Origin: Gemmatimonadales bacterium
GTDB lineage: Bacteria > Gemmatimonadota > Gemmatimonadetes > Gemmatimonadales > GWC2-71-9
Length of the DNA stretch: 64,000 nucleotides
Assembly (NCBI GenBank): GCA_050733215.1
Contig: JBOHSN010000001.1
Location: 1,487-65,486 of the forward strand
Direction: 5' to 3'
Below the pieces are notes generated by a model. That model was not told the DNA's origin. It saw only the letters and a program-made list of their open reading frames with translations, and ran no database searches. Positions within the stretch are counted from its first letter, which is position 1. The number at the start of each line of letters is the position of its first letter. A program made the translations under genes and the position numbers. Of this stretch, positions 1 through 64,000 are shown piece by piece.

Positions 1-365
1 GCGGCCGGCAGCGCGACAAGGTTCCACATCAGCGCGAACGTCCACCGGCTGGCGGCGGCGCTGCGGTTCGCGTCGCGGACGCGCCCGGCTGCCCAGTCCT
101 CGCGCCAGAGCCATGGCGACTCGGGATCCCCCTCCTCTCGCTGCTCGCGCCGGCGCCGCTCCCGCCGGCCGGCAACGATGGCCACGAACGCGCCGATGCC
201 CACGAACGCGAACACGAATCCGAAGAATGCGAGCGCCGTCGCGCCCGGCCGATCCCCGGCGGTGTATCTCGAGACGGCGATCACCGTCGCCCCGACCCCG
301 ATTCCGATGAACGGCAGGCAAACCAGCGCTCCGCAGCCGAACGCCGCCGCCGAGGTTGGCTTCAA
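1..365 (-). CDS. hypothetical membrane protein, N-terminal part only (gene runs off the left edge)
   Basis: Absent from the ORF track because no stop lies in the window. Manual minus-strand translation from TTG at 365..363 gives KPTSAAAFGCGALVCLPFIGIGVGATVIAVSRYTAGDRPGATALAFFGFVFAFVGIGAFVAIVAGRRERRRRE...WTFALMWNLVALPA, with two hydrophobic helices and no stops. The TTG overlaps the upstream rhodanese stop (TTGA). Confidence 0.5.
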   Translation of the reverse strand, partial: MKPTSAAAFGCGALVCLPFIGIGVGATVIAVSRYTAGDRPGATALAFFGFVFAFVGIGAFVAIVAGRRERRRREQREEGDPESPWLWREDWAAGRVRDANRSAAASRWTFALMWNLVALPA

Positions 366-1228
366 GGCGCGGCTCCGGTTTCGACCGGCGTGTCCGGCCG
401 GGCGCCCCACTCCGCCCAGCTTCCGTCGTACACCGCCACCCGGTCGTGCCCGAGGAGGTGGAGCGCCAAGACCACGCTGCATGCGCTGGTGCCGGACCCG
501 CAGCTGGCGACGACGGGTCGGCTGAGATCGACGCCGGCTGCGGTGAGCCGGGTGCGGAGCGCCGCGGGAGGGAGGACCGTCCCATCCGGCCCCACAAGAT
601 CACCGAAGGGGACGTTGCGGCTGCCCGGCATGTGGCCGCTCCGCACCCCCGGACGGAATTCGGGCTCGGATCCGTCGAAGCGTGCGGCGGGTCGGGTGTC
701 CACGACCTGCTCCCGTCCGCTGGCGAGGTTGGCCAGCATGTCGGGGAGGGTGCGCACCACATGCGCATCGAGCCGGGCGGTGTATCGGCCCCGGGGCGGG
801 GTCGGGACGCCGGCTTCGAGCGGGCGCTGCTCCGCTGTCCATTTGACCAGTCCGCCGTCCAGCAGGCTGACCCGCTCGTGCCCGAACACCCGGAACGTCC
901 ACCAGACGCGCGGCGCGCTTAGATTCACGCCCGATCCGTCGTATACCACGACCAGGTCGCCGTCGCTCAGCCCCAGCCCGCTCATTCGCTCCGCGAACGC
1001 ATCGGCCGGCGGCAGCATGTGCGGCAATTGCGTCGTGCGGTCGCTCGAGGCGTCGAGATCGAAAAAGACGGCCCCGGGAATGTGGCCGGCAGCAAACTCG
1101 GCGGCGGCGTCCCGGCCGCTGGTGGGCAGGTACCACGAGGCGTCCACGACCCGAACGTCGGCGCGGTCGAGATGCGCGCCGAGCCATGACGTGGAGACGA
1201 GCGCCGGATTGTCGTGCGGCATGTCCAA
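362..1228 (-). CDS. sseA: 3-mercaptopyruvate/thiosulfate sulfurtransferase (tandem rhodanese domains)
   Basis: 288-aa ORF. N-terminal LVSTSWLGAHL...VRVVDASWYLP and the active-site loop VASCGSGTSAC are typical of MST-type rhodaneses. Confidence 0.9.
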   Translation of the reverse strand: MDMPHDNPALVSTSWLGAHLDRADVRVVDASWYLPTSGRDAAAEFAAGHIPGAVFFDLDASSDRTTQLPHMLPPADAFAERMSGLGLSDGDLVVVYDGSGVNLSAPRVWWTFRVFGHERVSLLDGGLVKWTAEQRPLEAGVPTPPRGRYTARLDAHVVRTLPDMLANLASGREQVVDTRPAARFDGSEPEFRPGVRSGHMPGSRNVPFGDLVGPDGTVLPPAALRTRLTAAGVDLSRPVVASCGSGTSACSVVLALHLLGHDRVAVYDGSWAEWGARPDTPVETGAAP

Positions 1229-1262
1229 TTGTACTCCGCCGTTCGCGTCGCTTGGAGGGGTC

Positions 1263-2474
1263 TTGTCGTTCGAAACTCTGCTGGCCGCGGTCCAGGCCGC
1301 GGTGCCGATTCCCGAGCCGAGCGAGCTCGCCGTGCGCTATCACCGGACCGGCAACGGGCTCTGGATCCTGAACACGCTGATCGCCTTCGCGCTGCCGGCC
1401 GCGATCCTCGCGTTCGGCTGGTCGGCGCGCCTGCGCGATCTGGCGCGACGCATCGGCCGCGGCTGGCTCGGCACCCTCCTGGTCTACGTCGCGCTTTTCA
1501 TCCTGCTCGTGTCGGTGGTGACGTTGCCGCTCGACTGGTACGAGCAATACGTGCGCCAGCATGCCTACGGGCTGTCGAACCAGACGATCGGCAAATGGGC
1601 GTCGGATTCCGCGACGTCACTGGCGCTCGGGCTGGTGGTGGGGCCGTTGCTCGCGATCGTCCCGTACGGCCTCCTGCGGCGGAGCCCGCGCCGCTGGTGG
1701 CTCTGGGCCGGCCTGGCCGCGCTCCCGATCCTGGTCACTACCTTCATCGTGGTTCCGGTCTGGGTCTCGCCGCTTTACAACGACTTCGGCCCGCTGTCGG
1801 ACAAGGCCCTCGAGGCCCGGATCCTCGACCAGGCGTCCCGGGCCGGGATCGAAGGGAGCCGGGTGTACGAGGTAGACAAGAGCGTCGACACCAAGGCACT
1901 CAATGCCTACGTCGCGGGGTTCGGGACCACCAAGCGCATCGTCCTCTACGACACGCTGCTGGAGCAGCTGACCCCGGAAGAGATCCTGTTCGTGCTGGGA
2001 CACGAGATGGGGCACTACGCGCTCCGGCACGTGCTCGTGCTCGTGACGATGAACTGGCTGCTGGTGCTCTTCGCCCTTTGGGTCGTGCACCGATCGGCCG
2101 GCAGCCTCCTTCGCCGGTTCGGCGGTCGCTTCGGCTTTGACCGGCTCGACGATCCCGCCTCCGTCCCGCTGCTCCTGCTCCTCACGTCGCTGGTATCGTT
2201 CGTGATCCAGCCCCTGGCGCTGGCATTCTCGCGCTACCAGGAGCGCGAGGCGGACCGGTTCGGGCTCGAGATTACCCGGGACAACCGCGCGGCCGCGACC
2301 GCGTTCGTGAAGCTCCAGCAGGAAAACCTCACCGTGCCACGCCCGGCTCCGCTGTACACGTTCTGGCGGGCGGGCCACCCGAGTCTGGCGGAGCGGATCA
2401 CGTTCGCCAACGAGTACCGCCCGTGGGCTGCCGGTGCACCGCTCCGCTATGGCGATCGCTTCGCGGGCGACTGA
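1263..2474 (+). CDS. M48 family (Ste24/HtpX-like) zinc metallopeptidase, membrane-bound
   Basis: C-terminal two thirds of the 390..2474 ORF. It has multiple TM helices, then FVLGHEMGHYALRH (HExxH) and EREADRFGLE. The first 290 codons of the track ORF are antisense to the rhodanese gene. The likely start is TTG at 1263; the start is uncertain. Confidence 0.85.
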   Translation: MSFETLLAAVQAAVPIPEPSELAVRYHRTGNGLWILNTLIAFALPAAILAFGWSARLRDLARRIGRGWLGTLLVYVALFILLVSVVTLPLDWYEQYVRQHAYGLSNQTIGKWASDSATSLALGLVVGPLLAIVPYGLLRRSPRRWWLWAGLAALPILVTTFIVVPVWVSPLYNDFGPLSDKALEARILDQASRAGIEGSRVYEVDKSVDTKALNAYVAGFGTTKRIVLYDTLLEQLTPEEILFVLGHEMGHYALRHVLVLVTMNWLLVLFALWVVHRSAGSLLRRFGGRFGFDRLDDPASVPLLLLLTSLVSFVIQPLALAFSRYQEREADRFGLEITRDNRAAATAFVKLQQENLTVPRPAPLYTFWRAGHPSLAERITFANEYRPWAAGAPLRYGDRFAGD

Positions 2475-4350
2475 GCTCAGGGCGCGCGCCGCGCCCGGCC
2501 GAACGGCCCGGGTGGCGCTGCTGCTGCTCCAGGCGGGCGCCGTGGCGGCGGTGCTCGCCGCCGTGCCGTTCCCGCTGTTCGATCTCGATCGGCACGCGGT
2601 CCCGAAGGAGCTCGCGCTGCACCTGGCCGGCGCCGGATCCGCGGCGCTCCTGGTATCGCGCGCGCGGCGACTCTCGCTGTCGCTCGCCGACGCGCTGCTC
2701 GCCGTCTTCCTGTTGCTGTGCATCGTCTCCGCCCTGTTCGCCACCAACCACTGGCTCGCCGTCCGTTCGCTGGGCCTCACCGTCTCCGGGGTGCTCGTCT
2801 TCTGGGCCGCGCGGGGGATCCGCTCGGCCGGGCTGGCGCGCCAGCTGCTTTTCACGCTGGCGGCGGGCGTCGTGCTCGCGGCCATGACCGCTCTGCTTCA
2901 GGCTTACGGCGTCGAGTCGCCGCTCTTCGCAGAGCGACGGGCGCCCGGCGGGGCCTTCGGAAACCGGAACTTCATGGCGCACTTCGTGGCGCTCGGCCTG
3001 CCGGTGCTGTTGCTCGCGACGCTCGAGTCCCGGAGGCGGCGGGAGGCGTGGCTCCCGGCCGCGGGGGCGATCGTGCTCGGTGCGGCGCTGGTGCTCTCCC
3101 GCTCGCGCGCCGCGTGGCTCGGCGCGATCGCCGCGCTCGCCATCGTCGCGGTCGAAGGGCTGTGGTTGGGATTTCTCTGGCGCGACGTGACCAGCCGCCG
3201 CCGGATGCTGCAGTTCGCGCTCGGGATCGGCGTGGGCGGGGTGCTCGCGCTCGTGCTGCCCAACACGCTCGAGTGGCGGTCCGACTCGCCCTACCTGGAC
3301 TCGCTCAAGGACGTGGCCAACTACCGGGATGGGAGCGGCAAGGGGCGGCTGGTGCAGTACGCGAACACCCTGCGGATGGCCGCCGCCCATCCCGTGCTCG
3401 GCGTGGGACCGGGCAACTGGGCGGTCGCCTACCCCCGCTACACCACGCCGGGCGACCCCGCGTTCGACGCGGATGACTTCATCCCCACGAACCCGTGGCC
3501 CAGCAGCGACTGGATCGCGTCGGTCGCGGAGCGCGGCACTCTGGCGACGCTCGCGCTGGCCGGCGCGGCGGCCGCGCTCGCGATCGGGGCGTGGAGACGC
3601 TGGCGCATGGCGCCCGAGACCACCGAGGGTACGGAGAGCCTCACGCTCATCCTCCTCCTCGCCACGACCGCGGTGGTCGGGAGCTTCGACGCGGTGCTGC
3701 TCCTTCCCGCGCCGACGTTCTTCGTGTGGGCCGGACTCGGGCTCCTCGCCCGACCGCCGAGGCGTCCCGTCCTCGAGCTCGACCTCAACGGGCAGCGCGC
3801 CCGCCGGCTTGCGGCCGCCGTGGTCACGGCGGGGCTCGTGTTCTCGGCGCGGAGCGCGAGCCAGCTCGGCTCGATGGTGGCGTACGGTGATCCGGGGCGG
3901 GTGGCCGCCATGGAGCGTGCCGCGGCCATCGACCCCGGTAACTACCGGATCAGGATGCTGCTCGGCTACGTGTGGCGGAACCGGGGGCGCTGCGATCTCG
4001 CGCGGCGCCACGCCGAGGGGGCGCGGCGGCTGTTCCCCCACCATCCGGCGCCGAAGCAGCTCCTTGCTGTCTGCAGAAGGGCGATAACCACAAAGAGAGG
4101 AAGAACACGAAGGGCGCTGCGCGAGTGCGGAGATCGGGTCTCGCCCAGCGGCCTTGGTGTCCTTCCTCTCTTTGTGGTTCAACCGCCTGAGGACCGGATC
4201 CAACCGAGGAGCTTGGCCCGCAGCATCGGAAGCGGCAGCGCGCCGTCCTCCAGCACCCGGTCGTGGAACTCCCGGATATCGAACCGCTCTCCCAGCCGGC
4301 GCTCGGCCTCGGTGCGGAGCGCTCGAATCTCGAGGTTGCCCAGCAGGTAG
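2449..4350 (+). CDS. O-antigen ligase (Wzy_C/RfaL-like) family membrane protein with C-terminal TPR-like region
   Basis: About 10 TM helices. It has the RSRAAWLG motif region and a periplasmic loop typical of O-antigen ligase-like proteins. ATG at 2449. The last ~90 codons read through the 4086..4179 hairpin and antisense to the DUF885 gene, so they are probably not native. Confidence 0.75.
   Translation: MAIASRATELRARAAPGRTARVALLLLQAGAVAAVLAAVPFPLFDLDRHAVPKELALHLAGAGSAALLVSRARRLSLSLADALLAVFLLLCIVSALFATNHWLAVRSLGLTVSGVLVFWAARGIRSAGLARQLLFTLAAGVVLAAMTALLQAYGVESPLFAERRAPGGAFGNRNFMAHFVALGLPVLLLATLESRRRREAWLPAAGAIVLGAALVLSRSRAAWLGAIAALAIVAVEGLWLGFLWRDVTSRRRMLQFALGIGVGGVLALVLPNTLEWRSDSPYLDSLKDVANYRDGSGKGRLVQYANTLRMAAAHPVLGVGPGNWAVAYPRYTTPGDPAFDADDFIPTNPWPSSDWIASVAERGTLATLALAGAAAALAIGAWRRWRMAPETTEGTESLTLILLLATTAVVGSFDAVLLLPAPTFFVWAGLGLLARPPRRPVLELDLNGQRARRLAAAVVTAGLVFSARSASQLGSMVAYGDPGRVAAMERAAAIDPGNYRIRMLLGYVWRNRGRCDLARRHAEGARRLFPHHPAPKQLLAVCRRAITTKRGRTRRALRECGDRVSPSGLGVLPLFVVQPPEDRIQPRSLARSIGSGSAPSSSTRSWNSRISNRSPSRRSASVRSARISRLPSR
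4086..4179. repeat. long imperfect hairpin with purine-rich arms (AACCACAAAGAGAGGAAGAACACGAAGG / CCTTGGTGTCCTTCCTCTCTTTGTGGTT)
   Basis: 28-nt arms at 4086..4113 and 4152..4179 pair at 26 of 28 positions. The 38-nt loop has an inner GCGAG/CTCGC pairing. The right arm ends in the DUF885 stop codon (4179..4181). Confidence 0.85.
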
Positions 4351-5924
4351 GACGATCCCTGCCCGGGCACCGAGATGTACCGATCGATCTCGCCCTCCAC
4401 GATCGTCGGCGCGATCACGGTGTGCGCGGCGAGAAACTCCGCGGCCTGCTCCCGGGTCCAGCCCAGCGTATGAATGCCCGCATCGAGCACCAGCCGCGCC
4501 GCGCGCCAGGCCTGGCTCGCCAGGAGTCCCATGCGCCCGATATCCGAGCTGAACACATCCATCTCGCCCGCCACCGTCTCGGAGTACAGCGCCCACCCCT
4601 CCACGTAGCCCGAGTTCGAGAAGTAGCGCGCCAGCCGGTGCGACGCCCCCCGCTCCTGCGCGATGGTGACCTGGAAGTGATGGCCGGGAACGGCCTCGTG
4701 GAATGCGGTGCTCTCCAGCTTGGCGCGGCTCTGCTTTTCGGGCGCCCAGGTGTTGATCCAGAAAATGCCGGGTCGTGACCCGTCCTCCGCGGCCTGGTTG
4801 TACGACGGGACCGCGCCGGTGCGCTGCCGGAACTCCGGATACGGCTCGATGATGACCTTGGCCTTCGGCAACAGCCCGAACCAGCGCGGGACTACGGCCT
4901 CCGCCCGCGCCACGGCGGCGGCGGACGAGTCGATGATTTCCTGCCGGGTGCGGAAGGTGAGCGCGGGCTCGGTCTTGAGGCGCTGGAGGATGGCCGGCAC
5001 GTCGCCGGTCCCGAACGCCCGCCGGCCGAGCTCGCTCATCCCCCGCTCGATGGCGGCGAGCTCGCGCCGGCCGCGCTCGAAGATCGAATCGGCGGGGAGG
5101 TCGAGCGTCGTGTAGCGGAGCACGGAGGCGCGATAGCACGCACTCCCGTCCGGGTTCGGGGACACCGCGATCGATGCGCGGGCCTGGCGCAGGTACTCCT
5201 TCGCGAGAAAGTCGCGATACCGGCGGACGGCCGGATTGATCCGGTCGCGCACGATGGCCACGAACGCGCGCCGGAACTCGGGCGTCGAATCTCGCAGGGC
5301 GGGTGAAGCGAAGGGAGAGGAGTCGGGCGGCGTGGCGAGCAGCCCGTCGAGCTGGCGGATGACGCCTTCGACCACTGGCCTCGGCGCCACGTACCCCCGC
5401 CGAAGTCCGGTCCGGAGATTCGCAACGTCGGTCTCGATATAGCGTGGCAACTGGCGCCAGCGCCGGAGCGCCTGCGCCCGGTAGGCGGCCGTGCCGACCG
5501 GCTGCGAGCGCGCGAGCGACGGGTAGCCCGTCTGCCAGCCGCCCGAGGTGCTCAGCTGCCAGAGCTCGTACCGGCACACCCGCTGGGCCACCCGCCCCTC
5601 GAGCTCGGCGCGCAGAATGCCGTAGGTCGCCCAGTCCGGTCCGCCGGCCAGCGCGGCTCCGTCGATCCGGCGCGCCCGGGCCAGCCATCCGTCCTCGCGC
5701 CGGCGCCAGCGCTCGAGCGCGGCGAGCGAATTGTCGCGGATCCTGTCATGACGGGCGCCCGGGATGCCGTGGTCGGTGAACTCCTCGGGGTTCGCGGCGA
5801 AGAAGGCATCCACGTACTCGGTCGCGAGCGCCGCGACGGCGGACTCCTGGGCCCGAGCCCGTGGCGCCGGAGCGCACGTCACGAGGCCCCCGACCAGACC
5901 AATGGCGATCCACCAGCGCATCAA
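4179..5924 (-). CDS. DUF885 family protein (secreted, putative metallopeptidase-like)
   Basis: 581 aa with a signal peptide (MMRWWIAIGLVGGLVTCAPAPRARAQ) and the HEAVPGHHFQ motif characteristic of DUF885. Confidence 0.9.
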   Translation of the reverse strand: MMRWWIAIGLVGGLVTCAPAPRARAQESAVAALATEYVDAFFAANPEEFTDHGIPGARHDRIRDNSLAALERWRRREDGWLARARRIDGAALAGGPDWATYGILRAELEGRVAQRVCRYELWQLSTSGGWQTGYPSLARSQPVGTAAYRAQALRRWRQLPRYIETDVANLRTGLRRGYVAPRPVVEGVIRQLDGLLATPPDSSPFASPALRDSTPEFRRAFVAIVRDRINPAVRRYRDFLAKEYLRQARASIAVSPNPDGSACYRASVLRYTTLDLPADSIFERGRRELAAIERGMSELGRRAFGTGDVPAILQRLKTEPALTFRTRQEIIDSSAAAVARAEAVVPRWFGLLPKAKVIIEPYPEFRQRTGAVPSYNQAAEDGSRPGIFWINTWAPEKQSRAKLESTAFHEAVPGHHFQVTIAQERGASHRLARYFSNSGYVEGWALYSETVAGEMDVFSSDIGRMGLLASQAWRAARLVLDAGIHTLGWTREQAAEFLAAHTVIAPTIVEGEIDRYISVPGQGSSYLLGNLEIRALRTEAERRLGERFDIREFHDRVLEDGALPLPMLRAKLLGWIRSSGG

Positions 5925-6033
5925 TCCCCCCTCGACGGTTCAGCTCTTAACGCTTCCCTACCCCGTCCCGTCCTACCGTCCGGTCGCGACCACCCGCGTA
6001 CCAACACCGACACCGATGCAAGGAGTAGCACTC

Positions 6034-6915
6034 ATGAGCACGCTCATCCGATGGCGCGCCGCGACAGCAAGCACCCTCCTGCTCGGCCTCGCGGCGTGCA
6101 GCGACGAGGGCGCCGGCCCGTCCGGCGGCGCGCTGACCCAGGCGCAGGCGGAGTTCGCGGCCGAGGCGGTCACCGACGACGCGGACGCGCAGGGGGACAT
6201 CCTGTCTTCGGAGACCGTGGGCGACGCGAGCTTCAGCGTCGCGGCGTTCGCGCCTTTCGGCGCGCAATGCACGCCGCGGCCCACCGCGAGCCCGGCGCCG
6301 ACCGACCAGGACGGCGACATCGTCCCCGACTCGGTGCGATTCACGTTCGATCCGCCCTGCGTGCTCTCGCTGCCACTCCGCACGATCACCCGCTCCGGCA
6401 TCATCGATGTGGTGGATCCCACGCCGACCGATCTCGACTGGGCCCGGCGGGTGCGCTTCGTGGACTTTCTGACCACGCGCGAGCGCCTGGTCAGCGGCGC
6501 CATCGTGTCCGCGCTCCGGAACGGCGTGCGCGAGATCAACGGCAATCCGGACGCGCTGCAGCACGATGTGACCGGTTTCGTCACCGTGTTCACGCACGCC
6601 AACGGCTCCGTCACCACGCACACGCGCACCTGGTCGTCCGACTTCACCGCGGATACGCCGGGGAGCATCGCACGGAATCAGGCGCTCCCCAGCGGCACCT
6701 GGACCATCGGCGGGACGTCGACCTGGGCGCGGGAGAACGCCGTCTGGTCGGCGTCGGTCACGACCGACCAGGCCCTGCATTACGACGCGGGGTGCACGGA
6801 GGCCCCGCGCTTCGACGCCGGGGTGCTCACGCTCGTAGTAACCCGGGGGGGCAACGCGTCCACCGTGACGATCGAGTATGCCGGCTGTGGGGAATACGTA
6901 GTGACGAGAAGCTAG
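6034..6915 (+). CDS. hypothetical lipoprotein
   Basis: In-frame ATG at 6034 preceded by AGGAG (6021..6025). N-terminus MSTLIRWRAATASTLLLGLAAC has a lipobox (LAAC). No recognisable domain. Confidence 0.75.
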   Translation: MSTLIRWRAATASTLLLGLAACSDEGAGPSGGALTQAQAEFAAEAVTDDADAQGDILSSETVGDASFSVAAFAPFGAQCTPRPTASPAPTDQDGDIVPDSVRFTFDPPCVLSLPLRTITRSGIIDVVDPTPTDLDWARRVRFVDFLTTRERLVSGAIVSALRNGVREINGNPDALQHDVTGFVTVFTHANGSVTTHTRTWSSDFTADTPGSIARNQALPSGTWTIGGTSTWARENAVWSASVTTDQALHYDAGCTEAPRFDAGVLTLVVTRGGNASTVTIEYAGCGEYVVTRS

Positions 6916-7040
6916 CTATCCGCTATCGGCTGTCCGCTATCCGCTCGCTCGGCAGCCGCTCGGTTCGCGCAGCGGAGCGACGCGTGCATGCAGTCGCGGA
7001 TAGCGGATAGCGGATAGCGGATAGCCGATAGCCGATAGCG
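6916..7040. repeat. hairpin with heptad-repeat arms (TATCCGC units versus GCGGATA/GCCGATA units)
   Basis: Left arm has 4 heptads (6917..6944) and right arm 6 heptads (6996..7037). It sits exactly between two convergent stop codons (TAG 6913..6915 and CTA 7047..7049). Confidence 0.9.
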
Positions 7041-7046
7041 GAGAAG

Positions 7047-8630
7047 CTACCAACGTCGCGCAACCTCGCGCACCCACGCCACGTCGCCGTCCGCCTTGTG
7101 CCAGATGCGCCGGAGCTCGGCATGGGCGCGGGAGGCGGCTTCGCGGTCGCCGCTCATCGTGGCAGCGCGCGCGAGGCCGAGCAGCGAGAGCGCGCGCTTC
7201 GGGGCCAGCTGGAGCGAGCGCTCGAACTCACGCTGCGCCTCGCGCCCGTCGCCCAGGCCGAGCAGCACCTCGCCCAGGAGCTCGTGGGTCGGCTTCACGA
7301 TATCGGGCGGGCCGTACTCCAGCGGCAACGTGTCTTCCGCCGCCGTGGCCTCGCGCAGCATGGCCAGCGCTTCGTCCTTGTGGCCGTCGACGAGCACGAG
7401 CAGCGCGCGGAGTTCCTTGCTGAGAATGCCGGGGATCTGCGCATTGACCCCATACCGATCGGACGCCTGCGAGCCCTGTGATCGGCGCTCCAACTTGGCG
7501 AGCCAGTGGTCGGCGGCTGCGCGGTCGCTCCGGCCCAGTGCGGCAAACCCCAGGGCGAACGCGTCCATGGCCTGCGGGCCGGGCCCGACACCCGTCACGT
7601 CGAGCTCCCAACCGGCCACCGGGTCCGCCCAGCGCTCGGTGCTCACCAGATAGTGCGCTCGCATCGCCAGGAGGTACGCCTTCCGCGGGATCCGGGGCGG
7701 GGTGCCGAGATTCGGCCGCACGCCCTCGAGGTGCTGCCGCGCCTCGGTGAAGCGCCCCTGCTGCAGCAGCCCGTATCCGAGCCAGTGGGTGTAGTGCCCC
7801 GGCCCCCACTTGGTGCGGTCGCGCTCGATCCCGGTCGAGGCTACCTCGTTCGCCGCGACTGTTTCGTCCCACATGCCAAGGCCGAGAAAAATGTGGCTCG
7901 TCATGTGTTGGGCGTGGTCGGCGCCCGGCGCGATCTTCGAATACGCCCGCGCGGCGCGCAGTCCGAGCGGCGCGTGCTGGGCGTCGTCAAACGCGTGGAT
8001 CAGGTAGTGGGCGGCCCCGGGGTGCTGCGGGTTCGCCAGGAACACCTCCTGCGCGATCGCGCCAGCTCGCATGTAGGTCGGGACGTTCCGCACCGACTGG
8101 CTCAAACCCATCAGGGCGAGCGCGTGGAACGCCTGCGCCTCGTGGTCCTCCGGGTAGGCGGACGCGAGGCGCGCGAGGGCGGCGGCGTAGAGCGTGTCCC
8201 GCCGCGCCTTCTCGCCCTCCCCATAGAGGGTCTCGACCGTTTCGATCCACGCGCGCTCGCGGGCGGTGCGCGCCTTGGCCGCCCGCGCCTCCCGCACGGG
8301 CGCGAGCCGCGCCAGGATCGCGCGCGCCGTGTCGAGGTCCTGCTCGTTCCAGACCGGATGATTGTGGGTCATCGCCTCGCCCCAGTAGGCGAGCGCGAAC
8401 CCGGGATCGATCCGCTGCGCCTCGCGGAACGCGGCGGCCGCGTCCTCGTACTCGAAGCTGTGCAGCAGCAGCACGCCCTTCACGAACGCCGGTTGCGCCG
8501 CCTTGGCACCCGAGTTGGGGAAGGAGATCCGACCGAGCTTGCCCGACTGTGCCTGCAGTGGAGCGACGCCCGCCGCGACCGCGCAGCCGGCGAGCAGAAG
8601 CGCGCGAATGGCCATCCCGCAGAATGGCAC
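7047..8630 (-). CDS. secreted TPR-repeat protein
   Basis: 527-aa ORF with signal peptide MAIRALLLAGCAVAAGVAPLQAQ (alternative ATG at 8615). Helical TPR-like repeats run throughout (AAAAFREAQRIDPGFALAYWGEA..., GDGREAQREFERSLQLAPKRALSLLGLA). Confidence 0.8.
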   Translation of the reverse strand: MPFCGMAIRALLLAGCAVAAGVAPLQAQSGKLGRISFPNSGAKAAQPAFVKGVLLLHSFEYEDAAAAFREAQRIDPGFALAYWGEAMTHNHPVWNEQDLDTARAILARLAPVREARAAKARTARERAWIETVETLYGEGEKARRDTLYAAALARLASAYPEDHEAQAFHALALMGLSQSVRNVPTYMRAGAIAQEVFLANPQHPGAAHYLIHAFDDAQHAPLGLRAARAYSKIAPGADHAQHMTSHIFLGLGMWDETVAANEVASTGIERDRTKWGPGHYTHWLGYGLLQQGRFTEARQHLEGVRPNLGTPPRIPRKAYLLAMRAHYLVSTERWADPVAGWELDVTGVGPGPQAMDAFALGFAALGRSDRAAADHWLAKLERRSQGSQASDRYGVNAQIPGILSKELRALLVLVDGHKDEALAMLREATAAEDTLPLEYGPPDIVKPTHELLGEVLLGLGDGREAQREFERSLQLAPKRALSLLGLARAATMSGDREAASRAHAELRRIWHKADGDVAWVREVARRW

Positions 8631-8677
8631 CCGCCACCGCGCGAATCAAGTCTGGGGACCGGCAGCGACAACAGCGG

Positions 8678-8804
8678 TTCACACGGAGGCGCGGAGGACG
8701 CGGAGAACTGCCTTGGGTTGTGGTCTCACGCTCGGGCATCCGGATTATCGGTCATGAGACCACTTCAAGTGCAGTTCTCCGCGTCCTCCGCGCCTCCGTG
8801 TGAA
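8678..8804. repeat. nested long hairpin with a 34-bp perfect stem built of CGCGGAGG-like 8-mers
   Basis: TTCACACGGAGGCGCGGAGGACGCGGAGAACTGC (8678..8711) is the exact reverse complement of 8771..8804. There is an inner 9-bp stem, GTGGTCTCA (8720..8728) / TGAGACCAC (8755..8763). It lies between the egtA-like stop (8809) and the TPR gene start. Confidence 0.9.
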
Positions 8805-8808
8805 CACC

Positions 8809-10065
8809 TCAGGCCGCGATGGCGGTGCTGCTGACGTCGTCCGCAGGAGACAGCGCGCGCCGGGTGTAGCGGTCGTAGAACGCACGGGCTTCGTCCAGGT
8901 GCGCCGGGTGCACGAAGCTGGTGCCGAGGGCGCGACAGCCGCCGAGCGCGATCTCGAACAGCGCATCCGCCGTCCGCGCGATCGCCGGATCGCGCAGGCC
9001 GTCGCGGCCCGCGTGCTCCAGCAGCGCCGGGTCGGGCGCGGGCACCAGATCGAGCGCCGCGCGCGAGGCGTGCGGATCGTATGCGAGGCCTGCGAGAAAC
9101 GCGATCGGCGCCGCATACCAGGCCGGATCTACGGCATCGGCCGAGCGCACCTCGCAGTGTCCGCGCGGGCGCACCTCGGGGAAGAGCGTCGAGAGATGCG
9201 TCTCCCACTCGTCCAGCAAAGGGTTGGCGCGAACCAGCCACTCGCCGAACGGCAGACAGGAGCCGCCTACGGTCGGGAGCAGGATCGCCGGGGCGGCGAG
9301 GGCGAAGTCGAGATACGCCTGCGCCGGCCGGGCGCCGTCGAACGGCAGGCCCGTGCGCCGCGGATCGAGCCGGCGCCACGCGTGCGCCCGGAAGCTCTGG
9401 TGGCCCGTGGGGCTCCCCGCGTACACCGGCGAGCTCGCGAAGATGGCCGTCACGTACGGCGCGATCGCGTTCAGCAGGCGCCACCGCGCCCTCGGCTCGT
9501 CGTCGAAGTCGAGGCTGACCTGGATGGACGCGGTCTGCCGCATCATCACGCCGCCGAAGGGGCTGATGGTCGCGAAATGCTCCGCCATCCGGTGATACCG
9601 TTTGCTGTCGAACAGCAGCGGAGCGTCGGCCTGGCTGTTGTGGGGGTCGATCCCGCTGGACAGCAGCTCGATCCCCTCGGCGCCGGCTGCGGCCCGAAGC
9701 GGGAGCACCACAGAGCGGAGCCGGTTCACCAGCGCGGTCACCGAGCGGCTCGGTGGCGCGGCGTACTCGATCTGTCCGCCGGGCTCGAAGCCGATCGTCC
9801 CGCCGCCGCGCACGAGGAAGCACGGCACGCCCTTCGGCGTGCAGGTCTCGCCCCAACCCTGCCGGGCGGCGAAGCGCCGGAGGAACGGCAGAATGGCCGG
9901 GCCGCTCTCACCCCCGAGCGGCAGCCGCCGGCCGCTCGCGGCGTCCAGCGGGATCAGCTCGACCTCCGCCCCGATCCGCCGCGGGGTCAGCGATGCCATC
10001 GCCGGGGCCGTGAAGATGCTGCCCTCCAGATGCGCGAGCAGGTCGCAGCGCGAAAGGCGCCTCAT
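8809..10065 (-). CDS. egtA: glutamate-cysteine ligase family protein (EgtA-like, GCS2 family)
   Basis: 418 aa with GAEVELIPL, GFEPGGQIEYAAPP and LSTLFPEVRPRGHCEVRSADA, typical of the GCS2/EgtA family. Its ATG overlaps the egtD stop (ATGA). Confidence 0.8.
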   Translation of the reverse strand: MRRLSRCDLLAHLEGSIFTAPAMASLTPRRIGAEVELIPLDAASGRRLPLGGESGPAILPFLRRFAARQGWGETCTPKGVPCFLVRGGGTIGFEPGGQIEYAAPPSRSVTALVNRLRSVVLPLRAAAGAEGIELLSSGIDPHNSQADAPLLFDSKRYHRMAEHFATISPFGGVMMRQTASIQVSLDFDDEPRARWRLLNAIAPYVTAIFASSPVYAGSPTGHQSFRAHAWRRLDPRRTGLPFDGARPAQAYLDFALAAPAILLPTVGGSCLPFGEWLVRANPLLDEWETHLSTLFPEVRPRGHCEVRSADAVDPAWYAAPIAFLAGLAYDPHASRAALDLVPAPDPALLEHAGRDGLRDPAIARTADALFEIALGGCRALGTSFVHPAHLDEARAFYDRYTRRALSPADDVSSTAIAA

Positions 10066-11024
10066 ACGGGCGCTCCCACGGCCAGCACGAAGCGGCGCGC
10101 GGCATCGGTCTGCCAGGCGTCGAGGTGGAGCCCCGCCGCGGAGAAGACCGCGGCAAGGCTGGGCAGGTCGTGCTTGCAGCTGATCTCGGTGCGGATCGAT
10201 TCTCCTTCGGCGAAACGCACTTCACCGATCCCGGGAACCGCTACCCGATGGGCCGAGCGCGCCACGAGGTGCATCTCGATGCGGTGCGCCTCGCGGTCGT
10301 AGAACGCGCGGTGCTCGAACGCGTCGGGGTCGAAGTCGGCGGCGAGCTCGTAGTTCAGCACGCGCAGCATGTTGCGGTTGAACTCGGCGGTCACGCCCGT
10401 CGCGTCGTTGTACGCCGCCTCGATCACCGCTGGATCCTTCCGCAGGTCCGCGCCGATCAGGAACCGGTCCCCGGAGCGCATCGCGCCGCGCACGCGGGCG
10501 AGGAGCCGGATGGCGGCCGGCGGATAGAAGTTGCCGATGGTGCTGCCGAGGAAGATGAAGAGCGCCGGGGCGGGCAGCGGTCGCGGGACGGTCAGTTCCT
10601 CGGCGATATCCGCCACCGCAGGCGTCACGGTGAGGCCGGGGTACTCGCGCCGGAGCCGGTCCGCCGTTTCCCGGAGGAAGGCCGCGCTCACGTCTATCGG
10701 GACGTAGAGCTCGGCGGTGCCCGCCGCCCGCATCGCATCGAGAACGATGTGCGTCTTCTCGGCGCTGCCGGCGCCGAGCTCTACCAGCGCCCGCGTGCGA
10801 AGCGACGGAATCAGGCGCGGCATCCAGCCCTCGAGGAGCGCCCGCTCGGCGCGCGTGAGGTAGTACTCGGGAAGCCGCGTGATCTCCTCGAAGAGCTCGG
10901 ACCCGCGGTGATCGTAGAAATACTTGGGCGGCAGCTCCTTCTGCGGAGCGGACAGACCGGCCGCGACCTCGGCCAGCATCCGAGGGTTGGCCCGTGGGGC
11001 GGTGACTCTGGCTGCGTTTGTCAT
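10062..11024 (-). CDS. egtD: L-histidine N-alpha-methyltransferase
   Basis: 320 aa. PPKYFYDHRGSELFEEITRLPEYYLTRAERALL and ELGAGSAEKT are hallmark EgtD motifs. Confidence 0.92.
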   Translation of the reverse strand: MTNAARVTAPRANPRMLAEVAAGLSAPQKELPPKYFYDHRGSELFEEITRLPEYYLTRAERALLEGWMPRLIPSLRTRALVELGAGSAEKTHIVLDAMRAAGTAELYVPIDVSAAFLRETADRLRREYPGLTVTPAVADIAEELTVPRPLPAPALFIFLGSTIGNFYPPAAIRLLARVRGAMRSGDRFLIGADLRKDPAVIEAAYNDATGVTAEFNRNMLRVLNYELAADFDPDAFEHRAFYDREAHRIEMHLVARSAHRVAVPGIGEVRFAEGESIRTEISCKHDLPSLAAVFSAAGLHLDAWQTDAARRFVLAVGAPV

Positions 11025-11037
11025 CCTCGGTTCCTCA

Positions 11038-12360
11038 TCACGCGTCGCGCGCGCAGCGAAAGCCGCTGAAGATCTGGCGGCGGATGGGGTAGTCCCAGTT
11101 GCGGAAAGTGTTGCGGATGGCGCCCGGCCGCGTGGCCCACGAGCCGCCGCGAAGGACCTTGTATTCGGATCCGAAGAAGACCTCGGAATATTCGGCGTAG
11201 GGATGGGGGCGGAAGCCGGGATGGCCCGTGAAGTCGCTCGCGGTCCATTCCCAGACGTCGCCGATCATGCCATAGCAGCCCACTGGAGAGCGGTTCCGTT
11301 CGTACGCGCCCACCGGGGCGGTATCGAACGCGAGTTGGTCCACGTTGGCGAGCGCGGGCGTCGGGGGCTCGTCGCCCCAGGGATACGCGCGCGCAGTGCC
11401 GGTGGCGAGATCCCACGACGCGGCGGCCTCCCACTCGGCTTCGGTCGGGAGGCGCTTCCCCGCGAAGCGCGCGTAGGCGTCGGCCTCGTACCACGCGACG
11501 TGACACACGGGCCGGCTCCGATCGAGCGGCCGCACCAGATCCATCGTGCGGGTCCGCCACTCGCCGTCGTCGCGATACCAGTGCTTGGGGGCCGAGACAC
11601 CGGCCGCCTGGAGCCACGTCCAGCCCGCGTCGGACCACCAGTCGCGCCGGCAATAGCCGCCGGCCTCGATGAACTCGAGAAACGCCGCGTTGGTCACGGG
11701 GGTCACGTCGATCCAGAACGGGCGGAGGCGCACGGCATACCGCGGCCGCTCGTTGTCGTACGCGGCGCTCCGGTCGTCGGTGCCGAGCTCGACCGATCCG
11801 CCGGCGAACCGGACCATCGCGCCGGGGGGCACGAGCTCGCGGCCCACCGGAAGCGCGCGACGCTCGACCGGCGTGTAGGGAGCGCCCTGCTTGAGCTGCA
11901 GAGTCTGGAGGATCGTCTCGCCGTGCTGGTATTCGTGCTGCAGCACCATGTGGTACACGTACCCTTCGCGGAGGAGCTCGCTCCCGCCCTCGACGTCGAC
12001 GTCCCGCAGGCGCGCGAGCACCCGGGCGCGGATGTCGCCCAGCGTCTCCCGCACCTCCGCCAGTCCCGGCAAGCGGAGCTGGCCGCGCACCCGGCGCGGA
12101 TGCTCGAACGGGTTGTACAGGCCCGGCATCTCGGTGAACTCGATCGCACCGTCGAGGTTCCGGGTCAGCCATAGCTCCTCGAAGGCGGCGATGTGTCCCA
12201 GGTCCCAGGCCACCGGGCTCATCAGCGGGTCGTGCTGCCGGTGCAGGTCGTCTTCCGAGAGGGGTGCCACGATCTCGAGCGTGCGCTCGCGCGCCTCGGC
12301 CAAACTCGACGCGAGACGGTCCCGGAGACGGTTCGAGGTCGCAAGAAGAGTTGGAGTCAT
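11038..12360 (-). CDS. egtB: ergothioneine biosynthesis sulfoxide synthase (hercynine oxygenase)
   Basis: 440 aa with an N-terminal DinB_2-like domain (MSPVAWDLGHIAAFEELW) and a C-terminal FGE-sulfatase domain (GCYGMIGDVWEWT, VLRGGSWATRP). Confidence 0.92.
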   Translation of the reverse strand: MTPTLLATSNRLRDRLASSLAEARERTLEIVAPLSEDDLHRQHDPLMSPVAWDLGHIAAFEELWLTRNLDGAIEFTEMPGLYNPFEHPRRVRGQLRLPGLAEVRETLGDIRARVLARLRDVDVEGGSELLREGYVYHMVLQHEYQHGETILQTLQLKQGAPYTPVERRALPVGRELVPPGAMVRFAGGSVELGTDDRSAAYDNERPRYAVRLRPFWIDVTPVTNAAFLEFIEAGGYCRRDWWSDAGWTWLQAAGVSAPKHWYRDDGEWRTRTMDLVRPLDRSRPVCHVAWYEADAYARFAGKRLPTEAEWEAAASWDLATGTARAYPWGDEPPTPALANVDQLAFDTAPVGAYERNRSPVGCYGMIGDVWEWTASDFTGHPGFRPHPYAEYSEVFFGSEYKVLRGGSWATRPGAIRNTFRNWDYPIRRQIFSGFRCARDA

Positions 12361-12370
12361 CCGGGGCTCC

Positions 12371-13768
12371 TCACGCGTCGAGCGTGGCGAACAGATTATT
12401 GAGGGACTCGGCCAACAGAGGATGGGCGAACACGGCCTCGCGCAATGTGTCGCAGGTCACATTCCCCATCATAGCCATCTGGAAGACCGACATCAGCTCG
12501 CCGCCTTCGATGCCCAGCACGGCCGCTCCGAGAATCCGGCGCGATCCGGCATCCACCACGGCCTTCATGAAGCCGCGGGACTCGTCCATCTCGAGGGCGC
12601 GCGCGACGTAGCTCATGGGCATCTTCGCCACCTTCACGTCGAGTCCTCGCTTCCGGGCGTCCTTCTCGCTCAGGCCCACTCGGCCGAGCTGCGGATCAAT
12701 GAACACCGTGTAAGGGACCAGCCGGTCGCGGGTCGTGGCCCCGCCGCCGTTCAGCAGATTGTCGCGCACGACACGGTAGTCATCGTACGAGATGTGGGTG
12801 AACTGTGGCCCGCCCTTGACGTCACCCAGGGCATAGACGCCCTCTGCCGTGGTCTCGAGCCGCTCGTTCGCCTTCACGTAGCCCTGCGCGTCGGTTTCGA
12901 CTCCGGCAGCAGCGCAGTCGAGCGTCTCGGTATTGGGCGAGCGGCCGGCCGCGAGCAAGAGATGCGACCCCTCCAGCGCGCGATCACCTTCGGGCGTCCG
13001 GATACCGAGCCGGACGCCGTCACCCGCGGGCTCCACGCAGCGGGCGTCGGCGCTGGTGATGATGTCGAGGCCGTCCTGCTCGAGAATGACGCGCACCTCG
13101 GCGGCGATGTCCTCGTCCTCGAGCGGGAGTAGCTGGGCGTTCCGCTGCACCACCGTGATCCGGCTCCCGAAGCGCCGGAACATCTGGGCGAACTCGAGTC
13201 CGATGTATCCGCCGCCCATGACGAGCAGATGGGCGGGCAGGTTCCCCAGCTCCATTATGGAGGTCGAGTCAAGGGCGGGCACGCGGGCCAGGCCCTCGAG
13301 CTTCGGCCGCGCGGAGCGCCCGCCGGTGTTGATGAAGACGAGATCGGCGGAGATCCGGCGCGTCGCGCCACCGTTCGAGGTCGAGCGGACCTCGACGGCG
13401 CGCGGGCCGATGAAGCGGGCGTCGCCGAACAGGAGGTCGAGGCGCTCCGTGCTCTCGAGCCGTTGCTGGCTGCCGCCGCGGAAGCTCTCGACGATGGCGC
13501 GCTTCCGCTCCCGGACTCGCGCCAGATCCACGGCGATCGGGCCGGTGCGCACGCCGTAGTCGGCACCGCGCCGGGCCAGATACGCGACCCGGGCGCTCGC
13601 CACCATGGTCTTGGTGGGCGTACAGCCCTCGTTGATGCAGGTGCCGCCGACGTGGGTGCGCTCGACCAGCAGGGTGCGGCGACCCGCAGCCGCGAGTGCG
13701 CGGGCAAGCGGCACCCCGCCCTGCCCGGCCCCGATGATCAACGCGTCGTAGTGGCTCGTGAGTGTCAT
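12371..13768 (-). CDS. class I pyridine nucleotide-disulfide oxidoreductase (glutathione/mycothione/mercuric reductase-like)
   Basis: [15 protein letters not shown] motif and redox-active [13 protein letters not shown] (CxxxxC). The C-terminal dimerisation domain has HPLLAE. I prefer ATG 13768 over 13801. Its stop lies 10 nt upstream of the egtB start. Confidence 0.88.
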
Positions 13769-14143
13769 AGGGACGTGTCCTGCCCAGGTATCCGGGAACA
13801 TGCGTCTAACGCCGGCGTTCCGCGAATGGTTCCGAGACTGAACGCTGCCCAGGGGCGTAACTGGATCGTATCTTCGGAAGCCTGGGTGGGATGAATCGAG
13901 GCGGCCGCGCCTCGGGAGCGCAGCGCCGGCTGCCGGCGCTCGTTCGCGGATCGGGACGCTTGACCGGCCGGGGAACGCGACACATCATGCCAACGCTGTG
14001 CTCACTGGGGTGCGTGGCGCTGGTCGGCGCGCGGTAGACGAGCTGCTGAGCGCTCGAGCAGGTAAGGGCGACGCAGTTGTAGTTTGACGCGCGGAGGTAG
14101 CTCGTCCAAGCGCATGCCTGTCACCGACAACCACGGAGGCAGT

Positions 14144-14566
14144 ATGAACCGGAAGCTCCTCTTTGCCTGGCTCATCGTCTTCATCGCCTGGATGGTCGGC
14201 AGCTTCATCGTCCACGGCACGTTGCTGGCAGCCGACTACGCCCAGCTGCCCAACCTCTTCCGGCCCGAAGCCGAGTCACAGCAACATTTTCCGCTCATGA
14301 TCCTGGCGCACGTGATGCTGGCCGGTGCGTTCGTGTGGATCTACTCGCGCGGCGTGGAGAACACGCCCTGGCTCCCGCAGGGCCTTCGCTTCGGCCTGGC
14401 GGTCGCCTTTCTGACGGTCGTGCCGACCTATATCATCTACTACGTGGTGCAGCCGATGCCCGGCGCCCACGTGGTCAAGCAGATCGTCTACGACACCATT
14501 CTCATGGTGCTCCTCGGCGCTCTCGCGGCGTTCCTCATCCGCGGTCCGGTGACCCGCGGGGCGTAG
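14144..14566 (+). CDS. hypothetical 4-TM membrane protein
   Basis: ATG at 14144 preceded by GGAGG (14135..14139). The translation MNRKLLFAWLIVFIAWMVGSFIVHG... has four hydrophobic helices. Confidence 0.7.
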   Translation: MNRKLLFAWLIVFIAWMVGSFIVHGTLLAADYAQLPNLFRPEAESQQHFPLMILAHVMLAGAFVWIYSRGVENTPWLPQGLRFGLAVAFLTVVPTYIIYYVVQPMPGAHVVKQIVYDTILMVLLGALAAFLIRGPVTRGA

Positions 14567-14594
14567 CGCCGGCGTCTGTGGGCGAGAACGGCGC

Positions 14595-14875
14595 TCACGG
14601 CGCGCACCCGACGCCGACGGCCTCCTCCTCGCCCGACGACAGGGTCACCGTCTGCGTCGCCGGCACCGGCACATAGGTGGTCGCGCCGGCGGTGACCGAA
14701 GCGGCCGTCACTCCATAGTCGCCGGGCGCGAGCTGGGCGAAGGTCCGCGTCTCGGGCACCGTCTGCCCATAGTTGCCCGGGCAACTGTGAGCCGCGCCGG
14801 GTTCGGGCTGGCCCCGGTGGTCTCGTACCCGCAGCCGGCCGCGAGCGTTCACGCCAGGCGCCAGGAGACTCTCAT
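14595..14875 (-). pseudogene. decayed small lipoprotein gene (single Ig-like/beta-sandwich-like domain)
   Basis: ATG at 14875..14873 overlaps the serC stop (ATGA). It reads MRVSWRLA, then an in-frame TGA, then TLAAGCGYETTGASPNPARLTV (lipobox LAAGC). The sequence then continues in another frame as PGNYGQTVPETRTFAQLAPGDYGVTAASVTAGATTYVPVPATQTVTLSSG. That is one stop plus one frameshift by manual reading. Confidence 0.35.
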
Positions 14876-15978
14876 GCGGTCGCCGCCGCCCCCCGGTTCG
14901 CGCGCTCGAAATCCTTCATGTAGTTCACCAGCGCCTGCACGCCGGTGCGCGGGAAGGCGTTGTAGATGCTCGCGCGCATCCCGCCGGCGGAGCGGTGCCC
15001 CTTGAGACCATCGAGCCCGCGCTTGGTCGCTTCGGCCACGAACTTGGCCTCGAGATCCTCGGTGGGCGCGCGGAAGCAGACGTTCATGAGCGAGCGGCTG
15101 TCCGGGCGAGCCGTCCCCCGGAAGAAGTCGCTCTGGTCCAGGTAGTCGTACAGGATCCTGGCCTTTTCGGTGTTCTGGTCCGCCATGGTCCGGAGCCCGC
15201 CGAGGTCCTGGATCCACTTGAACACCTGCCCCATCAGGTAGATCCCGAACGTATTCGGCGTGTTGTACATCGATTTCTCGGCGACGTGCGTCCGGTACTG
15301 CAGCATGGTCGGGAGGTCCTTCGGGCCCGCCTCGACGAGATCGTCGCGGATGATCACGAGCACTACCCCCGCGGGCCCCAGGTTCTTCTGGGCGCCGGCG
15401 TAGATCAGCCCGTACTTGGACACGTCGATGGGCCGGCTGAACATATCGCTTGACGTGTCGGCAATGAGCGGCACGCCGGCCGGGACGTCGGGTTCCGAGG
15501 CCCACTGGGTCCCGAAGATGGTGTTGTTCGTGGTGACGTGCACGTACGCCGGCCGCTCGGAGTAGCGGATGGCGCTCTGCGCGGGGATGTAGCTGAAGTT
15601 CTGGTCCCCGCTCGAGGCCGCCTCGTGCACCTTGCCAATGAGCTTGGCCTCCTTGACCGCCTTTTGCGACCAGATGCCGGTCACGAGGTAGTCGGCCATG
15701 CCGCCCTTCGGCAGGAAATTCATCGGGATCATCGCGAACTGGAGCGACGCGCCGCCCTGGAGAAAGAGCACGCGATACCCGTCCGGGATGCCGGCGAGCT
15801 CGCGGCACGCCTGCTCCGCCTCGTCCGCCACCTTGTCGAACACCTTGCCGCGGTGGCTGTGCTCCAGCACCCCAATGCCGCTGCCGGCGATGTTCCAGAT
15901 GTCCTGCTGTGCCTGCTTCAGCACCGGCTCGGGCAGTGTGGCCGGCCCCGCGCTGAAGTTGTAAATGCGGTCGCTCAC
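14872..15978 (-). CDS. serC: phosphoserine aminotransferase
   Basis: 368 aa. [20 protein letters not shown] and GGASLQF are typical SerC motifs. Confidence 0.95.
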
Positions 15979-17196
15979 CTACTTCCTCCCGTCGATCTCG
16001 GTCAGCTCGACGCTGATGATGTTCTCGTTGGCCCGGCGCACTGCCTCGAGCGCATCGGCGCCGGGACCCGCGTCGAGATGGATGCGCGCCAGCGTCGCGT
16101 GCGCGCCGTGATAGATGATGTTCTCGACTTCCTCGACGTTGATCGTGCGGTCGGCGAGGATACGGAACACGTCCGCCAGCACGCCGGGGCGGTTCTTGTG
16201 CCGCACCGCGAGGATGTGCGTGGCGGCACTCTTGGCCAGGCGATTCACGCAGTTGGGGACGCTGCCCTCCTGGATGAACTCGTGCACGATCCGGACGACC
16301 TCGTGCGCGATGGCCACCTGCGCCTGCTCGGTGGACGCGCCCACGTGGTGGGTGCCGTACACGCCCGGCTGCTTCGCCAGGGCGCTGTCCCAGGACCCGC
16401 TTCCGCCGGCCGGCTCGTTCTGGAAGACGTCGAGCCCGGCCCGGATGCCCTTCTCCTTGACGGCGGCCGCGAGCGCCGCCTCGTCCACCACGGTGCCGCG
16501 AGCCGTATTGATGAGATACGCGCCCGGCTTCATCGCCGCCAGGAACTCGGCGTTCACCAGTTGCTTGGTCTCGGCATTCGCCGCGACGTTGATGGAGACC
16601 GCGTCGCTCACGCGGGCGACCTCGAGCGGCGTCTGGCAGTAGCGGAGTCCCAGCCGGTCCGCCTCCTCGTGGGTGAGATTGCGCGACCACGCGGCGACGT
16701 GCATCCCGAACGCCTTGGCGCGGCTCGCGATCTCCCGGCCGATCTGGCCGAGCCCCACGATGCCGAAGGTGCGCCCATGCAGGCCGCGTGCCTTGGAGTA
16801 CTCCGCCTTGTTCCACTTGCCCGCGCGGAGATCGGCCACCTGGTCGGGAATGCTGCGGTCGCACGACAGCAGCAGTCCGAGGACCAGCTCGGCGACGGCC
16901 ACCGAGTTCTTTCCGGGACAGTTGGAGACGAAGATGCCGAGGTCCGACGCGGCGTTCACGTCGATGGTGTCGATGCCCGCCCCCGCCCGGATCACCAGCC
17001 CGAGGCTCGCCCCCAACCTGAGCGCCTCCGCGCTCACTTTGGTGCTCCGCACGATCAGGATGTTCGGGTCATGCTGCTTGAGCGCGGCCGGCAGCGTGTC
17101 GGGCGTGAGGTCGGGCTGCGAGAGCACGATACAGCCGAGCTCCTTGAGCCCGTCGATGCCGACCGTCTCGAACTTGTCGGCTATGAGAACCTTCAT
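15979..17196 (-). CDS. serA: D-3-phosphoglycerate dehydrogenase with C-terminal ACT domain
   Basis: 405 aa with GIVGLGQIGREIA (NAD-binding GxGxxG) and a C-terminal ACT-like region (HILAVRHKNRPGVLADVFRIL). Its stop abuts the serC start with a 0-nt gap. Confidence 0.93.
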   Translation of the reverse strand: MKVLIADKFETVGIDGLKELGCIVLSQPDLTPDTLPAALKQHDPNILIVRSTKVSAEALRLGASLGLVIRAGAGIDTIDVNAASDLGIFVSNCPGKNSVAVAELVLGLLLSCDRSIPDQVADLRAGKWNKAEYSKARGLHGRTFGIVGLGQIGREIASRAKAFGMHVAAWSRNLTHEEADRLGLRYCQTPLEVARVSDAVSINVAANAETKQLVNAEFLAAMKPGAYLINTARGTVVDEAALAAAVKEKGIRAGLDVFQNEPAGGSGSWDSALAKQPGVYGTHHVGASTEQAQVAIAHEVVRIVHEFIQEGSVPNCVNRLAKSAATHILAVRHKNRPGVLADVFRILADRTINVEEVENIIYHGAHATLARIHLDAGPGADALEAVRRANENIISVELTEIDGRK

Positions 17197-17298
17197 GGCT
17201 ATCCGCTATCCGCTATCCGCCCGCTCCGCCACCGCTCGTCGGGTCGCGCGGGGCACCAAGCCGCCGCGGAGAGAGCGGATAGCGGATAGCGGATAGCC
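17197..17298. repeat. hairpin with a perfect 24-bp stem of CGCTATC heptads
   Basis: GGCTATCCGCTATCCGCTATCCGC (17197..17220) is the exact reverse complement of 17275..17298, with a 54-nt loop. It fills the whole gap between the DUF1015 stop (17298..17300) and the serA ATG (17196..17194). Confidence 0.95.
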
Positions 17299-18524
17299 TA
17301 GTCCAATTCATGCACAAACAGCCCGCTCCTGAGCTTCGGCTCGAACCACGTGCTCTTCGGCGGCATGATGCCGCCCGCGTCCGACACCGCCATCAGCTGC
17401 TCGACGGTCGTCGGGTACATCGCCACGCCCAGCGCCATCTCGCCCGAGCGCACCCGCCGCTCGAGCTCGCCCGTGCCGCGAATGCCCCCCACGAAGTCGA
17501 TCCGCCTGTCGGTCCGCGGATCGCCGATGCCGAGGAGCGGACTGAGCACCCGGTCCTGCAGCAGGCTCACGTCGAGCGAGCCGATCGGGTCGGCGCGGTC
17601 GATCGAGGACGGATCGAGGGTGAGCCGATGCCAGCGGCGGTCGAAGAACAGGCCGAAGCTGCCCGGCGCCGGTGGCGCTGGGTCCGATACCGCCTCGATC
17701 CGTCCGAGCGTCCGCAGCCGGTCGGCGAATGCCGCGGCCGTGAGACGGTTCAGGTCCTTCGCCAGCCGGTTGTACGGCAGGATCCTGAGCTGGTCCGCAG
17801 GGAAGCTGACCGCGAGAAACCAGTTGTACTCCTCGTCGCCCCGATGCGCCGGGTTGGCGGCCTTGCGCTCCCGGCCCGCGCGCCAGGCGCTGGCGGAACG
17901 GTGGTGCCCGTCGGCCACGTACGCGAGGGGCACCGCGCAGAATGCCCTGACCCACGCGGAAGCATCGGGCACCCGCCAGACCGTGTGACCGACGCCGTCC
18001 GGCGCGGTGAAGTCGTACAGCGGCGGCCCCTGCACGGCGGAGCGCGTCAAGTCGTCGAGCTCGGGTCGCGGACGATACGTGAGCAACACCGGCTCCGCAT
18101 GCGCATTGAGCGTGAGCACGTGCCGCGTCCGATCGTCTTCCTTGTCCTTCCGCGTCTTCTCGTGCTTCCGGATCACGTCGTGCTCGTAGTCGTCCACGTG
18201 CACGCAGCCGACGATCCCCGTCTGCGCCCGGCCATCCATCTCCTGGCGATAAAGCAGCAGGCCGGGCTCCCGCTCCCGCTCCAGCGTGCCGCTGGCGACC
18301 AGGCGGTCGAGCGCGGCCCGCGCAGCGGCGTAGATCCGCGGGTCGTGGGGATCGGTGTCGGCCGGCAGATCGATGTCGGACCGGCCGACGTGGAGGAAGC
18401 TGTGCGGGTTCCCCGCCGCAAGCGCCACCGCCTCGTCCCGGCTCACCACGTCGTACGGCACCGCGGCCACCTGGGCCGCCAGCTCGGGCCGCGGACGCAG
18501 GGCGCGGAACGGGTTCAGGCGCAT
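17298..18524 (-). CDS. DUF1015 family protein
   Basis: MRLNPFRALRPRPELAAQVAAVPYDVVS... and the HEKTRKDKEDDRTRH block are typical of DUF1015. I prefer ATG 18524. An alternative GTG at 18554 overlaps the qor stop (GTGA). Confidence 0.85.
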   Translation of the reverse strand: MRLNPFRALRPRPELAAQVAAVPYDVVSRDEAVALAAGNPHSFLHVGRSDIDLPADTDPHDPRIYAAARAALDRLVASGTLEREREPGLLLYRQEMDGRAQTGIVGCVHVDDYEHDVIRKHEKTRKDKEDDRTRHVLTLNAHAEPVLLTYRPRPELDDLTRSAVQGPPLYDFTAPDGVGHTVWRVPDASAWVRAFCAVPLAYVADGHHRSASAWRAGRERKAANPAHRGDEEYNWFLAVSFPADQLRILPYNRLAKDLNRLTAAAFADRLRTLGRIEAVSDPAPPAPGSFGLFFDRRWHRLTLDPSSIDRADPIGSLDVSLLQDRVLSPLLGIGDPRTDRRIDFVGGIRGTGELERRVRSGEMALGVAMYPTTVEQLMAVSDAGGIMPPKSTWFEPKLRSGLFVHELD

Positions 18525-18550
18525 GGAACCACAAAGTAAGCGGTGACCGC

Positions 18551-19522
18551 TCACCCCGGCAGCAAGAGTACCTTGCCGGCGGTCTTCCGGCTCTCCAGCG
18601 CCCGATGCGCCTCCGCGGCGTCGCGCAGCGGATACTCGTGATCGATCCGCACGCGGAGCGATCCGTCGACGACCCAGCCGAGGAGCTCGGTCGCGCGCGC
18701 GAGCAGCTCGTCGCGCGTCGCGGTGTAGTGGAAGAGCGTGGGACGGGTGACGAAGAGCGAGCCCTTCTGGTTCAGCACCTGGAGATCCACCGGCGGGACC
18801 GGTCCGCTGGATTGGCCGCAGAGCACCATCATCCCGCGGCGCACGAGCAGGTTGAGCCCCTTGTCGAACGTGGTCTTCCCCACCGAGTCGTACACCACCT
18901 GCAGGCCGGCGCTGCCGGTCAGACGCCGGGTCTCGGCTTCGAAATCCTGCTCGGTGTAGATGATGACTTCGTCCGCCCCGGCTTCGCGCGCGAGCCTGGC
19001 CTTCGCTTCGCTGGATACGGTGCCGATCACGCGGGCGCCCCTCCGCTTGGCGACCTGGCAGAGCAGCAGCCCGACGCCGCCGGCAGCGGCATGCACCAGG
19101 CAGGTGTCGCCCGCGCGGAGCGGATACGTGGAGAGCGCCAGGTAGTGCGCCGTGAGACCCTGGAGAAAGACCGCGGCGGCGAGACGCGCGTCCACCCCAT
19201 CCGGCAACCGGACGAGCCGGTCCGCCGGAACCGCGGCGTACTCGGCGTACGCGCCGGGCGGTCCGGTGTACACCACCCGCTCCCCGGGACGCATACTGCT
19301 GACGTCCGGCGCCACCGCCTCCACGATCCCGGCGGCTTCCATCCCGAGGATATACGGAAGCTGAACCTTATAGAGACCGGTTCGGTGGTACACATCGATG
19401 AAGTTGACCCCGCTCGCCTCGATTCGGACCAGCGCCTGCCCGGGTCCCGGGGCGGGCGTTGACACCGCTTCGTACCGCAGCACATCGGGACCGCCGTGCT
19501 CGTGCACTCTGATGGCCCGCAT
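18551..19522 (-). CDS. qor: NADPH:quinone oxidoreductase (zeta-crystallin/MDR family)
   Basis: 323 aa with MRAIRVHEHGGPDVLRYE..., GVNFIDVYHRTGLY and AAAGGVGLL. Confidence 0.9.
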   Translation of the reverse strand: MRAIRVHEHGGPDVLRYEAVSTPAPGPGQALVRIEASGVNFIDVYHRTGLYKVQLPYILGMEAAGIVEAVAPDVSSMRPGERVVYTGPPGAYAEYAAVPADRLVRLPDGVDARLAAAVFLQGLTAHYLALSTYPLRAGDTCLVHAAAGGVGLLLCQVAKRRGARVIGTVSSEAKARLAREAGADEVIIYTEQDFEAETRRLTGSAGLQVVYDSVGKTTFDKGLNLLVRRGMMVLCGQSSGPVPPVDLQVLNQKGSLFVTRPTLFHYTATRDELLARATELLGWVVDGSLRVRIDHEYPLRDAAEAHRALESRKTAGKVLLLPG

Positions 19523-19529
19523 CCGGGTC

Positions 19530-20132
19530 CTATCCTCTCTCGGTCACGGGATGGTCTCCTGGTCTCGGCAGCGGCGTCTTTCGCCCACCCGCTGCCTCGC
19601 CGGACAACAGCGCGCTCGCGTCAGGATACGGGTAGATCGTCGGCGCACGGTGCTGCATCAGGCCGCCGGTGTCCGCAGTGGGGCCGTAGGTGCTGTGGAG
19701 CTCGCGGCCCAGCATCCGGAGGAGCGCCGTCTGCTGTCCGCGGGGATGGGCGGTATGCGCCACCCGCCGGACGACCACCCAGGCCCGGGAACGCGTCGTG
19801 TCGAAGAACCGGACCGTTTCCTCCCACCATCCCTCGTCGGTCTCCGCAAGCGCGGTAACCCGTCGCGCGGAGTCCTCCGCGTACCGGCGCAGGAACTCGA
19901 GCCGCGTCTCGCTCGCGGGCAGCGGGGGCGCTCCAACGTCCACCCCCAGCAGGTCGCGGAACCAGAGGTTCTCGCTCACGCACTGATGCACCATGTGCTC
20001 CAGGACGCTTCGCCCGCGCCGATCGCCCGCCCGGGGCCGCCCGGCCAGGTCGTCGTCGCGAAACGAGCTCCACGTGCCGAGTACCTTGAGCCGCTCGGAG
20101 GCATAGGTCTCGACCAGGAAATCATATCTCAC
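19530..20132 (-). CDS. DinB family protein
   Basis: Translation YDFLVETYASERLKVLGTW...LEHMVHQCVSENLWF...VAHTAHPRGQ shows the His triad spacing of DinB-like four-helix bundles. I prefer GTG 20132, because the track start at 20201 would overlap treZ. Confidence 0.7.
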   Translation of the reverse strand: MRYDFLVETYASERLKVLGTWSSFRDDDLAGRPRAGDRRGRSVLEHMVHQCVSENLWFRDLLGVDVGAPPLPASETRLEFLRRYAEDSARRVTALAETDEGWWEETVRFFDTTRSRAWVVVRRVAHTAHPRGQQTALLRMLGRELHSTYGPTADTGGLMQHRAPTIYPYPDASALLSGEAAGGRKTPLPRPGDHPVTERG

Positions 20133-20182
20133 GCGATCTCCGGGATGGCATGCACGGAAGTTAGCGGCGCCCCCCCAGGCTA

Positions 20183-22075
20183 TTGTTCGAGGATGTCCCA
20201 AACCTGGAGCCCCGGGTGACCCCGCAATCCGTCGAGGTCCGACCGGGCGTGGAGCGTCGGCTGCCGATCGGGGCTGAGATATGGCCCGATGGCGTCCACT
20301 TCAGGGTCTGGGCCGCACGCCGCGAGCGGGTGGATGTCGTGCTCGAGGCCGGCGGCCGGCTCGAGCCGCTGGCGCCGGGTGCCGATGGATACTTCCAGGC
20401 CCTCATACCCGACCTGGGTGCGGGGACCCGCTACCGTTTCCGGCTCGATGGGGACCTCACCGTTCCGGATCCGGCCTCGCGCTTTCAGCCGGAGGGACCC
20501 CACGGCCCGTCCGAAGTGATCGACCCTGCCGCATTCGGGTGGACCGACGCGGAGTGGCGCGGGAAGGCGCTGGAGGGCCAGGTCGTGTACGAGCTTCACG
20601 TCGGCACGTTCACGCGGCAGGGGACCTGGGCTGCAGCAGCGGAGCTGCTTCCCGCCCTGGCGGATGTCGGCATCACCCTGCTCGAGGTCATGCCGGTAGC
20701 CGACTTCCCCGGCCGGTTCGGCTGGGGATACGACGGGGTCGACCTTTTTGCACCGAGCCGGCTGTATGGCCGGCCGGACGACTTCCGCGCCTTCGTGGAT
20801 CGGGCGCACTCGCTCGGGGTCGGCGTGCTGCTCGACGTCGTCTACAACCACCTCGGGCCCGACGGCAACTACCTCCGCGAGCTTTCGGCCGGTTATTTCA
20901 CCAACCGTTACGCGACGCCGTGGGGCGACTCGCTCCACTTCGATGGGGACGGCTCGGGCCCGGTGCGGGAGTTCTTCCTCTCCAACGCGGCGCATTGGAT
21001 GGACGAGTACCACCTGGATGGACTCCGCCTCGATGCCACCCATACCGTCCACGACGCCTCGGACGAGCATATCCTCGCGGCGGTGGCGCGCCGGGTGCGC
21101 GAGTGCGCGCGCGGTCGCGCCACCGTCGTCATCGCGGAAGACGAGCCGCAGCGGAGGTCGCTGCTTGCGCCGCCGGCGCAGGGCGGCTGGGGCATGGACG
21201 GTATCTGGCACGACGACTTCCATCACTCGGCGCAGATAGCGGCGACGGGACGGCGGGAGGGCTACCTGCAGCGGTTCACCGGCACGGCGGCGGAGCTCGC
21301 CGTGAGCGCGGCGGCGTTCGCCCCTGAGGGAGAACGCGGCCACGCCGGCCTGGTGAACTTCCTCCAGAATCACGACCAGGTCTCGGTCCTGCTTCCCGGC
21401 GGCCACCGGCTGCATCAATTGACGAGCCCCGGCCGCTGGCGCTCGCTCACCGCGCTTCTGCTCCTCGGGCCCGGAACGCCGATGCTCTTCCAGGGCGACG
21501 AGTTCGCGGCGTCGGCGCCGTTCCTCTACTTCGCCGACCACGAGCTGTCGCTCGCGCGCCTCGTGCGCGAGGGCCGCGCGGCCTACCTCGCGCAGTTCGC
21601 GAGCCTGGCCGATCCCGGGGCCCAGGCGCTGCTGCCGGATCCGGCGGACCCGGCGACGTTCAGGCGATCTCAGCTCGACAACCGGGAACGCGAGCGGCAT
21701 TCCGAGGCGCTACGGCTGCACAGGGATCTGCTGGCGCTCCGCCGGTCCGGGGCGGCCCTCGACCGCGGACCACGGGTCGAGTCGGCCCCGTTGTCGGAGC
21801 GTGCCTTGGCGCTTCGGGTGGATCGCGGTCGCGGTCAGGCCACGCTCCTCCTCGTGAACCTGGGCACCGACCTCGAGCTCGTCCGGGAAACGAACGCCAT
21901 TCTGGCGCCGCCGGCCGGGACCGAGTGGTCGTTCCGCTGGTCGTCCGACGACGTCGCCTACGGCGGTCCGGGAATTCCGGACCCGGCGCGGCGCGGGACG
22001 CTCGCGCCGGGCGAATCAGCCGTGCTGCTCGCCGCGGGTCACAGGCGCACCACTCGGCGCTCCGGGCCGGCGTAG
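20183..22075 (+). CDS. treZ: malto-oligosyltrehalose trehalohydrolase (GH13)
   Basis: 630 aa with GH13 regions YNHLGPDG, GLRLDATHTV, VIAEDE and FLQNHDQV. The N-terminal LPIGAEIWPDGVHFRVWA is typical of TreZ. No treY or treX in the window. Confidence 0.9.
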   Translation: MFEDVPNLEPRVTPQSVEVRPGVERRLPIGAEIWPDGVHFRVWAARRERVDVVLEAGGRLEPLAPGADGYFQALIPDLGAGTRYRFRLDGDLTVPDPASRFQPEGPHGPSEVIDPAAFGWTDAEWRGKALEGQVVYELHVGTFTRQGTWAAAAELLPALADVGITLLEVMPVADFPGRFGWGYDGVDLFAPSRLYGRPDDFRAFVDRAHSLGVGVLLDVVYNHLGPDGNYLRELSAGYFTNRYATPWGDSLHFDGDGSGPVREFFLSNAAHWMDEYHLDGLRLDATHTVHDASDEHILAAVARRVRECARGRATVVIAEDEPQRRSLLAPPAQGGWGMDGIWHDDFHHSAQIAATGRREGYLQRFTGTAAELAVSAAAFAPEGERGHAGLVNFLQNHDQVSVLLPGGHRLHQLTSPGRWRSLTALLLLGPGTPMLFQGDEFAASAPFLYFADHELSLARLVREGRAAYLAQFASLADPGAQALLPDPADPATFRRSQLDNRERERHSEALRLHRDLLALRRSGAALDRGPRVESAPLSERALALRVDRGRGQATLLLVNLGTDLELVRETNAILAPPAGTEWSFRWSSDDVAYGGPGIPDPARRGTLAPGESAVLLAAGHRRTTRRSGPA

Positions 22076-22632
22076 GTCGCGTCGGCGTGGTACCGGCGCT
22101 CGGCGTCCTCCTGCACGGAGTAGGGCGTACGCGAGGGTCCGAGGTCCGCGCCGTGCTGACTCAGGATGCGGACCGCCGTATCGGCTCGCTCTCCATCCGC
22201 CGTGACGCTGACCAGGACCCCGCCGGCCCGGAACCCCCGGTCGAAGTGCCGCGCGTCGTCCGGCGACAGCCCCAGGCCGACCAGCCCGCCGATCAGCCCG
22301 CCCGTGGCTGCGCCCGCGCCCGCCCCGACCAGGGCGGAGCCGAGCACGCCGCTGGCCACGATGGGGCCGACGCCCGGAAGGAGCAGGGAGCCGAGCAGGC
22401 CGAGCAGCCCGCCGACCATCCCGCCGGTCGCGGCGCCCGTGGCCGCGCCGTTCGCGGCTCCCCCCTCTACAGCCTCATCCAGGTCGCGGCCGCTGCCCAG
22501 GTCGCGCATGACCACGCCGATCGCCTGGTCGGAGAACCCCGCGGCCCGGAGTGCGCGGAGCGCCGTCTGCGCCGCATCCTGGCGGTCGAACAGCCCGACC
22601 ACCGCGCGGCGGGCCCGTCCTGCTGCCGCCAT
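22039..22632 (-). CDS. general-stress-protein-17M-like / Gly-zipper membrane-associated stress protein
   Basis: 197 aa with VVGLFDRQDAAQTALRALRAAGFSDQAIGVVMRD, a glycine-zipper core (GGMVGGLLGLLGSLLLPGVGPIVASG...GGLIGGLVGLG), and a second module SPDDARHFDRGFRAGGVLVSVTADG. Confidence 0.8.
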   Translation of the reverse strand: MAAAGRARRAVVGLFDRQDAAQTALRALRAAGFSDQAIGVVMRDLGSGRDLDEAVEGGAANGAATGAATGGMVGGLLGLLGSLLLPGVGPIVASGVLGSALVGAGAGAATGGLIGGLVGLGLSPDDARHFDRGFRAGGVLVSVTADGERADTAVRILSQHGADLGPSRTPYSVQEDAERRYHADATYAGPERRVVRL

Positions 22633-22662
22633 GTTGGGATCCTCAGGTTAGAAGGTGAAGCA

Positions 22663-22688
22663 GAAGGGGGCGCCTTCGCGCCCCCTTC
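22663..22688 (-). terminator. stem-loop between the two stress-protein paralogs
   Basis: Minus strand reads GAAGGGGGCGC-GAAG-GCGCCCCCTTC (11-bp perfect stem) followed by UGCUUCACCUUCU. The U tract is weak. Confidence 0.45.
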
Positions 22689-22706
22689 GATCTTCCGTCT
22701 GCAGAC

Positions 22707-23390
22707 TCACACGCCCACGAGGCGCCGCTCCGGGCCGGCATACTGCGGGTCCTGATGCCGCCGACGCTCGTTGCCGCCGTAACTGGTGCTCAGGTCCAGT
22801 TCCTCTTCGCGCAGCTCCAGCCGGGCCGGATCGCTCGTCGTGCCGGCGACGCGCCCCCGCGGGGCACCCTCGCGCCCGGCCCAGGTCGGCCCGAGATCGG
22901 CGCTGTGCGATCCAAGAATGCGCTGAGCCTCGTCCACCCGCGCGCCCGCATCCACCGTCACCAGCGTGCCGCCGCCGCGGAACCCGGTGTCGAAATGCTT
23001 GGCGTCTTCCTCGGAGACGCCAAGACCCATCAAGCCGCCGATGAGGCCGCCAGTCGCGAGCCCGGCGCCGGCACCTACCAGTACGGATTCGAGGACGCCG
23101 CCGACGACGATCGGTCCGAGGCCGGGTATGAGCAACGACCCGAGCAGCCCGATGATCCCGCCGACCAGCCCGCCACTCACGGCGCCGGCTGCGGCGCCCT
23201 TGCCTGCCGGTGAGGTCTCGGCGCTCCCGGCCAGGTCGCGCTGCTCGGCGCGGTCCTTGATGGCGATGCCGATCTGGTCGCGCGTGAATCCTGCGTCCTT
23301 GAGATCGCTGATCGCCTGCTCGGCGTCGCCCCGGTGGCGAAACAGACCGACGACGGTCCGTCCCGTCTTGTTGGCAGAGTCGAAAGCCAT
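22707..23390 (-). CDS. general-stress-protein-17M-like / Gly-zipper stress protein (paralog of 22039..22632)
   Basis: ATG at 23390. Translation MAFDSANKTGRTVVGLFRHRGDAEQAISDLKDAGFTRDQIGIAIKD... shows the same three-part architecture and the same C-terminal Y-x-GPERR-x-V ending as its neighbour. Confidence 0.8.
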   Translation of the reverse strand: MAFDSANKTGRTVVGLFRHRGDAEQAISDLKDAGFTRDQIGIAIKDRAEQRDLAGSAETSPAGKGAAAGAVSGGLVGGIIGLLGSLLIPGLGPIVVGGVLESVLVGAGAGLATGGLIGGLMGLGVSEEDAKHFDTGFRGGGTLVTVDAGARVDEAQRILGSHSADLGPTWAGREGAPRGRVAGTTSDPARLELREEELDLSTSYGGNERRRHQDPQYAGPERRLVGV

Positions 23391-23529
23391 GATGTCAGAT
23401 CCTTGTTGCGAAGTGCTTGGTGAGAGTGTCCGGCAGACACTGCAGGTCCGTCGCGAGGCGCCGCGGTCGCCGCGCCTCACGGGTCGCCGTCAAGCTAAGC
23501 CGCGTACCGGGGTTGTTAGGTGACCGTAG

Positions 23530-25083
23530 TCACATAAGCGGGCGGTGCAGCGGCAGCTCCAACGCGTCCCACAGGGCGAGCCAGCTCGCCTCGATGATGT
23601 TCTCGGAGCAGCCGACGGTACTCCAGCGTTCCGCTCCGCGGGCGGACTCGACGATGACCCGCGGGCGCGCACCCGTGCCCAGGTGCTCGTCCACGATGCG
23701 GACCTTGTAGTCCACCAGCCGCACGTCCTCGAGCGCGGGATGGAACGGGACCAGGGCCTTGCGCAGCGCGCGGTCGAGCGCATTCACCGGGCCGGCGCCC
23801 TCCGCGGCGGTATGCATGATCTGGTCGCCCACGCGGAGCTTCACGGTGGCCTGGGCCCGCACTCCTTGCCCGCCCCGCTTTTCGACCAGGACGGTGAAGT
23901 CGAGCAGCTCGAAGGGGGCCTCGTAACCCGGCGCTGACCGGCGAAGCAACATCTCGAACGAACCTTCCGCCGCCTCGAACTGAAAGCCGCGGTGCTCGAG
24001 CTCCTTGATCCGCTGGAGCACCGCGCCGTCGTCGGCCCCGCCGTCGAGCCCGAGCGCCTGGGCGCGGAGGCGCACGTTGCGCCGTCCGGCCACCTCGCTC
24101 ACCACGACGCGCATCTCATTGCCCACCACCGCGGGGTCCACGTGGTGGTAGCTCTCCGGCACCTTGGCCACGGCCGCCGCGTGGATGCCGCCCTTGTGGG
24201 CGAACGCGCTCCGGCCGACGTACGGCGCGTGCGCATCGGGATTGAGATTCGCGATGACCGCGACCACCCGGGAAACCTCGGTGAGCCGGGCGAGCCGGCC
24301 GGCGGGGAGCACGTCCCGGCCGAGCTTGAGCTGGAGGTTCGCGATCACCGGGACGAGGTCCACGTTGCCGCAGCGCTCGCCATACCCGTTGATCGTCCCT
24401 TGCACCTGCGCGCACCCGGCTTCCACCGCGGCGAGCGCGACGGCAACCGCCAGTCCGCTGTCGTCGTGCGGGTGGATGCCGAGGGGTGCGTGGATGCGGT
24501 CGCGCACGCGGCAGACGACTTCCCCGACCCGCGCGGGCAGGCTGCCGCCGTTCGTGTCGCAGAGCACGACCCAGGAGGCGCCGGCCGCTTCGGCCGCCTC
24601 CAATGTGGCGAGCGCGTACTCGGGATCCTGGGCGAAGCCATCGAAGAAGTGCTCCGCGTCGTACACCACTTCCCGATCCTGGCCCCGAAGCCACGCGACG
24701 CTCTCCCCGATCATGGCGAGGTTCTCGTCCCGCGTGGTCTCCAGCACGCGCTCCACGTGCAGGGTCGAGCTCTTGCCCACGACGGTGACCGTGGGCGTGG
24801 CGGCAGCCACCAGGGCGCGGAGACTGGCGTCCTCGTCGCACCGGGTCCCGACCCGCCGTGTACTGCCGAACGCCGCGACCTTCGCCCGCCCGAGCGGCTC
24901 CGCGGCCACGCGCCGAAAGAACTCCGCGTCCTTCGGGTTGGAGCCGGGCCAGCCGCCCTCGATGTACTGCACACCGAGCTCGTCGAGCAGCCGGGCGATC
25001 TTGACCTTGTCCTCGACCGAGAGCGAGAGTCCCTCGCGCTGGGTTCCGTCGCGGAGCGTCGTGTCGTAGAGCGAGATCGGCAT
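23530..25083 (-). CDS. cimA: citramalate synthase (IPMS-like, CimA type)
   Basis: 517 aa. MPISLYDTTLRDGTQREGLSLSVEDKVKIARLLDELGVQYIEGGWPGSNPKDAEFF is the typical CimA N-terminus. The C-terminal LeuA-dimer regulatory domain is present. Confidence 0.9.
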   Translation of the reverse strand: MPISLYDTTLRDGTQREGLSLSVEDKVKIARLLDELGVQYIEGGWPGSNPKDAEFFRRVAAEPLGRAKVAAFGSTRRVGTRCDEDASLRALVAAATPTVTVVGKSSTLHVERVLETTRDENLAMIGESVAWLRGQDREVVYDAEHFFDGFAQDPEYALATLEAAEAAGASWVVLCDTNGGSLPARVGEVVCRVRDRIHAPLGIHPHDDSGLAVAVALAAVEAGCAQVQGTINGYGERCGNVDLVPVIANLQLKLGRDVLPAGRLARLTEVSRVVAVIANLNPDAHAPYVGRSAFAHKGGIHAAAVAKVPESYHHVDPAVVGNEMRVVVSEVAGRRNVRLRAQALGLDGGADDGAVLQRIKELEHRGFQFEAAEGSFEMLLRRSAPGYEAPFELLDFTVLVEKRGGQGVRAQATVKLRVGDQIMHTAAEGAGPVNALDRALRKALVPFHPALEDVRLVDYKVRIVDEHLGTGARPRVIVESARGAERWSTVGCSENIIEASWLALWDALELPLHRPLM

Positions 25084-25115
25084 GGCGCGAGCTCCGCCGG
25101 GCGGGGCCGGCAGCG

Positions 25116-25150
25116 AAAAAAGAAAGCGGCCTCTCGGAAGGAGAGGCCGC
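25116..25150 (-). terminator. intrinsic terminator/attenuator in the cimA leader
   Basis: Minus strand reads GCGGCCUCUCC-UUCC-GAGAGGCCGC followed by UUUCUUUUUUC, ending 32 nt upstream of the cimA ATG. Confidence 0.7.
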
Positions 25151-25267
25151 GTGGGATCGCCGATTCGTGCGCTGCGTCAGCCGCGCGCCGGCACGCTGCC
25201 TCTCCGCGGGTGCGGAAGAAGGCAGATGCCGATGGGAAGCGGGAGACGGGCGAACCGCATGGTTGCA

Positions 25268-25295
25268 ATTCTATTCAGCCGGACGCATACGTCAA
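25268..25295 (-). promoter_or_regulatory. sigma-70-like promoter of the cimA leader
   Basis: Minus strand has TTGACG (25295..25290), a 16-nt spacer, then TAGAAT (25273..25268). The predicted start falls at or just before an ATG at 25260. Confidence 0.5.
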
Positions 25296-25397
25296 GTTTC
25301 TGAACCACGAGCCCGACGGTGCCGGGATGCCGGCTAATGCGACCTCGACCGCGGGGTCTTGGCGGACCGCGCCGCGGCCGACCATCACCGGCAGCGC

Positions 25398-25437
25398 AGA
25401 AAAGGTGGGTGGAACGGGCGCGAGTGCGCCCGTTCCC
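25398..25437 (-). terminator. intrinsic terminator downstream of the aminotransferase gene
   Basis: Minus strand reads GGGAACGGGCGC-ACUC-GCGCCCGUUCC followed by ACCCACCUUUUCU. It lies ~165 nt after the stop at 25601. Confidence 0.6.
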
Positions 25438-25600
25438 GCGAGATATATAAGAAGAGGGGGTTAAGAGGGTTAAGCAGCGAAAGCAGAGGAGAGGGTCAGC
25501 TCATCCGGCCACGGGGCTTGGGGGCCGAGGGCTAGGAATCGGATGTCTCGCAGAGCGCCAACCGGTCTCCACTTCCACTATCTGGCAAGATACCCGTCAC

Positions 25601-26710
25601 TTAGAGCCCCGCTGTGCGCCGGGTCACACGCCGGACCCCGCCGGCCACGTCCGTGAGAACGCCCAGCATGGTTTCCACGGCCGCCGGCGTGGCGTCGCCC
25701 ATGTGGCCGATCCGGATCAGGCGACCGGCCAGCGTGCCGAGGCCTCCGGCCAGAGTGAACCCGCGGGCACGCATCTCCCGCAGCACCTCGGGCACGCCGA
25801 TCCCCGCTGGCGGGACGAGCGCCGACACTGCCGCGGAGCGCCGGCCAGGGTCGGCCAGGAAGGTCCAGCTCGATGTGGCGACCCAGCGCTCCACGATCGC
25901 GAGCATGGCGGCATGGCGGCGCCAGCGCGCTTCGACCCCGCCCTCCCGGTCGATCCGGCTCAGTTGGCATTGCAGGGCATACAGGTGCGAGAGCGCCGGC
26001 GTCTGGGTGGGCTGGCCGGTTCGCGCGGCTCGGTCGTAGCGCAGCAGGTCGAGATACCAGCCGCGACCGGTGACCCCGGCCGCGCGCTGGAGCAGCCGGG
26101 GTGAGGCGACACCGAGGCCGAGCCCGGGTGGCATCGCCAGGGCCTTCTGTGATCCGGTGAACACGAAGTCGAGGCCCCACGCATCGGTCTCGACCGGCAG
26201 CGCGCCGACCGACGACACCGCGTCCACCACGACGAGAGCGTCCGAGCGCTCCCGCACCACGCGAGCGAGGTCCGCCAGCGGCGCGAGCGCGCCGGTGGAG
26301 GTCTCCGAGTGGACGAAGAGCACCGCGTCCACCGGCGGGCCACCCAGGAAGCGCTCCAGCTGCGCCGGCTCGAGGGTCCGGCCCACCGGCACGTGGAGCC
26401 GCACCGTCTCCCTCCCGCAGGCCTCGAGGGTTTCCGCCAGCCGGTCGCCGAAGAAGCCGCCGCACACCGCGAGGCCGCGTCTGGGCACGGCGCTCCGGAT
26501 CACGCCTTCGAGCAGGCCGGTGGCCGAGGACGCGGTGAGCAGCACCGGCTCGCGGGTGCGAAACAGGCGCTGGAGCCCGGGCTGGAGACCGTCGAGGAGT
26601 GCGCGCGCGTCATCGCTCCAGGGTGAGATCATCGGCCGCTCGAGTTCGGCGAGAATCTCGGGGTGGACCTCGACCGGCCCGGGCAGGAAGAAGCGTCCGA
26701 AGTCGCTCAT
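25601..26710 (-). CDS. class V aminotransferase (serine-pyruvate/alanine-glyoxylate aminotransferase-like)
   Basis: Starts at ATG 26710 (MSDFGRFFLPGPVEVHPEIL). The PLP lysine context is FTGSQKALAMPPGLG. The upstream 46 codons of the track ORF are Arg/Pro-rich and overlap the next gene. Confidence 0.88.
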   Translation of the reverse strand: MSDFGRFFLPGPVEVHPEILAELERPMISPWSDDARALLDGLQPGLQRLFRTREPVLLTASSATGLLEGVIRSAVPRRGLAVCGGFFGDRLAETLEACGRETVRLHVPVGRTLEPAQLERFLGGPPVDAVLFVHSETSTGALAPLADLARVVRERSDALVVVDAVSSVGALPVETDAWGLDFVFTGSQKALAMPPGLGLGVASPRLLQRAAGVTGRGWYLDLLRYDRAARTGQPTQTPALSHLYALQCQLSRIDREGGVEARWRRHAAMLAIVERWVATSSWTFLADPGRRSAAVSALVPPAGIGVPEVLREMRARGFTLAGGLGTLAGRLIRIGHMGDATPAAVETMLGVLTDVAGGVRRVTRRTAGL

Positions 26711-27378
26711 GGCGCGGCGAACGGCCTGGCCTTGAGCTCGGCCAGCTCGGCGCGGATCTGACGCATGCGGCGGTTGCTCGGATAGCGGTCGAGGAGTCGG
26801 CGGAGCTCGCCCATCGCACGGCCCGGCTGGGCGAGCCGGTGCTCCCACAGCTCCGCCAGCGCGAGTCCGACCCGGATGTCGTCATCCGGCGAGAGCGGGT
26901 CCCCGGCGCGCAGCGCGTCGAGCTCGGCGGCGGCGCTCTCCGGCTGATGCAGGGGGCCGGCGAGCAGGGCGGCGCGGCGGAGCACGGCCTCGGCCCGTCC
27001 CCGTTCCTCCCGGGCGCGCTCCAGATACGCTTCCGCCGCCGCGGCGTAGTGTCCGCCGGCGACCAGGGCCTCCAGGCTGGAGTATCCGCCGCCGACGCGC
27101 CGGAGGCCGACGTTCTGGAGCCCGCGGGCAACGCCGTCCACCAGCGGCTCCAGCACGCCGTCGAGCAGTCCGACCGCGAAACCGTAGACCGCCCAGCACA
27201 CACCCACCAGCTGGAGCGCCCGCGGCTCGACGCCGCTCGCGGCCACGACGACGGCGGCCACACTGGCGAATAGCAGGATCGCCGCCACGGCGATCTTGAT
27301 CAGACGAAAAGGATTCTCGATCGAGGGCGTCAAGGGCGGTAAGCTACGGCCCCGCGCGAAGCGCGGGCAAGTTGACAT
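26707..27378 (-). CDS. hypothetical membrane protein with C-terminal helical (TPR-like) region
   Basis: 223 aa with two TM helices (IKIAVAAILLFASVAAVVVAA, LQLVGVCWAVYGFAVGLL). Its stop overlaps the aminotransferase ATG (ATGA), supporting a real coupled gene. Confidence 0.65.
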   Translation of the reverse strand: MSTCPRFARGRSLPPLTPSIENPFRLIKIAVAAILLFASVAAVVVAASGVEPRALQLVGVCWAVYGFAVGLLDGVLEPLVDGVARGLQNVGLRRVGGGYSSLEALVAGGHYAAAAEAYLERAREERGRAEAVLRRAALLAGPLHQPESAAAELDALRAGDPLSPDDDIRVGLALAELWEHRLAQPGRAMGELRRLLDRYPSNRRMRQIRAELAELKARPFAAP

Positions 27379-27513
27379 TGCTCACGGTGCGGGCGTAACT
27401 CAGCGCGTGCGAGATCGAGTCTCCCGGCGTGATTTCCTCGGGGCCGCGGGCGCGGTGGCCGCGCCGGCCGCGCTGCGCGACACCGCCCACCTCTTTGCAC
27501 AGGTACCCTCCTG

Positions 27514-28710
27514 ATGGCCCTCCGCCACGGCGTCACCGCAGCGCTCGCGGTCTGCACCCTGCTCGCGCCGCGGCTCCGGGCCCAGGACACCACGGACGTC
27601 GATCTGACCGATCCGCTGGCGGAAGACACGACCTGGACCAATACCGACCTGCCGTGGTCGCTGAGCTATTTCCCCTACCTCACGGGCCTATCAAACGACG
27701 GCCCGCTGATCGCGGGACGGGTGCGCTACTGGAAGCCGGCGCCGTACGAGGACCGTGTCACCGCGAAGGCCGCGCTCGAGCTCAACGCTGGCATCGGCTT
27801 CCGCGGTAGCCGGTTCGTCACCGCCACGGCGACGGTGCCGCGGCTGGGGCATGGCTGGCGTCTCTTCGCGCTTGGCGCCGCGGTACGCGAGGCGCGGTTC
27901 GGCTTCTACGGCCTGGGCAACGAAACCATCAAGGACGAGAGCCTGACGCTGCCGGACAACAAGCTCTATTACCGGGTCCGCCGTCGCACGTACCGCGTCA
28001 GTCTGGACGTCACCCGCCAACTCGCCGGCCCGTTGCACGCGGCGCTCCTCGGAGAGCTCGTATCGGCCAACTACACGGCGCCGGACGACCAGCCCTCGCT
28101 GTTCGACCAGACCTTCGGGCCCGAGCTCGACAACCGGGACGCGTCGCTCCGTGCGGCGCTCGTGTTCGACACGCGCGACAACGAGTACAACACCCTCAAC
28201 GGCCTGTTGCTCGAGGCCGGCGCCCAGGTGGCCACCGGCGGCGGCAACTACGAGCGGGTCTACGGCATCGCGCGCGGCTGGCTCACGCCGCGGGAGGGCA
28301 CGACTCTCGCCGCGCGCATCGCGGGCTCGCAGCTCTACGGCGCGCCGACCCTCGATGCCCGGTTCATCATCCCCGGCTGGGAACGCCCGGTGCTGGTGCT
28401 CGGCGGCAACTACTCACATCGGGGCCTGGACCTGCCGCGGTTCGCGGGCCAGGGCGTGCTGTTCGGCAACTTCGAGGTGCGGCAAGAGGTCTTCGGCTTC
28501 GGCGACCTCGGGGCGATCGGTCTCGTCGGTTTCGTCGACGCCGGGCGGGTCTTCGAGGAGGACAAGTTCCGGCTCACCTTCAACGATCTCAAGGTGGGCG
28601 GCGGCGGCGGCATCGCGATCAGGATCCTGCGGTCCACGATCTTTACCTTCACCGTGGGCCGCGGCCCCGACGGGACCAACATCGATCTCAACGCGGGGTG
28701 GTTCTTCTGA
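27514..28710 (+). CDS. outer-membrane beta-barrel protein (Omp85/surface antigen D15-like barrel)
   Basis: 398 aa with a signal peptide (AVCTLLAPRLRAQ), alternating beta-strand pattern, and the C-terminal DLNAGWFF terminal-aromatic signature of OMPs. Confidence 0.8.
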   Translation: MALRHGVTAALAVCTLLAPRLRAQDTTDVDLTDPLAEDTTWTNTDLPWSLSYFPYLTGLSNDGPLIAGRVRYWKPAPYEDRVTAKAALELNAGIGFRGSRFVTATATVPRLGHGWRLFALGAAVREARFGFYGLGNETIKDESLTLPDNKLYYRVRRRTYRVSLDVTRQLAGPLHAALLGELVSANYTAPDDQPSLFDQTFGPELDNRDASLRAALVFDTRDNEYNTLNGLLLEAGAQVATGGGNYERVYGIARGWLTPREGTTLAARIAGSQLYGAPTLDARFIIPGWERPVLVLGGNYSHRGLDLPRFAGQGVLFGNFEVRQEVFGFGDLGAIGLVGFVDAGRVFEEDKFRLTFNDLKVGGGGGIAIRILRSTIFTFTVGRGPDGTNIDLNAGWFF

Positions 28711-28899
28711 GTCAGCGGTGAGCAGTAAGCAGTGAGCAGTGAGCAGTGAGCAGTGAGCAGTGAGCAGTGAGCAGTGAGCAGTGAGCAGTGAGCAGTGAGC
28801 AGTGAGCAGTGAGCAGTGAGCAGTGAGCAGTAAGCAGGGGGCTCCGATGTACACCGGAGCCTCCTGCTCACCGCTCACCGCTCACCGCTCACCGCTCAC
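28711..28899. repeat. hairpin with strongly expanded heptad arm (18 GTGAGCA-type units versus 5 CGCTCAC units)
   Basis: Left arm 28711..28836 has 18 heptads, 14 of them consecutive perfect GTGAGCA (28732..28829). The loop 28837..28864 is itself a GGCTCCG/CGGAGCC hairpin. Right arm 28865..28899 has 5 heptads. It starts 1 nt after the OMP stop and contains the stop of the thioredoxin-like gene. Confidence 0.95.
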
Positions 28900-29419
28900 C
28901 GTCCCCTCGTCCAGCCGTCGCCAGCACCTCGCGGAGCGTCGTCTCGCCCCTGTCCCGGGCGTACCACTTCCGGATCTCCGGATAGATCTCGGCTTTCGCG
29001 CGACCCCGCCCGAGTTGCTCGATCACCCAAAGCTGCAGGACGCGCGGCCGCGGACCCCAGCGGCCGATCTCCTGGAACTGCTCGTTCAGCGCGATGACGA
29101 TCGGAATCGAGCGCGAGCCGTTGGTCAGATAGCGGTCCATCAGCTCGGGATGCTCGTCGCGCCGGATGAGGCGGAGCTCGACCCCGGGCGCCAGCTCGGC
29201 CAGGCGCGCCAGAACCGGCAGGGTGTTCGACGCATCGCCGCACCAGTCTTCGGCAATGGCCAGGAGCCGGACCCGACCGTGATCCGACGCCGCGACGGCC
29301 CACTCGGGCACCTTCGCCAGGCGGTAGAGCCCTTCCCACAGCCCGCGGTGCTTGAGGTCGCTCGCGGCGACGAAGTCGGCGTAGGGAAGCGCGGCGTTCC
29401 AGAGAGCGGAGAAGTCCAT
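28889..29419 (-). CDS. thioredoxin-fold family protein
   Basis: 176 aa. LLAIAEDWCGDASNTLPVLARLAE and IPIVIALNEQFQEIGRWGPRP are typical of this thioredoxin-like family. The last codons lie in the repeat arm. Confidence 0.8.
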   Translation of the reverse strand: MDFSALWNAALPYADFVAASDLKHRGLWEGLYRLAKVPEWAVAASDHGRVRLLAIAEDWCGDASNTLPVLARLAELAPGVELRLIRRDEHPELMDRYLTNGSRSIPIVIALNEQFQEIGRWGPRPRVLQLWVIEQLGRGRAKAEIYPEIRKWYARDRGETTLREVLATAGRGDGER

Positions 29420-29500
29420 CGGTCCAGTCCGTGACTACGCTGCAGGAACCCGGAACGAGCCTCCCGGGTTCCGCCTTGCCTCCCGGCATAGATTAGCCGG

Positions 29501-30121
29501 ATGTCCCCATCCCCCCGCCGCGACGGCGAGGCCACCCGCCAGCGGCTGCTGCGCGCCGCCCTCGAGTTGTTCACGAGCAACGGGTTTCGCGCCACCACGA
29601 CGCCCGAGATCGCGGAGCGCGCGGGCGTGGCGGAGGGAACCATCTACCGGCATTTCTCCGGCAAGGAGCACCTGCTCAACGAGGTGTTTCGCGCGGCGCA
29701 CCGGTGGGCGTCCGGACTGGTGGCGGAGACCGATGGTCCGCACCCCCCCCAGGAGCGGCTCCAGCGCATCGGCCGGCGGCTGCTCGAGGGCGCGGAGCGA
29801 GACCCGGCGGCGGCGCGAATGGTCCTCCTCACGCGGGACGACCCGCATCTCGACGAGCGGAGCCGCGACGCCGCCCGGGAGTTTCGCGCGTCGCTCCAGC
29901 AGGTGATCGCGGCGGGCAAGTCCGACGGCGTGGTGCGGTCCGGGCCGGCAGAGCTCTGGGCGGCGGTGTGGCTCTCGGTGGTGGCGTTCGCGGCGGAGCG
30001 CGTGGCCGGGCGCGAGTGGACGGCGGAGCAGCCGCAGGCCGGGCAGGTGCTCGAGGCGGCGTGGGATGCGATTCGGGCGGGAGAGGGAGGGAGAGGGCGG
30101 GAGAAGGAGGGAGGGGAATAA
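29501..30121 (+). CDS. TetR/AcrR family transcriptional regulator
   Basis: 206 aa. The HTH reads RLLRAALELFTSNGFRATTTPEIAERAGVAEGTIYRHF. The C-terminal tail GEGGRGREKEGGE is encoded by the decamer repeat. Confidence 0.9.
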   Translation: MSPSPRRDGEATRQRLLRAALELFTSNGFRATTTPEIAERAGVAEGTIYRHFSGKEHLLNEVFRAAHRWASGLVAETDGPHPPQERLQRIGRRLLEGAERDPAAARMVLLTRDDPHLDERSRDAAREFRASLQQVIAAGKSDGVVRSGPAELWAAVWLSVVAFAAERVAGREWTAEQPQAGQVLEAAWDAIRAGEGGRGREKEGGE

Positions 30122-30176
30122 CTATGCTGCCCTACCTCTCCCGCCGTCTCCCGCCCCCTCCCGCCCTCGTCTCCCC
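30075..30176. repeat. hairpin with decamer-repeat arms (GGCGGGAGAG-type versus CTCTCCCGCC-type)
   Basis: Left arm 30075..30116, loop AATAACTATGCTGCC, right arm 30132..30176. Both convergent stop codons (30119..30121 and 30132..30134) sit at the loop edges, so both arms are translated as protein tails. Confidence 0.9.
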
Positions 30177-30947
30177 CGCAAACGCAGTGAGCTCTCTCGG
30201 ATGTCGCGGCGGCCGGTTCCAGGTCACGCGCCGCGCCCGGCCCGGCCCCGCGGGGCGCACGATCAGCTCGTCGCCCGCAAAGTAGCCCACCGAGTCAGGG
30301 CCCCAGCGCGCCGGGTCGCGCCCCTGATCGGCGATCGCGACCGGAGTGCTGCTGTCCGCCGCGGCGCAGAGCGCCTGCTCGCAGGCGAACACCCGGGCGA
30401 AGGGCGGCTCGCCCACGAACACCCCGAGCGCCGAATCAACCCGCTGCCACTCTTCGGGGGGAACGGCGCGGGCCGGTTCGTCGGTGGGGGGCGCCGGGAT
30501 CGCGTACGCGAATGGGCCGGCGCTCGCGTAGAGCACGCGCCCGTCGCGCCCCCAGCCGATTGCCTGGACCTCCGCTTCGGCCGGCAGCTCCATCCGGCGT
30601 TCCGCTCCCGTCAGCAGGTTGATCACCCAGGGCGTGCGGGCGAGCGTATCGTCGATCCCGCGCCCGCGCAGAAACGCCACCATGAACCCGTTTGGCGACA
30701 GTGCCGGCCGGGCCTCGCGGACCGGCGTGAACGTGATCTGAAAGACCGGGCCGCCGTCGGCCCGCACCCCGAAGAGGTCGCCCACACCGGCGGGATCATC
30801 CGCGATGAAGACGGCGTAGGCGTCGCGCCCTACCACGGCGTGGCGGCGGAGCGGTGAGACGGTTCCGCCGCAGGCTATGGCCACGGTGAGAGGTAAGACG
30901 TGAGCGGTGAGCGGGACCCAACGTGTCCAGAGCGTCTTACCTCTCAC
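30132..30947 (-). CDS. lipoprotein, TolB/PD40-like beta-propeller fragment family
   Basis: 271 aa. The signal peptide and lipobox read MRGKTLWTRWVPLTAHVLPLTVAIACGG. ALSPNGFMVAFLRG resembles PD40 repeats. GTG start at 30947. Confidence 0.7.
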   Translation of the reverse strand: MRGKTLWTRWVPLTAHVLPLTVAIACGGTVSPLRRHAVVGRDAYAVFIADDPAGVGDLFGVRADGGPVFQITFTPVREARPALSPNGFMVAFLRGRGIDDTLARTPWVINLLTGAERRMELPAEAEVQAIGWGRDGRVLYASAGPFAYAIPAPPTDEPARAVPPEEWQRVDSALGVFVGEPPFARVFACEQALCAAADSSTPVAIADQGRDPARWGPDSVGYFAGDELIVRPAGPGRARRVTWNRPPRHPRELTAFAGETRAGGGGRRRER

Positions 30948-30961
30948 CTCTCACCTCTGAC
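30886..30961. repeat. hairpin of GTGAGAG/GTAAGAC/GTGAGCG heptads with a 14-bp perfect stem
   Basis: GTGAGAGGTAAGAC (30886..30899) is the exact reverse complement of 30934..30947. The stem contains the M1 peptidase stop (30937..30939) and the GTG start (30945..30947) of the lipoprotein gene. Confidence 0.9.
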
Positions 30962-32541
30962 CTGAGAAGCCACCAGCCGGCCGGGTCCACCTCCAGCTTC
31001 GAGGGCGGGCGGGAGAACCCGCGGAGCGTGCGGCGCGTGCTCCGTCCGCTCACGTCCAGGGGGAAGTCCTTGCCGTCGATCCGGATCACGAGCCCCGGCA
31101 GGCGGTAGGTGCCCCAGGCCGGCGGCTGCGTCTGGCGGACGTCGATGTCGATCCGGTTGCCCTGATGACGCCACCGCACGTCGAGGATCGGGTATCCGGG
31201 CTGCGTCAGCGCCTGCCGGAAGTACCAGTCGAGATCCCGGCCGGCGGCCTTGGCGGCGGCCTTGGCGAAGTCGGACGAGACGGCGGTGCCGTGCCGATAC
31301 ACGCGATAGTACTCGCGAAGCGCGCCGCCAAACGCCGAGTCGCCGATCATGCCGCGCAGCTGGTGCAGGATCCAGGCGCCCTTCTCATACGCGTTGTCGT
31401 TGAGCAGAGAATCGGGATCGGCGACCCCGGGGTCGATCACGGGCCGCTCGACATCACGCGACGCGAAGTACTGCTCGGCCCCCTGGCGCATGGTCGCCGA
31501 ACGGGCCGGCAGGCCGCCGGTTTCCTCCGCCCACATGGCCGCGAGGTAGGTGGCGAAGCCCTCGGACAGCCAGAGGTGGTGCCAGTCGTCGGGGGTCACC
31601 GCGTCGCCGAACCACTGGTGTGCCGTCTCGTGCGCGACGGTGCGCTCCTCCAGCCGGCCGGCGTGGAGCACGCTGTCGTTGTAGAAGATCGCGGTGGCGT
31701 TCTCCATGCCGCTGAACCGCGTCGCAGCCTGGACATGGGCCAACGAGCCGTAGGGGAACGGGCCGACGAGCCGCGTGAAGTAGTCCACCATGGCTCCGGC
31801 GCGCCGGAACGGCCCCGCGGCCGCCCTCGCTGAATCGGCCGGGTCGGTCCAGAGCGACACCGGCACGCAGCGCGCGGGACAGCCGGCCGCGCCCAGCCGC
31901 GTGACGGCGAACCTGCCGATGCCGATCACGATCGAGTAGGTGGGAATCGGCTCGTTCAGGCGATAGTGCCAGAGCCGGTGGTCGTACGGCAGCGTGTCGA
32001 TCGTTTCGAGCGTGCCGTTGGCGATCACCTGCACGCCCGCGGGCACCTGCACGTGGAAGGCGACCGTCGCCTTGTCGGAGGGATGGTCCTGCACCGGCAG
32101 CCAACCGTGCGCGTGGTCGGGCCAGTTGTCGGCGAACACGCGAAGCCCGGCCGGACCCGGCCGGAACACCAGCCCGTCGCGCACTTCACCGCGATACCGG
32201 ACCCGGGTGGAGAGCGTGTCGCCCGCGCGCGCCTCGTGCGGTACGGCGAGCTGTTCGCCGCGGCGGAACCACATTGTGCGAACCAGGCGGGTGTTCTCGC
32301 GGCCGTTCACCAGCACGCGGATGACGCGGAGCGCGGAGTCGAGCCGCAGCTCCACCGGCTCGCTGGAGGCGAGCCGCCAACTCACGTCGGTCTGGCCCAG
32401 CACGTGGCGGCCGGTGTCGCCGAGCACCAGGCTCACGTCGTAGTGCGTGACGTCGTGCGGAAGACGCGTGGTGTCCGGCCGCACCGCGAGCGGCGAGACT
32501 GCCGCGGCGGTCTGAAGCAGAAGCCCGGGGATGGTGAGCAT
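30937..32541 (-). CDS. M1 family aminopeptidase
   Basis: 534 aa with GMENATAIF, HETAHQWFGD (HExxH) and WLSEGFATY. Confidence 0.92.
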   Translation of the reverse strand: MLTIPGLLLQTAAAVSPLAVRPDTTRLPHDVTHYDVSLVLGDTGRHVLGQTDVSWRLASSEPVELRLDSALRVIRVLVNGRENTRLVRTMWFRRGEQLAVPHEARAGDTLSTRVRYRGEVRDGLVFRPGPAGLRVFADNWPDHAHGWLPVQDHPSDKATVAFHVQVPAGVQVIANGTLETIDTLPYDHRLWHYRLNEPIPTYSIVIGIGRFAVTRLGAAGCPARCVPVSLWTDPADSARAAAGPFRRAGAMVDYFTRLVGPFPYGSLAHVQAATRFSGMENATAIFYNDSVLHAGRLEERTVAHETAHQWFGDAVTPDDWHHLWLSEGFATYLAAMWAEETGGLPARSATMRQGAEQYFASRDVERPVIDPGVADPDSLLNDNAYEKGAWILHQLRGMIGDSAFGGALREYYRVYRHGTAVSSDFAKAAAKAAGRDLDWYFRQALTQPGYPILDVRWRHQGNRIDIDVRQTQPPAWGTYRLPGLVIRIDGKDFPLDVSGRSTRRTLRGFSRPPSKLEVDPAGWWLLRSEVRGER

Positions 32542-32550
32542 TGTTTGAAA

Positions 32551-32676
32551 GTAAGCAGTGAGCGGTAAGCAGTGAGCGGTGAGCGGTGAGCGGTAAGGGG
32601 AACGCGCTGAGACCGGCGCGCCCTAACGAAGCCCTCGCACCGCTCACCGCTCACTGCTTACCGCTCACCCCTCACT
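32551..32676. repeat. hairpin with GTRAGCR heptad arms (7 versus 5 units)
   Basis: Left arm 32551..32599 and right arm 32641..32675. The DLH stop (32672..32674) lies in the last heptad. The M1 ATG is 9 nt from the left arm. Confidence 0.92.
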
Positions 32677-33460
32677 TTCCGAGATGCCGCCGGTAGAACG
32701 CTATGATGTCCTCCCACGCCCGCTCGGGCTCCGGCCCGTCGTTCCCTTTCCGCCCGGGCTTGAGGAAGCCGTGTCCCGTGCCCGGGTAGATCGTCCGGTC
32801 GAATCGCTTGCCCAGCTGCTTCATCTCGGCGTCGGTCGCGGGGAGCGACTGGTTGATCCGCGCGTCGTCCTCGCCATAGACGCCGAGGATCGGGGACTTG
32901 ATCCGATCCAGGCCCTCGCCCGCCGTCGGGCCATAGCAGACCACGGCCGCGCGCAGCTTCGGGTTGTTGGTCGCATAGCGGAAGCTCTGTCCCCCACCCC
33001 AGCAGAAGCCGATCACGCCGATGCGCTCGGAGGCCACCGCCGGCTGCGCGCCGATCCAGGCGTAGGTGGCGTCGAGGTCGGCCGTCACCCGCGCGGGCTC
33101 CAACTCGCCGATCAGCTTGCGGCCGCTATCGGGGTTCGCCGGCGAACGGCCGTGCTTGGATGAGAGCAGGTCGGGCACGATGGCCACGAGGCCGTTGTTC
33201 GCCAGGCGGTCCACGACGGTCGGCTCCCAGTCGGTCAGACCGTAGACCTCGTGAATCACGATGACCGCGGGCGCCTTGTCCTTCCGCTCGGGATACGCGA
33301 CGTAGGCGCGGATGGTGTCCCGGGTGCCCGGTTTGGCGTACTTCACCCACTCGCCGTGTGTCGTCACCGCATCGTCCTGCCGGACCGCGGCGCCGGCGAG
33401 GATCACGCCCACACCGATCACCGCCGCCGCGCGTATGAGCGTGCTCACGGGACCTCCCAT
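32672..33460 (-). CDS. dienelactone hydrolase family protein (secreted)
   Basis: Contains APAVIVIHEVYGL, IGVIGFCWGGG (nucleophile Cys) and YPGTGHGF. Start is ATG 33460, or GTG 33448 overlapping the upstream stop (GTGA). Confidence 0.88.
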   Translation of the reverse strand: MGGPVSTLIRAAAVIGVGVILAGAAVRQDDAVTTHGEWVKYAKPGTRDTIRAYVAYPERKDKAPAVIVIHEVYGLTDWEPTVVDRLANNGLVAIVPDLLSSKHGRSPANPDSGRKLIGELEPARVTADLDATYAWIGAQPAVASERIGVIGFCWGGGQSFRYATNNPKLRAAVVCYGPTAGEGLDRIKSPILGVYGEDDARINQSLPATDAEMKQLGKRFDRTIYPGTGHGFLKPGRKGNDGPEPERAWEDIIAFYRRHLGK

Positions 33461-34425
33461 ATCTCGACCCGGCCCTCCATCAAGAGCGGCACGGCGGCGC
33501 GCCGCCGCTTCGCGTCCCAGCCGAGGTCCGCGGGCGACGGCACTCCGCCGGTGAGCCGGGTGACGCGTCCGCCTTCGACGACGTTCAAGCTCGAGTCGGT
33601 CCACGAGGTGACGAGGAGGCGTCCGTTGCCGATCGGCTCGACACCATCGTGCTGTCCCTTACCCTTGGCCAGGGGCTGCAACGCGCTGTCGCCGGGGGCC
33701 CACCGCACCATCTGCTGACCGAAGAACGGCACTACCACGAAGGAGCGCCCGGCCGAGTCCCACGTAATGCCGTTCGGGGCGGCGAGGCTGGTGTCCTGGA
33801 GCGCGACCGTGGCCTTGCGGTCGGCACCGATGCGGTAGATGCGGTCCGGACCTGGGTGCCCCATCCCGGTCTTGGGATCGACGCCGAGTCCGGTGTCGGT
33901 GAGGTAGAGGGCGCCGTCGGGGCCCACCGCCACGTCGTTGAGGAACTTGGCGCCGCGCACGTTGACGGCCGCGACCGGCGCGCCGGTCCTGCGGCTGAAC
34001 CCGCGCACCGCGTCGATGTCGGCCACCCAGAGCGTGTCGCCGGCGATCGCCATGCCCTTGGGCGCGTTGAGCACCGCACCGCCGCGTCCCCCCGCGATGA
34101 ACTTCACCGAATCAGGGCTGCCATCGCCCTTGTACCGGCCGATCACGCCGTTGTTGTCCTTGCCGAGCGGCGAGACCTCGCCCTCGCCGAAGCTGGCGAC
34201 GTACCACACGTCGAGCTCCGGATCGTACCGGACCGCCTCGGCCGCGTTCACCTTGATCTCGCCGACCTTCTTCGGCGCCGCGGCGGTCACGGCGGGATCA
34301 CCGGCCGCCGTGTCGGCGTGGCCGGCCTGGTCGGGCGGAGGCCGATCGCAACCTATTGCGAGTGTAAGTGTGAGTGCGAGTGTGAGTGGCAGGGCCATCG
34401 GGGCTGGGCGGGGTCGGTATGTCAT
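33445..34425 (-). CDS. beta-propeller lipoprotein (SMP-30/gluconolactonase/LRE-like or NHL-like)
   Basis: ATG 34425 gives MTYRPRPAPMALPLTLALTLTLAIGC (lipobox). Repeats include NAPKGMAIAGDTLWVADI and LNDVAVGPDGALYLTDTG. Confidence 0.78.
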   Translation of the reverse strand: MTYRPRPAPMALPLTLALTLTLAIGCDRPPPDQAGHADTAAGDPAVTAAAPKKVGEIKVNAAEAVRYDPELDVWYVASFGEGEVSPLGKDNNGVIGRYKGDGSPDSVKFIAGGRGGAVLNAPKGMAIAGDTLWVADIDAVRGFSRRTGAPVAAVNVRGAKFLNDVAVGPDGALYLTDTGLGVDPKTGMGHPGPDRIYRIGADRKATVALQDTSLAAPNGITWDSAGRSFVVVPFFGQQMVRWAPGDSALQPLAKGKGQHDGVEPIGNGRLLVTSWTDSSLNVVEGGRVTRLTGGVPSPADLGWDAKRRRAAVPLLMEGRVEIWEVP

Positions 34426-34487
34426 ACATCGATCTCCGGTTCGTTGTGATACGCACTCGCACGCACACTCACACTCGCACTCACTCC
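34357..34487. repeat. hairpin with hexamer-repeat arms (TGYGAG versus CRCACT units), 19-bp perfect core
   Basis: GTGAGTGCGAGTGTGAGTG (34370..34388) is the exact reverse complement of 34466..34484. The 77-nt loop holds the lipoprotein ATG. The right arm holds the ParB-like stop (34481..34483). The left arm encodes LTLALTLTL of the signal peptide. Confidence 0.9.
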
Positions 34488-35431
34488 TCGCTCGGAGCTC
34501 CGCCCGCCTGCGCCACCTGGTCCTGCCGCACCCGGCCCGCATCGAACCGCCGTGCGGCCGCCAGCATTTTGTCGATCGTCTCGTCCACGTCGGCCTTTGC
34601 GCCCCGCTGGAACCGAAGCGGATTGACCCGGGCCACGACGAACGCGCGGAGGTAGGGGCTCTCGAAGCCGCGCCCCTTGAGCTGCTTCACTGCCTCGGCC
34701 ACGGCCGCGTCCAGCTCCAGGACACGGGCTGCCCGCTCGCGCCTGATCTCCAGTGCCCGCGAGAGCCGGGTGGCGGAAAACTGCTCGACCCGCTTGAGCA
34801 CCGGATGGTACGATCCGCCGGCGAACCGGCCGTTCTCCTGGTAGCAGAGTCCGAGCGTGAGGAACGCGGGCTCCTCGAACTCCATCGCGTAGTCCCGTTC
34901 CGGCCGGTCATCGAGCACCGCCAGGCCCTCTGCGAGCCGCGCGACCTCGAGCGACTTCTCTCTCAGATTGTGCGCCTTCTCGGTGTTGAGCAGCAGGATC
35001 CGGTGGGCCACCTCGGCGTCGGGCACCACTATCGCGACCACCGCGCGGGCGCCGAGCGAACGGAGCGCAGCGAGCCGGTGATGACCGTTGGGCGTCTGGT
35101 AGCGCTCGTCGTCGGTGCGCACGGCGACCACGGGGTCGAGGAACCGGTCGAGGCGGTCGATGGCGTCGGCCAGGCGCGCCACGTGCGGCTGAGAGAGATC
35201 GCGCTGGTACGGCGTCGGATCCACCAGCTCGAGGGGAAGCGCGGCGAGCACCTGCCAGTGCCCGCCCACCGGGTCGCGGTACGCGGCGAGCGCGGTGCCG
35301 CCGTCCTCTGCGATCGCCTCGCGCAGCCGCTCGACCGCGGCCGGCTCCTGCGCGCCGGCCACGGCCCGCGCGGTCGGCCCACGGGAGGCCGGCTCGGCCG
35401 CCTTCTTCTTCCGGCTCGGCGCGCGTGGCAT
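34481..35431 (-). CDS. ParB/Srx-fold (ParB-like nuclease domain) protein
   Basis: ATG 35431. LELVDPTPYQRDLSQPHVARLADAIDRLDRFLDPVVAV...YQTPNGHHRLAALRSLG matches the ParB N-terminal domain core (GxxR box, here NGHHR). I did not recognise the C-terminal ~170 aa. Confidence 0.75.
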   Translation of the reverse strand: MPRAPSRKKKAAEPASRGPTARAVAGAQEPAAVERLREAIAEDGGTALAAYRDPVGGHWQVLAALPLELVDPTPYQRDLSQPHVARLADAIDRLDRFLDPVVAVRTDDERYQTPNGHHRLAALRSLGARAVVAIVVPDAEVAHRILLLNTEKAHNLREKSLEVARLAEGLAVLDDRPERDYAMEFEEPAFLTLGLCYQENGRFAGGSYHPVLKRVEQFSATRLSRALEIRRERAARVLELDAAVAEAVKQLKGRGFESPYLRAFVVARVNPLRFQRGAKADVDETIDKMLAAARRFDAGRVRQDQVAQAGGAPSEE

Positions 35432-35503
35432 ACCTCCCAAGGGTAAACGGGGCGGGACTTGCCGCGCGACCGCTTGGTGTACGTGCACCGAGGCGGCGGA
35501 GCT

Positions 35504-36988
35504 TCAGGCGGTGAGGCGCCGTTCCAGCTCCCGCTCGGCCTGAGCGCCCACGGCCAGCAGGAGCAGGTCGAGCGGGAGCACGCCCACGCCACCGTTCGCG
35601 TCCGACGCGCGGACGAGTGGTGCGTTGGGGGCGGCGAGGTAGCACCCACCGTGGAACCGCTGGCATCGGTCTAGGAACCGCCGGAGCCCCGTTGCGGCGT
35701 GCCGCGGCGACAGCCCGATCTCAAACGCCAGCGGCTCGGTCGGGTGGTCGTAGATCAGATCCACCTCGGCGTCGCGATCGCGCCAGTGGTGCAGCCGCAC
35801 CTGACTCTGCTGGCTGAGCGCGTGCAGGTGCCCCGCGACCATGTTTTCGGTGAGCATGCCCATCTCGGCGCTGTCGCCCAGCGGAGCGAGGCCGCGCTGG
35901 AGTGCTGCGTTTCGCACCGCCCCGTCCACGAAGTACAGCTTGCGTCCCCGGCGCTGGCGCTGCACTTCACCGCCCGAAAAGTTCGTCAACGTGAAAACCA
36001 GGAACGCCCGCTCTATGTACGACAGATAGCGGTCGAACGTCTGCTGCGACATGCCATCCAGGCTTTGCCCGATCGTGGCAGGTGAGAGGAGTCCGGTGAC
36101 CTGTCCCGCCAGCGTGTAGAGAAAGCGTTCGAGCATCATCGGGTTCTCGACCCCGAACGCCTGCGGAATGTCCTTGTAGATGGCCCGCTCGACCGCGTCG
36201 CTCCGTAGCGTGCGCTGCGACTGAAGCAGCGCTGTCGCGTCGTCGGGTGCCTGTCCGCGCCATGACAGCAGCACTTCGGGAAATCCGCCGGTCAGGAGAT
36301 ATCGCCGCCGTAGCTCGCCCAACCCCTCCAGCGACACGTTCTCTTCCATTGTGGCCCGAATGGTGTGCGCGAGCGTGTCCCGCACCGGGACGCGCACCGG
36401 GTGCTCCATCAACTCGAGAAACTCGGTGAACAGATAGGGCTGGAGATACTGCTCCTCCCACCGCCCGACGCCGCTCTCCACCCTCCGGTCCCGGAGCGCT
36501 GCTGTGCAACTCGACGTTCCCGCGATGCGGATGGGCCACTGCTCGTCGTAGAACGTCTTCAGCCACAAGTCCCAGTTCTTGGCGTAGGTCAGCTCATCGA
36601 GAAATAGATAGATCGGCGCGTCGGTGGCGACGCCGGGAGCGTCAAGGATCAGCCGCACCAGCGCGTCGAGCGGGAAGCGCATGAGAAGCGGATGGTCGAG
36701 GCGCAGCCACCAGAGGCGGTTGGGTGGCACACCAGCCGCCATCAAGCTCCTGACCATCTGGTACATCGCCGTGGCCTTCCCGACCCGCCGGGGCCCCAGA
36801 ATCAGTTGGTATCGCTTGGGCGCGTCCGACTGCAGGCGTTGCCAGAGACATCGGGCGAGGGGACGCTCGATGGCTGGCGCGAGCGCTTCGGGAACGGCGC
36901 CGATGTCACGCCACGGATTCTGCTCGGCGAGCACCTGCCGGTAGTCGGCAGACGTCGGTATCCAGGTAGGGCGGCCAGTTGGAGGCAC
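35504..36988 (-). CDS. AAA ATPase with C-terminal DUF4143-type (restriction-endonuclease-like) domain
   Basis: 494 aa with Walker A LILGPRRVGKAT and Walker B IYLFLDELTY. The C-terminal RDRDAEVDLIYDH...LAFEIGLS resembles the DUF4143 D...E-x-K core, but Gly replaces the usual Lys. Confidence 0.85.
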   Translation of the reverse strand: MPPTGRPTWIPTSADYRQVLAEQNPWRDIGAVPEALAPAIERPLARCLWQRLQSDAPKRYQLILGPRRVGKATAMYQMVRSLMAAGVPPNRLWWLRLDHPLLMRFPLDALVRLILDAPGVATDAPIYLFLDELTYAKNWDLWLKTFYDEQWPIRIAGTSSCTAALRDRRVESGVGRWEEQYLQPYLFTEFLELMEHPVRVPVRDTLAHTIRATMEENVSLEGLGELRRRYLLTGGFPEVLLSWRGQAPDDATALLQSQRTLRSDAVERAIYKDIPQAFGVENPMMLERFLYTLAGQVTGLLSPATIGQSLDGMSQQTFDRYLSYIERAFLVFTLTNFSGGEVQRQRRGRKLYFVDGAVRNAALQRGLAPLGDSAEMGMLTENMVAGHLHALSQQSQVRLHHWRDRDAEVDLIYDHPTEPLAFEIGLSPRHAATGLRRFLDRCQRFHGGCYLAAPNAPLVRASDANGGVGVLPLDLLLLAVGAQAERELERRLTA

Positions 36989-37064
36989 ACATGGAAGGGC
37001 AGTTACGTGTGCTATTTTGTCAATAACATCCTACTTGTGGATGTTAAATGTTAACTAAGACATT

Positions 37065-37340
37065 TCAGCCGTCGGCGGCGAGGTATCGACCCCCGTCCGT
37101 CTTCACTAGCTCGCCCATAGCTCGCCCATCAGGGCGAGGGTTTCGAGATGCCGCTCGACATACGCCGGGGGCGCTCCGATGAAGCCGCTCGTGGCTTCGG
37201 CAGCGGTCAGCGGTTGTGCGGAAACGAGCGTCTTGAGGGCGGCGAGTTGCTCGACCGCGGTCCTGGGCCAGGCGGCCGGCGGAGAGCTCGGCCCAGCGCT
37301 CGGGCAGGGCGCGAAACGGGTCCGACACCGATGACGTCAT
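37065..37340 (-). pseudogene. remnant C-terminus of a large DNA methyltransferase/restriction-type protein
   Basis: Manual frame-2 reading gives PPAAWPRTAVEQLAALKTLVSAQPLTAAEATSGFIGAPPAYVERHLETLALMGEL. This joins frame 1 (VKTDGGRYLAADG stop) once an 11-bp tandem duplication (AGCTCGCCCAT at 37108..37118 and 37119..37129) is removed. No N-terminal body is present. Family assignment is from memory of similar C-termini. Confidence 0.5.
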
Positions 37341-37358
37341 GTACCCGCACGATAGCAG

Positions 37359-39215
<1,857 letters not shown>

Positions 39216-39363
39216 CTATCACACCATGAAATCGAGGCTCACAAGCCGGTGCAATGACCGGCACGCCGGATGCGTCCCGTCGTTCCGATCCCGCTCACAG
39301 CAGTTGGACCTTGGGGGACGCCGCCCGGCGCTCCTAGGACGGCAGTCCGCCCGGAGGAGACCT

Positions 39364-41652
39364 ATGCGTCGCCTGCTCGCGTTCGTGTGTCTCGCGTTCA
39401 CCGCGGTCGCCGTCGGGTGCAGCGGCAATGACGCTACCGCGCCCAGTACGCCGAACGAGCCCGCCACTCGGGCGGTGCCCCCTCCGTCCTTCGCCACCGC
39501 CGACAACGGTGCCGGGCTGTCGATCACGACCGACAAGGACGACTACCAGCCGGGCGACACGGTGTGGTTCACGGGGGCGGGATGGCAGCCGGGGGATACG
39601 CTCGACATCGTGCTCTCGGACGAGCCGGCGACGCACGAACCACATACGTGGTGGATTCCGGTGAACGAGACCGGCGGGTTCCGGGATTCGACCTATGTCG
39701 TGGACGTGGGGGACCTGGGAGTAACCTTCACTCTGACAGCGGCCAGTCGGGCAAACCCTGAGCAGGCGCTGACGGTCCAATTCACGGACGCCGCCCCCAC
39801 CAACGTCTCCTCCACGCTCAACGGCACTACCTTTTCGTTTCCTCCGCCGCCGCCCGCGAACCAGAACGCCACCAATCCTATCACAGTTGCGGCCGGTACC
39901 TCGGTAACGATCAACGTCACAGCTACGACTGTAGCCGGGATGCCTGGGGGAGCAAACTGGCAGAGCACTGGAGTATCACTGCGTGTGAATGGCCAGCCCA
40001 CCTTTGGGACAGAGAGCTGTGACGACTTTGACGTGGTGTCGAATAACACCGTGCAGACCACCTCACGCCAATTCACGTTCACTGCCCCCGCACCGGCCAG
40101 TACCACCAAGTATGACGTACGGGTTCGTGCCTACATCGGCAATGGCTGCAGCGGTACCAGCGGCTCCACGCCAGCTGCGAGTGAGTTCGGCGTTCTAATC
40201 GTCTCCGCCGCCAACGCAGCGCCAAATGCTCCGGCGACCCTGGCACAATTCAAGTCGAACGGCACGACGAGCATCCCCACCGGTGGGTTGACCAACGAGG
40301 GAACGGTGGTCCTGAAGGGAACGGTGACGGACCCCGACGCAGGTAACACGGTCAAGCTCCAGGTGGAGGTACAGCCGGTCGGAACCACCTTCACAAACAC
40401 GCCGACCGCCGAGTCGGGCCCCCTGGCCAGCGGAAGCACGGCGTCGGTGACCGTGAGCGGACTGGACGATGACAGCTATCACTGGCAAGCTCGGGCAGTG
40501 GACAACAACGGGGCTGCCAGCGCCTGGGCGAGCTTCGGCGGCAATCTGGAAAGCGCTACTGACTTCCAGGTGGATCAGACGCCGCCGACGGTGACCATCA
40601 ATCAGGCCGTTGGACAGGACGACCCGACGAACGCTTCGCCGATCAATTTCACGGTCGTGTTCAGCGAGTCCGTGAGCGACTTCGCGACCGGCGATGTCAC
40701 GCTGAGCGGGACGGCGGGCGCGACGACCGCCACCGTGACAGGGAGCGGAACGACCTACAACGTGGAGGTCAGCGAGATGACCGGCGACGGAACCGTCATC
40801 GCGACCGTCGCGGCCGGGGTTGCCAGCGATGCCGCCGGCAATGCCAATCTGGGGTCCACCAGCACCGACAATACGGTGACCTATGACACGACGCCGCCAG
40901 CGATCTCGAACTTCAACGTCAGCCCTAACCCCGTGGCCGTGAACACGCTGTTCACCATCAGCGCCACATTCATCGACGAACTGAGCAATGTGACCGGCGC
41001 CGAGTACAGCCTCGGCGGCACGGCGGGCCCGTGGTACGCCCTCGGGGGGAGCTACGACTCCCCGACCGAGAACGGATCGACCACGACCAGCCTGGCGAAC
41101 CCCGACGTGCTCGACGTCTGCGTACGGAGTACCGATCTGGCCACTAACACCAACCAGACCACAGGCACCAATCCGATCCAGTGCATCTTCCTCGCGGTCT
41201 ACGACCCCACGGCGGGCTTCGTGACCGGTGGCGGCTGGATCGATTCGCCGAGCAGCGCGTGCCCGATCTTCTGCTCGGGCGCCGTCGGGAAAGCGACCTT
41301 CGGCTTCGTGTCGAAGTACATCAGCCAGAAGGACAAGACGACCCCGGTGCTGACCGGGAGCACGGAGTTCCAGTTCCACGCCGGCAACGTGAACTTCAAG
41401 AGCACGAACTACGAGTGGCTCGTAGTCTCGCAGAACGGAACCCGGGCTCAGTACAAGGGGACCGGAACCGTCAACGGTGTGCCGGGATACGGCTTCCTCC
41501 TCACGGCGCTGGAAAGCCCCGACCGGTTCCGGATGAAGATCTGGGACGATTCGGGCACGATCTACGACAACCAGTGGGACAAGGCCGATTCCGGAAACGA
41601 TGCCACGGTGCTCGGGGGCGGAAGCATCATCATCCACGTCCCGAAGAAGTGA
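39364..41652 (+). CDS. large surface lipoprotein with multiple Ig-like/beta-sandwich domains
   Basis: ATG 39364 is preceded by GGAGGAG. N-terminus MRRLLAFVCLAFTAVAVGCSG has a lipobox. 762 aa, Thr/Ser/Asn/Gly-rich, with repeated beta-sandwich-like segments (DQTPPTVTINQ, YDTTPPAISNF). The C-terminal module is FGFVSKY...EFQFHAGNVNFKSTNYEWLVVS...YKGTGTVNG...FRMKIWD. GC is visibly lower than in flanking genes. Confidence 0.85.
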   Translation: MRRLLAFVCLAFTAVAVGCSGNDATAPSTPNEPATRAVPPPSFATADNGAGLSITTDKDDYQPGDTVWFTGAGWQPGDTLDIVLSDEPATHEPHTWWIPVNETGGFRDSTYVVDVGDLGVTFTLTAASRANPEQALTVQFTDAAPTNVSSTLNGTTFSFPPPPPANQNATNPITVAAGTSVTINVTATTVAGMPGGANWQSTGVSLRVNGQPTFGTESCDDFDVVSNNTVQTTSRQFTFTAPAPASTTKYDVRVRAYIGNGCSGTSGSTPAASEFGVLIVSAANAAPNAPATLAQFKSNGTTSIPTGGLTNEGTVVLKGTVTDPDAGNTVKLQVEVQPVGTTFTNTPTAESGPLASGSTASVTVSGLDDDSYHWQARAVDNNGAASAWASFGGNLESATDFQVDQTPPTVTINQAVGQDDPTNASPINFTVVFSESVSDFATGDVTLSGTAGATTATVTGSGTTYNVEVSEMTGDGTVIATVAAGVASDAAGNANLGSTSTDNTVTYDTTPPAISNFNVSPNPVAVNTLFTISATFIDELSNVTGAEYSLGGTAGPWYALGGSYDSPTENGSTTTSLANPDVLDVCVRSTDLATNTNQTTGTNPIQCIFLAVYDPTAGFVTGGGWIDSPSSACPIFCSGAVGKATFGFVSKYISQKDKTTPVLTGSTEFQFHAGNVNFKSTNYEWLVVSQNGTRAQYKGTGTVNGVPGYGFLLTALESPDRFRMKIWDDSGTIYDNQWDKADSGNDATVLGGGSIIIHVPKK

Positions 41653-41682
41653 CCTGACCGAGACGCAACGACCCCCAGGAAC

Positions 41683-41720
41683 GCGAAGGTCCGGCCCGCG
41701 CCGGGCCTTCGCTTTTTCTT
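41683..41720 (+). terminator. rho-independent terminator
   Basis: GCGAAGGUCCGGC-CCGC-GCCGGGCCUUCGC followed by UUUUUCUU, 31 nt after the stop of the large lipoprotein gene. Confidence 0.8.
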
Positions 41721-42175
41721 CCACCCACCCACGGGATGGCGGAGGCGCCGGCGCCAAATTCGTTTGGCATCCCGCATCAATGCCGCGCTACCGGTCCCGA
41801 CCCCAAAACCCGGTGAGTGTTGTCACGACGCCAGTTAGACGCACGTCATCGCCGGGCACGCGATATGCTTGTTATGCTAGCAGTCACGCGGGTCGGCCGG
41901 CCGGATTCCTCCGGGAACCCGACCTCACCCGGCGACATTCAGCTAGCAAGTGCGCCAACAGCGGTCACCCGCACCCTGACGGGCAAGGACAAACTGTTGA
42001 CGATCGGAATCATGCTGTTGCTGACCATGCTGGTGATTGGTGCGGCCCTGACGCCGGCGCTGGTGCGCCCCCGTCCCGTGCTGCTCATGGCCCGAACGCG
42101 GGACCGCCGCCGCTAGGCGCCGTACGCGCCCACAACGACGACCCCCGCGCCTCGGGAGAGACGCGGGGGTTTCGT

Positions 42176-42745
42176 ATGGAACGGCCACTTGTGCTGACCG
42201 CAATCATCGCGCTCCACGCCGCCGGCGTGGGCAGCGCGGCCGCCGCGCAGCGGCTGGTGGACGTGCGGGAGATCCCCACCGACACGCTGCGCGACGTCGC
42301 GGTCGTCGCCTACGAGCAGGGCCGCCCCGTCATTTATTACAACCCGGTACTCATGCAGCGGGTCGGGCCGCAGCTCGCCGACTTCTTCATGGCACACGAG
42401 TACGGCCACATCGCCTATGGCCACTCCGGCGCCGCGCTGACCCTGGGCGGCACCGATGTCGGCACCGTTCGCCAGCAGCAGGAGCTCGAGGCAGACTGCT
42501 ACGCGACCTCCGCCCTGGCCGAGCGGAACGGCGCCGCGGTCGCAACCGCGCTCCAGTTCTTCACCCGTCTCGGCCCGTTCCGGTTCGACAATCTCCATCC
42601 CACGGGCGCGCAGCGCGCCGCGAAGATTCTCGCGTGCATCCCCCCCGGGGTTGAGCTGCCGCGAGCCGACGCGCCCCTTGCGGCTCTCCCTATCGGCTGG
42701 TCCGCCCCACGGGCGCCCGCGCCCACCAAGGCCATCGCTCAGTAG
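42176..42745 (+). CDS. secreted hypothetical protein with HExxH-like motif
   Basis: ATG 42176 gives MERPLVLTAIIALHAAGVGSAAAAQ (signal peptide), with FFMAHEYGHIAYGH and QQELEADCYA downstream, suggesting a small zincin-like fold. The upstream part of the track ORF is non-coding-like. Confidence 0.65.
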   Translation: MERPLVLTAIIALHAAGVGSAAAAQRLVDVREIPTDTLRDVAVVAYEQGRPVIYYNPVLMQRVGPQLADFFMAHEYGHIAYGHSGAALTLGGTDVGTVRQQQELEADCYATSALAERNGAAVATALQFFTRLGPFRFDNLHPTGAQRAAKILACIPPGVELPRADAPLAALPIGWSAPRAPAPTKAIAQ

Positions 42746-42988
42746 AGCAGCCGGACGGCGTCCCATCGATCCCACACTCCGGCGAAGAGCCCGCAAGCGG
42801 CGAGCAACGCCGCGTCGAGCTCGCGCCGGAAAGGGCCGTGGGGCTAGGTTGAGACCAGCCCTCAGCCTGGAGCGCGACGTGGAGGTGCATCGCCGGTTCG
42901 TGGTCTCGGGAAACGGCTGGCCCGCGTGATCTCGACGACGGACATCGTCCGGGCGGTAGCGAGGCGCCGGCTGTAGAAACCGCCCCCC

Positions 42989-43630
42989 GTGACCTGGACC
43001 GTCCTGGCGGCGTGCATCGGCCTCTTATCCTCCGGCCTCTTTTCCTCGCTGCTCCGGCTCGACCGGGCGACGTTCGTCCTCGCGCATACCGTCCTGGTGC
43101 TGGGGTTCGTGGTGCTGTACTGCCGGAGCGCCGGCATCAGTGCGCTCCCTCAGATCCGGCGGCGGTGGGTCGGCGGCGCCATGGGCGGACTGGCGTTCGG
43201 TCTCATCCTGATCCGCGATGTCACGCAGCAACCGGGCTCCCCGGGTCCCTCCGAGGGTGGGCTGGCCGCCGCGCTGGTCTGGTTGGGATTGGTATACGGG
43301 CTGTCGGATGCGCTGCTGCTGAGCGTCGTCCCCGTCCTGAGCATCTACGGCTCACGGGGAAGCGAACTCGTCCGCGGCTTCACGCACCGCCTGCGTTGGG
43401 GGCTCGCCGCGCTCGGCGGCAGCCTCCTCGTGACCGCGCTCTATCACCTGGGCTTTGCCGAGTATCGCGGGCGCTCACTGGTGCAGCCGCTGATCGGCAA
43501 CGCGATCGTCACCGCCAGCTACCTGCTGACCGGTAGCCCGCTCGCGCCGATCATTGCGCACGTGATGATGCACGGAGCGGCGGTGATGCACGGCCCGGAG
43601 GCGACGCTCCAGCTGCCACCGCACTACTAG
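42989..43630 (+). CDS. hypothetical polytopic membrane protein
   Basis: 213 aa from a GTG start, with about six hydrophobic helices. I recognised no motif. Confidence 0.65.
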   Translation: MTWTVLAACIGLLSSGLFSSLLRLDRATFVLAHTVLVLGFVVLYCRSAGISALPQIRRRWVGGAMGGLAFGLILIRDVTQQPGSPGPSEGGLAAALVWLGLVYGLSDALLLSVVPVLSIYGSRGSELVRGFTHRLRWGLAALGGSLLVTALYHLGFAEYRGRSLVQPLIGNAIVTASYLLTGSPLAPIIAHVMMHGAAVMHGPEATLQLPPHY

Positions 43631-44484
43631 CGATCGCGCGTGCGAGCGGGCTCGTACGCCGTCCGCACGATGCGTCCGCGCCAATAGGGCGTCGGCCCGT
43701 CGGGCAGCAGCCATTCCACCTCGCCCGACATCGGGACCATCATCCCCTTCACCCGCGTGTAGTCGCTGAAGCGTCCGGTCCACGGCGTGAGCACCCCGAC
43801 GCCGCTCACATCGCGGTGGCGCATCGCGGATACCCGAGTGATCTCACCGCCCGGTGCGAAATGCACGTCCAGGGCAACGGTCGTCGCGCCGTCGGTGAGC
43901 GTGGCACGTGCGGTGGCGTCGTCGATACCGGCCCACGACAGCCCCTCGCGCGGCAGCAGCGCGGTGGGCAGCCACACGCATTCAGCGAGATAGCGGAGGA
44001 GCGCGCCGGCCGCGAGCTCGGGTGTGCCGCGCTGATCCACCACCGGCCATACGCCCCAGATGCGGCCGAGCATGGACCCTTCGCCGCGCACGTACCCATC
44101 GCGCACGTGGATCGCCACGAGCGGCGCCATGCGGATGCGCGCGTCCCATACGAACCCGGGCGGATCGGCGGCGAAGTGCTGCACGGCGGTGAATGGACTC
44201 CACCTCCCCCCCGGCCGCGCGAGGAAGTCGCCGGCCGTTCGGATGGTGGCCCGCCGAACGATCGGCTGACCCGGCGCGAGCGCGAAGCGGAAGTAACGCG
44301 CGACCGGGCTCGGCAGCTCGACGAGCTGCCCTTCGCTGAACGTCTCCGGGCCGCGTACGGCCGGCGGCCCGAGCCGCGTGTGCGCGCGGGATGTTGCACG
44401 GCTCCAGAGCATGGCGCCGGCTGCCGCCGTTGCGGCCGCGGCAGCTGTCAGCGCACCGGCGCCGAGGCCGACGATCCTGAGCAA
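43627..44484 (-). CDS. hypothetical protein (resembles DUF6544-type proteins, from memory)
   Basis: 285 aa from TTG 44484, with an N-terminal TM anchor then a globular region (VARYFRFAL...AVQHFAADPPGFVWDARI...LRYLAECVWLPTALLP). It overlaps the upstream convergent stop by 4 nt. Confidence 0.65.
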   Translation of the reverse strand: MLRIVGLGAGALTAAAAATAAAGAMLWSRATSRAHTRLGPPAVRGPETFSEGQLVELPSPVARYFRFALAPGQPIVRRATIRTAGDFLARPGGRWSPFTAVQHFAADPPGFVWDARIRMAPLVAIHVRDGYVRGEGSMLGRIWGVWPVVDQRGTPELAAGALLRYLAECVWLPTALLPREGLSWAGIDDATARATLTDGATTVALDVHFAPGGEITRVSAMRHRDVSGVGVLTPWTGRFSDYTRVKGMMVPMSGEVEWLLPDGPTPYWRGRIVRTAYEPARTRDR

Positions 44485-44730
44485 CGCGGGATTCAGGGGA
44501 GCCGTCCCGTCCGCGTCCCGATCACGAGCGCGGCGGCGCGCATGCCGCCGTCGCCGACGTCGAGCCGCCCGCCCGGCAGCGTGGTCCGGGCCATGAGCAC
44601 CGCGAGCGCGATTCGCACTTACACCGCCGCGCCAATGTCGTGCTGCAGCTCACCGTCGCGCGTCATGGTTCCGCCGGGCGGGAGTCGGATCGCGCTACAG
44701 TAGGATAAGTACGGGCGGGTGAACGGGCCA

Positions 44731-45024
44731 TCAGAGCCGGTCGAGATCGTCTTTCCCGATCGCCGGCGCCCAGGGCCAGATCTCGTACTGCACCATGCCC
44801 TCGCGGGTGAACGGGTCGTCGTCGCGGATGCGGTCGAGCGCCGTCTGCGGGGTCTCGTCCGGTACGCGGAGGAGGAGCGCGGCTCCGGTCCGCGGCACGA
44901 AGGGACCCGATGCAATGAGGGTTCCTGCTTCCTGGAGCTTCCGCAGGTACGCCCGGTGGACTTCCACCAGCGTCAGGACCTCCTCGAGCGGCTTCCGGTA
45001 CCGCAGAATCGCGATGGCGTACAT
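44731..45024 (-). CDS. YciI family protein
   Basis: 97 aa from ATG 45024: MYAIAILRYRKPLEEVLTLVEVHRAYLRKLQEAGTLIASGPF...DPFTREGMVQYEIWPW. The longer track ORF (to 45315) has an implausible N-terminus. Confidence 0.8.
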   Translation of the reverse strand: MYAIAILRYRKPLEEVLTLVEVHRAYLRKLQEAGTLIASGPFVPRTGAALLLRVPDETPQTALDRIRDDDPFTREGMVQYEIWPWAPAIGKDDLDRL

Positions 45025-45071
45025 CCGTTGCTCCTCAGGTCTGGCGAAACCGGGACGACACATAGCAGGGG

Positions 45072-45138
45072 CGAAGGACACGACGAACAAGAATATGGTT
45101 GTGTTCTTCGCGGCTTCTTGTCTTCTTTTGTGCCTTCG
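45072..45138. repeat. degenerate purine-rich hairpin related to the 4086 and 8678 elements
   Basis: CGAAGGACACGACGAACAAGAA (45072..45093) pairs imperfectly with TTCTTGTCTTCTTTTGTGCCTTCG (45115..45138). It lies in the divergent spacer between the YciI and DinB-like genes. Confidence 0.5.
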
Positions 45139-45156
45139 TGGTCGCGAGGAGACTCG

Positions 45157-45660
45157 ATGAGTGACGATGTGGGCGCGGCGTACCTGCGGGAGGCATTGCG
45201 GGTTTTCCGCCAGTACAAGGACCTCGGCGACAAGGCCATGGCACAGCTCGAGCCCGCGGGGCTCTTCCGGACGCTCGACGACGAGTCCAACAGCATCGCC
45301 GTGATCGTCAAGCACCTGGGCGGGAACATGCGGTCACGCTGGACCGACTTCCTCACGTCGGATGGCGAGAAGCCGGACCGGAACCGTGACGCCGAATTCG
45401 AGCTGACTGCCAGCACCACGGACGCCGACGTGCGCCGCTGGTGGGAGGAGGGCTGGCGCTACGTCTTCGCGGCGATGGAGCCGCTTCGCCCAGACGACCT
45501 GCTCCGCACCGTGACCATCCGCGGGCAGCCCCACACAGTAATCGAGGCCATCGACCGCCAGGTGGCCCACTACGCCTACCACGTGGGCCAGATCGTGGTC
45601 CTCGCCAGGCACCTGACGGGCGAGCGCTGGCAGACTCTCAGCATCCCGAAACGTCGCTAG
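45157..45660 (+). CDS. DinB superfamily protein (DUF1572-like)
   Basis: ATG 45157. IAVIVKHLGGNMRSRWTDF and QVAHYAYHVGQIVVLARHL are typical of DUF1572/DinB_2. Confidence 0.82.
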   Translation: MSDDVGAAYLREALRVFRQYKDLGDKAMAQLEPAGLFRTLDDESNSIAVIVKHLGGNMRSRWTDFLTSDGEKPDRNRDAEFELTASTTDADVRRWWEEGWRYVFAAMEPLRPDDLLRTVTIRGQPHTVIEAIDRQVAHYAYHVGQIVVLARHLTGERWQTLSIPKRR

Positions 45661-45740
45661 CGAACGGGGCTCGGCGGCCGACTTGCCGCCATGCTTCCGG
45701 TCCCGCTTCTTACCGCACGTCTCGCCTCCGGAGTGATTCG

Positions 45741-46295
45741 GTGCAGCAGGTCAAAGGTGCGGTCCTCAAGTCGCGGCTCTCGTTCGTCGAGGAGCACTTC
45801 GCCAAGGACGGCGTGCAGCGCGTCCTCCAGAGTCTGTCGCCCGACGATCAGCGGCCGCTCCGGATGCTCTTCACCTCCAACTGGTACCCGTTCGAGCTCG
45901 GGCGCCGCCTGGATGATGCCATCGTCCGGGTGCTGGGCGGTGGGCGGCCGGCGTTCTTCGAGCGGCTCGGCGCTGCGTCGGCGGACAAGAACCTCGGCTC
46001 GCTCCACAGCGGGTATCTCACACCGGGCGACCCGCACGGCTTCCTCGCCAAGGCGCCGCAGATCTACGCGCTCTACTACGAGACCGGACGCCGCGACTAC
46101 CAGCGCACCGGCGACAAATCGGGCGTGCTCACAACCCACGACGCCGAGACGTTCAGCGCGCCCGACTGCCTGACGGTGGTGGGCTGGTACCGGCGCGCGC
46201 TGGAGCTCTGTGGCGCGCAGGGCGTGCAGGTGACGGAGGAGGAGTGCCGCGCGAAGGGCGGCGCGGTGTGCCGGTATCGAGTGACCTGGAGATGA
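45741..46295 (+). CDS. hypothetical protein (possibly DUF2378-like)
   Basis: GTG 45741 gives VQQVKGAVLKSRLSFVEEHFAKDGVQRVLQSL...CRAKGGAVCRYRVTW. It looks like a coherent globular sequence. The family call is from memory only. Confidence 0.6.
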   Translation: MQQVKGAVLKSRLSFVEEHFAKDGVQRVLQSLSPDDQRPLRMLFTSNWYPFELGRRLDDAIVRVLGGGRPAFFERLGAASADKNLGSLHSGYLTPGDPHGFLAKAPQIYALYYETGRRDYQRTGDKSGVLTTHDAETFSAPDCLTVVGWYRRALELCGAQGVQVTEEECRAKGGAVCRYRVTWR

Positions 46296-47386
46296 GCGGA
46301 GGAGGCGAGGAGCAGAAGGGCAGATGGGGCGGCAGTTCTGCTCGTCTGCTCCTCTGCTCATCTGTTCTTCTTGGGTTCGCCTGCGGCGGGGACACCGGAC
46401 CGAACGGACCGGGACCGCGAACCTACCGCATGGGCTTCTCGGGCATCCCGCCCCGCCCCGACCAGTCCGCCGTTCTCCCGACCGTCGACCAGTGGGCGTC
46501 GCGGGCCGACGCAGCGATCCTGCACATCTCTCCGCCGTGGAGCGCGCTGCTGGCGGGTACCGCCGCTGATGCCGCCGTTCGCGCCCTGCACCTCGCCCTG
46601 GTGGAGCACTACCGGAGCAGGGGCCTCGCCGTCGTCGTCACGCTGGACGCGACCGACGGGCTCAACCGCGCCGCGGAGGCGCCCGAGCTGGTCGCTCTGG
46701 GGCGGAGCATCAGCGAGCCCGCCGTCCAGCAGGCGTATCGGGGGTACGCGGTCGCGCTCGCGACCATTCTCGCTCCCGATTTCCTGGGCCTGGCGGCCGA
46801 AACCGACCTGATCCGCCTGGTGGCGCCACCCGCGCTGTACGCGGCGCTGGTGGCGATGGTGAACGATGCCGCCGCTGACGTGCGTGCCGGGGCGCCCGCG
46901 GTCCCGCTGTACGTCAGCGTGCAGGCGGAGGTGGCGTGGGGGCGGCAGCAGCCGACGCCTGCGTACATCGGTGTCACGCAGGATCTCGCCGACTTCCCGT
47001 TCGTGCAGGCACTCGGGATCTCGTCGTATCCGTATCTGGGCGGCTTCGCGGACCCGAAGGAGGTGCCGCTCGACTACTACGCGCGGCTGGGCGAGGACGG
47101 GTCGCTGCCCCTGCTCGTGGTGGAGGGAGGATGGCCGTCGGTGACGGTCGGCGCCGCCGAGTCGAGCCCCGAGGAGCAGGCGCGCTGGATCGATCGGCAG
47201 GTGGCGCTGCTCGACGCGGCCGGGGTGGACGCCGTCTTTCAGCTCACCTTCGCGGACTTGGACGAACCGGGCGGCTGGCCGGTGGGCATCGCTCCGTTCG
47301 CGAGACTCGGCCTGGTGGACCCGGCCTTCAACCCGAAGCCCGCGCTGGCGCGCTGGGACGCCGCGTTCACCCGTGTCCGGCAATGA
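46292..47386 (+). CDS. lipoprotein, clan GH-A (GH17-like) TIM-barrel glycoside hydrolase-like
   Basis: ATG 46292 gives a signal peptide with lipobox LLGFACGG. LLVVEGGWPS resembles the E-x-GWPS nucleophile motif of GH17-type glucanases. Confidence 0.7.
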   Translation: MSGGGEEQKGRWGGSSARLLLCSSVLLGFACGGDTGPNGPGPRTYRMGFSGIPPRPDQSAVLPTVDQWASRADAAILHISPPWSALLAGTAADAAVRALHLALVEHYRSRGLAVVVTLDATDGLNRAAEAPELVALGRSISEPAVQQAYRGYAVALATILAPDFLGLAAETDLIRLVAPPALYAALVAMVNDAAADVRAGAPAVPLYVSVQAEVAWGRQQPTPAYIGVTQDLADFPFVQALGISSYPYLGGFADPKEVPLDYYARLGEDGSLPLLVVEGGWPSVTVGAAESSPEEQARWIDRQVALLDAAGVDAVFQLTFADLDEPGGWPVGIAPFARLGLVDPAFNPKPALARWDAAFTRVRQ

Positions 47387-47400
47387 CCCGGCGGACTGGG

Positions 47401-48036
47401 CTAGGGCGACAGCCGCTCCACCCTCCAGCCATCACCCGCGCGCCGATACAGGATCCGGTCGTGCAACCGGTTCTCTCGCCCTTGCCAGAACTCGATCGTG
47501 TCGGGCCGCACGCGGAACCCGCCCCAATGCGGCGGCAGCGGCACGTCGGCACCGTCGAAGCGGGCGGTGATTTCCCGAAGGCCCGCGTCCAGCGCTTCGC
47601 GGGTCGCGATCACGCTGCTCTGATGCGACGTCCATGCGCCCAGCCGGCTGCCGCGGGGCCGGGACCGGAAATAGGCCTCGCTCTCCTCGCGGGAAACGCG
47701 GGACACGGCACCCGTGATCCGCACCTGCCGCTCCAGCTCGCCCCAGTGGAACGCCAGCGCCGCGCGCGGGTTGGCCTCGAGGTCCTGCCCCTTCCGGCTC
47801 CGGTAGTCGGTGAAGAACGCGAAGCCCCGTTCGTCGGCCCCCTTGAGCAGCACGATGCGGGCGGAGGGCTCGCCGTCCGGCGTCGCCGTGGCCAGGGTCA
47901 TCGCGTCCGGCTCGAGCAGCTCGGCCCGGTGCGCATCGTCGTACCAGCGCGCGAACTGGCGGATCGGGTCGGGATCCACCTCGGACTCGTCGAGACGGGC
48001 AGCCGCGTATTCCCGGCGCAGGTCTGAGATCGACAT
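47401..48036 (-). CDS. pdxH: pyridoxamine 5'-phosphate oxidase
   Basis: 211 aa with [39 protein letters not shown] and a C-terminal RLSP ending. Confidence 0.95.
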
Positions 48037-48038
48037 GA

Positions 48039-48119
48039 GTGAGCGGTGAGCGGTAAGCGGTGAGCAGTGAGCGGGTTCTCGGACGCGGTCCCGCTTACCG
48101 CTTACCGCTCACCGCTCAC
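48039..48119. repeat. hairpin with GTRAGCR heptad arms (5 versus 4 units)
   Basis: Left arm 48039..48073 and right arm 48092..48119. It lies 2 nt from the pdxH ATG (48036) and 3 nt from the M24 stop (48123). Confidence 0.92.
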
Positions 48120-48122
48120 TCC

Positions 48123-49502
48123 TCAGTGAATAAGGTGGAGCTCGGTCTGCCGCTGATACGCCCACCGCGGTACGCCGTCGGGACCCATCACCATGTCCTC
48201 CTCCTGCGGCATTCGCACCCGCTGGCCATTCCACTCGGGGATCGCCGATGTGGCCTGGAGCTCGATCGAGTACCACATCGTGGGGATCACCTTGTGATCG
48301 CCGCGCCCGGGCACTCCCTCCTGATAGTCCCAGAGGCCGATGAGCGGCCCCGAGCCGTGCCCGTGCAACCCGATCGGGTGTGAGTAGATCGTGCCGTCGA
48401 TGCCTGCTTTCGCCAGGCGGGCCCGGGAGGAGGCGAGGATCTGGTTCCCCGTGCGCCCCGGCCGGACCTCCTCCATCAGGATGTCCTGCATCCGGTTGGA
48501 GCGGGCGAGCGCCTTCCTGATCCCCTCGGGCGCGTCCCGCTCGTCCTCGCGCAGCACGTAGGCGAGGTGCTGGATGTCGGTATTGAGCCGAAGCGCGGTG
48601 ATGCCGACGTCGCAGTGCAGCACGTCGCCCCGCTCGATGATCGGGTCGTCGCCGAGCTGCTCGTCGGTGGCGCCCTTCCGCTGCACGTCCACCGACGGCT
48701 GGAACCAGGTGCCGAGCCCCATGTCGTTCACCGCCTGGCGGAAGTACCAGGCGAGATCGCTGGTGCGAGTAACGCCGGGCTTCACGATGCGGTCGGAGAA
48801 CATCGTGTCGATCACCGCCCAGGTGACCTTCGCGAGATCGTTGTAGAAGCGCTGCTCGTCGGGCAGGCGCGCCGCGAGCAGGTCCACGGCGAGACCCTCC
48901 GCGCGCTTGAAGCGCTTGGTCCAGCGGGGCCCGAGCGCCTGGCGCATCCCGCCGTACTCGCCCGCGGTGAGCCCATCGGCAAACGCGAACGTGCGCGAGA
49001 TGTTCACACCGATGACCTTGGGCCGCCGGGTCTCGATGACTTCCTTCAGCACCTCCCATTGCTGGTCACCCCAGAGCTCCGCCTGCCGCCCCGCCACCGC
49101 GGCCTCGACCCGCTTGGTGCTCCGCACCGCGCGGTACACGCCCCCCTGCGAGCTGCCGCCCAGCGCGATACGCTCGATGCCGGCCTCGGGCCCGCGGTCC
49201 CAGAACACGTAGATGGTGCGGCGCCGGGCCGCGAACGTCGTGGGCGACACCAGGGCCTTGAAGAGCGGATCCTCGGCGTACTCCCGCATGGGGATCACCC
49301 ACATGTCGATCCCGTACTGGCGCATGAGGCCGGGCAGGATGCTGTCCATCCGGGTCTGGAGCCAGAGCTGCTCGCGATCGGCCTGCTGGCGGAGCGTGCC
49401 GAACGGGCGAGACTGGGCGGACAGGCGGGCCGGCGGGCTGGCGGGCAGGGCGGCCGCGGCGAGGGCGAGGCCCAGCACAACGCGGCGGAGTTGTATGAGC
49501 AT
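48123..49502 (-). CDS. M24 family metallopeptidase (Xaa-Pro aminopeptidase-like), secreted
   Basis: ATG 49502 gives MLIQLRRVVLGLALAAAALPASPPARLSAQ (signal peptide). Metal-ligand blocks are VLHCDVG, HPIGLHGHG and SIELQA. Confidence 0.88.
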   Translation of the reverse strand: MLIQLRRVVLGLALAAAALPASPPARLSAQSRPFGTLRQQADREQLWLQTRMDSILPGLMRQYGIDMWVIPMREYAEDPLFKALVSPTTFAARRRTIYVFWDRGPEAGIERIALGGSSQGGVYRAVRSTKRVEAAVAGRQAELWGDQQWEVLKEVIETRRPKVIGVNISRTFAFADGLTAGEYGGMRQALGPRWTKRFKRAEGLAVDLLAARLPDEQRFYNDLAKVTWAVIDTMFSDRIVKPGVTRTSDLAWYFRQAVNDMGLGTWFQPSVDVQRKGATDEQLGDDPIIERGDVLHCDVGITALRLNTDIQHLAYVLREDERDAPEGIRKALARSNRMQDILMEEVRPGRTGNQILASSRARLAKAGIDGTIYSHPIGLHGHGSGPLIGLWDYQEGVPGRGDHKVIPTMWYSIELQATSAIPEWNGQRVRMPQEEDMVMGPDGVPRWAYQRQTELHLIH

Positions 49503-49513
49503 GCGGGAAAATA

Positions 49514-49630
49514 GGCGGGAGAGGGAGGGAGAGGGCGGGAGAGGGCGGGAGTGGGCGCGCGAGGGCGGGAGTGGCCGTTCAGCCCGCTCCCGCCTGGTCC
49601 CGCCCGTTCCCACCCACTCCCGCCTGCTCC
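49514..49630. repeat. hairpin with decamer-repeat arms (GGCGGGAGAG-type, 6 versus ~5 units)
   Basis: Left arm 49514..49573 and right arm 49583..49630. The SufU-like stop (49579..49581) is in the loop, and the SufU tail AAEEQAGVGGNGRDQAGAG is encoded by the right arm. The M24 ATG is 12 nt from the left arm. Confidence 0.9.
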
Positions 49631-50136
49631 TCCGCCGCCTTGCCGTACACCAGGCCGGCCTCACTGCGGGCGTTGAGCAGGGCACGCTGCATCTCGCGGA
49701 TCTGTTCGTCGGTGTGTCCCGCCGCTCGAAGCCTCCGGTGCGACTGGATGCTCCGTGCGGCCATCTTGAGCGTGCCGAGCGCGAGCGTGGCACAGCGCTC
49801 CCGGAACCCGACGACCTCGCGGCCGAGCTGATCGACCATGTCGTCGTAGGAAAGCTCCCCAACCTCATCCAGGGTGGGATGGGTGCGGTTGATCCGGTCG
49901 GCGAGGATCGACGCGGCGGCCTGGCTGATGGTGCAGCCCTCGCCCTCGAATCGCACCGCCTCGATCCGGTCCGACCCCGGCTCGGTCTTCACGTACATGG
50001 TCACGAGATCGCCGCAGCCCGGGTTCCCGCCGGGCATCACCGCGTCCGCGCCCTCCAGCGTGCCTTTGTGCCGGGGATGCTGGTAATGATGGACCAGCCG
50101 CTCGATGAGGGTGTGTCGGTCGGGGGTCGCGGGCAT
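49579..50136 (-). CDS. NifU/IscU/SufU-type Fe-S cluster scaffold-like protein
   Basis: 185 aa with the three conserved Cys contexts NPGCGD, GEGCTISQAAAS and RERCATLALGTL. It has an atypical ~45-aa C-terminal extension. Confidence 0.85.
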   Translation of the reverse strand: MPATPDRHTLIERLVHHYQHPRHKGTLEGADAVMPGGNPGCGDLVTMYVKTEPGSDRIEAVRFEGEGCTISQAAASILADRINRTHPTLDEVGELSYDDMVDQLGREVVGFRERCATLALGTLKMAARSIQSHRRLRAAGHTDEQIREMQRALLNARSEAGLVYGKAAEEQAGVGGNGRDQAGAG

Positions 50137-50144
50137 GGGAGAAA

Positions 50145-50267
50145 GCTAATAGCTATCCGCTATCCGCTATCCGCTATCCGCTATCCGCTGGTGCTTGCCC
50201 GGCATCGCGATGCCAGCAACGCCTCGGCGGATAGCGGATAGCGGATAGCCGACGACCGATAGCCGAC
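50145..50267. repeat. hairpin with TATCCGC/GCGGATA heptad arms (5 versus 3 plus degenerate units)
   Basis: Left arm 50154..50188 has 5 perfect TATCCGC units. The loop contains the 14-bp palindrome GGCATCGCGATGCC. The right arm 50227..50267 has 3 GCGGATA units plus a degenerate GCCGACGACCGATAGCCGAC stretch. It lies between the rhodanese stop (50270) and the SufU-like ATG (50136). Confidence 0.92.
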
Positions 50268-50269
50268 TC

Positions 50270-51163
50270 CTACGGCTTCTCGATCGGCAGCCGAACCGCG
50301 TTCCCCCACTCGGTCCACGACCCGTCGTAGTTCCGCACCTTGTCGAAGCCGAGCAGGTACGTGAGCGCGAACCAGGTGTGCGAGGAGCGCTCGCCGATCC
50401 GGCAGTAGACGACGTTGTCCCCGTCCTTCGTGAGCCCGTGCTCCTGCTGGTAGATGGTCCGGAGCTCGCTGGCGGGACGGAACGTATGGTTTTCCGGGTT
50501 CACGGCCCGCGCCCAGGGAATGCTCCGGGCCCCGGGAATGTGCCCGCCGCGGAGCGCCCCTTCGCTCGGATACTCCGGCATGTGGAGCCGTTCGCCCCGG
50601 AATTCCTCGGGGCTCCGCACGTCTACCAGCGGCCGCTTGGCCCGGACGTGCTCCAGGACCTCGTCGCGGAAGGAGCGGATCGCCGCCTCGTTCCGCTCAC
50701 CGACGGTGATGTTCCCCTCGGGATAGGACGGGACGGTGGTCTCGAGCGGCCGCCCCTCGTCGGCCCAGCGCATGCGGCCGCCGTCCATGATCCGGAGGTT
50801 CTCGACGCCGAACAGCCGCAGCACCCAGAACGAGTAGCAGGCCCACCAGTTGTTCTTGTCGCCGTAGAAAACGATCGTGGTGTCGCGGTTGATGCCCTTG
50901 GACCGGAGCACCGCCTGGAGGCGCTCGCGGTTCACGTAGTCGCGCACCAGCGGATCGTTCAGGTCGGCGACCCAGTCGATCTTCACCGCGCCGGGCACGT
51001 GCCCGGTCTCGTAAAGCAGCAGGTCCTCGTCGGACTCGACGAGCCGGACCTTGGGATCGGTAAGGTGGTCGGCCACCCAGTCGGTGGAGACCAGCACTTC
51101 GGGCCGCGCGTAGCCTCGATCCGCGATCGGCATCACGCCCGGCGCCGTGCTCAGCTGCGCCAT
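50270..51163 (-). CDS. thiosulfate sulfurtransferase (tandem rhodanese domains)
   Basis: 297 aa with [22 protein letters not shown] and the active-site loop [14 protein letters not shown]. Confidence 0.9.
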
Positions 51164-51236
51164 ATCACATCACTCGCACGTTGGGGTCAGTCCCAAATTG
51201 CGAGTGAAATGATCGGGATGTCAAGATGAGTCGGTT

Positions 51237-51398
51237 TCAGACCACCCGCCGCCCGGTCACGAGCCGATAGACGAACACCACGACCGCGAGGATGAGGAGG
51301 AGGTGAATCAGGCCGCCGGCGATGTGGAACACGGCGAAGCCCAGCACCCAGGCCACCAAAAGCAGGATTGCGAGCCAGAGCATCGGTCGTTTCTCCAT
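51237..51398 (-). CDS. lmo0937-family small membrane protein (53 aa)
   Basis: Below the ORF-track size cutoff. Manual translation gives MEKRPMLWLAILLLVAWVLGFAVFHIAGGLIHLLLILAVVVFVYRLVTGRRVV, closely matching the two-helix GGLIHLLL pattern of this family. Confidence 0.8.
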   Translation of the reverse strand: MEKRPMLWLAILLLVAWVLGFAVFHIAGGLIHLLLILAVVVFVYRLVTGRRVV

Positions 51399-51518
51399 CC
51401 ATAGGGCTGATAGATTGGCACACGCGCGTTACCAGCAGGCTCAATCTCCACCCGCGCCGCCATCGCGTCTGTGAGCCCCCTTACGGGGGACCGGCCGGCG
51501 CACGACTCCGGAGCATGC

Positions 51519-53759
51519 ATGTCCCTGGCCACCCGGTCCCCCCTCGTCCTCGCGCTCGCCCTCGGGCTGACCCCCGGTCCGGCCGCTCGGCCGGACGATG
51601 GATGGGAGACCCGCTTCCGCGCCGTCCCCAGCACCGACAGCCTCAAGAGCTACATGCGGCATCTCTCGGCGCGGCCCCACCACCTCGGGTCGCCCTACGG
51701 TCTTGCGAATGCGCGCTGGATGCGCGACCGGTTCGCCGCCTGGGGCTGGGACGCGCGGATCGAGACGTTCGACGTGCTCTTCCCCACTCCGCGGGAGCGC
51801 GTGGTCGAGCTGGTGTCGCCGCGGCCGTTCCGCGCGCGGCTCCGGGAGCCGGCCGTGCCCGGCGACCCCACCACCACCCAACGCGCCGAGCAGCTGGCCG
51901 GGTACCACGCGTACTCCGCCGACGGCGACGTCACCGCTCCGCTGGTCTACGTGAACTACGGCATTCCCGCCGACTACGAGCGGCTCGAGCGGATGGGCGT
52001 GTCGGTGAAGGGGGCGATCGTAATCGCCCGGTACGGCGGCTCCTGGCGCGGCATCAAGCCCAAGGTCGCGGCCGAGCAGGGCGCCGTGGGCACCATCATC
52101 TATTCCGATCCGAGGGACGACGGCTACTTCGCGGGCGATGTCTATCCCGGCGGCCCCATGCGGCCGCCAGGCGGTGTCCAGCGCGGGAGCGTGGCGGACA
52201 TGCCGTATCACCCTGGCGATCCGCTGACGCCGGGTGTCGGTGCCACCAAGGACGCGAAGCGGCTGGAACGGAAAGACGCGAAGACCATAACGAGGATTCC
52301 CGTCCTGCCGATCTCGTATGCCGACGCGGAGCCGCTGCTCCGGGCGCTCGGCGGGGGTGTCGCGCCCGCGGAATGGCGCGGCGCGCTGCCGATCACCTAT
52401 CACGTCGGCCCCGGCCCGGCCCGGGTGCACCTCAGGGTGCGCTCGGACTGGAAGCTCCAGACCGTGCACAACGTGGTCGCGCGGATTCCCGGCAGCGAGG
52501 CGCCCGACGAATGGATCGTCCGGGGCAACCATCACGACGCCTGGGTGAACGGTGCGGTCGACCCGATCTCCGGCATGGTCGCGGTCCTGGAGGAGGCGCG
52601 CGCCATGGGCGCGCTGCTCGAGCAGGGCTGGCGCCCGCGCCGCACCATCATCTACGCCGGATGGGACGGCGAGGAGCCGGGGCTGCTCGGCTCCACGGAA
52701 TGGGCGGAGGCGCACGCCGACGAGCTCCGGGCCAAGGCCGTTGCGTATCTCAACACCGACTCCAACATGCGCGGCTTCCTCGAAGCCGGTGGCTCCCACT
52801 CGCTCGAGGCGCTGCTCAACGATGTGGCCCGCGACGTCCGCGATCCGGAGACCGGGCTTACGGTGTGGAAGCGGTGGCAGCTCAACGACATCGCGAAGGG
52901 CAACGCGGAGGCGCGGAAGGAGCTGCGGGAACGCCCCGACCTTCGCCTCGATGCGCTCGGCTCCGGCTCGGACTACAGCCCCTTCCTTCAGCACCTGGGT
53001 ATCGCATCGCTGAATCTGGGCTTCGACGGTGAGGGATTCGGCTCGTCGGGCGTCTACCATTCCATCTACGACGACTACCGGTGGTTCTCGCGGTTCGGGG
53101 ACACCACGTTTACCTACGGCCAGGCGCTGGCTCAGCTGGTCGGGAGCGCGGTGATCCGGCTGGCGGACGCCGAGGTCATTCCGTACGAGTTCCGCCCGCT
53201 GCACGATGCGGCCGCGAAGTACGCCGGCGAGGTGAAGAAGCTCCTGGCCGAGCGGCAGGATACGGTCAGAGAGCGGAACCGGCAGCTCGACGAGGGCGTG
53301 TTCGCGGCCATCCGCGACCCGTGGCAGCCGGACGCGGATCCGGTGCGGGAGGAGGTGCCGCCGGCGCTCGACTTCGCGCCGCTCGACAGCGCGTTGGGCC
53401 GCCTGGGGGTCAGCGCTCGCCGATACGATTCGTTGCTAGCGGCGAAGAGCGGAGGAGCGGAAGAGCAGAAGAGCCGGTGGGATACCGCCGCGCTCAGCGC
53501 GCTGAACGCGAAGCTCATCGTCACCGAGCGCGCGCTGACGCGAAGCGAGGGTCTGCCCGGCCGCCCCTGGTATCGGCACCAGATCTACGCGCCGGGCTTC
53601 TACACCGGCTATGGCGTGAAGACGCTGCCCGGCGTGCGCGAGGCCATCGAGGAGCGGCGCTGGGACGAAGCCCGGCAGCAGATCGCCCTGTTGGCCACGG
53701 TGCTCGGCGCGACAGCGCGGGCGATCGACGAGGCCGCTATGGCGCTCGAGCGACTCTGA
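51519..53759 (+). CDS. M28 family peptidase, glutamate carboxypeptidase II (PSMA/NAALADase)-like with PA and TfR-dimer domains
   Basis: ATG 51519 gives a signal peptide (MSLATRSPLVLALALG). GWDGEEPGLLGSTEWAE and GSGSDYSPFLQHLGIASL are typical GCPII blocks. The C-terminal helical dimerisation domain is present. Confidence 0.9.
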   Translation: MSLATRSPLVLALALGLTPGPAARPDDGWETRFRAVPSTDSLKSYMRHLSARPHHLGSPYGLANARWMRDRFAAWGWDARIETFDVLFPTPRERVVELVSPRPFRARLREPAVPGDPTTTQRAEQLAGYHAYSADGDVTAPLVYVNYGIPADYERLERMGVSVKGAIVIARYGGSWRGIKPKVAAEQGAVGTIIYSDPRDDGYFAGDVYPGGPMRPPGGVQRGSVADMPYHPGDPLTPGVGATKDAKRLERKDAKTITRIPVLPISYADAEPLLRALGGGVAPAEWRGALPITYHVGPGPARVHLRVRSDWKLQTVHNVVARIPGSEAPDEWIVRGNHHDAWVNGAVDPISGMVAVLEEARAMGALLEQGWRPRRTIIYAGWDGEEPGLLGSTEWAEAHADELRAKAVAYLNTDSNMRGFLEAGGSHSLEALLNDVARDVRDPETGLTVWKRWQLNDIAKGNAEARKELRERPDLRLDALGSGSDYSPFLQHLGIASLNLGFDGEGFGSSGVYHSIYDDYRWFSRFGDTTFTYGQALAQLVGSAVIRLADAEVIPYEFRPLHDAAAKYAGEVKKLLAERQDTVRERNRQLDEGVFAAIRDPWQPDADPVREEVPPALDFAPLDSALGRLGVSARRYDSLLAAKSGGAEEQKSRWDTAALSALNAKLIVTERALTRSEGLPGRPWYRHQIYAPGFYTGYGVKTLPGVREAIEERRWDEARQQIALLATVLGATARAIDEAAMALERL

Positions 53760-53768
53760 GGAGGCATC

Positions 53769-54485
53769 ATGGGCGGCACGGGGCTGCTGATCTACGGAAC
53801 CCTCGCGCCGGAGCGGCTGGTCCCGCGCCCGCTGCCGCGAACGCTGTTCGATCGCCTGCTGGGGCGGACGCGCCACGTGGCGCCCAAGGTGACTCCGCAT
53901 GGAGGGGGCGCCGAGCGTATCCAGCTCGACGCCGCGGAGCTCGGGCCGCTGATACCCCGGTTCAGGGACTTCCTGGCGCGGAAGCTTTCCCGGCCGAATG
54001 AAGCATCGCATCAGGTGCTGGAGTACCTGGAGTTGAAGAACATCCCCAGCCTCTACCTGCGCGGCGAGCGGGAGCCCGGGCAAGAGCCCGAGTGGTACAC
54101 CCAGCTGGGCTTCTCCGGCTGCGCCGGCATGGCGGAAGTCTCCGCGCTGGTCGCCTGCCACTGGGCGGCGGCGTGGGTGCAGGACGAGCTGCCCGCGGTC
54201 GGGCGCGACATCTTCACGCCGTTCGGGTTCGCGCCGACCCCGGGGCAGACGTTCGCGGAGTCCGACCTATTCCTGCCGGTCGCGGAGCTGGGCTATCTGC
54301 GATATGTTCCCGCGGACGAGCGGGAAGAGGATGGGCTCGTCTTCGAGGTGGACTACGCCCTGCAGGAGGCGGTGGAGGACGCCGACCAACGGGTCGCCGA
54401 TGCGAGCGCCCGCCACGCCGGTCTTATGACCGACGGACGGTGCCGCTGCCAGCTGTGTGCCCCGGAGTTCGCGCCGCTCACCTAG
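53769..54485 (+). CDS. hypothetical protein
   Basis: 238 aa. ATG is preceded by GAGGAGG, 9 nt after the M28 stop. It is acidic and ends in a Cys-rich CRCQLCAPEF tail. No recognised domain. Confidence 0.6.
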   Translation: MGGTGLLIYGTLAPERLVPRPLPRTLFDRLLGRTRHVAPKVTPHGGGAERIQLDAAELGPLIPRFRDFLARKLSRPNEASHQVLEYLELKNIPSLYLRGEREPGQEPEWYTQLGFSGCAGMAEVSALVACHWAAAWVQDELPAVGRDIFTPFGFAPTPGQTFAESDLFLPVAELGYLRYVPADEREEDGLVFEVDYALQEAVEDADQRVADASARHAGLMTDGRCRCQLCAPEFAPLT

Positions 54486-54719
54486 GCGGGCACAAGTCGT
54501 CCGGCTGCACGGGCGGCCGGAACACCAGGTCGAACGCCAGAAACAGCGTCTGTACGCGCCGACGATGTATCCCTGCTCGCCGCGCTCGAGCCGGAGACGG
54601 CATGCCGGACAGCAGTCGCGCATGCGGAACCAGGACGAGAACAGCGGGCCGGAGCCACAGTTGGGGCAGCGCAGCCGGAGCGCGCGGGCCGTGAGGGTCA
54701 CGACGCGGGGGAGGGACAT
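54267..54719 (-). CDS. DUF983-like zinc-ribbon protein, possibly frameshifted
   Basis: The first ~56 aa (LRCPNCGSGPLFSSWFRMRDCCPACRLRLERGEQGYIVGAY) match the DUF983 N-terminus. After that the frame becomes Arg/Cys-rich nonsense. The adjacent frame gives VQTLFLAFDLVFRPP and stops at 54478. Confidence 0.45.
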   Translation of the reverse strand: MSLPRVVTLTARALRLRCPNCGSGPLFSSWFRMRDCCPACRLRLERGEQGYIVGAYRRCFWRSTWCSGRPCSRTTCARLGERRELRGTQLAAAPSVGHKTGVAGARIGDPLVGVLHRLLQGVVHLEDEPILFPLVRGNISQIAQLRDRQE

Positions 54720-54722
54720 GGA

Positions 54723-56291
54723 ATGCTACGAACGATAATCCGGCGGGCCGTCCCCGCTGGAGTGCTGGTGGGCGCCGGCCTGGGCTTTGCCTCGCTCGCC
54801 CCCGAGGATCCGCGCCGCTATTTCGCGCAGGTGCTGGACTACGTGCAGGCGTACGCCGCCGACCAGCGCGCGGCCGACAGCCTCTACGTGCGCGCCGCCC
54901 GCGGGCTCCTCCAGCAGATCGATGACCCGTACGCGTCGTTGTTCTCACCCGCTGAGGTGAGTCGCTTTTCCCGCAATACCATCGGGAACGCGTACGGCGG
55001 CCTTGGCATGGTGGTCGAGGGCGTGGGCGACGGCGTGATCGTGAGCCAGGTGTTCCCCGCCTCGCCGGCCGAATCCATCGGGCTCGCGCCGGGCGACCGC
55101 ATCGAGGAGATCGAAGGCGAGCGGGCGGAGCCGTGGGACGTGGATGCCGTGACCGCGCGGCTCATCGGCCGCCCGGGGACGGTGGTGCAGGTGGCCGTGT
55201 CCCGGCCGGGCGTGAACGGCCTGATCCGCGCCGAGGCGCGCCGCGCCACGATCCACGTGCCCGCGGTGCCGTTCGTCCTGACGCTCGACGGCAACATAGG
55301 CTACCTACCACTGCGGCGGTTTAACAACGGAGCGTCGCGCGATGTCGAGCGCGCCATCGCCGAGCTCGAGGAACGCGGAGCGCGCGGTATCGTGCTCGAC
55401 CTCCGAGGGAACGGCGGCGGCGGGTTGGACGCGGCGATCCGGGTGAGCGAGCTGTTTCTCGAGCGGGGCCAGGCCGTCGCCACCGTGCGACAGCGGGGCG
55501 AGCCGCGCGCCACCTATCTCGCGCGCCGCGGGGTGCGCCCGCCCACGGTGCCGCTCGCGGTGCTGGTGGACGGCTTCTCCGCCTCGGCGTCGGAGATCGT
55601 GGCGGGCGCGCTCCAGGATCACGACCGCGCCGTGGTGGTCGGCACCACCAGCTTCGGCAAAGGGCTGGTGCAGACGCTGTTCCCGATCGACGGCGGCTGG
55701 GCGCTCAAGCTCACGACCGGGCGCTGGTACACGCCGAGCGGCCGCTCCATTCAGCGCGACCGGAGCGCCGATACGGCCGCCGCGCCTGCAAGCGACAGCG
55801 CGCCGCCTCCACGTCCGGCGCATACGTCGGACGCGGGTCGCACCGTCTACGGCGGCGGTGGGATCACCCCCGACGTGGTGGTCATGCCCGACACGCTCAC
55901 CACTGCGGAGCAGACGCTCGCGCGGAACCTGGCGCCCCGGTCCCGGGAGTTCCTCAACGCCGTCGCGGCGATCGCCCGCGAGGCGCGGCCCGCTGTGCGG
56001 CCGGGCTTCGCGTTCCGCCCCGAGTGGGGCGACACGCTCTACCGTCGGCTTCGGCGGAGCGGCGTCGCCGTCTCGCGGGCCGAGTACGATGCCGGCGCGC
56101 GCTGGGTTCACGCCCGGCTGGAGCAGCGGATCGCGGGGCTCGCCTTCGGCGACTCCGCCTTCCGCCGCACCGTGCCCCGCGACCTTCAGCTCGCCGCGGC
56201 CGCGGAGCTGCTCCGCGCGAGCTCCACCAGCGCCGAGTTGTTCGCCAACCTGGCGCGGCGCGACGCCGGGCAGGAGCCGGGGTCCCACTGA
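54723..56291 (+). CDS. S41 family C-terminal processing peptidase with PDZ domain
   Basis: 522 aa with a PDZ domain (GLGMVVEGVGDGVIVSQVFPASPAE...GDRIEEIEG). Catalytic blocks are DLRGNGGG, VDGFSASASEIVAGAL and TSFGKGLVQ. Confidence 0.9.
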   Translation: MLRTIIRRAVPAGVLVGAGLGFASLAPEDPRRYFAQVLDYVQAYAADQRAADSLYVRAARGLLQQIDDPYASLFSPAEVSRFSRNTIGNAYGGLGMVVEGVGDGVIVSQVFPASPAESIGLAPGDRIEEIEGERAEPWDVDAVTARLIGRPGTVVQVAVSRPGVNGLIRAEARRATIHVPAVPFVLTLDGNIGYLPLRRFNNGASRDVERAIAELEERGARGIVLDLRGNGGGGLDAAIRVSELFLERGQAVATVRQRGEPRATYLARRGVRPPTVPLAVLVDGFSASASEIVAGALQDHDRAVVVGTTSFGKGLVQTLFPIDGGWALKLTTGRWYTPSGRSIQRDRSADTAAAPASDSAPPPRPAHTSDAGRTVYGGGGITPDVVVMPDTLTTAEQTLARNLAPRSREFLNAVAAIAREARPAVRPGFAFRPEWGDTLYRRLRRSGVAVSRAEYDAGARWVHARLEQRIAGLAFGDSAFRRTVPRDLQLAAAAELLRASSTSAELFANLARRDAGQEPGSH

Positions 56292-57106
56292 TGCGACTCA
56301 TCTCCCCGACCGTCGTCGCGGCCGGCATGCTCGTCGCGGGCGCCTCCACGCTCGCGGCACACGACCTCTTCATCAAGCTCCAGACCTTCTTCGTGCGGCC
56401 GGGCGCCGCGATCAGGGCGCCGGTGCTGAACGGCACGTTCAGCACCAGCGAGAACGCCGTGGCGCGCAACCGCATCGCCGACCTGTCGCTGATCTCGCCG
56501 GCGGGACGCACGTCGCTCGACACCACCGATGTGGATGCCTCGGGCGACACCACCTTTCTGGCGATCCGCGCCGGCAAGCCCGGCACGTACGTGGTGGGGC
56601 TGAGCACGCAGCCCAACGGCATCGCCCTCTCCGGCGAGGAGTTCACCGGTTATCTGAAGGAGGAGGCGCTCGCCGACGTCATCGCCGCCCGGGCGAAGGC
56701 GGGCACCGCCGCCGACTCGGCGCGTGAGCGCTACTCCAAGCACGTGAAGGCGGTGTTCCAGGTGGGCGACGAGCGGAGCGACGGCTACGCCACGGCGCTC
56801 GGCTATGCGGCGGAGATCGTCCCGCTCGACAATCCCTATACGCTCAAGCGCGGCGGCACGCTGCGGGTGCGGTGTCTCGTGGATGGCCGGCCGGCCGCCG
56901 GGCTGGCAGTGCTCGCCGGGGGACGCAAGCCGGACGGGTCGCGCATGCGGCGCCTGGAGCTCGCGAGCGACGCGGACGGAATCACGTCGGTTCCGCTGGA
57001 CGCACGCGGGCACTGGTACGTCAAGTTCATCCACATGGTGCCGGTGAACGAGCCCGGTCTCGACTACGAGTCGAAGTGGGCCACGCTGACGTTCGAGGTG
57101 CGCTAG
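56291..57106 (+). CDS. DUF4198 domain protein (periplasmic, NikM/CbiM-N-like beta-sandwich)
   Basis: ATG 56291 overlaps the S41 stop (TGATG). The signal peptide MRLISPTVVAAGMLVAGASTLAAHD is followed by HDLFIKL and YSKHVKAVFQVG, typical of DUF4198. Confidence 0.78.
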   Translation: MRLISPTVVAAGMLVAGASTLAAHDLFIKLQTFFVRPGAAIRAPVLNGTFSTSENAVARNRIADLSLISPAGRTSLDTTDVDASGDTTFLAIRAGKPGTYVVGLSTQPNGIALSGEEFTGYLKEEALADVIAARAKAGTAADSARERYSKHVKAVFQVGDERSDGYATALGYAAEIVPLDNPYTLKRGGTLRVRCLVDGRPAAGLAVLAGGRKPDGSRMRRLELASDADGITSVPLDARGHWYVKFIHMVPVNEPGLDYESKWATLTFEVR

Positions 57107-57116
57107 GCCCGATCCG

Positions 57117-57995
57117 ATGCGCGTGGCGCTGATCGCGGTGCCCTACGATTCGGGCCGCCGGGGCGAGCGGCTGGGAGCCGGCCCGGAACACCTGCTTGAC
57201 GCGGGACTCGCGCGCCGGCTCGCGGCCGCCGGGCACGAGGCGCGGGTCCGGACCGTCGAGGCGCCCGCTGACGCGTGGCGGGCGGAGATCGGCACCGGAT
57301 TCGCCCTCGCCCGCGGGGTCGCGAGCGCCGTGCGCGAAGCGATCGCGGACGGCGCGTTCCCGCTTGTCCTCTCGGGCAACTGCGGGCCGGCCGCGCTCGG
57401 CTGCATCGCGGGACTCGGGAGCGCACCCGCGATCTTCTGGTTCGACGCGCACGGCGACTTCAACACACCCGAGACGACCGTCGGCGGTTTCCTGGACGGG
57501 ATGGCGCTCGCGACGCTCACCGGGCGCTGCTGGACGCAGCTCGCCGCCGGCATTCCCGGCTTCCAGCCGGTGGTGGAAAGCGCGGTAGCGTTGATCGGCG
57601 CGCGCGACCTGGACCCGCTCGAGGCCGCGGCGCTCGCGGCGTCCCGCGTTCGGAGAGTCTCCGTCGGGGAGGTGCGCGCGCGCCTTCCCGCCGTGCTGCC
57701 GGCTTTCGAGGCGAGTCGGCCCGCCTATCTCCATCTGGACCTGGACGTGCTGGATCCGAGCGAAGGGCGCGTCAACCCCTATGCGTCGCCCAATGGGTTC
57801 AGGCGGGCCGATGTGGAGTGGGCGATCACCGCGATCGCGGGGGCGGTGGCGCTCCGAGCGGCAGCCCTGACGGCGTTCGATCCCGGCAGCGACAGCGGCG
57901 GCCGGGTGTGCGAGAACGCGCTCGCGCTGGGAACCGCATTGATCGATGCCGCGCGGGCGTCGCTGACTAACGCGCCGCGAGGCCTTCCCATCTAG
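57117..57995 (+). CDS. arginase/agmatinase/formiminoglutamase family ureohydrolase
   Basis: 292 aa. The Mn-ligand blocks are FWFDAHGDFNTP, IGARDLDP and LHLDLDVLDP. Confidence 0.88.
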   Translation: MRVALIAVPYDSGRRGERLGAGPEHLLDAGLARRLAAAGHEARVRTVEAPADAWRAEIGTGFALARGVASAVREAIADGAFPLVLSGNCGPAALGCIAGLGSAPAIFWFDAHGDFNTPETTVGGFLDGMALATLTGRCWTQLAAGIPGFQPVVESAVALIGARDLDPLEAAALAASRVRRVSVGEVRARLPAVLPAFEASRPAYLHLDLDVLDPSEGRVNPYASPNGFRRADVEWAITAIAGAVALRAAALTAFDPGSDSGGRVCENALALGTALIDAARASLTNAPRGLPI

Positions 57996-59895
57996 CGAGG
58001 GCGTGATCCAGCGCCGCCCGCGCCGCCTCCAGCTCGCGGCCGAGCGCCTCCGAGCGGGCCGGGGAGTCGCGGCGCACGTAGAGCTCGGGGTCCTCGAGCT
58101 GCGCCGTGATGCCGGCCAGCCGCGCCTCGCACCGGGCGACCTCCGTCTCCGCCGCCGCCAGCTCCCGCTCCGCCGTCCGCTTCGCCGACTGCTCCCGCTT
58201 GCGGCCGTCCTCCGGCCGCCGGGTCTGCTTGCGGTCGCGCACGCGCCGGAGCGACTCCTCCTCCGCGGCCGCCACCGCCGCCGCGTGCGCCCGTTCCGCG
58301 CTCGCCGCCTCCCACGCCTCGAAGCCGCCCGGATAGTCGGTGACGTGCCCGTCGTGCAGCACCCACACCCGCGTGGTGAGCGCCCGGAGCAATGCGCGGT
58401 CGTGGCTCACGAGCACGACGGTGCCGTCGAACTCCTCGATGGCATCCTCCAGCGCTTCGATGGATTCGACGTCGAGGTGGTTGGTGGGCTCGTCGAACAG
58501 GAGCAGGTTCGCGCCGGAGAGCATCATCATCGCGAGCGCCACCCGCGCCTGCTCGCCGCCCGACAGCGAGCCGGCTTTCCGGAGCACCGAGTCGCCGGAG
58601 AAGCCGAATCGGCCGAGGTGCCCCTGCACCGCGCCGCGCCCCCACGCGGGCCGGAGATCCGCGATGATGTCGTAGACCGAGCGGTCGGGCGGCACCTGCC
58701 CCAGGTCCTGGCGGTAGTGCGCCACCCGCACCGACTCGGGCATGCGGAGCACATCGGCGTCCACGCCGCGCTCGCCCGCGATCACCTTGAGCAGCGTGCT
58801 CTTGCCCGCGCCGTTCGGGCCCACGAACCCGATCACGTCCCCGCGGCGCACCGACGCGCTGAAGTCGCGCACCAGTGTCCGTCCCCCGATGGTGAGCGAC
58901 ACCCGCTCGAACGCGAGTACCTGGTCCCCGCCGCGCCCCGCAGCCTCGAGCCGGAGCGACATCGCGCCGTGTTCGCCCGGCGGCGGGCTCAGCCGGCTCA
59001 CCCGCGCGAGGCGGCGGCGGCGCCCCTTGGCCTGGGCGCTGTTCTGCCCGGCGATGTTGCGGCGGATGTAGTCCTCTTCCGCCGCGATCACCCGCGCCTG
59101 CCGGGCGTGCGCCCGCGCCTGCGCCAGCCGCCGCTCGGCACGCTGGCGGATGAATGCCTCGTAGTCGCCTTCGTAGGCGAACCCGGTGCCGGCCTCGAGG
59201 TGGAGCACGTGGTCTACCACGGCCTGGAGGAACGCGCGGTCGTGGCTGATCAGGATGACCGTCGCGTCGAGCCCGTGCAGGTACTCCTCGAGCCAGCGCG
59301 TGGTCTCGATGTCGAGATGGTTGGTGGGCTCGTCGAGCAGCAGCAGGTCGGCGGCGGAGACCAGCTGACACGCCAGCTCGACCCGTCCGCGCTCGCCGCC
59401 GCTCAGGCTCGCGAGCGGGCGGGTCCGCGCCTCGTCCGGATCGAACCCGAGTCCGTGGAGCACCGCGTCCACCCGGGCGGCCACGGTGTAGCCGCCCTCC
59501 CGCTCGAAGCGCTCCAGGTCGCGATCGTAGCGGCCGAGCATCTGCGCCGTGCAGCGGTCGCCGGCCTCCGCCATCGCCACGCCCTGCTCGGCGAGCGAGC
59601 GCTCCAGCGCCAGCAGATCCTTGAACGCGCCGGCGGCGCCTTCCCACACGGTGACCGCGCCGGGAAACCGGCGGTGCTGCTGCATCACCGATATGCGGAG
59701 CGCGCCGGTCCGGGCCACGGTGCCCAGCGTGGGCTCCAAGTCGCCGGCGAGGATCCGGAGCAGCGTGGTCTTGCCCGAGCCGTTCCGGCCGATGATCCCC
59801 CACTTCTCGCCGCGGAGGACCGTGAAGGTGACGCCGCCGAAAAGGCGCGCGCCGGCGAAGTCCACGGCCGCACCCGAGATCGTGAGCTGGGGCAC
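57967..59895 (-). CDS. ABC-F family ATPase (ribosome-associated type, tandem ABC domains with linker and C-terminal coiled coil)
   Basis: 642 aa from a GTG start. Walker A motifs are GRNGSGKTT and GPNGAGKST, signatures are LSGGERGR and LSGGEQAR, there are no TM domains, and the tail is a Lys/Arg/Glu-rich coiled coil. Confidence 0.92.
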   Translation of the reverse strand: MPQLTISGAAVDFAGARLFGGVTFTVLRGEKWGIIGRNGSGKTTLLRILAGDLEPTLGTVARTGALRISVMQQHRRFPGAVTVWEGAAGAFKDLLALERSLAEQGVAMAEAGDRCTAQMLGRYDRDLERFEREGGYTVAARVDAVLHGLGFDPDEARTRPLASLSGGERGRVELACQLVSAADLLLLDEPTNHLDIETTRWLEEYLHGLDATVILISHDRAFLQAVVDHVLHLEAGTGFAYEGDYEAFIRQRAERRLAQARAHARQARVIAAEEDYIRRNIAGQNSAQAKGRRRRLARVSRLSPPPGEHGAMSLRLEAAGRGGDQVLAFERVSLTIGGRTLVRDFSASVRRGDVIGFVGPNGAGKSTLLKVIAGERGVDADVLRMPESVRVAHYRQDLGQVPPDRSVYDIIADLRPAWGRGAVQGHLGRFGFSGDSVLRKAGSLSGGEQARVALAMMMLSGANLLLFDEPTNHLDVESIEALEDAIEEFDGTVVLVSHDRALLRALTTRVWVLHDGHVTDYPGGFEAWEAASAERAHAAAVAAAEEESLRRVRDRKQTRRPEDGRKREQSAKRTAERELAAAETEVARCEARLAGITAQLEDPELYVRRDSPARSEALGRELEAARAALDHALARWEGLAAR

Positions 59896-61062
59896 TTACG
59901 CCGGCGCAGTTGGAGCGGATTCGGCCGGGGCGAGCGCGGTCCGGCTCTCGTCCCACAGCCGGATCATCTGGGTGAAGGTCTGGGCGATCTCGGGATCGAA
60001 CTCCAGGCCCGCGCGCTCGGCGAGATACCCGAGCGCGCGATCGGACGCCCACGCCGGCCGATACGGCCGGTCGGTGCAGAGGGCGTCGTACACGTCGCAG
60101 ACGTGGACCAGCTTGCTCGCGTAGTGGCAGTCGCGGGCGTAGCGGAGCCGCGGATAGCCGCCGCCGTCGAGCATGATGTGGTGCTCGTACGCCACGAAGG
60201 CCGCTGTCTCCAGCCGGGTGTCCCGCTCGAGAAGGATCCGCGCGCCGTCCACCGGATGTCGCTGCATCACCTCGCGCTCCTCCTCGGTGAGCTTGCCCGG
60301 CTTGATGAGGATCTCCTTCGGGATCCGCACCTTGCCGAGGTCGTGCAGGAGGCCCGCTACACCGAACTGCCGGATCTCACGCGAGCCAAGGCCGAGGTAC
60401 TCCGCCAGGCCCATGGAGAGCACCGCGACGTTGCTGGAATGCGTCGTGGTGTATTGATCGAAGCTCTTGAGCTGCAGCAGCGGCAGCCGGATCTGGCTCT
60501 GGCTGTGCATCGCGAGCGAGAGCGATCGCACCACGGCCTCCGCCTCGAGCAGCGGGAGGCGGCCAAGCTGTTGCACCTCGCCGTGCATCCACTGGATCGC
60601 GTCCGCCTCGGCGTCCAGAGACGGCGCATCCTCACTCGCACCCGCACTCGCACTCTCACTGCCCCGCACCTCCACTGCGCCGTAGCGGATCTTCCCTGGG
60701 TAGAGCTGGCGCGCCTCGGCCGATGGCGGCGTTTCCCCGGCGATCCGCTGGAGCATGTCCGAGAGCCAGCCGGCGTATTCATCGCGTTCGACCCCGTCCA
60801 GAAACTCGATTCGCTGGATGCCCGCTGCCGCGAGCCGGCTGCCCCATTCCCAGCCGGCCAGCTCGCGCACGACCTGCCGGCCGCAGATCACGTCGCCTTC
60901 GAGGAACGAAAAGCGCGGCGGCGTGTCGTCCAGCACCAGCTCACGAAGCAGATCGAACGACGCGTCCACCGCCCGTTCACGCGACGGGTGCCCGGCCGGA
61001 TACAGTCCCATCACCGAAAGGGTCTGGCCCAGGCTGGTGAGGAACTTGACCGGATCGCTCAC
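59896..61062 (-). CDS. HD-GYP domain phosphodiesterase with N-terminal uncharacterised domain
   Basis: GTG 61062 overlaps the upstream stop (GTGA). It has HSSNVAVLS, GLLHDLGK, YEHHIMLDGGGYP and DVYDALCTDRPYR. Its stop abuts the ABC-F start with a 0-nt gap. Confidence 0.88.
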   Translation of the reverse strand: MSDPVKFLTSLGQTLSVMGLYPAGHPSRERAVDASFDLLRELVLDDTPPRFSFLEGDVICGRQVVRELAGWEWGSRLAAAGIQRIEFLDGVERDEYAGWLSDMLQRIAGETPPSAEARQLYPGKIRYGAVEVRGSESASAGASEDAPSLDAEADAIQWMHGEVQQLGRLPLLEAEAVVRSLSLAMHSQSQIRLPLLQLKSFDQYTTTHSSNVAVLSMGLAEYLGLGSREIRQFGVAGLLHDLGKVRIPKEILIKPGKLTEEEREVMQRHPVDGARILLERDTRLETAAFVAYEHHIMLDGGGYPRLRYARDCHYASKLVHVCDVYDALCTDRPYRPAWASDRALGYLAERAGLEFDPEIAQTFTQMIRLWDESRTALAPAESAPTAPA

Positions 61063-63110
61063 GCGGCTACCGCCGCGGCGGCGGCCTGCAACTCGGCATC
61101 GCGGGTCCGCGCCGCCAGCCGCAGCACCTCCGCGGCCCGTGGATTTTGCGCCCATCGCAGCGCAAGCGCAGTGACGGCGGCCACCAGATCCGAGGACTTC
61201 GGGGCGAGGCGGACGCCGGGCAGCAGCCGACGTTTCGTCAGGCAGCGCTCCACCAGCCACTCGCACGCGGCCGGCGCCGCGATGGCGCCGACGGAGCGGA
61301 TCAGCAGCGCGCGGAGCTCGGGCGGATGGCTCCGCTCGTCGAGTTGGCGGTCCACGAACGGGAGCGCGGCGGGCGGGCACCCGTCCAGCGCGGAAGCGAT
61401 CGCCATGCGCAGGTTGTGCTCGTCCGCTTCGCCGAGTCCGCGCGCGATCGCCTCGTCGCGGAGCTCGGGCGCGCGGAGCGCCATCTTGAGCGCCTCCCGG
61501 CGCACCCGCGCGTCGGGATGCCCGAGAAAGGCGCGCGGCGTGAACTCCGGCGGGCGCGACGGCATGGCGCCCAGCAGCACCAGCATGTTGCGCTGCACGT
61601 ACCAGTGCGGTGAGTCGAGCCGCGCCACGATGCGCCCCCCGACCGTCGAGCCCAGGCTCCCCACCCAGCCGAGCAGGCGGCGGCGGGTGGTCCGGAGCGG
61701 CGAGTCCACGAGCGCGTCCAGCAGTGGCTCGACCGCGTCGATCCCGAGCCGGCGGAGGAGCGGCTCCACCACGGTGGGATCCGGCTCGTCCACGACGAGC
61801 AGGTCGCGGAGCATGTCGGGCGTGGCCACCCGTTGCCAGATCCCTTCCGCCGTGGCGTCGCCCTCGGGGGCGCCCACGAGCACGGCGAGCAGGTCGGCCA
61901 GCCCGCCGCCCTCGATCATCGTCTCGACCGCACGGGCGACCGGCGCGCCATACACCTGGGCCTCGATCGCGGTCTGCACCAGCCTCCGCGCCTCCGCGGG
62001 GCCGACCTCGGTGGCGAGCCGGGCCCCGGTCGCCACTCGCGGAGCGCTGGCCGCACCCGCCGCGCCCGCGGCCCCCACCGGACGGGCGAGCCCCTCGAGC
62101 ATCGCGGTGTACGATACGGGGTTGGGGTCCCGGAGCGCCCAGTCCTCAAGCATCTCGCGCACCATGTCCCGCAGCGACTCGTCGTCCTGCGCGGGCAGCT
62201 CGTCCGGCCCTGCCGCGTCGGCGTGCGTGGCCAGCTTCGAGAAGATCCGGAGCAGCGAGTGCGAGATGGTCTGCTCGCTCGAGCCGGCAAAGGCGCGCAC
62301 GAGCTCGACCACCGCGCCGACGGGCATCGTGCGGGCCACGTCCACGGCGAGCATCTGGCGCTGTCCCGCGTCGGGACCGAGCTGGAGCAAGTGGTGGAGA
62401 GTCTCGGGGCTGAGGTTGGAGAACAGCTCGGACAGCTGGCGCCGTACCCCGCGCGCCTCGGGACCTTCGTCCTGCCGCGCCGCCTCGCCGAGCTCGATCA
62501 GGTGGCGGCTCACCGAACGGGTGTACTCGTTGTCGCGCCGCCGCGCATTGATCACGGCCGCCAGCGCCTTGGCATCGAGCGCTTCGTCGGACGGCGTCGG
62601 CGTCAGGTCGGGGTCCGCGGCGAAGGCGGTGCGGGCGAGATCGCCCCACAGGCGCTGGGCGCGCGCCTCATCGCCCGATTCCGGACGGCCGCGGTCACCG
62701 GCGAGCCGCAGGCGGTCAAACGCGAGCGCCGCGACCCGGATGTGCGGCCACGCCGGCGGCTCCGCATCCGGGGCGCTCTCGGCGCGACCATTCAGGTAGA
62801 TGAGGAACTCGCTCAGCTCGGCCGCCTCGACGCCGCGGGCGAACTCGATCCCGCCGATCTGGCGGCGATGGAGGCGCTGCGCGAGCTCGCGGAGCACCGG
62901 GTGCGCAGCATCGGTGGCGGTGCCGTCGACCAGGATGTGGGCGCGCGCGATACCGAGCGTGAGCGGGGAATGCTCGCGTAGCCGCTCGGCGAGCGCGCCC
63001 AGAGCCCCGCCGACGGCGCCCACCGCGAGGGGGTGGCGAGGCGGATAGGCAGCGCTCTTGTGCAGGGCGATCGAGAGCTGGACGAGAAAAGCCGTCAGAG
63101 CGCGATCCAC
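61059..63110 (-). CDS. HEAT/ARM-like repeat protein sharing the N-terminal domain of the adjacent HD-GYP protein
   Basis: 683 aa from a GTG start. The N-terminus (FLVQLSIALHKSAAYPPRHP...IGGIEFARGVEAAELSEFL) aligns by eye with the HD-GYP N-terminus (FLTSLGQTLSVMGLYPAGHP...IQRIEFLDGVERDEYAGWL). The C-terminal half has HEAT-like repeats (DARVRREALKMAL, ELRALLIRSVGAI). Confidence 0.8.
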   Translation of the reverse strand: MDRALTAFLVQLSIALHKSAAYPPRHPLAVGAVGGALGALAERLREHSPLTLGIARAHILVDGTATDAAHPVLRELAQRLHRRQIGGIEFARGVEAAELSEFLIYLNGRAESAPDAEPPAWPHIRVAALAFDRLRLAGDRGRPESGDEARAQRLWGDLARTAFAADPDLTPTPSDEALDAKALAAVINARRRDNEYTRSVSRHLIELGEAARQDEGPEARGVRRQLSELFSNLSPETLHHLLQLGPDAGQRQMLAVDVARTMPVGAVVELVRAFAGSSEQTISHSLLRIFSKLATHADAAGPDELPAQDDESLRDMVREMLEDWALRDPNPVSYTAMLEGLARPVGAAGAAGAASAPRVATGARLATEVGPAEARRLVQTAIEAQVYGAPVARAVETMIEGGGLADLLAVLVGAPEGDATAEGIWQRVATPDMLRDLLVVDEPDPTVVEPLLRRLGIDAVEPLLDALVDSPLRTTRRRLLGWVGSLGSTVGGRIVARLDSPHWYVQRNMLVLLGAMPSRPPEFTPRAFLGHPDARVRREALKMALRAPELRDEAIARGLGEADEHNLRMAIASALDGCPPAALPFVDRQLDERSHPPELRALLIRSVGAIAAPAACEWLVERCLTKRRLLPGVRLAPKSSDLVAAVTALALRWAQNPRAAEVLRLAARTRDAELQAAAAAVAA

Positions 63111-63234
63111 GTCAGCGGGCGTCGGAGTTCGGGATGGGTCGCAAGGGGCTCGTTGAAGGTCACCGCGCCCGCACCGCGGGTCAAGGAGACAAGGGCCTAC
63201 CCCGCCGCGAAGCGGCCTCGTAACTTCCGCGCCG

Positions 63235-64000
63235 CATGCCCATGCCAGTCATACCGGCGGTGCTCGCTGCGGTGGCTGCGGCCGCGCTCGGAGGCGCGGG
63301 CGGTCTCTCCGCGCAGTCCGCGCCGGCGCGCGCTCCGAATCCGGCCGGCCGCATCCCCATCCTCGAGTATCACCTCATCGGCGACAAGGACAGCCGCTGG
63401 GGGCGCTCGCGCGAGGGGTTCCGCCGCGATCTCCAGCTCCTCTACGATCGCGGTTATCGCCCGATCACCGTGGCCGAGCTGGTGGACGGCAGCTTCACGC
63501 TCCCGGCCGGTCTCTCGCCGGTCGCGTTCACGTTCGACGACGCGTCGCCCGGACAATTCCGGTATCTGGAGAAAGACGGCAAGCTCGAGGTGGATCCGGC
63601 CAGCGGGCTCGGCATCTGGCTCAACTTCGCGGGCACCCATCCCGACTGGGCGCCGCGCGCTACGTTCTGCCTGCTGCCCGCGGCGAGCCAGGGCCATGCG
63701 TTCTTCGGCGACAAGGGCGTCCAGGGGCAGCGCACCGAGTGGCGGTTTCGCAAGCTCCGCAACCTCGCCGCGCGCGGGTTCGAGCTCTGCGTCCACACGC
63801 TCTGGCACGCGAACCTCGGCAAGCTGAGCGACGCGGCCGTGCAGGAACAGATCGCGCGGAGCGTGCTGGCCGTGGATTCCGCGGTGCCCGGCTATCGCGT
63901 GCGCACCTTCGCGCTCCCGCTCGGCGTCTGGCCGAGGAACCGGGCGCTCGCGCGGGCTGGAAGCTGGCGCGATCCGAAGACCGGCCGTGTGGTGCGCTAC
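63235..64000 (+). CDS. polysaccharide deacetylase (NodB homology) family protein, N-terminal part (runs off the right edge)
   Basis: Absent from the ORF track because no stop lies in the window. Manual translation from ATG 63235 gives MPMPVIPAVLAAVAAAALGGAGGLSAQ (signal peptide), then IPILEYHLIG, VAFTFDDASPGQF and ELCVHTLWHANL. The listed minus ORF 63197..63808 is its shadow. Confidence 0.8.

Follow-up and report, generated by a model that had tools for sequence, protein, structure and literature searches.

Pairs of short tandem-repeat arrays facing each other have been described in Xanthomonas, in which Rehm et al. (2015, PMC4692102) counted 70–75 convergently oriented pairs of GGGAATC heptamer arrays, with stem-loop potential, conserved gene context and variable length; one genome carries about 186 repeat sites, 84 on one strand and 102 on the other (PMC4692102). 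Heptamer long simple-sequence repeats (SSRs) are known in several phyla, as far as Mrazek (2007) is relayed in PMC4679880; heptamers dominate long SSRs, polymerase slippage has been proposed as their cause (PMC4679880), and the TAACTGA repeats of Beggiatoaceae include one inverted case in 170 sets (MacGregor 2015, PMC4679880). Here we analysed 64,000 nucleotides of contig JBOHSN010000001.1 (assembly GCA_050733215.1) from a Gemmatimonadales bacterium, hereafter the window, in which hairpins with repeat-built arms stand past stop codons. The first-pass annotation was aware of no described class with this architecture, but it was already reported for Xanthomonas (PMC4692102), heptamer long SSRs are also known (PMC4679880), and the hairpins belong to a little-studied and poorly understood kind already known from Xanthomonas.

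With the GGGAATC pairs of X. campestris and X. axonopodis the window shares nearby convergent heptamer arrays that have stem-loop potential and are mostly intergenic, a high-GC genome, and a gene context that relatives have in common despite varying repeat length. Instead of one G-rich, G-quadruplex-forming unit it has five or more unit families that are unrelated and have periods of 6, 7, 8 and 10; it also differs in arrays that begin at stop codons and sometimes enter open reading frames (ORFs), in a higher density (about 1.7 periodic-arm hairpins per 10 kb) and in phylum. The 5–11-nt long SSRs, such as the cyanobacterial heptamer STRRs and the Beggiatoaceae TAACTGA repeats, are likewise dominated by heptamers, are intergenic and adjoin start or stop codons, with units that can provide stops in all three frames and slippage as the proposed origin; theirs are mostly single direct arrays, whereas all intergenic arrays in the window are paired in inverted orientation. 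The REP, BIME and REPIN sequences of Enterobacteria and Pseudomonas resemble the hairpins in being extragenic palindromes that lie at the 3′ ends of genes and within operons, in many cases ≤15 nt from the stop. REPs, however, are fixed, imperfect 20–40-nt palindromes that are conserved over hundreds of copies and depend on a RAYT for mobility, whereas the hairpins have tandem arrays as arms and unique cores, and the Pfam-covered genes include no RAYT. REPs stabilise upstream mRNA. They can also stall terminating ribosomes (PMC12306157), and by analogy the hairpins may work like REPs.

The repeat-armed hairpins of this bacterium are real and lie well above chance. At 11 of the 13 loci listed in the first-pass annotation, TRF detects a tandem array and, ≤150 nt further on, its reverse-complement array (6915/6996, 8684/8777, 17198/17274, 28710/28866, 30075/30135, 30884/30935, 32551/32638, 34360/34454, 48039/48091, 49514/49582 and 50152/50227). 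Arrays counted as a pair if they shared a period of 5–12, had 2.5 or more copies, lay no more than 150 nt apart and consisted of units that were reverse complements with at most one mismatch. The window yielded 13 rows representing 11 loci and no pair in direct orientation, and 100 dinucleotide-preserving shuffles, the kind of control that the annotation had called for, gave a mean of 0.01 paired loci and a maximum of 1. The two remaining listed loci, 4086 and 45072, are plain hairpins, and a further locus at 46290–46365 had been overlooked (Table 1). The sequence families and junction contexts proved to be as described, as did the filling of intergenic gaps, the stop or start codons inside or at the base of arms and the unequal unit numbers of the two arms (for example, at 28710/28866). 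The stems measure 26–47 bp and enclose loops of 16–65 nt of unique sequence, the RNA minimum free energies (MFEs) range from −46 to −112 kcal/mol, and nearly all of the longest inverted repeats in the window are these loci.

Table 1. Hairpins of the window and a one-unit relative, with their gene context.
Feature	Positions	Strand	Description	Context and remarks
H1	4086–4179		Long purine-rich hairpin, 40-nt arms, 90% complementary	Convergent stops at 4085–4087 (+) and 4179–4181 (−); no array by TRF; doubtful class member
H2	6915–7042		TATCCGC / GCGGATA heptads, 4.4 vs 6.7 units	Convergent junction; + stop TAG 6913–6915 overlaps first base of arm; − stop at 7047–7049
H3	8677–8805		35-nt arms, 100% complementary, weakly periodic CGCGGAGG-like units	Just about 2.6 copies per arm (locus 8678); 3 nt past GCS2 gene stop (8809–8811, −), 61 nt ahead of next start (8615)
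H4	17197–17298		TATCCGC / GCGGATA heptads	Occupies entire 101-nt gap from DUF1015 stop (17298–17300) to SerA-like ATG (17196–17194)
H5	28710–28901		GTGAGCA / CGCTCAC heptads, 18.3 vs 5.1 units	Convergent junction; arms enclose small unique central hairpin; + stop at 28708–28710, − stop (28889–28891) inside right arm
H6	30075–30168		GGCGGGAGAG decamers	Convergent ORFs TetR (29501–30121, +) and 30132–30836 (−) each traverse an arm, so that the arrays encode their C-terminal tails
H7	30884–30963		GGTGAGA / GTGAGCG heptads	M1 peptidase stop (30937–30939, −) inside right arm; about 48 nt free before next start
H8	32547–32679		GTRAGCR heptads; variant units mirrored between arms	Occupies 130-nt gap from DLH stop (32672–32674, inside arm) to M1 peptidase start (32541)
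H9	34357–34484		TGYGAG hexamers	Upstream stop 34481–34483 (−) at end of arm; about 69 nt free before next start
H10	45072–45140		Weak, degenerate, non-periodic hairpin (−33 kcal/mol)	Sole hairpin in a divergent spacer (YCII / DUF1572), 132 nt here vs 30–49 nt in relatives; probably a decayed copy or unrelated
H11	48037–48125		GTGAGCG / GTAAGCG heptads	Occupies 86-nt gap from M24 stop (48123–48125, −) to PNPOx start (48036)
H12	49513–49630		GGCGGGAGNG decamers	NifU-like ORF (stop 49579–49581, −) traverses right arm; M24 start (49502) 10 nt from left arm
H13	50152–50266		TATCCGC / GCGGATA heptads; GGCTATC / GGTCGTC units at outer end are older	3 nt past rhodanese stop (50270–50272, −), 15 nt ahead of NifU start (50136)
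H14	46290–46365		8-mer NNNTGCTC arms	Units AGATGAGC GGAGGAGG CGAGGAGC ... / TTCTGCTC GTCTGCTC CTCTGCTC; stop TGA 46293–46295 (+) inside first unit
One-unit version	18527–18550	−	GTRAGCR family (GGTGAGCGGTCACCGCTTAC)	In 26-nt stop-to-start gap; candidate seed or collapsed relic

The hairpins of the window begin at the upstream stop codon, and many fill the whole stop-to-start gap. Where co-directional gaps leave free room (H3, H7, H9 and H14), the room lies on the start-codon side. The same placement recurs at high-GC loci of metagenomes and relatives, where 44 of 57 inward ORF ends are ≤10 nt from the first array base.

Comparison of orthologous junctions across eight relatives revealed rapid birth, death and unit replacement. 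Each junction of the Rhodanese–NifU–M24–PNPOx cluster bears a periodic-arm hairpin in the window; in L130, L132 and L002 the cluster is tightly packed and has none. At the Rhod/NifU junction the units are GCTATCC in the window, GGCTATC/GGTCGTC in L129 and L134, GCTATGA in L131 and TTAGCCR (seven copies) in L137, with two units in L136, a plain 10-bp hairpin in L130 and nothing in L132. The NifU/M24 junction is periodic in the window (10-mer) and L131 (8-mer) only, and at M24/PNPOx the window and L131 have both arms, L129 has a single arm, L136 has two units in direct orientation and four others have none; one-arm versions also occur at L003:299–324 and in L136. At the junction of H8, L003 has GGTGAGA units and L002 has none, its empty site being a one-unit quasi-palindrome, AAGTAGCCTTACTT. 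In L002, moreover, the H6 junction is 17 nt only, and the H5 site has no hairpin and two overlapping convergent stop codons. The H14 orthologue in L129 (13084–13154) has GAAGAGCG / GCTCCTCG arms. Unit numbers differ between orthologues and also between near-identical strains: a second assembly, GCA_973835775.1, has 11 perfect GTGAGCA units at H5 against 14 in the window, a change of the slippage type that the annotation had anticipated. That assembly also has arrays at 28711 and 50145, and in it the H13 loop is attached to another TATCCGC arm, one absent from the window, so more copies exist.

We consider the hairpins to be palindromic long SSRs, that is, DNA-level, self-extending quasi-palindromes at gene ends (probability about 0.5), and they look like products of fast replication-slippage turnover, not terminators. 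Growth would start from a seed at a gene junction, either a small stem-loop or a short palindrome, in which the stop codon is often included (G-TGA-GCG ... CGC-TCA-C, or a TAGC motif). We infer that slipped-strand mispairing would duplicate a 6–10-nt unit within one arm and that intramolecular template switching would transfer the change to the opposite arm, so that the arms remain complementary and mirror variant units; in H8 and H11 the variant units stand in the same order, making the arms true inverted copies. H5 displays a one-arm expansion, with 14 perfect GTGAGCA units opposite 5 CGCTCAC units. Template-switch correction of quasi-palindromes, reportedly established in E. coli, is known there as a mechanism of point-mutation hotspots, and we know of no demonstration that it builds arrays. 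By analogy, it could offer a route for copying a change from one arm of an imperfect inverted repeat into the other. Array growth would stop at the upstream coding sequence on one side and, on the other, 10–60 nt would be left for the initiation region of the next gene, which would explain gaps filled to the nucleotide. Arrays would also shrink, be reduced to one arm or be replaced, and ectopic conversion would occasionally copy stretches between loci, leaving a few recurrent unit families. When transcribed, the 30–50-bp stems would have to form, and those within a few nucleotides of the stop codon probably slow terminating ribosomes or block exonucleases, but these RNA effects are probably a side effect and not the reason for the existence of the hairpins.

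Several observations count against local genesis alone. Units recur at unlinked loci (GCGGATA at 3, GTRAGCR at 4–5 and the decamer at 2), each unit family keeps a single orientation within the window (4/4 and 3/3), and H6 and H12 have an identical 29-nt stretch in common, including the order of variant units; local genesis does not suffice for these features, and either a shared constraint or copying from locus to locus is required. Self-extension also leaves the loop DNA unaccounted for, since the loops here are unique and the empty sites of L002 have almost no spacer. Arm complementarity is kept in lineages with saturated neutral sites, which selection for pairing could fit equally well. In other environmental contigs many heptamer arrays are unpaired, whereas every intergenic array in the window is paired, and pairing may thus be favoured in this lineage.

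The hairpins might instead be selected RNA elements working like E. coli REP/BIME, which we regard as possible, if on balance unlikely. Located within operons shortly past the stop, the stems would then block 3′–5′ exonucleases, undergo RNase III cutting and/or stall the terminating ribosome, setting differing expression for adjacent cistrons. The stability of the stems, their start a few nucleotides past the upstream stop in the window, as at the 44 of 57 ends elsewhere, the presence of several hairpins inside an apparently co-transcribed cluster and the preservation of complementarity while units change are consistent with this role, and in E. coli, REPs <16 nt from the stop reduce translation (Liang et al. 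2015, as cited in PMC12306157). However, L130, L132 and L002 keep the same genes with 3–44-nt gaps or overlaps and no such stems, one-arm versions occur, and unit type, even period, varies among close relatives at one junction. The sense strand has no advantage in summed MFE (−683.8 versus −673.2 for antisense) or in G-U pairs (23 versus 25), which argues against tuning at the RNA level. RNase III cleavage or an RNA-stability role is possible.

The recurrence of few families at unlinked loci in one orientation each, together with the 29 nt common to H6 and H12, could also point to non-autonomous, REPIN/MITE-like mobile elements inserted at gene ends by a transposase that is encoded elsewhere and recognises the arrays, with slippage later altering unit numbers. 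The H13 loop with its different TATCCGC arm in GCA_973835775.1 fits this scheme, as does the loop core GGCCGGCAWTGCCGGCC shared by GCGGATA hairpins at different loci of other metagenomic taxa. We nevertheless find mobility improbable. Family copies in the window share the arm unit only, with unrelated loops and flanks; no target-site duplication was seen between filled sites and the empty sites of L002; and units change gradually across relatives at one junction, from GGCTATC to GCTATCC to GCTATGA. No transposase or RAYT was found in Pfam scans of 30 of roughly 54 predicted genes or in the precomputed Pfam labels of the second assembly for about 17.5–28.7 kb and 50.1–61.2 kb, two sources that together cover most, not all, of the 64 kb.

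The leading idea of the first-pass annotation, U-tract-independent intrinsic terminators or transcriptional insulators, would suit very stable GC-rich stems at gene 3′ ends that occur at 4 of the 9 convergent junctions in the window and in 0 of 10 divergent spacers (one-sided p about 0.04, our own calculation). It is quite unlikely, because canonical stem-plus-U-tract terminators are in use at 41683–41712 (+) and 25126–25150 (−) and promoter room is lacking. The terminator scan of the window flagged no periodic hairpin, and none of the hairpins has a U tract, as the annotation had noted. At H4, H8, H11, H12 and H13 just 0–15 nt are left before the next start codon, so termination would leave the downstream gene without a promoter. 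The relatives' version of the cluster, moreover, has 11–44-nt gaps or overlaps, and the convergent genes of L002 at the H5 site, with overlapping stop codons, do without a hairpin.

Periodicity, and the fact that GCGGATA arrays recur in contigs of 37–73% GC, might suggest that the arrays are bound, as DNA or RNA, by a modular protein reading 6–10-nt units, as had also been proposed, but many unrelated units with four different periods lie side by side, close relatives differ in units at the same site and pairing would conceal the units in RNA; with no candidate protein among the Pfam-scanned genes of the window and no other evidence found for one, we think this highly unlikely. Assembly artefacts have a negligible chance of explaining the arrays: short-read contigs of GCA_973835775.1 do break at hairpin loci, one contig end is chimeric and the two assemblies differ in unit number, but 30035–32630, spanning two complete hairpins, is exactly identical in both, at least six further assemblies and metagenomes contain equivalent hairpins, and the arrays respect reading frames and stop codons.

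TRF detected arrays of period 6–10, with 2.6–18.3 copies, at 11 loci of the window, each of them followed by a reverse-complement array. The pairing test accepted arrays of equal period (5–12) with 2.5 copies or more, separated by no more than 150 nt, whose unit consensuses were reverse-complementary up to rotation with one mismatch at most; we used this TRF-based pairing instead of a stricter array finder, which returned 4 loci only. Applied to the window, the test gave 13 rows representing 11 distinct loci, with gaps of 10–71 nt between the paired arrays and no same-unit pairs oriented directly, whereas 100 dinucleotide-preserving shuffles yielded a mean of 0.01 paired loci and a maximum of 1. 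The class of intergenic hairpins with periodic arms proposed in the first-pass annotation is thus real, dense and non-random, and most of its description there is correct. Its count of 13 loci stands in part: H1 is a strong hairpin, yet one without detectable periodicity, H10 is weak, degenerate and non-periodic and is the sole one in a divergent spacer, H3 has only ~2.6 units per arm, and H14, with 8-mer arms, had been overlooked. Predicted RNA folding energies ranged from −46 to −112 kcal/mol, and all but one of the 25 longest inverted repeats in the window were hairpin loci. Counted with a few flanking bases each, the hairpins span ~1.8 kb, or 2.8% of the whole window and ~23% of the non-coding DNA in it.

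Hairpins (H1–H14) and other features, with their positions in the window
Feature	Position	Strand	Remark
H1	4086–4179		
H2	6915–7042		
H3	8677–8805		after the last gene of the 8809–12303 run
H4	17197–17298		
H5	28710–28901		
H6	30075–30168		
H7	30884–30963		
H8	32547–32679		
H9	34357–34484		
H10	45072–45140		
H11	48037–48125		
H12	49513–49630		
H13	50152–50266		
H14	46290–46365		
TetR gene	29501–30121	+	tail in decamer array 30075–30121; Gly/Arg/Glu-rich C-terminus
Gene of unnamed 234-aa protein	30132–30836	−	tail 30132–30168; Gly/Arg/Glu-rich C-terminus
NifU-like gene	49579–50136	−	tail 49579–49630; Gly/Arg/Glu-rich C-terminus
Three-gene run	8809–12303	−	domains GCS2, Methyltransf_33, FGE-sulfatase + DinB_2
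M1 peptidase gene	30937–32541	−	534 aa
M24 peptidase gene	48123–49502	−	
thiC	37359–38963	−	
TPP riboswitch	39005–39104	−	upstream of thiC; Rfam RF00059, 60.5 bits, above gathering score
Stem + U-tract terminator	41683–41712	+	after gene end
Stem + U-tract terminator	25126–25150	−	directly upstream of leuA-like gene (start 25083)
Coding 8-mer array	49416–49449		GGCGGGCA x4.2, N-terminal coding region of M24 peptidase
Coding 8-mer array	53444–53474		GAAGAGCG x3.9, in M28 peptidase gene

A second assembly, GCA_973835775.1 from a near-identical strain, is base-for-base the same over 30035–32630, including two complete hairpins, and also has the arrays at 28711 and 50145, and on these grounds an assembly artefact was rejected. 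Its contigs (L001, L127 and L128) tend to terminate in or beside hairpins. In the last ~55 nt of L128, the H13 loop is joined to another TATCCGC arm and flank, absent from the window; this join is either a chimera induced by the repeats or a genuine rearrangement.

In most hairpins, a small unique central hairpin or a unique loop of 16–65 nt lies between the two arrays. The order of the variant units GTGAGCG, GTAAGCA and GTAAGCG is mirrored across the arms of H8 and H11; the arms are true inverted copies. Expansion can be one-sided, as in H5, where 14 perfect GTGAGCA units face five CGCTCAC units with one A–C mismatch per unit, and where the second assembly has 11 GTGAGCA units. The decamer GGCGGGAGAG is the only unit with runs of three G, which are absent from GTRAGCR, TATCCGC and TGYGAG. 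GTGAGCG units contain TGA and GCGGATA units contain TAG; repeated in tandem, a 7-nt unit offers its stop codon in each of the three frames. Such a codon is lacking in the decamer, so that three ORFs read into its arms. The TetR protein of L002, a relative's locus, has a different, native C-terminus. The hairpins alter the C-terminal tails of three or more proteins and break short-read assemblies at gene junctions; they will be met in the annotation and binning of Gemmatimonadota genomes.

According to the gene map, built from codon statistics and cross-checked by Pfam scans and the gene calls of other assemblies, every hairpin adjoins or overlaps the stop codon of a gene reading into it. The map has 53 junctions; a hairpin is present at 4 of the 9 convergent and 9 of the 34 co-directional ones, and at none of the 10 divergent ones. 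H4, H8, H11 and H13 fill the stop-to-start gap (101, 130 and 86 nt for the first three), leaving 0, 5, 0 and 15 nt, respectively, before the next start codon, and in the roomy co-directional gaps of H3, H7, H9 and H14 the 48–69 spare nucleotides are always on the start-codon side. The hairpins are bounded by a stop codon on one side and by the initiation region of the next gene on the other; stop-to-stem distances were taken from inverted-repeat arm coordinates, MFE folding of extended regions giving spurious outer pairs from the GC-rich flanks. At the NifU-like start, the hairpin invariably sits after the stop codon and ahead of a 15–17-nt motif, TTAGCTTTCC(N3-5)ATG. This motif (50137–50151 in the window), which has no Shine–Dalgarno sequence, is kept in L129, L130, L131, L132, L134, L136 and L137; similar motifs, TTTCC or CTTACTTT, precede other starts (49502, 32541 and 18524), and motifs of the TTAGCTTTCC type may be a non-Shine–Dalgarno initiation signal of the clade. 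Single units are not enriched outside the hairpins in the intergenic DNA of the window, and a widespread intergenic motif made of such units was therefore rejected.

The closest relatives of the M1 peptidase are Gemmatimonadales MAGs, with 91% (L003), 80% (L002) and 50% (L006) identity, and the close homologues of the M24 peptidase are Gemmatimonadales in every named case. L002 is syntenic with the window over 25.4–33.1 kb but has no H5, H6 or H8: where H5 would lie, the stop codons of the two convergent genes overlap (TTTTTCTAGAGTTCC), the H6 site consists of 17 nt, and the H8 site carries AAGTAGCCTTACTTT, a quasi-palindrome with one unit per arm and nothing in between. No target-site duplication was visible between the window and L002 at these three sites. 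At the H8 junction, L003 has a hairpin with GGTGAGA/TCTCACC units instead of GTGAGCG and a different loop, and it carries one unpaired array after another stop codon.

A conserved Rhodanese–NifU–M24–PNPOx cluster was followed in seven relatives, with the lineages related as ((((L129,window),L134),(L130,L136)),L131),(L132,L137).

States of the three junctions of the Rhodanese–NifU–M24–PNPOx cluster in the window and at the relatives' loci
Locus	Rhodanese/NifU	NifU/M24	M24/PNPOx
Window	GCTATCC heptads	10-mer periodic hairpin	two GTRAGCR arms
L129	GGCTATC/GGTCGTC/GGTCATC, 21-nt super-period	non-periodic GC hairpin	one arm, 6.4 units
L134	like L129 but decayed	non-periodic	none
L131	GCTATGA, near-zero loop	8-mer ACGGCCAG periodic hairpin	two GTRAGCR arms
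L137	TTAGCCR x7	non-periodic	none
L136	two units	non-periodic	two direct units without partner arm
L130	plain 10-bp hairpin	non-periodic	none
L132	nothing	non-periodic	none

In L130 and L132, the four cluster genes are 11–44 nt apart or overlap; given this spacing, the cluster is most simply read as a tight operon that would have been invaded by hairpin growth in some lineages. One- or two-unit states were seen in L002, L136 and L130 and at 18527–18550 of the window. By the TRF pairing count, which overlooks decayed pairs, hairpin density in the window was 1.7 per 10 kb, as against 0–1.5 per 10 kb at relatives' loci longer than 8 kb, with 0 in L130, L132, L002, the distant Gemmatimonadales locus L006 and two Undibacterium loci. 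The comparison of orthologous junctions that the first-pass annotation had called for thus revealed presence/absence and unit-number variation, plus loss and replacement. The relatives provide a graded series that starts with an empty site and continues with a palindrome of one unit and a hairpin of two, up to arms of 5–18 units, that is, a natural time course for the birth, growth and death of palindromic simple-sequence repeats. The main value of the system lies in these orthologous junction states, which make the origin of such repeats directly studyable.

In our reading, which has a probability of about 0.5, the hairpins are long simple-sequence repeats in palindromic form whose origin and turnover lie at the DNA level. 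Its directly seen basis comprises the architecture, the excess over chance, the mirrored arms, the expansion of one arm, differing unit numbers in near-identical strains and, at orthologous junctions, the gain and loss of hairpins and the replacement of their units. Intramolecular template switching, known to perfect quasi-palindromes in E. coli, would carry a change over from one arm into the other, and growth would end where selection on coding sequence or initiation sets in. Units would be added and removed by slipped-strand mispairing, already proposed for heptamer repeats in general (PMC4679880). Local slippage and template switching do not account for the recurring units, the H6/H12 identity or the origin of the loops. 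The same units are found at unlinked loci in the window, each family in a single orientation, and H6 and H12 have an identical 29-nt stretch in common, so that some copying between loci, by ectopic conversion or a mobile mechanism, is needed; for this reason we retained two rivals, one invoking a selected RNA function and the other mobile elements.

That the hairpins represent a selected RNA function seems doubtful. Regardless of how the hairpins arose, their transcribed stems begin within a few nucleotides of the stop codon, and an E. coli REP located <16 nt from a stop codon stalls ribosomes and reduces upstream gene expression (Liang et al. 2015, as cited in PMC12306157); by analogy, stalling and lower upstream expression are likely as a side effect of the window stems. 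Any effect of the stems on ribosome release or mRNA decay would make them a fast-mutating source of variation in expression. An RNA structure tuned on the sense strand was rejected because the nine co-directional hairpins have near-equal summed folding energies (−683.8 kcal/mol sense versus −673.2 antisense) and numbers of G–U pairs (23 versus 25) on both strands. A role as terminators, the leading idea of the first-pass annotation, is unlikely, and a canonical intrinsic terminator was rejected: the stems have no U tract, relatives manage the same junctions without a stem, and five hairpins leave ≤15 nt before the next start, so that a terminated downstream gene would be without a promoter. 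The lack of a U tract was itself borne out by a consensus terminator scan of the window, which flagged none of the periodic hairpins while finding two convincing stem and U-tract terminators elsewhere; one of these, located immediately 5′ of the leuA-like gene, possibly serves as a leader or attenuator instead of ending a gene.

Mobile elements, for which the need for copying between loci speaks, are distinctly improbable. Pfam scans of 30 of the ~54 predicted window proteins revealed no transposase or nuclease partner; precomputed Pfam labels on the gene calls of another assembly, for about 17.5–28.7 kb and 50.1–61.2 kb, extended the coverage to most of the 64 kb, and no transposase or RAYT (Y1 transposase) was found among the 30 proteins or in those gene calls. 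Equally remote is a broader scenario in which an active, possibly enzyme-driven process in a Gemmatimonadales sub-clade would generate complementary arrays of short units at stop codons and spread copies of them to other loci, with the stems tuning expression genome-wide. If true, this would amount to a palindromic element that extends itself and, in contrast to REPINs or MITEs, lacks a fixed core, and the stems would systematically brake terminating ribosomes or segment operon mRNAs, forming a fast-evolving expression layer.

Known classes were compared with the hairpins on anatomy. REP, BIME and REPIN elements resemble them in being extragenic, at gene 3′ ends or inside operons, and REP/BIME also in their possible effect, but need a conserved 20–40-nt imperfect palindrome, whereas copies of one family in the window share only the 6–10-nt arm unit and have unrelated loops and flanks; a REP-type assignment was rejected accordingly. 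We also rejected MITEs (no target-site duplication versus L002 at the compared sites, unique cores), CRISPR arrays (6–10-nt head-to-tail units without spacers in two inverted arrays, as against CRISPR repeats of 21–48 nt) and integron attC sites (no RYYYAAC … GTTRRRY core sites in that order, flanking genes syntenic and housekeeping). The earlier statement that the hairpins are not CRISPR, classical REP/BIME or MITEs with unique TIRs therefore holds. Rfam searches with gathering and E-value thresholds gave no family for the hairpins, the TPP riboswitch being the only match at gathering score; sub-threshold microRNA-precursor-like matches fell on both strands and thus reflect generic long hairpins.

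The further claim of an undescribed class is wrong, since inverted pairs of heptamer arrays have been reported in Xanthomonas, with 70 and 75 cases of two convergent neighbouring GGGAATC arrays (Rehm et al. 2015, PMC4692102). The window hairpins share their defining architecture, namely a tandem array of a 5–11-nt unit in ~3 or more copies with a reverse-complement array nearby in convergent orientation, and likewise are intergenic, with gene context kept between relatives and variation in length; in the window's relatives, loss and replacement were seen in addition. The window hairpins differ in their unit sequences, none being GGGAATC or otherwise G-quadruplex-forming, in comprising several families and periods, in being closely tied to stop codons and in phylum; a G-quadruplex unit defines one sequence family and not the architecture. 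Long simple-sequence repeats with heptamer units have further been described from cyanobacteria (STRR), Burkholderia, actinobacteria and Beggiatoaceae (PMC4679880), and our literature search found no report of such repeats in Gemmatimonadota. The window hairpins belong to a known but poorly understood kind.

An exact search of metagenome contigs for three GCGGATA units gave at least 120 stretches, with a G+C content of 37–73% among the matches listed; 56 arrays among these had an inverted partner, 16 being TATCCGC-first, like all three window copies, and 40 GCGGATA-first. The flanks of contigs with 66–72% G+C held further paired families of period 7, 8 and 10 (GTGAACA, GTGAGAA, GGGGTCA, GTAGGACG and CGGGAGCGGG), the last of which resembles the window decamer. 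At the high-G+C loci of metagenomes and relatives, a stop codon lay ≤10 nt from the first array base at 44 of 57 ORF ends reading in, and from −30 to +10 nt of it at 53 of the 57; 26 junctions were co-directional, 8 convergent and 4 divergent. In another taxon (L007, L035, L112, L117 and L123), GCGGATA-first hairpins at separate loci have a common loop core, GGCCGGCAWTGCCGGCC, with A-/T-rich sides; judged by its sequence, the core looks like a bidirectional terminator, and the hairpin with this core may be an element dispersed as a whole unit. Five contigs of 37–46% G+C (L063, L093, L089, L109 and L125) had paired heptamer arrays, including GCGGATA/GCGTATA, with loops of −2 to 9 nt. The same arrays occur a few times in IMG/VR contigs, scans of which gave no phage link; three of these contigs (L154, L151 and L148, ~60–68% G+C) are packed with heptamer arrays, mostly unpaired, reaching at least 17 in 14 kb at most.

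The window has a G+C content of 70% throughout and an ordinary chromosomal gene content, with an ergothioneine-type cluster, serA and serC-like genes, leuA, thiC with its TPP riboswitch, and peptidases. An exact-protein look-up of the SerA-like gene returned no match. The three-gene run that ends at H3 looks like an ergothioneine-type biosynthesis cluster (EgtA, EgtD and EgtB). Beside the two coding 8-mer arrays of the window, a further one (GTCCGCCA x4.9, at 10018–10058 of L129) is also located in the N-terminal coding region of the M24 peptidase.

Follow-up and report, generated by a model that had tools for sequence, protein, structure and literature searches.

Why should the junction of two convergent genes carry a palindrome with eighteen heptanucleotides in one arm and only five in the other, and is this the peculiarity of a single site? 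The question is raised by positions 28711-28899 of the window, by which we mean the whole stretch of 64,000 nucleotides analysed here (contig JBOHSN010000001.1 of assembly GCA_050733215.1, from a Gemmatimonadales bacterium). An initial annotation, drawn from the letters alone, had pointed out the array and proposed that it had expanded recently by slippage. We put at about 0.7 the probability that this locus belongs to a lineage-wide family of Gemmatimonadales elements: long imperfect palindromes sitting directly on stop codons, with arms made of tandem units, mostly GTRARMR or GCTATCS heptads, on either side of a unique centre.

Read as heptads, the left arm consists of GTCAGCG, GTGAGCA, GTAAGCA, then 14 GTGAGCA in a row and a last GTAAGCA, which makes 18 units, and TRF counts 18.3 copies (95% matches, score 228). 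The right arm, from 28865 to 28899, is TGCTCAC followed by four CGCTCAC, that is, five heptads (TRF: 5.1 copies, 100% matches, score 72). The centre that separates them is laid out as GGG-GGCTCCG-ATGTACAC-CGGAGCC-TCC: 28840-28846 pair with 28855-28861 in a mini-hairpin of 7 bp, closed by the 8-nt loop ATGTACAC and stacking on the heptad stem when the element is folded. Complementarity between the arms is inexact (86-89%). Four of the five right-arm units have GTGAGCG as their reverse complement, against GTGAGCA in the left arm, so that each such heptad makes an A.C mismatch in a + strand RNA and a G.U wobble in a - strand RNA. Partners exist for the innermost four to five units of the left arm and for the outermost one, leaving about 13 units in surplus; 18 to 5 is the strongest arm asymmetry among the elements sampled. 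The first description of the array (18 heptads, with 14 perfect copies in succession) and of the perfect mini-hairpin GGCTCCG..CGGAGCC is therefore borne out by the heptad reading, TRF and folds; its five complementary units on the right are also present, although they do not match the left arm exactly.

The repeat is in immediate contact with both genes (Table 1), as had been noticed from the start. The Omp85-like gene, so named after a weak Pfam PF01103 match found on an identical product, has its stop TGA at 28708-28710, and the array starts at the adjacent base. According to the list of open reading frames, the right arm provides the last four codons of the thioredoxin-like gene and its stop TGA (28889-28891). 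This convergent pair is conserved across Gemmatimonadales.

Table 1. Features of the Omp85-like/thioredoxin-like junction and the other paired-array elements of the window (e1 to e3, e5 to e11); positions are those of the window, and the strand cell is empty for features without a strand.
Feature	Position	Strand	Basis or context
Gene for an Omp85-like outer-membrane protein of 398 aa (C-terminus ...NAGWFF)	27514..28710	+	ORF list; weak Pfam PF01103
Left arm, 18 heptads	28711..28836		Heptad reading, TRF, fold
14 identical GTGAGCA units, polymorphic block	28732..28829		Heptad reading, comparison with GCA_973835775.1
Unique centre GGGGGCTCCGATGTACACCGGAGCCTCC, 28 nt	28837..28864		Heptad reading, folds, centre comparison
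Right arm TGCTCAC + 4 x CGCTCAC (+CG)	28865..28901	- strand reading (GTGAGCG)n	Sequence, TRF, complementarity
Thioredoxin_9-family gene, 176 aa	28889..29419	-	ORF list, homologue comparison
e1, (GCTATCC)4.4 ... (GGATAGC)6.7, fills convergent gap	6915..7042		TRF, folds, ORF context
e2, 9-mer arms, 11 nt past stop of gene 8809-10065 (-)	8684..8798		TRF, folds
e3, GCTATCC/GGATAGC arms	17198..17297		Whole gap, from stop of 17298-18554 (-) to start of 15979-17196 (-)
e5, 10-mer GGGAGRGGGC arms, convergent TetR/Tricorn_N-like genes	30075..30168		Both stops within arms
e6, GTGAGAG/GTGAGCG arms, M1-peptidase stop within arm	30884..30963		Orthologous element in many Gemmatimonadales
e7, GTRAGCR arms, about 6 vs 5 units	32551..32675		TRF, folds
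e8, hexamer GAGTGT/CACTCA arms	34360..34484		TRF, folds
e9, GTGAGCG arms, M24-peptidase stop to PNPOx start (3 nt)	48039..48125		TRF, folds
e10, 10-mer GGCGGGAGAG arms	49514..49630		TRF, folds
e11, GCTATCC/GGATAGC arms, 5 units vs 6 in GCA_973835775.1	50152..50266		TRF, folds, assembly comparison

Since 7 is not a multiple of 3, it had been expected that gain or loss of right-arm units would alter the C-terminus of the thioredoxin-like protein. It does not: it is the second unit that holds the stop, and because each GTGAGCG unit carries a TGA, simulated right arms with 1 to 8 CGCTCAC units give the same 176-aa product ending in GDGER, the frame opening only if all CGCTCAC units are lost. More generally, 7 and 3 being coprime, an array of stop-bearing heptads has stops in all three frames within 21 nt, so that a change of copy number is silent for both flanking proteins. 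Comparison of homologues, which had been suggested as a check, does reveal variation of another kind: after a conserved ...EVLxAAG the thioredoxin-like tails differ in sequence and in length (1 to 18 residues), and some are literal translations of an arm, VSSKQ from GTAAGCAGTAAGCAGTGA or VSGEGEQ. The repeat arm thus shapes this C-terminus over evolutionary time, and not via slippage.

The number of units, by contrast with the proteins, does vary. A contig of GCA_973835775.1, 99.97% identical to the window over 7.3 kb, shares the flanking variant units and the centre and has 11 perfect units against 14 in the window, before ending inside the right arm. A second contig of this assembly, which starts within the centre of e11 (50152-50266), carries 6 GGATAGC units against 5, with one substitution in 3.6 kb. 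Both differences separate genomes otherwise 99.8-100% identical, and they are read from assemblies, not from sequencing reads. In GCA_975101925.1 a contig breaks off at the centre of the 28711 element, and its five right-arm units are all identical. In short, the 14-unit GTGAGCA block behaves as a hypervariable VNTR. The recent slippage expansion initially proposed, and the unit-number polymorphism that was to accompany it, agree with 11 against 14 units at such identity, with the one-unit change at 50152-50266, and with the arms of four and five units found in a relative whose thioredoxin-like protein is 93% identical.

Folded as RNA, the + strand reaches -108.3 kcal/mol (z = -9.1) and the - strand -114.0 kcal/mol (z = -10.4), and in both cases none of 200 dinucleotide shuffles is as stable. 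The - strand is predicted to make a nearly unbroken helix of about 50 bp, with G.U wobbles at the sites where, at intervals of 7 nt, the + strand is mismatched (A.C). Although the - strand pairs G with U at the arm mismatches, four of the five copy one unit, and the mismatch of the centre favours the + strand; we therefore discount the G.U pattern as evidence of selection on RNA. That the stem can slide, as had been surmised, holds under DNA parameters, which populate at least five registers at 6-30% each (a reference base of the short arm is spread over at least five, with 30, 24, 28, 7 and 6% on the - strand), whereas with RNA parameters a single register, the innermost, accounts for 97-99%.

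Is the locus alone of its kind? The initial annotation had framed it as a possibly isolated event, and this was wrong: the window holds eleven hairpins with arms of tandem 6-10-nt units, and related loci hold 35 more. All eleven touch or contain a stop codon. At the ten sites besides 28711, TRF finds an array followed, within 10-71 nt, by an array of complementary units. Heptads predominate among the units; a hexamer, a 9-mer and two 10-mers make up the rest, and the 10-mer elements (e5 and e10) are the only ones rich in G-tracts. These elements fold as stems of 30-50 bp around a unique centre, which is often a small hairpin in its own right. Between co-directional genes the element occupies the entire gap, the next start codon lying 2-16 nt past the stem, while none of the divergent promoter gaps of the window contains one. 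The same architecture is met 3' of housekeeping genes, for M1 peptidase, M24 peptidase and NifU. Within these 64 kb identical units recur at unlinked loci, GTRAGCR at four and GGATAGC at three; each element has a centre of its own, none being a copy of another, and outside the elements the heptads show no over-representation. At gathering score, Rfam 15 matches none of the elements, its sole match in the window being a TPP riboswitch (39005-39104), and an exact-product look-up for the protein encoded by 7047-8630 returned nothing on record.

The names carried by homologues and by 80 related genome loci agree in placing the genome, a MAG, in Gemmatimonadales. A detector of paired arrays was run on the window and 82 related loci, 1.24 Mb in total. 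It returned 47 elements, or 46 when the L001 duplicate of the 28711 locus is set aside: the 11 of the window and 35 in 1.18 Mb of Gemmatimonadales loci. Period 7 is the rule (36 of the 47; 35 of the 46 non-redundant ones), and seven elements have period 8. A long GC3-skewed open reading frame ends at or inside 36 of the 46, the eleven of the window all among them. Pairing being the criterion of detection, these paired arrays amount to about 70 of the 140 period-7 arrays in the sample. A stop triplet (TGA, TAG or TAA, on one strand) is present in 34 of the 35 heptad units, against 21% of genomic 7-mers (binomial p ~1e-22, uncorrected for orthology), and 21 of the 35 fit the pattern GT[GA]A[GA][CA][GA]. 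Polarity is fixed: in elements of the GTRA type the stop-bearing arm comes first, 5'-(GTRAnnn)n...(nnnTYAC)n-3', and in those of the GCTATCC type the order is 5'-(GCTATCC)n...(GGATAGC)n-3'. A hairpin of this kind is its own reverse complement, and the polarity is therefore intrinsic, not an artefact of orientation. Other members are asymmetric too, with 13.4/6.7, 11.1/4.1, 13.7/4.4, 8.5/4.9 and 3.3/10.9 units per arm. The literature that we searched holds no description of these elements in Gemmatimonadota, an absence that is not proof.

How long can such an element last? Many of the 37 genomes with an M1-peptidase gene have a counterpart of the hairpin that follows it in the window (30884-30963); the gene ends in ...GTGAnnnGTGAnnnGTAAnnn... 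Positions 1-4 of the unit, the GTRA phase, are fixed there, and positions 5-7 vary by lineage (GAA, ACG, ACA, GCG or GAG). The two arms co-vary, GAA with TTC, ACG with CGT, GCG with CGC, around a centre that ranges from 15 to about 130 nt, and the element is retained between genomes whose neighbouring proteins are only about 57-66% identical. These co-varying units show that the pairing of the arms has been preserved, and either selection or copying from arm to arm could account for it.

At the orthologous Omp85/thioredoxin junction, the two stops lie 0-30 nt apart in most species-level orthologues, which carry no repeat. L004, L005, L097 and the majority of the remaining loci lack an element; in L097, which is fully syntenic and has a thioredoxin-like protein 83% identical, the two genes overlap by 4 nt. 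Hairpins occur at exactly this site in the closer relatives and in some scattered ones, and are of many kinds. The three samples L089-91 (thioredoxin-like identity 93%) have an identical element of four GTRAGCA and five TGTTCAC-type units, with a short loop, AAGGGGGCCC, in place of the 28-nt centre of the window; L096 (80%) has GTGAGCG/CTGCTCA arms, with 4 against 6 units. Units of the GTGAGCR family occur at this junction in the window, L089 and L096. Elsewhere the units are CTCGACA (L092, 90%), hexamers (L098, 85%), GAGTTAC (L003, 83%) or 8-mers (L012, L024 and L034, 66-70%). The expansion reading had been said to fail should orthologous loci carry no repeat; most of them are indeed bare, but hairpins with other units have repeatedly been acquired at the site. 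Because most junctions are without a hairpin, the element is dispensable there; it turns over quickly, at a site repeatedly colonised, where several lineages have independently acquired hairpins with different units. A scan of metagenome contigs for the loop 20-mer GCTCCGATGTACACCGGAGC gave six matches, none at the 28711 locus: they lie in unrelated low-GC contigs, some in classical terminators, at about the level expected by chance for a 20-mer.

What, then, would have made this element, and what would it do? Replication slippage may have expanded one unit variant in the left arm, the opposite arm failing to follow, and this would yield the asymmetry of 18 to 5; complementarity would have been kept over evolution by selection for pairing or by template switching between arms, a way of homogenising inverted repeats for which there are precedents (PMC8604942; PMC7202029). 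As for function, we tentatively prefer, at rather less than even odds, the idea that the paired part acts in transcripts as a 3'-end hairpin similar to REP or STRR, which would block exonucleases or attenuate the read-through from one gene of the convergent pair (Omp85-like and thioredoxin-like) into the other. On this view the surplus units, about 13 in number, would be neutral as regards function. Among the elements with a gene on one side only, stability shows no bias for the sense strand (sense more stable in 8 of 23, antisense in 15); this, together with the junctions that have no element, argues against a role specific to the sense RNA, or else for dispensability. We considered the surplus (UGCUCAC)13 tail of a - strand transcript as a Rho-loading site, an idea that we dropped: in the other asymmetric members the long arm is inconsistently placed with respect to the upstream gene.

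The 28711 element resembles an intrinsic terminator in that a GC-rich hairpin comes right after stop codons, between convergent genes. Yet no U-tract follows the stem on either strand (in the 15 nt past it, T occurs three times on the + strand and once on the - strand), stems are of 40-50 bp instead of 5-15 bp, and the start codon that comes so soon after the stem in co-directional pairs argues against efficient termination; taken together, these features argue against a canonical terminator. Consensus scanning for U-tract terminators gave no site at this element, and a sigma-70 promoter scan nothing.

Tandem heptamers at gene ends have relatives in other phyla. The STRR of cyanobacteria were reportedly first described by Mazel et al. 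in 1990 and by Vioque in 1997. Their 7-bp units occur genome-wide and form intergenic hairpins, for example at hupS-hupL, with proposed roles in transcript stability, translational coupling or termination, and function unknown (PMC2670836). Like those studied here, STRR hairpins lie either near the 3' end of the gene before them or between genes that are transcribed together; they differ by unit and phylum, and are mostly described as direct arrays. As far as our searches show, nobody has reported for STRR a stop-triplet content, a rule of polarity, or orthologous sites at which the element is conserved while its arms co-vary. Closer still are the heptameric SSRs GGGAATC of Xanthomonas and GGGGAYT of Nostoc, which include inverted pairs (Rehm et al., 2015; PMC4692102): they lie preferentially 0-50 bp from a stop codon or overlap it, between co-directional or convergent ORFs and rarely between divergent ones, with 70-75 pairs of convergent arrays per genome able to form stem-loops and a longest perfect array of 14 units. 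The present elements have in common with them tandem 7-nt units at many intergenic loci, gene 3' ends and avoidance of divergent gaps. They also have the marks of heptameric SSR/STRR at large, with at least three tandem 7-nt copies, recurrence of the unit at unlinked loci (within the 64 kb) and a preference for 3' ends. The differences are of unit and of diversity. The Xanthomonas and Nostoc unit is G-rich, forms G-quadruplexes and has no stop triplet, whereas units here are GTRARMR or GCTATCS, 34 of 35 with a stop triplet, GTGAGCA itself having no G-tract from which a G-quadruplex could form; several families of units coexist in one genome, and the phylum is Gemmatimonadota. In marine Beggiatoaceae, direct repeats of the heptamer TAACTGA occupy well over a hundred intergenic loci, with an origin left unexplained (PMC4679880). 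These too are heptamers with stop triplets that recur at intergenic loci, but they lie just upstream of start codons, as direct repeats with one inverted case, whereas the present ones are paired, inverted and placed at stop codons. What sets the present elements apart from those of Xanthomonas and from STRR is the use of stop-bearing units that form no G-quadruplex, the plurality of unit families per genome, the fixed polarity, the orthologous conservation with compensatory change, and the phylum.

Heptamers are the most abundant class among the longer simple-sequence repeats of prokaryotes, their spread and role being unknown (PMC4679880; PMC4692102). The interest of this lineage is that the hairpins are paired and abut stop codons, that one and the same site can be seen with no element, with short arms, with long arms or with other units, that compensatory evolution of arms can be measured, and that one member has been caught in the middle of its expansion. 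Slippage against template switching, as well as a function of RNA at 3' ends, thereby become directly testable. There is also a practical side: the annotated C-termini of flanking proteins are shaped by the elements, their tails being translations of the arms.

The rival that best survives makes the whole family a neutral, non-functional by-product of mutation at the level of DNA, and we deem it somewhat unlikely. Short palindromes at gene ends would gain units by slippage; pairing out of register, with template switching, would copy units into the other arm; arrays would grow, drift and decay, and only stop-bearing units would be tolerated beside genes. Bare orthologous sites and a fast turnover of unit type at one site fit well with this view, as do the many registers predicted for single-stranded DNA and the missing sense-strand bias; the enrichment in stop triplets fits purifying selection acting as a filter. 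Density, furthermore, varies strongly by lineage, from 11 elements per 64 kb here to practically none in L097 over 20 kb of synteny. Against it stands the M1-peptidase element, which persists at about 57-66% neighbour identity with a fixed GTRA phase and compensatory changes in its arms, as does the avoidance of the divergent promoter gaps of the window. A further difficulty is that the same units come back, in fixed polarity, at loci that are unlinked, which is explained neither by slippage in situ, nor by the 3'-end hairpin that we prefer, nor by the neutral by-product.

This recurrence is one of the openings for a bolder conjecture, which we consider improbable. A dedicated and hitherto undescribed Gemmatimonadales system would cap the 3' ends of genes with palindromes 5'-(GTRAnnn)n-centre-(nnnTYAC)n-3', some sequence-specific activity making, extending or homogenising the arms, or else a protein reading GTRA at a period of 7 bp; three units of 7 bp span two turns of the helix. 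Further openings are the fixed polarity, the near-universal stop triplets, the unique centres that go with recurrent units, and an M1-peptidase element conserved in different genera, with compensatory changes in its arms. Were it true, the 14-unit block would be a snapshot of that activity and not of generic polymerase slippage, and the significance of a family made or read by a dedicated mechanism would be the higher.

It is very unlikely that the locus works as a contingency or phase-variation locus, where the number of units would adjust how strongly the Omp85-like or the thioredoxin-like gene is expressed, or modify the C-terminus of the latter. The genes of classical contingency loci usually belong to the cell surface or to restriction systems. 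As in the loci of Haemophilus and Neisseria, the repeat is prone to slippage, its unit number differs among near-identical genomes, and of the two stop codons one abuts the array and the other lies within it. Unlike in those, it lies 3' of both genes, in no promoter, 5'-UTR or reading frame, and its changes are translationally silent, the product being constant for any number of units from one upwards. Similar architecture after genes for M1 and M24 peptidases and NifU, which are housekeeping genes, speaks in the same direction.

Just as doubtful is a mobile or copied element (MITE, REPIN or BIME-like), inserted at the junction and dispersed by a transposase or a RAYT-like enzyme. GGATAGC at three and GTRAGCR at four unlinked loci, with shared polarity, would be expected of it, and so would the patchy presence among relatives. 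We rejected it in view of the unique centres, no two elements being copies, and of heptads that are not enriched beyond the elements; moreover, arm length differs at each locus and units are various at one orthologous site. In enterobacteria and pseudomonads, REP and BIME are palindromes abundant outside genes, within operons and at the 3' ends of genes, with protection of mRNA 3' ends and attenuation as proposed roles. REPs close to stop codons have been proposed to have a regulatory role. The present elements resemble them as palindromes placed at gene 3' ends. REPs, however, are conserved palindromes of 20-40 bp with a GTAG or CGTC tag, associated with RAYT transposases, and their copies share sequence, whereas here the arms are tandem and VNTR-like around unique centres, and no such tag is visible in the sequence. 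Neither is a target-site duplication visible around 28711-28901, nor are there near-identical copies with a shared centre, as a MITE would have.

Least likely of all, an assembly artefact (a 14-unit block inflated, or a right arm collapsed) would fit the disagreement of two assemblies over 11 and 14 units, and loci evidently hard to assemble, but two independent assemblies share a long left array of at least 11 perfect units with its flanking variants and centre, L002 independently shows the same right arm of five units and the beginning of the centre, and comparable asymmetries are found in other genomes, contigs of long-read MAGs included. The difficulty of assembly is itself of practical import: four of the five contig ends examined in short-read assemblies (L001, L002, L094 and L095) fall inside family elements, so these loci fragment them, and the elements break short-read MAG assemblies of Gemmatimonadales.

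Heptad hairpins, paired complementary tandem arrays placed at stop codons, are distributed very unevenly. The relative L097 is syntenic with the window along its entire 20.5-kb locus, with a thioredoxin-like gene product 83% identical, and it carries no clean repeat-armed hairpin over that length; the sole remnant is a degenerate heptad hairpin downstream of the M1 peptidase. Element density is therefore sharply unequal among closely related lineages.

The M1-peptidase site also varies where the hairpin is kept. In L038, L059 and L064 the orthologous hairpins have centres enlarged to 60-130 nt, which hold a nested GC-rich palindrome, GTCACCCTGAG...CTCAGGGTGAC, common to the three: it is a second structured insert within the heptad hairpin. 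Downstream of this gene, three other Gemmatimonadales genomes (L030, L054, L070) share a conserved sequence roughly 30 nt long, GATCCCTCGCTSYGCTCGGGATGA(CAG), unlike the heptads. L030 has two copies of this motif, which resembles a dispersed palindrome of the REP type and seems to stand in place of the heptad hairpin.

Coordinates of the features discussed
Feature	Locus	Position	Details
10-mer element e5	window	30075-30168	GGGAGRGGGC purine-only units, pyrimidine-only arm
10-mer element e10	window	49514-49630	as e5
Solitary array	window	46337-46364	TCTGCTCA x3.5
Solitary array	window	53444-53474	GAAGAGCG x3.9
Solitary array	window	60625-60669	6/12-mers
TPP riboswitch RF00059	window	39005-39104	- strand; Rfam, 60.5 bits, E = 2e-9
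GCTCCGATGTACACCGGAGC exact match	L085	676-697	
GCTCCGATGTACACCGGAGC exact match	L086	1594-1615	
GCTCCGATGTACACCGGAGC exact match	L088	6787-6808	
GCTCCGATGTACACCGGAGC exact match	L083	5060-5081	
Enlarged-centre M1-peptidase hairpin	L038	7025-7183	
Enlarged-centre M1-peptidase hairpin	L059	3689-3881	
Enlarged-centre M1-peptidase hairpin	L064	7772-7935	

Two family members are built of 10-nt units, and could form a G-quadruplex or a triplex (H-DNA) besides hairpins. Their proximal arms are stop-free and are read through by the NifU-like and TetR ORFs, the annotated C-termini of which are thus repeat-encoded. For none of the three solitary tandem arrays is there a complementary array close by, and their folds are weak; each may represent half of an element, or a coding repeat of no relation to the family.

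Comparison of positions 1-1902 of L002, a contig of GCA_975101925.1, with the window shows a perfect match from the centre of the hairpin at 28711-28899 to 30060. Beyond that point L002 runs into FtsX/ABC-transporter genes, while the window has instead e5 and a Tricorn_N-like gene. The junction lies within the TetR C-terminal region, 15 nt ahead of e5, with no repeat at the junction itself; it reflects either a chimeric join or a genuine rearrangement.

The mini-hairpin of the 28711-28899 element, as the 20-mer GCTCCGATGTACACCGGAGC, has exact matches in metagenome contigs that are unrelated and of low GC content; three of these have it as the stem-loop of a classical U-tract terminator (aaaaaacc...ggttttt). 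The number of matches is about that expected by chance for a 20-mer, given the size of the metagenome collection. Finally, the only Rfam match in the whole window is a TPP riboswitch, located near the 5' end of an ORF at 37359-39176 (- strand).

Follow-up and report, generated by a model that had tools for sequence, protein, structure and literature searches.

An intercistronic inverted-heptad hairpin encodes the hydrophobic core of a predicted lipoprotein signal peptide in Gemmatimonadales

A hairpin spans the junction of two genes

The window analysed here, a 64,000-nt stretch of DNA from a Gemmatimonadales bacterium, carries on its minus strand an M1-family peptidase gene (30937..32541, 534 aa) followed by the gene for a TolB-like/Tricorn_N (PF26549, PD40) lipoprotein (30132..30947, 271 aa). 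An inverted 7-base repeat hairpin spans the boundary between the two; its features are described as they are read on the minus-strand mRNA. Both arms of the hairpin (30885–30948) belong to imperfect heptad arrays. The 5′ array, GTCAGAG GTGAGAG GTGAGAG GTAAGAC (30935..30963), encodes the S-E-V-R-G-E-R tail of the M1 peptidase, whose ORF ends in ...SEVRGER and takes its last approximately seven residues from this array. The 3′ array, CGCTCAC CGCTCAC GTCTTAC CTCTCAC (30884..30914), is read as PLTAHVLPLT. All three of its frames are open, and the PLTAHVLPLT frame is the only one in which the CGCTCAC pair is free of Arg.

The stem had been described from the letters alone as a perfect one of 14 bp; it is indeed perfect, but its length is 16 bp, with the 5′ arm GGUGAGAGGUAAGACG at 30933..30948 pairing with the 3′ arm CGUCUUACCUCUCACC at 30885..30900. 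In this perfect register the loop comprises 32 nt (30901..30932) and is read as residues 6–16, LWTRWVPLTAH; its 3′ half consists of two CGCTCAC heptads, which are paired in an alternative MFE register. As that sequence-only reading had described, the TAA that ends the M1 gene (30937..30939) and the GTG at which the lipoprotein gene starts (30945..30947) both lie in the 5′ arm, and the M1 and lipoprotein ORFs overlap by 11 nt (GTGAGAGGTAA). An SD-like GAGG (30954..30957), part of GAGGUGA, lies 6 nt 5′ of the GTG and is base-paired in the hairpin. An in-frame TGA (30953–30951) precedes the GTG by two codons, and between this TGA and any position that would still allow a signal peptide the GTG is the sole canonical start.

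Folding of the 106-nt junction RNA gave −51 kcal/mol (z = −3.85), and 0 of 200 shuffled sequences were as stable. Both the GAGG and the GTG are paired whether the RNA adopts the perfect register (stem alone, −28.1 kcal/mol) or the heptad-shifted MFE register (−43 kcal/mol), and in the computed fold of the 86-nt hairpin their probability of being unpaired is ≤ 0.001. A scan of the M1/lipoprotein junction found neither a sigma70-type promoter nor a canonical terminator, and no terminator-like site was found at 30500–31400: the 3′ arm of the hairpin is followed by GUGGCCAUAGCC, which is no U tract, and this sets the hairpin apart from Rho-independent terminators.

The 3′ arm is read as a signal-peptide core

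Translation from the GTG yields a predicted 25-residue lipoprotein signal peptide, MRGKTLWTRWVPLTAHVLPLTVAIA (30873..30947), followed by the putative lipobox Cys26, whose codon is TGC at 30872–30870. The perfect 3′ arm (30900–30885) encodes V17-L18-P19-L20-T21, the residues to which it had been assigned earlier. The N-terminus fits a PROSITE PS51257-type rule, {DERK}(6)-[LIVMFWSTAG](2)-[LIVMFYSTAGCQ]-[AGS]-C, via HVLPLT-VA-I-A-C26, with Cys26 inside positions 15–35 and both R2 and K4 among the first seven residues, so signal peptidase II would be expected to cleave this peptide. The lipobox cysteine is conserved throughout the lipoprotein family, and the stretch ...AC(G/S)G(T)xSPLR is kept in an alignment of 39 homologues, with which a table of 77 orthologous loci agrees. 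Because the cysteine and the CGG(T)xSPLR that follows are conserved family-wide, translation must begin upstream of Cys26, and among the canonical starts in the window only GTG 30947 can yield a signal peptide.

A reading frame of this kind might be trivial. Since 7 is coprime to 3, every frame of the GTGA arms of such hairpins contains a stop (TGA) and a start (GTG), as direct frame arithmetic showed, and the TCAC arms are open in every frame with the same Leu/Thr/Ala/His/Ser-rich seven-residue period, which bears out the earlier remark that CTCAC-type heptads translate to Leu/Thr-rich strings. A long ORF running out of the 5′ arm thus arises by construction, and 8 of 120 database gene calls do start at the ‘VVGRD’ GTG. 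Were the true start there or at V22, the hairpin would be intergenic and the signal peptide an accident of annotation. This reading is strongly disfavoured and barely credible: the cysteine and the 14 residues up to VVGRD are conserved as protein across the family, repeat-free species have classic signal peptides that end at the same cysteine, a start at V22 would leave just MAIAC, and the lipobox rule is satisfied. In addition, the real frame is uncharged and hydrophobic and the alternative frames are not: charged or stop residues number 0.09 per 12 aa in the former and 1.17 and 1.00 in the latter (p = 8e-5, a value that is too strong because orthologous loci are phylogenetically non-independent). 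Judged from these frame counts, selection acts on the translated frame.

Repeat-encoded cores recur at orthologous junctions

About 80 orthologous loci were compared, of which 77 (23 repeat-type and 54 ordinary) make up the table; gene starts at the other loci were assigned by ORF logic and are to be read as putative. Gene order is conserved at these junctions. The h-region is read from TCAC-type heptads at 23 of the 77 loci, in at least four clades, in lineage-specific flavours (LLTAHCS, LFTVHC, LLTSHLL and LVTGYW), and deep-branching orthologues have ordinary Ala/Leu signal peptides. Perfect stems measure 10–23 bp at repeat-type loci and mostly ≤ 9 bp at ordinary ones. Repeat-type signal peptides pass the lipobox rule at nearly the same rate as ordinary ones (18/23 and 46/54, respectively), and the two groups are similar in h-region hydrophobicity (1.72 and 1.81). 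The frequency of these h-regions, the charge depletion of the real frame and the occurrence of the same heptads as non-coding sequence elsewhere uphold the proposal that the signal-peptide core is repeat-derived. The comparison of orthologue N-termini suggested as its test was run, and no orthologue has an independent signal peptide 3′ of the repeat. Lipoprotein status predates the repeat, so that the h-region was replaced and export was not gained; of the exaptation into an export signal that had been put forward, the repeat-derived h-region stands and the gain of export falls away.

The overlap of stop and start is −11 nt in the window and −4 (NTGA; GTGA or ATGA) in most orthologues, repeat-free ones included; loci L001 and L003, for example, have GTGAGCA/TGCTCAC hairpins with a GTGA stop/start overlap. 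The feature common to all repeat-type cases is a 3′ arm that codes the h-region. The start codon, by comparison, lies in the loop and not in the stem in several clades. The claim that the start is sequestered holds in silico for the M1/lipoprotein junction, but burial is not conserved across clades and so cannot be the general reason why the arrangement persists. With these refinements both parts of the earlier interpretation, the repeat-derived core and the buried start, are supported.

The same anatomy recurs in a second gene. At the junction of a ParB_N-like gene and an SGL lipoprotein gene, a hairpin of hexamer arrays, its perfect stem 19 bp long (34370..34484, minus strand), holds the ParB_N-like TGA stop (34483–34481) in its 5′ arm and the SGL ATG start (34425) in its loop, and its 3′ arm (34388–34370) codes the LPLTLALTLTL of the signal peptide MTYRPRPAPMALPLTLALTLTLAIGC. 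This build is found in four genomes.

Reportedly, Stern et al. linked the CTCTT repeats of Neisseria opa genes to the hydrophobic core of the leader peptide in 1986. As in opa (PMC3960869), the start codon and the mature protein are separated here by a tandem repeat with a unit length not divisible by three, which is translated as the hydrophobic part of the signal sequence, the encoded peptide being independent of frame; the position of the heptads (30884–30914) between GTG 30947 and the Cys codon at 30872 is that of an Opa-type SSR. By the same logic the junction could be a contingency locus, in which slipped-strand mispairing of the heptads that code the h-region turns the lipoprotein ON or OFF. 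Unit number does vary between relatives, and gain or loss of one heptad in the window leaves no in-frame start, because GTG 30954 runs into the TAA. We nevertheless consider such switching highly improbable. The opa arrays are long, perfect and direct and give rise to high-frequency frameshift phase variation, whereas the Gemmatimonadales arrays are short and imperfect (two to four units per flavour in the window, where four imperfect units take the place of a long uninterrupted polymorphic array), form one arm of an inverted pair, that is, of a hairpin, and stem from a genome-wide non-coding repeat family; at every locus examined they are in frame. This applies to all 23 repeat-type loci and to L003, L088 and L089, the three loci inspected at the DNA level among those whose seemingly truncated, ‘VVGRD’-start gene calls had been considered as phase-OFF states; all three have intact upstream ORFs and proper signal peptides. 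The hosts are soil or environmental Gemmatimonadales, the TolB-like gene looks like a housekeeping gene, and a metagenome scan for heptad copy-number or frame variants in close relatives returned the P0002 contig only. For this locus the idea that GTGs in three frames make expression robust to heptad slippage was likewise rejected: all but the final one or two GTGs of the arm run into stops within the arm itself, and here GTG 30954 reads into the TAA.

A hairpin family at gene junctions

Hairpins of the general form 5′-(GTGANNN)n - loop - (NNNTCAC)n-3′ are abundant at gene junctions across Gemmatimonadales. Perfect stems of ≥ 12 bp with loops ≤ 100 nt form 13 clusters in the 64-kb window, against 1–2 in block shuffles, and the heptad motif GTGAGNGGTGAG (≤ 1 mismatch) occurs 37 times where 1.55 occurrences are expected. 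Each arm is a tandem array of heptads, hexamers or decamers whose copy number varies, with GTGA/TCAC, GCTATCC and GGGAGGGAGA among the family cores. The number of heptad units varies among relatives, and the flavour of the heptads is genome- and junction-specific and persists at orthologous sites. A non-coding copy of the GTGAGCG flavour with a 31-bp perfect stem (32551..32669, minus strand) lies directly upstream of the M1 gene, filling the gap from the stop of the DLH gene (32674–32672) to the M1 ATG (32541). For cytoplasmic genes the hairpin exactly fills the stop-to-start gap, as this DLH/M1 copy does and as do those between DUF1015 and 2-hydroxyacid dehydrogenase (17197–17298) and between M24 peptidase and PNP oxidase (48037–48121).

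No Rfam covariance model fitted the hairpins in the window at the gathering score; the window's only Rfam match, at 39005–39104, is a TPP riboswitch. A search of a large database with the LLTAHCS-repeat peptide returned only spurious ORFs of 48–74 aa on non-coding arrays, and no other families. As the literature searched for heptads, exact heptad strings and Gemmatimonadetes repeats contained no description of these hairpins, the family appears to be undescribed.

Several known repeat classes offer partial parallels. Cyanobacterial STRR and Beggiatoaceae TAACTGA repeats (PMC4679880) also have 7-nt units, are abundant and mostly intergenic, and are suspected of post-transcriptional roles, and heptameric repeats have been reported as abundant (PMC4692102); those, however, are direct repeats and rarely inverted, whereas the Gemmatimonadales arrays are inverted pairs with long stems, a fixed arm order and one coding arm. 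With Rickettsia RPEs and intragenic MITE, ERIC or BOX elements (PMC10969869) the family shares a normally non-coding palindromic repeat that is translated in frame and adds peptide. RPEs, however, are discrete mobile units of approximately 100–150 bp inside gene bodies, and the Gemmatimonadales element is a variable-length 7-mer array at a gene boundary, with a junction-specific, inherited flavour and no fixed unit, of which one arm only is translated, substituting for a signal-peptide h-region that is predicted to be cleaved off later.

A parallel in placement is offered by the REP/BIME elements of enterobacteria and pseudomonads (PMC2817692), which are likewise abundant GC-rich hairpins at 3′ ends or between cistrons, absent from divergent promoter regions and conserved in sequence and polarity within a family. 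A REP, though, is one imperfect palindrome whose conserved GTAG (GT(A/G)G) head is recognized by RAYT transposases, whereas the arms here are tandem arrays of variable copy number; the hairpins are internally periodic, have other cores and often adjoin or overlap stop and start codons. The 13 stem clusters of the window are confined to co-directional (eight) or convergent (three to four) junctions, with none at divergent ones. Such a distribution would suit a REP-like RNA element whose role is unrelated to lipoprotein translation, for example 3′-end protection of the upstream cistron, processing by an RNase or partial termination that needs no U tract; heptad arrays would grow until they met a constraint, and the overlap with start and signal peptide would be a neutral by-product. 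The copies at convergent gene ends (28710–28901, 6915–7042 and 30075–30168), which have no downstream start, the exact filling of stop-to-start gaps and the inconstant burial of the start among clades all point in this direction. A U-tract terminator is absent from the junction, however, and hairpins that fit exactly or overlap always enclose the downstream RBS in the stem, so that translation can hardly remain unaffected. We regard this account as possible though rather unlikely; it is compatible with our preferred explanation, set out below, as it addresses what the hairpin primarily does and leaves the repeat-encoded signal peptide untouched.

Arm order is fixed: in each of the 31 adjacent array pairs the GTGA arm leads. 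This polarity might reflect descent from, or recognition by, machinery acting on a DNA-level element (a cruciform, a protein-binding site or the target or footprint of a recombinase or transposase) and no function in RNA or translation. The persistence of genome- and junction-specific flavours at orthologous sites and the tolerance of very unequal arms (18 versus 5 units at 28710–28901) would agree with such an origin. Against it, the elements occur only at transcribed junctions that contain 3′ ends, and an unsystematic look at the window brought no associated transposase to notice. In one close-relative comparison, moreover, GTAAGAC/GTCTTAC of the window corresponds to GTGAGAG/CTCTTGC in L085, where pairing is retained via G.U wobbles, which are functional only in the sense-strand RNA. 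Taken together, these observations make a DNA-level element improbable. Folding energy of sense versus antisense strands, used as a test of RNA-level selection, does not discriminate: whether or not a junction carries the repeat, its sense strand folds the more stably, owing to composition, and repeat-free high-GC junctions fold strongly too.

Proposed origin and possible translational coupling

We suggest, as the probable explanation, that a hairpin between two cistrons expanded into the downstream signal sequence, which is permissive and predicted to be cleaved off, and took the place of its core. The element is one copy of the Gemmatimonadales-wide family of intercistronic and intergenic inverted-heptad hairpins, and at the M1-peptidase/TolB-like-lipoprotein junction it would have grown into both genes. 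Its 5′ arm would then have come to provide the stop of M1 and the last approximately seven residues before it, along with the GTG at which the lipoprotein gene starts and the SD-like GAGGUGA; its 3′ arm would have taken over the hydrophobic core of an already existing lipoprotein signal peptide. A repeat-encoded core would be tolerated because an h-region need only be uncharged and hydrophobic and the peptide would be removed at the lipobox Cys.

Because the SD-like motif and the start are buried in a stem that also holds the M1 stop, we infer that translation of the lipoprotein is coupled to that of M1: a ribosome ending M1 would melt the stem, and the lipoprotein would mainly be translated then, by RNA unfolding and/or termination–reinitiation. 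The pair has the layout of known coupled genes (reviewed in PMC12548453), with co-directional ORFs, an overlapping stop and start, and an RBS locked in a predicted structure that the upstream ORF enters, its stop lying within the same arm. Unlike in those cases, the inhibitory structure here would be a hairpin of a repeat family, with coupling itself a model-based suggestion, and its other arm lies within the downstream CDS, 13–28 nt before the lipobox Cys codon. The same review describes such stop/start spacings and an RNA-unfolding model of coupling, and it reports coupling to be less efficient with an 11-nt overlap than with −4, which counts against coupling at this junction.

More broadly, the hairpins might be self-expanding boundary modules that act as a recurrent natural source of signal peptides from non-coding repeats across Gemmatimonadales, a generalization that we hold to be doubtful. 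In each of the three frames the first arm would offer stops, GTG starts and SD-like motifs (GGUGA/GAGGUGA), and the second would be open in all frames, hydrophobic and anti-SD-like; the fixed arm order would let hairpins occupy, bridge or invade boundaries harmlessly. An upstream stop and a downstream start meeting at the stem base could allow termination–reinitiation over a structured spacer, and cores of export signals would repeatedly be created or replaced.

Within the narrower explanation of a replaced signal-peptide core, the junction provides a clear natural example of a functional module of a protein, here the hydrophobic core of its export signal, that comes from a non-coding repeat. 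At least four clades and two gene families have kept this arrangement, and the case bears on the permissiveness of signal peptides and on the origin of new coding sequence from repeats. The regularities of the family (a unit coprime to codon length, a fixed arm order and an exact stop-to-start fit) give testable predictions on how operons are organized and translation is coupled in a phylum that has been little studied. Gene callers misplace starts at hairpin junctions, and lipoproteins are consequently under-annotated in these genomes.

Structure of the M1 peptidase/lipoprotein junction

On the minus strand, the M1-family peptidase ORF (30937..32541; Pfam Peptidase_M1; C-terminus ...AGWWLLRSEVRGER; TAA stop at 30939-30937) overlaps the ORF of a 271-aa TolB-like lipoprotein (30132..30947), whose GTG start (30947-30945) lies 11 nt before the M1 end, with an in-frame TGA two codons 5′ of it. 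In the mRNA, a 5′ arm, GGUGAGAGGUAAGACG (30948-30933), and a 3′ arm, CGUCUUACCUCUCACC (30900-30885), which encodes V17-L-P-L-T21, form a perfect stem of 16 bp with a 32-nt loop; the sequence-only reading had recognized the perfect inverted repeat and had put its length at 14 bp. Both arms are segments of imperfect heptad arrays, and one carries the M1 stop, an SD-like motif and the lipoprotein start while the opposite arm is the h-region of the signal peptide. The 106-nt junction RNA has a folding energy of -51 kcal/mol (z = -3.85). The predicted MFE register is shifted by one heptad and also brings in both CGCTCAC units, and the SD-like GAGG (30957-30954) and the GTG are predicted to be paired in both registers (P(unpaired) <= 0.001), so that the start would be sequestered in the window. 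The stop/start overlap, -11 in the window, is -4 (NTGA) in most orthologues, repeat-less ones included. Scanning of the junction revealed neither a sigma70-type promoter nor a canonical terminator. The GTGAGAG heptad variant at 30948-30961 also reads as a tandem GAGGUGA, an extended Shine-Dalgarno sequence; because the partner arm UCACCUCU (30885-30893) resembles the 3′ tail of 16S rRNA with its anti-SD sequence, the stem would be an SD:anti-SD mimic.

The hairpins of this family are inverted arrays of the form 5′-(GTGANNN)n-loop-(NNNTCAC)n. Because 7 and 3 are coprime, the first array offers TGA and GTG whichever of the three frames is read, and the second is stop-free in all frames and yields a single 7-residue period whatever the frame (TGCTCAC, CSLLTAH; CTCTCAC, LSPLTSH; TGTTCAC, CSLFTVH; TTCTCAC, FSLLTSH). 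The window and about 85 fetched loci together gave 31 adjacent array pairs, all with the GTGA arm 5′ and the TCAC arm 3′ and none reversed. The purine-rich, SD-like arm also comes first in the decamer (GGGAGGGAGA) hairpins and in the hairpin at 8677-8805; the three copies of a GCTATCC family have the opposite, equally fixed purine/pyrimidine order.

Start and signal peptide of the lipoprotein

The downstream protein belongs to a large Gemmatimonadales family (PF26549 Tricorn_N / PD40, TolB-like; 391 matches). Alignment of 39 homologues revealed a conserved ...A-C-(G/S)-G-(T)-x-S-P-L-R segment with the signal peptide directly before the Cys, and the window N-terminus, MRGKTLWTRWVPLTAHVLPLTVAIA|C, conforms to the PROSITE PS51257-type rule (lipobox, Cys26, R2/K4). 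GTG 30947 is the sole ATG, GTG or TTG upstream of V22. An annotation artefact, with the true start downstream of the hairpin, fails as an explanation because the 14 residues from the Cys to 'VVGRD', a downstream GTG start picked by some gene callers, are conserved as protein, also in species with classic signal peptides, and because a V22 start would yield just MAIAC up to the Cys. The comparison of orthologue N-termini proposed with the sequence-only reading places the end of the signal peptide at the same conserved Cys and speaks strongly against the downstream start.

Automated calls that begin at 'VVGRD' and miss the signal peptide were seen in three related loci (L003:3905-4001, L088:2393-2501 and L089:2393-2501); in L003 the full ORF from the GTGA overlap reads MSRWRWSAALLTAHCSLLSSC. 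Eight of the best 120 database homologues are shortened in this way, and lipoproteins are therefore likely to be under-annotated in genomes with such junctions.

Repeat-encoded cores in orthologous loci

Relatives keep the gene order ParB_N-like, SGL, DLH, M1, TolB-like, TetR (opposite strand), Thioredoxin_9 and Omp85 (opposite strand). In one of them, L001, the junction forms a 23-bp perfect stem (GTGAGCA x3 / TGCTCAC x3), the GTG start shares a GTGA with the M1 TGA, and MSRHGILTILLTAHCSLLAAC is the N-terminus of the protein. A scan at one genome per species supplied 80 additional Gemmatimonadales loci. The h-region is read from TCAC heptads (repeat-type) at 23 of 77 loci, in lineage-specific flavours: GTGAACG/A (PFTVYRSPFT, LFTVHCLLFT), GTGAGAA (LLTSHLLLLTAC), GTGAGAG (LLTSYLLPLTSYL) and GTGACCG/A (LVTGYWLLLTSC). 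Perfect stems span 10-23 bp at repeat-type loci versus mostly <= 9 bp at ordinary junctions, and about a third of the best 120 database homologues have repeat-like N-termini (for example, SPLTLVLVPLTLVLVPLTLSLLSC). A metagenome scan found no new relatives, and the only matches to the repeat peptides in a database search were short, spurious ORFs.

Repeat-type loci are spread over at least four clades of a neighbour-joining tree built from the mature proteins; one of these clades, of about 20 species, is nearly all repeat-type. Since the deep branches have ordinary Ala/Leu signal peptides throughout, encoding by the repeat is the derived state. The claim of a repeat-derived core is thus borne out with one refinement: the sequences indicate that the hairpin arm displaced the core of a pre-existing signal peptide and did not newly create export. 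In L088:2340-2500 (GCA_973787265.1) the M1 gene is absent and DLH lies immediately 5′ of the TolB-like gene; the h-region is still CTCAC-encoded (LLTAHVLLLT), and another, G-rich hairpin, whose loop holds the GTG start, takes the place of the upstream arm.

Selection on the translated arm and maintenance of the hairpin

The lipobox rule was passed by 18/23 repeat-type and 46/54 ordinary proteins, with a mean hydrophobicity over the 12 residues before the Cys of 1.72 versus 1.81. Charged or stop codons over those 12 residues number 0.09 in the real frame versus 1.17 and 1.00 in the alternative frames (Wilcoxon p = 8e-5, an optimistic value because the loci are phylogenetically non-independent). 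The two CGCTCAC units of the window are read in the sole Arg-avoiding frame. Arg-free flavours appear favoured in coding arms, and non-coding copies in the same genomes often contain Arg codons (GCG/ACG), a tally by eye that is only suggestive. Together, these data support translation of, and selection on, the TCAC arm at repeat-type loci. Opa-like phase variation of the lipoprotein (PMC3960869) is formally possible, since gain or loss of one heptad would shift the gene out of frame in the window, but it is unsupported: the arrays are short and imperfect, and every repeat-type locus and every inspected 'truncated' call is in frame.

The arms co-vary among close relatives: the window pair GTAAGAC / GTCTTAC corresponds in L085, whose mature protein is 90% identical, to GTGAGAG opposite CTCTTGC, where two G.U wobbles, possible on the mRNA strand only, keep the pairing in this single comparison. 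Folding of sense versus antisense strands did not discriminate. A purely DNA-level role, an unlikely alternative, would account for the fixed polarity; it fits poorly with G.U-mediated pairing and with confinement to transcribed junctions containing 3′ ends. Flavours are partly junction-specific and inherited, with GTGAGAA at the TolB-like junction of L031, L032, L037, L040 and L041 and GTGAACG at the DLH/M1 junction of L031 and L041. These patterns therefore point to hairpins long resident at orthologous sites, without repeated re-seeding.

A second lipoprotein gene with the same build

The SGL gene is a second, independent instance of a repeat-encoded h-region. Here, a hexamer hairpin (34370-34484, minus strand; 19-bp perfect stem) holds the TGA of the ParB_N-like gene in its 5′ arm and the SGL ATG (Pfam SGL), within a conserved GGAGATCGA-ATG, in its loop, and LPLTLALTLTL of MTYRPRPAPMALPLTLALTLTLAIGC is read from its 3′ arm. 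L003 (350-560) and L088 (460-680) are built alike (PLALTLALGC and PLALTLTLAC, respectively), and in L001 the hairpin is more decayed. The window has four credible lipoprotein N-termini, two of them repeat-encoded; within the operon, the 3′ arm has become part of both lipoprotein genes, and the hairpin 5′ of M1 is still non-coding.

Start sequestration and a stop and start shared by one arm would couple translation of M1 and the lipoprotein by RNA unfolding and reinitiation, models typified by short overlaps and by an upstream ORF running into the structure that buries the RBS, with a -11 spacing being sub-optimal (PMC12548453). Burial of the start is not what the loci conserve: it lies in the loop in several clades and in SGL.

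Array hairpins at gene junctions

The window (70% GC) contains 13 perfect-stem clusters (stem >= 12 bp, loop <= 100 nt) versus 1-2 in block shuffles, and 37 heptad motifs versus 1.55 expected. Beyond GTGAGNG/CNCTCAC, its inverted arrays include GCTATCC/GGATAGC heptads (6915-7042, 17197-17298, 50152-50249), GGGAGGGAGA-type decamers (30075-30168, 49514-49630) and the GAGTGN/NCACTC hexamers of 34370-34484. Array hairpins sit at co-directional or convergent junctions and at none of the window's divergent ones. They match no Rfam model, and we found no description in the literature searched, exact heptad strings included; the TolB-like junction belongs to this Gemmatimonadales family. It is a variant of known themes, namely Opa-type leaders encoded by repeats, RPE-type translated palindromes, REP-like intercistronic hairpins and structure-mediated coupling through a buried RBS, the coupling here being putative. 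Layout, stem and orthologue comparison confirm the original observation and support its interpretation. The data also fit a REP-like hairpin that acts in stability, processing or attenuation of the mRNA and overlaps coding sequence neutrally, which is the main alternative for its primary function.

Hairpins that precede a cytoplasmic gene occupy the stop-to-start space exactly: 17197-17298 (DUF1015 stop 17298; 2-hydroxyacid dehydrogenase ATG 17196), 48037-48121 (M24 peptidase stop 48123; pyridoxamine-phosphate oxidase ATG 48036) and 32551-32669 (DLH stop 32672; M1 ATG 32541). Most economically, heptad arrays would expand until a constraint is met: they would halt exactly at the start codon where the gene is cytoplasmic, extend upstream proteins by short tails (...GER* on M1 and Thioredoxin_9) and enter signal peptides, since the h-region is permissive and is cleaved off.

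At these three junctions and at 50152-50249, stop and start adjoin at the stem base with 0-10 nt to spare, which places the downstream ribosome-binding region inside the 3′ arm. The hairpin at 28710-28901, between convergent Omp85-like and Thioredoxin_9 genes, is strongly asymmetric (AGTGAGC x18 opposite GCTCACC x5), and the Thioredoxin_9 C-terminus (...GDGER*) and stop are read from its array. Decamer arrays (GGGAGGGAGA / CCTCTCCCGC, 30075-30168) cover the convergent 3′ ends of the TolB-like and TetR genes, and the C-terminal tails of both proteins (...GGGGRRRER* and ...GREKEGGE*) are read from them; another decamer hairpin of this kind (49514-49630) lies between NifU-like and M24 peptidase genes. 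The longest perfect stem (8677-8805; 35 bp, 59-nt loop) is not built of heptads, contains GGAGG x2 and separates two co-directional minus-strand genes. The end of an unusually AT-rich 18-bp perfect stem (4086-4179; AACCACAAAGAGAGGAAG) coincides exactly with the stop codon of a minus-strand gene, 4179..5939. The sole Rfam match in the window is a TPP riboswitch at 39005-39104 (minus strand; RF00059, 60.5 bits).
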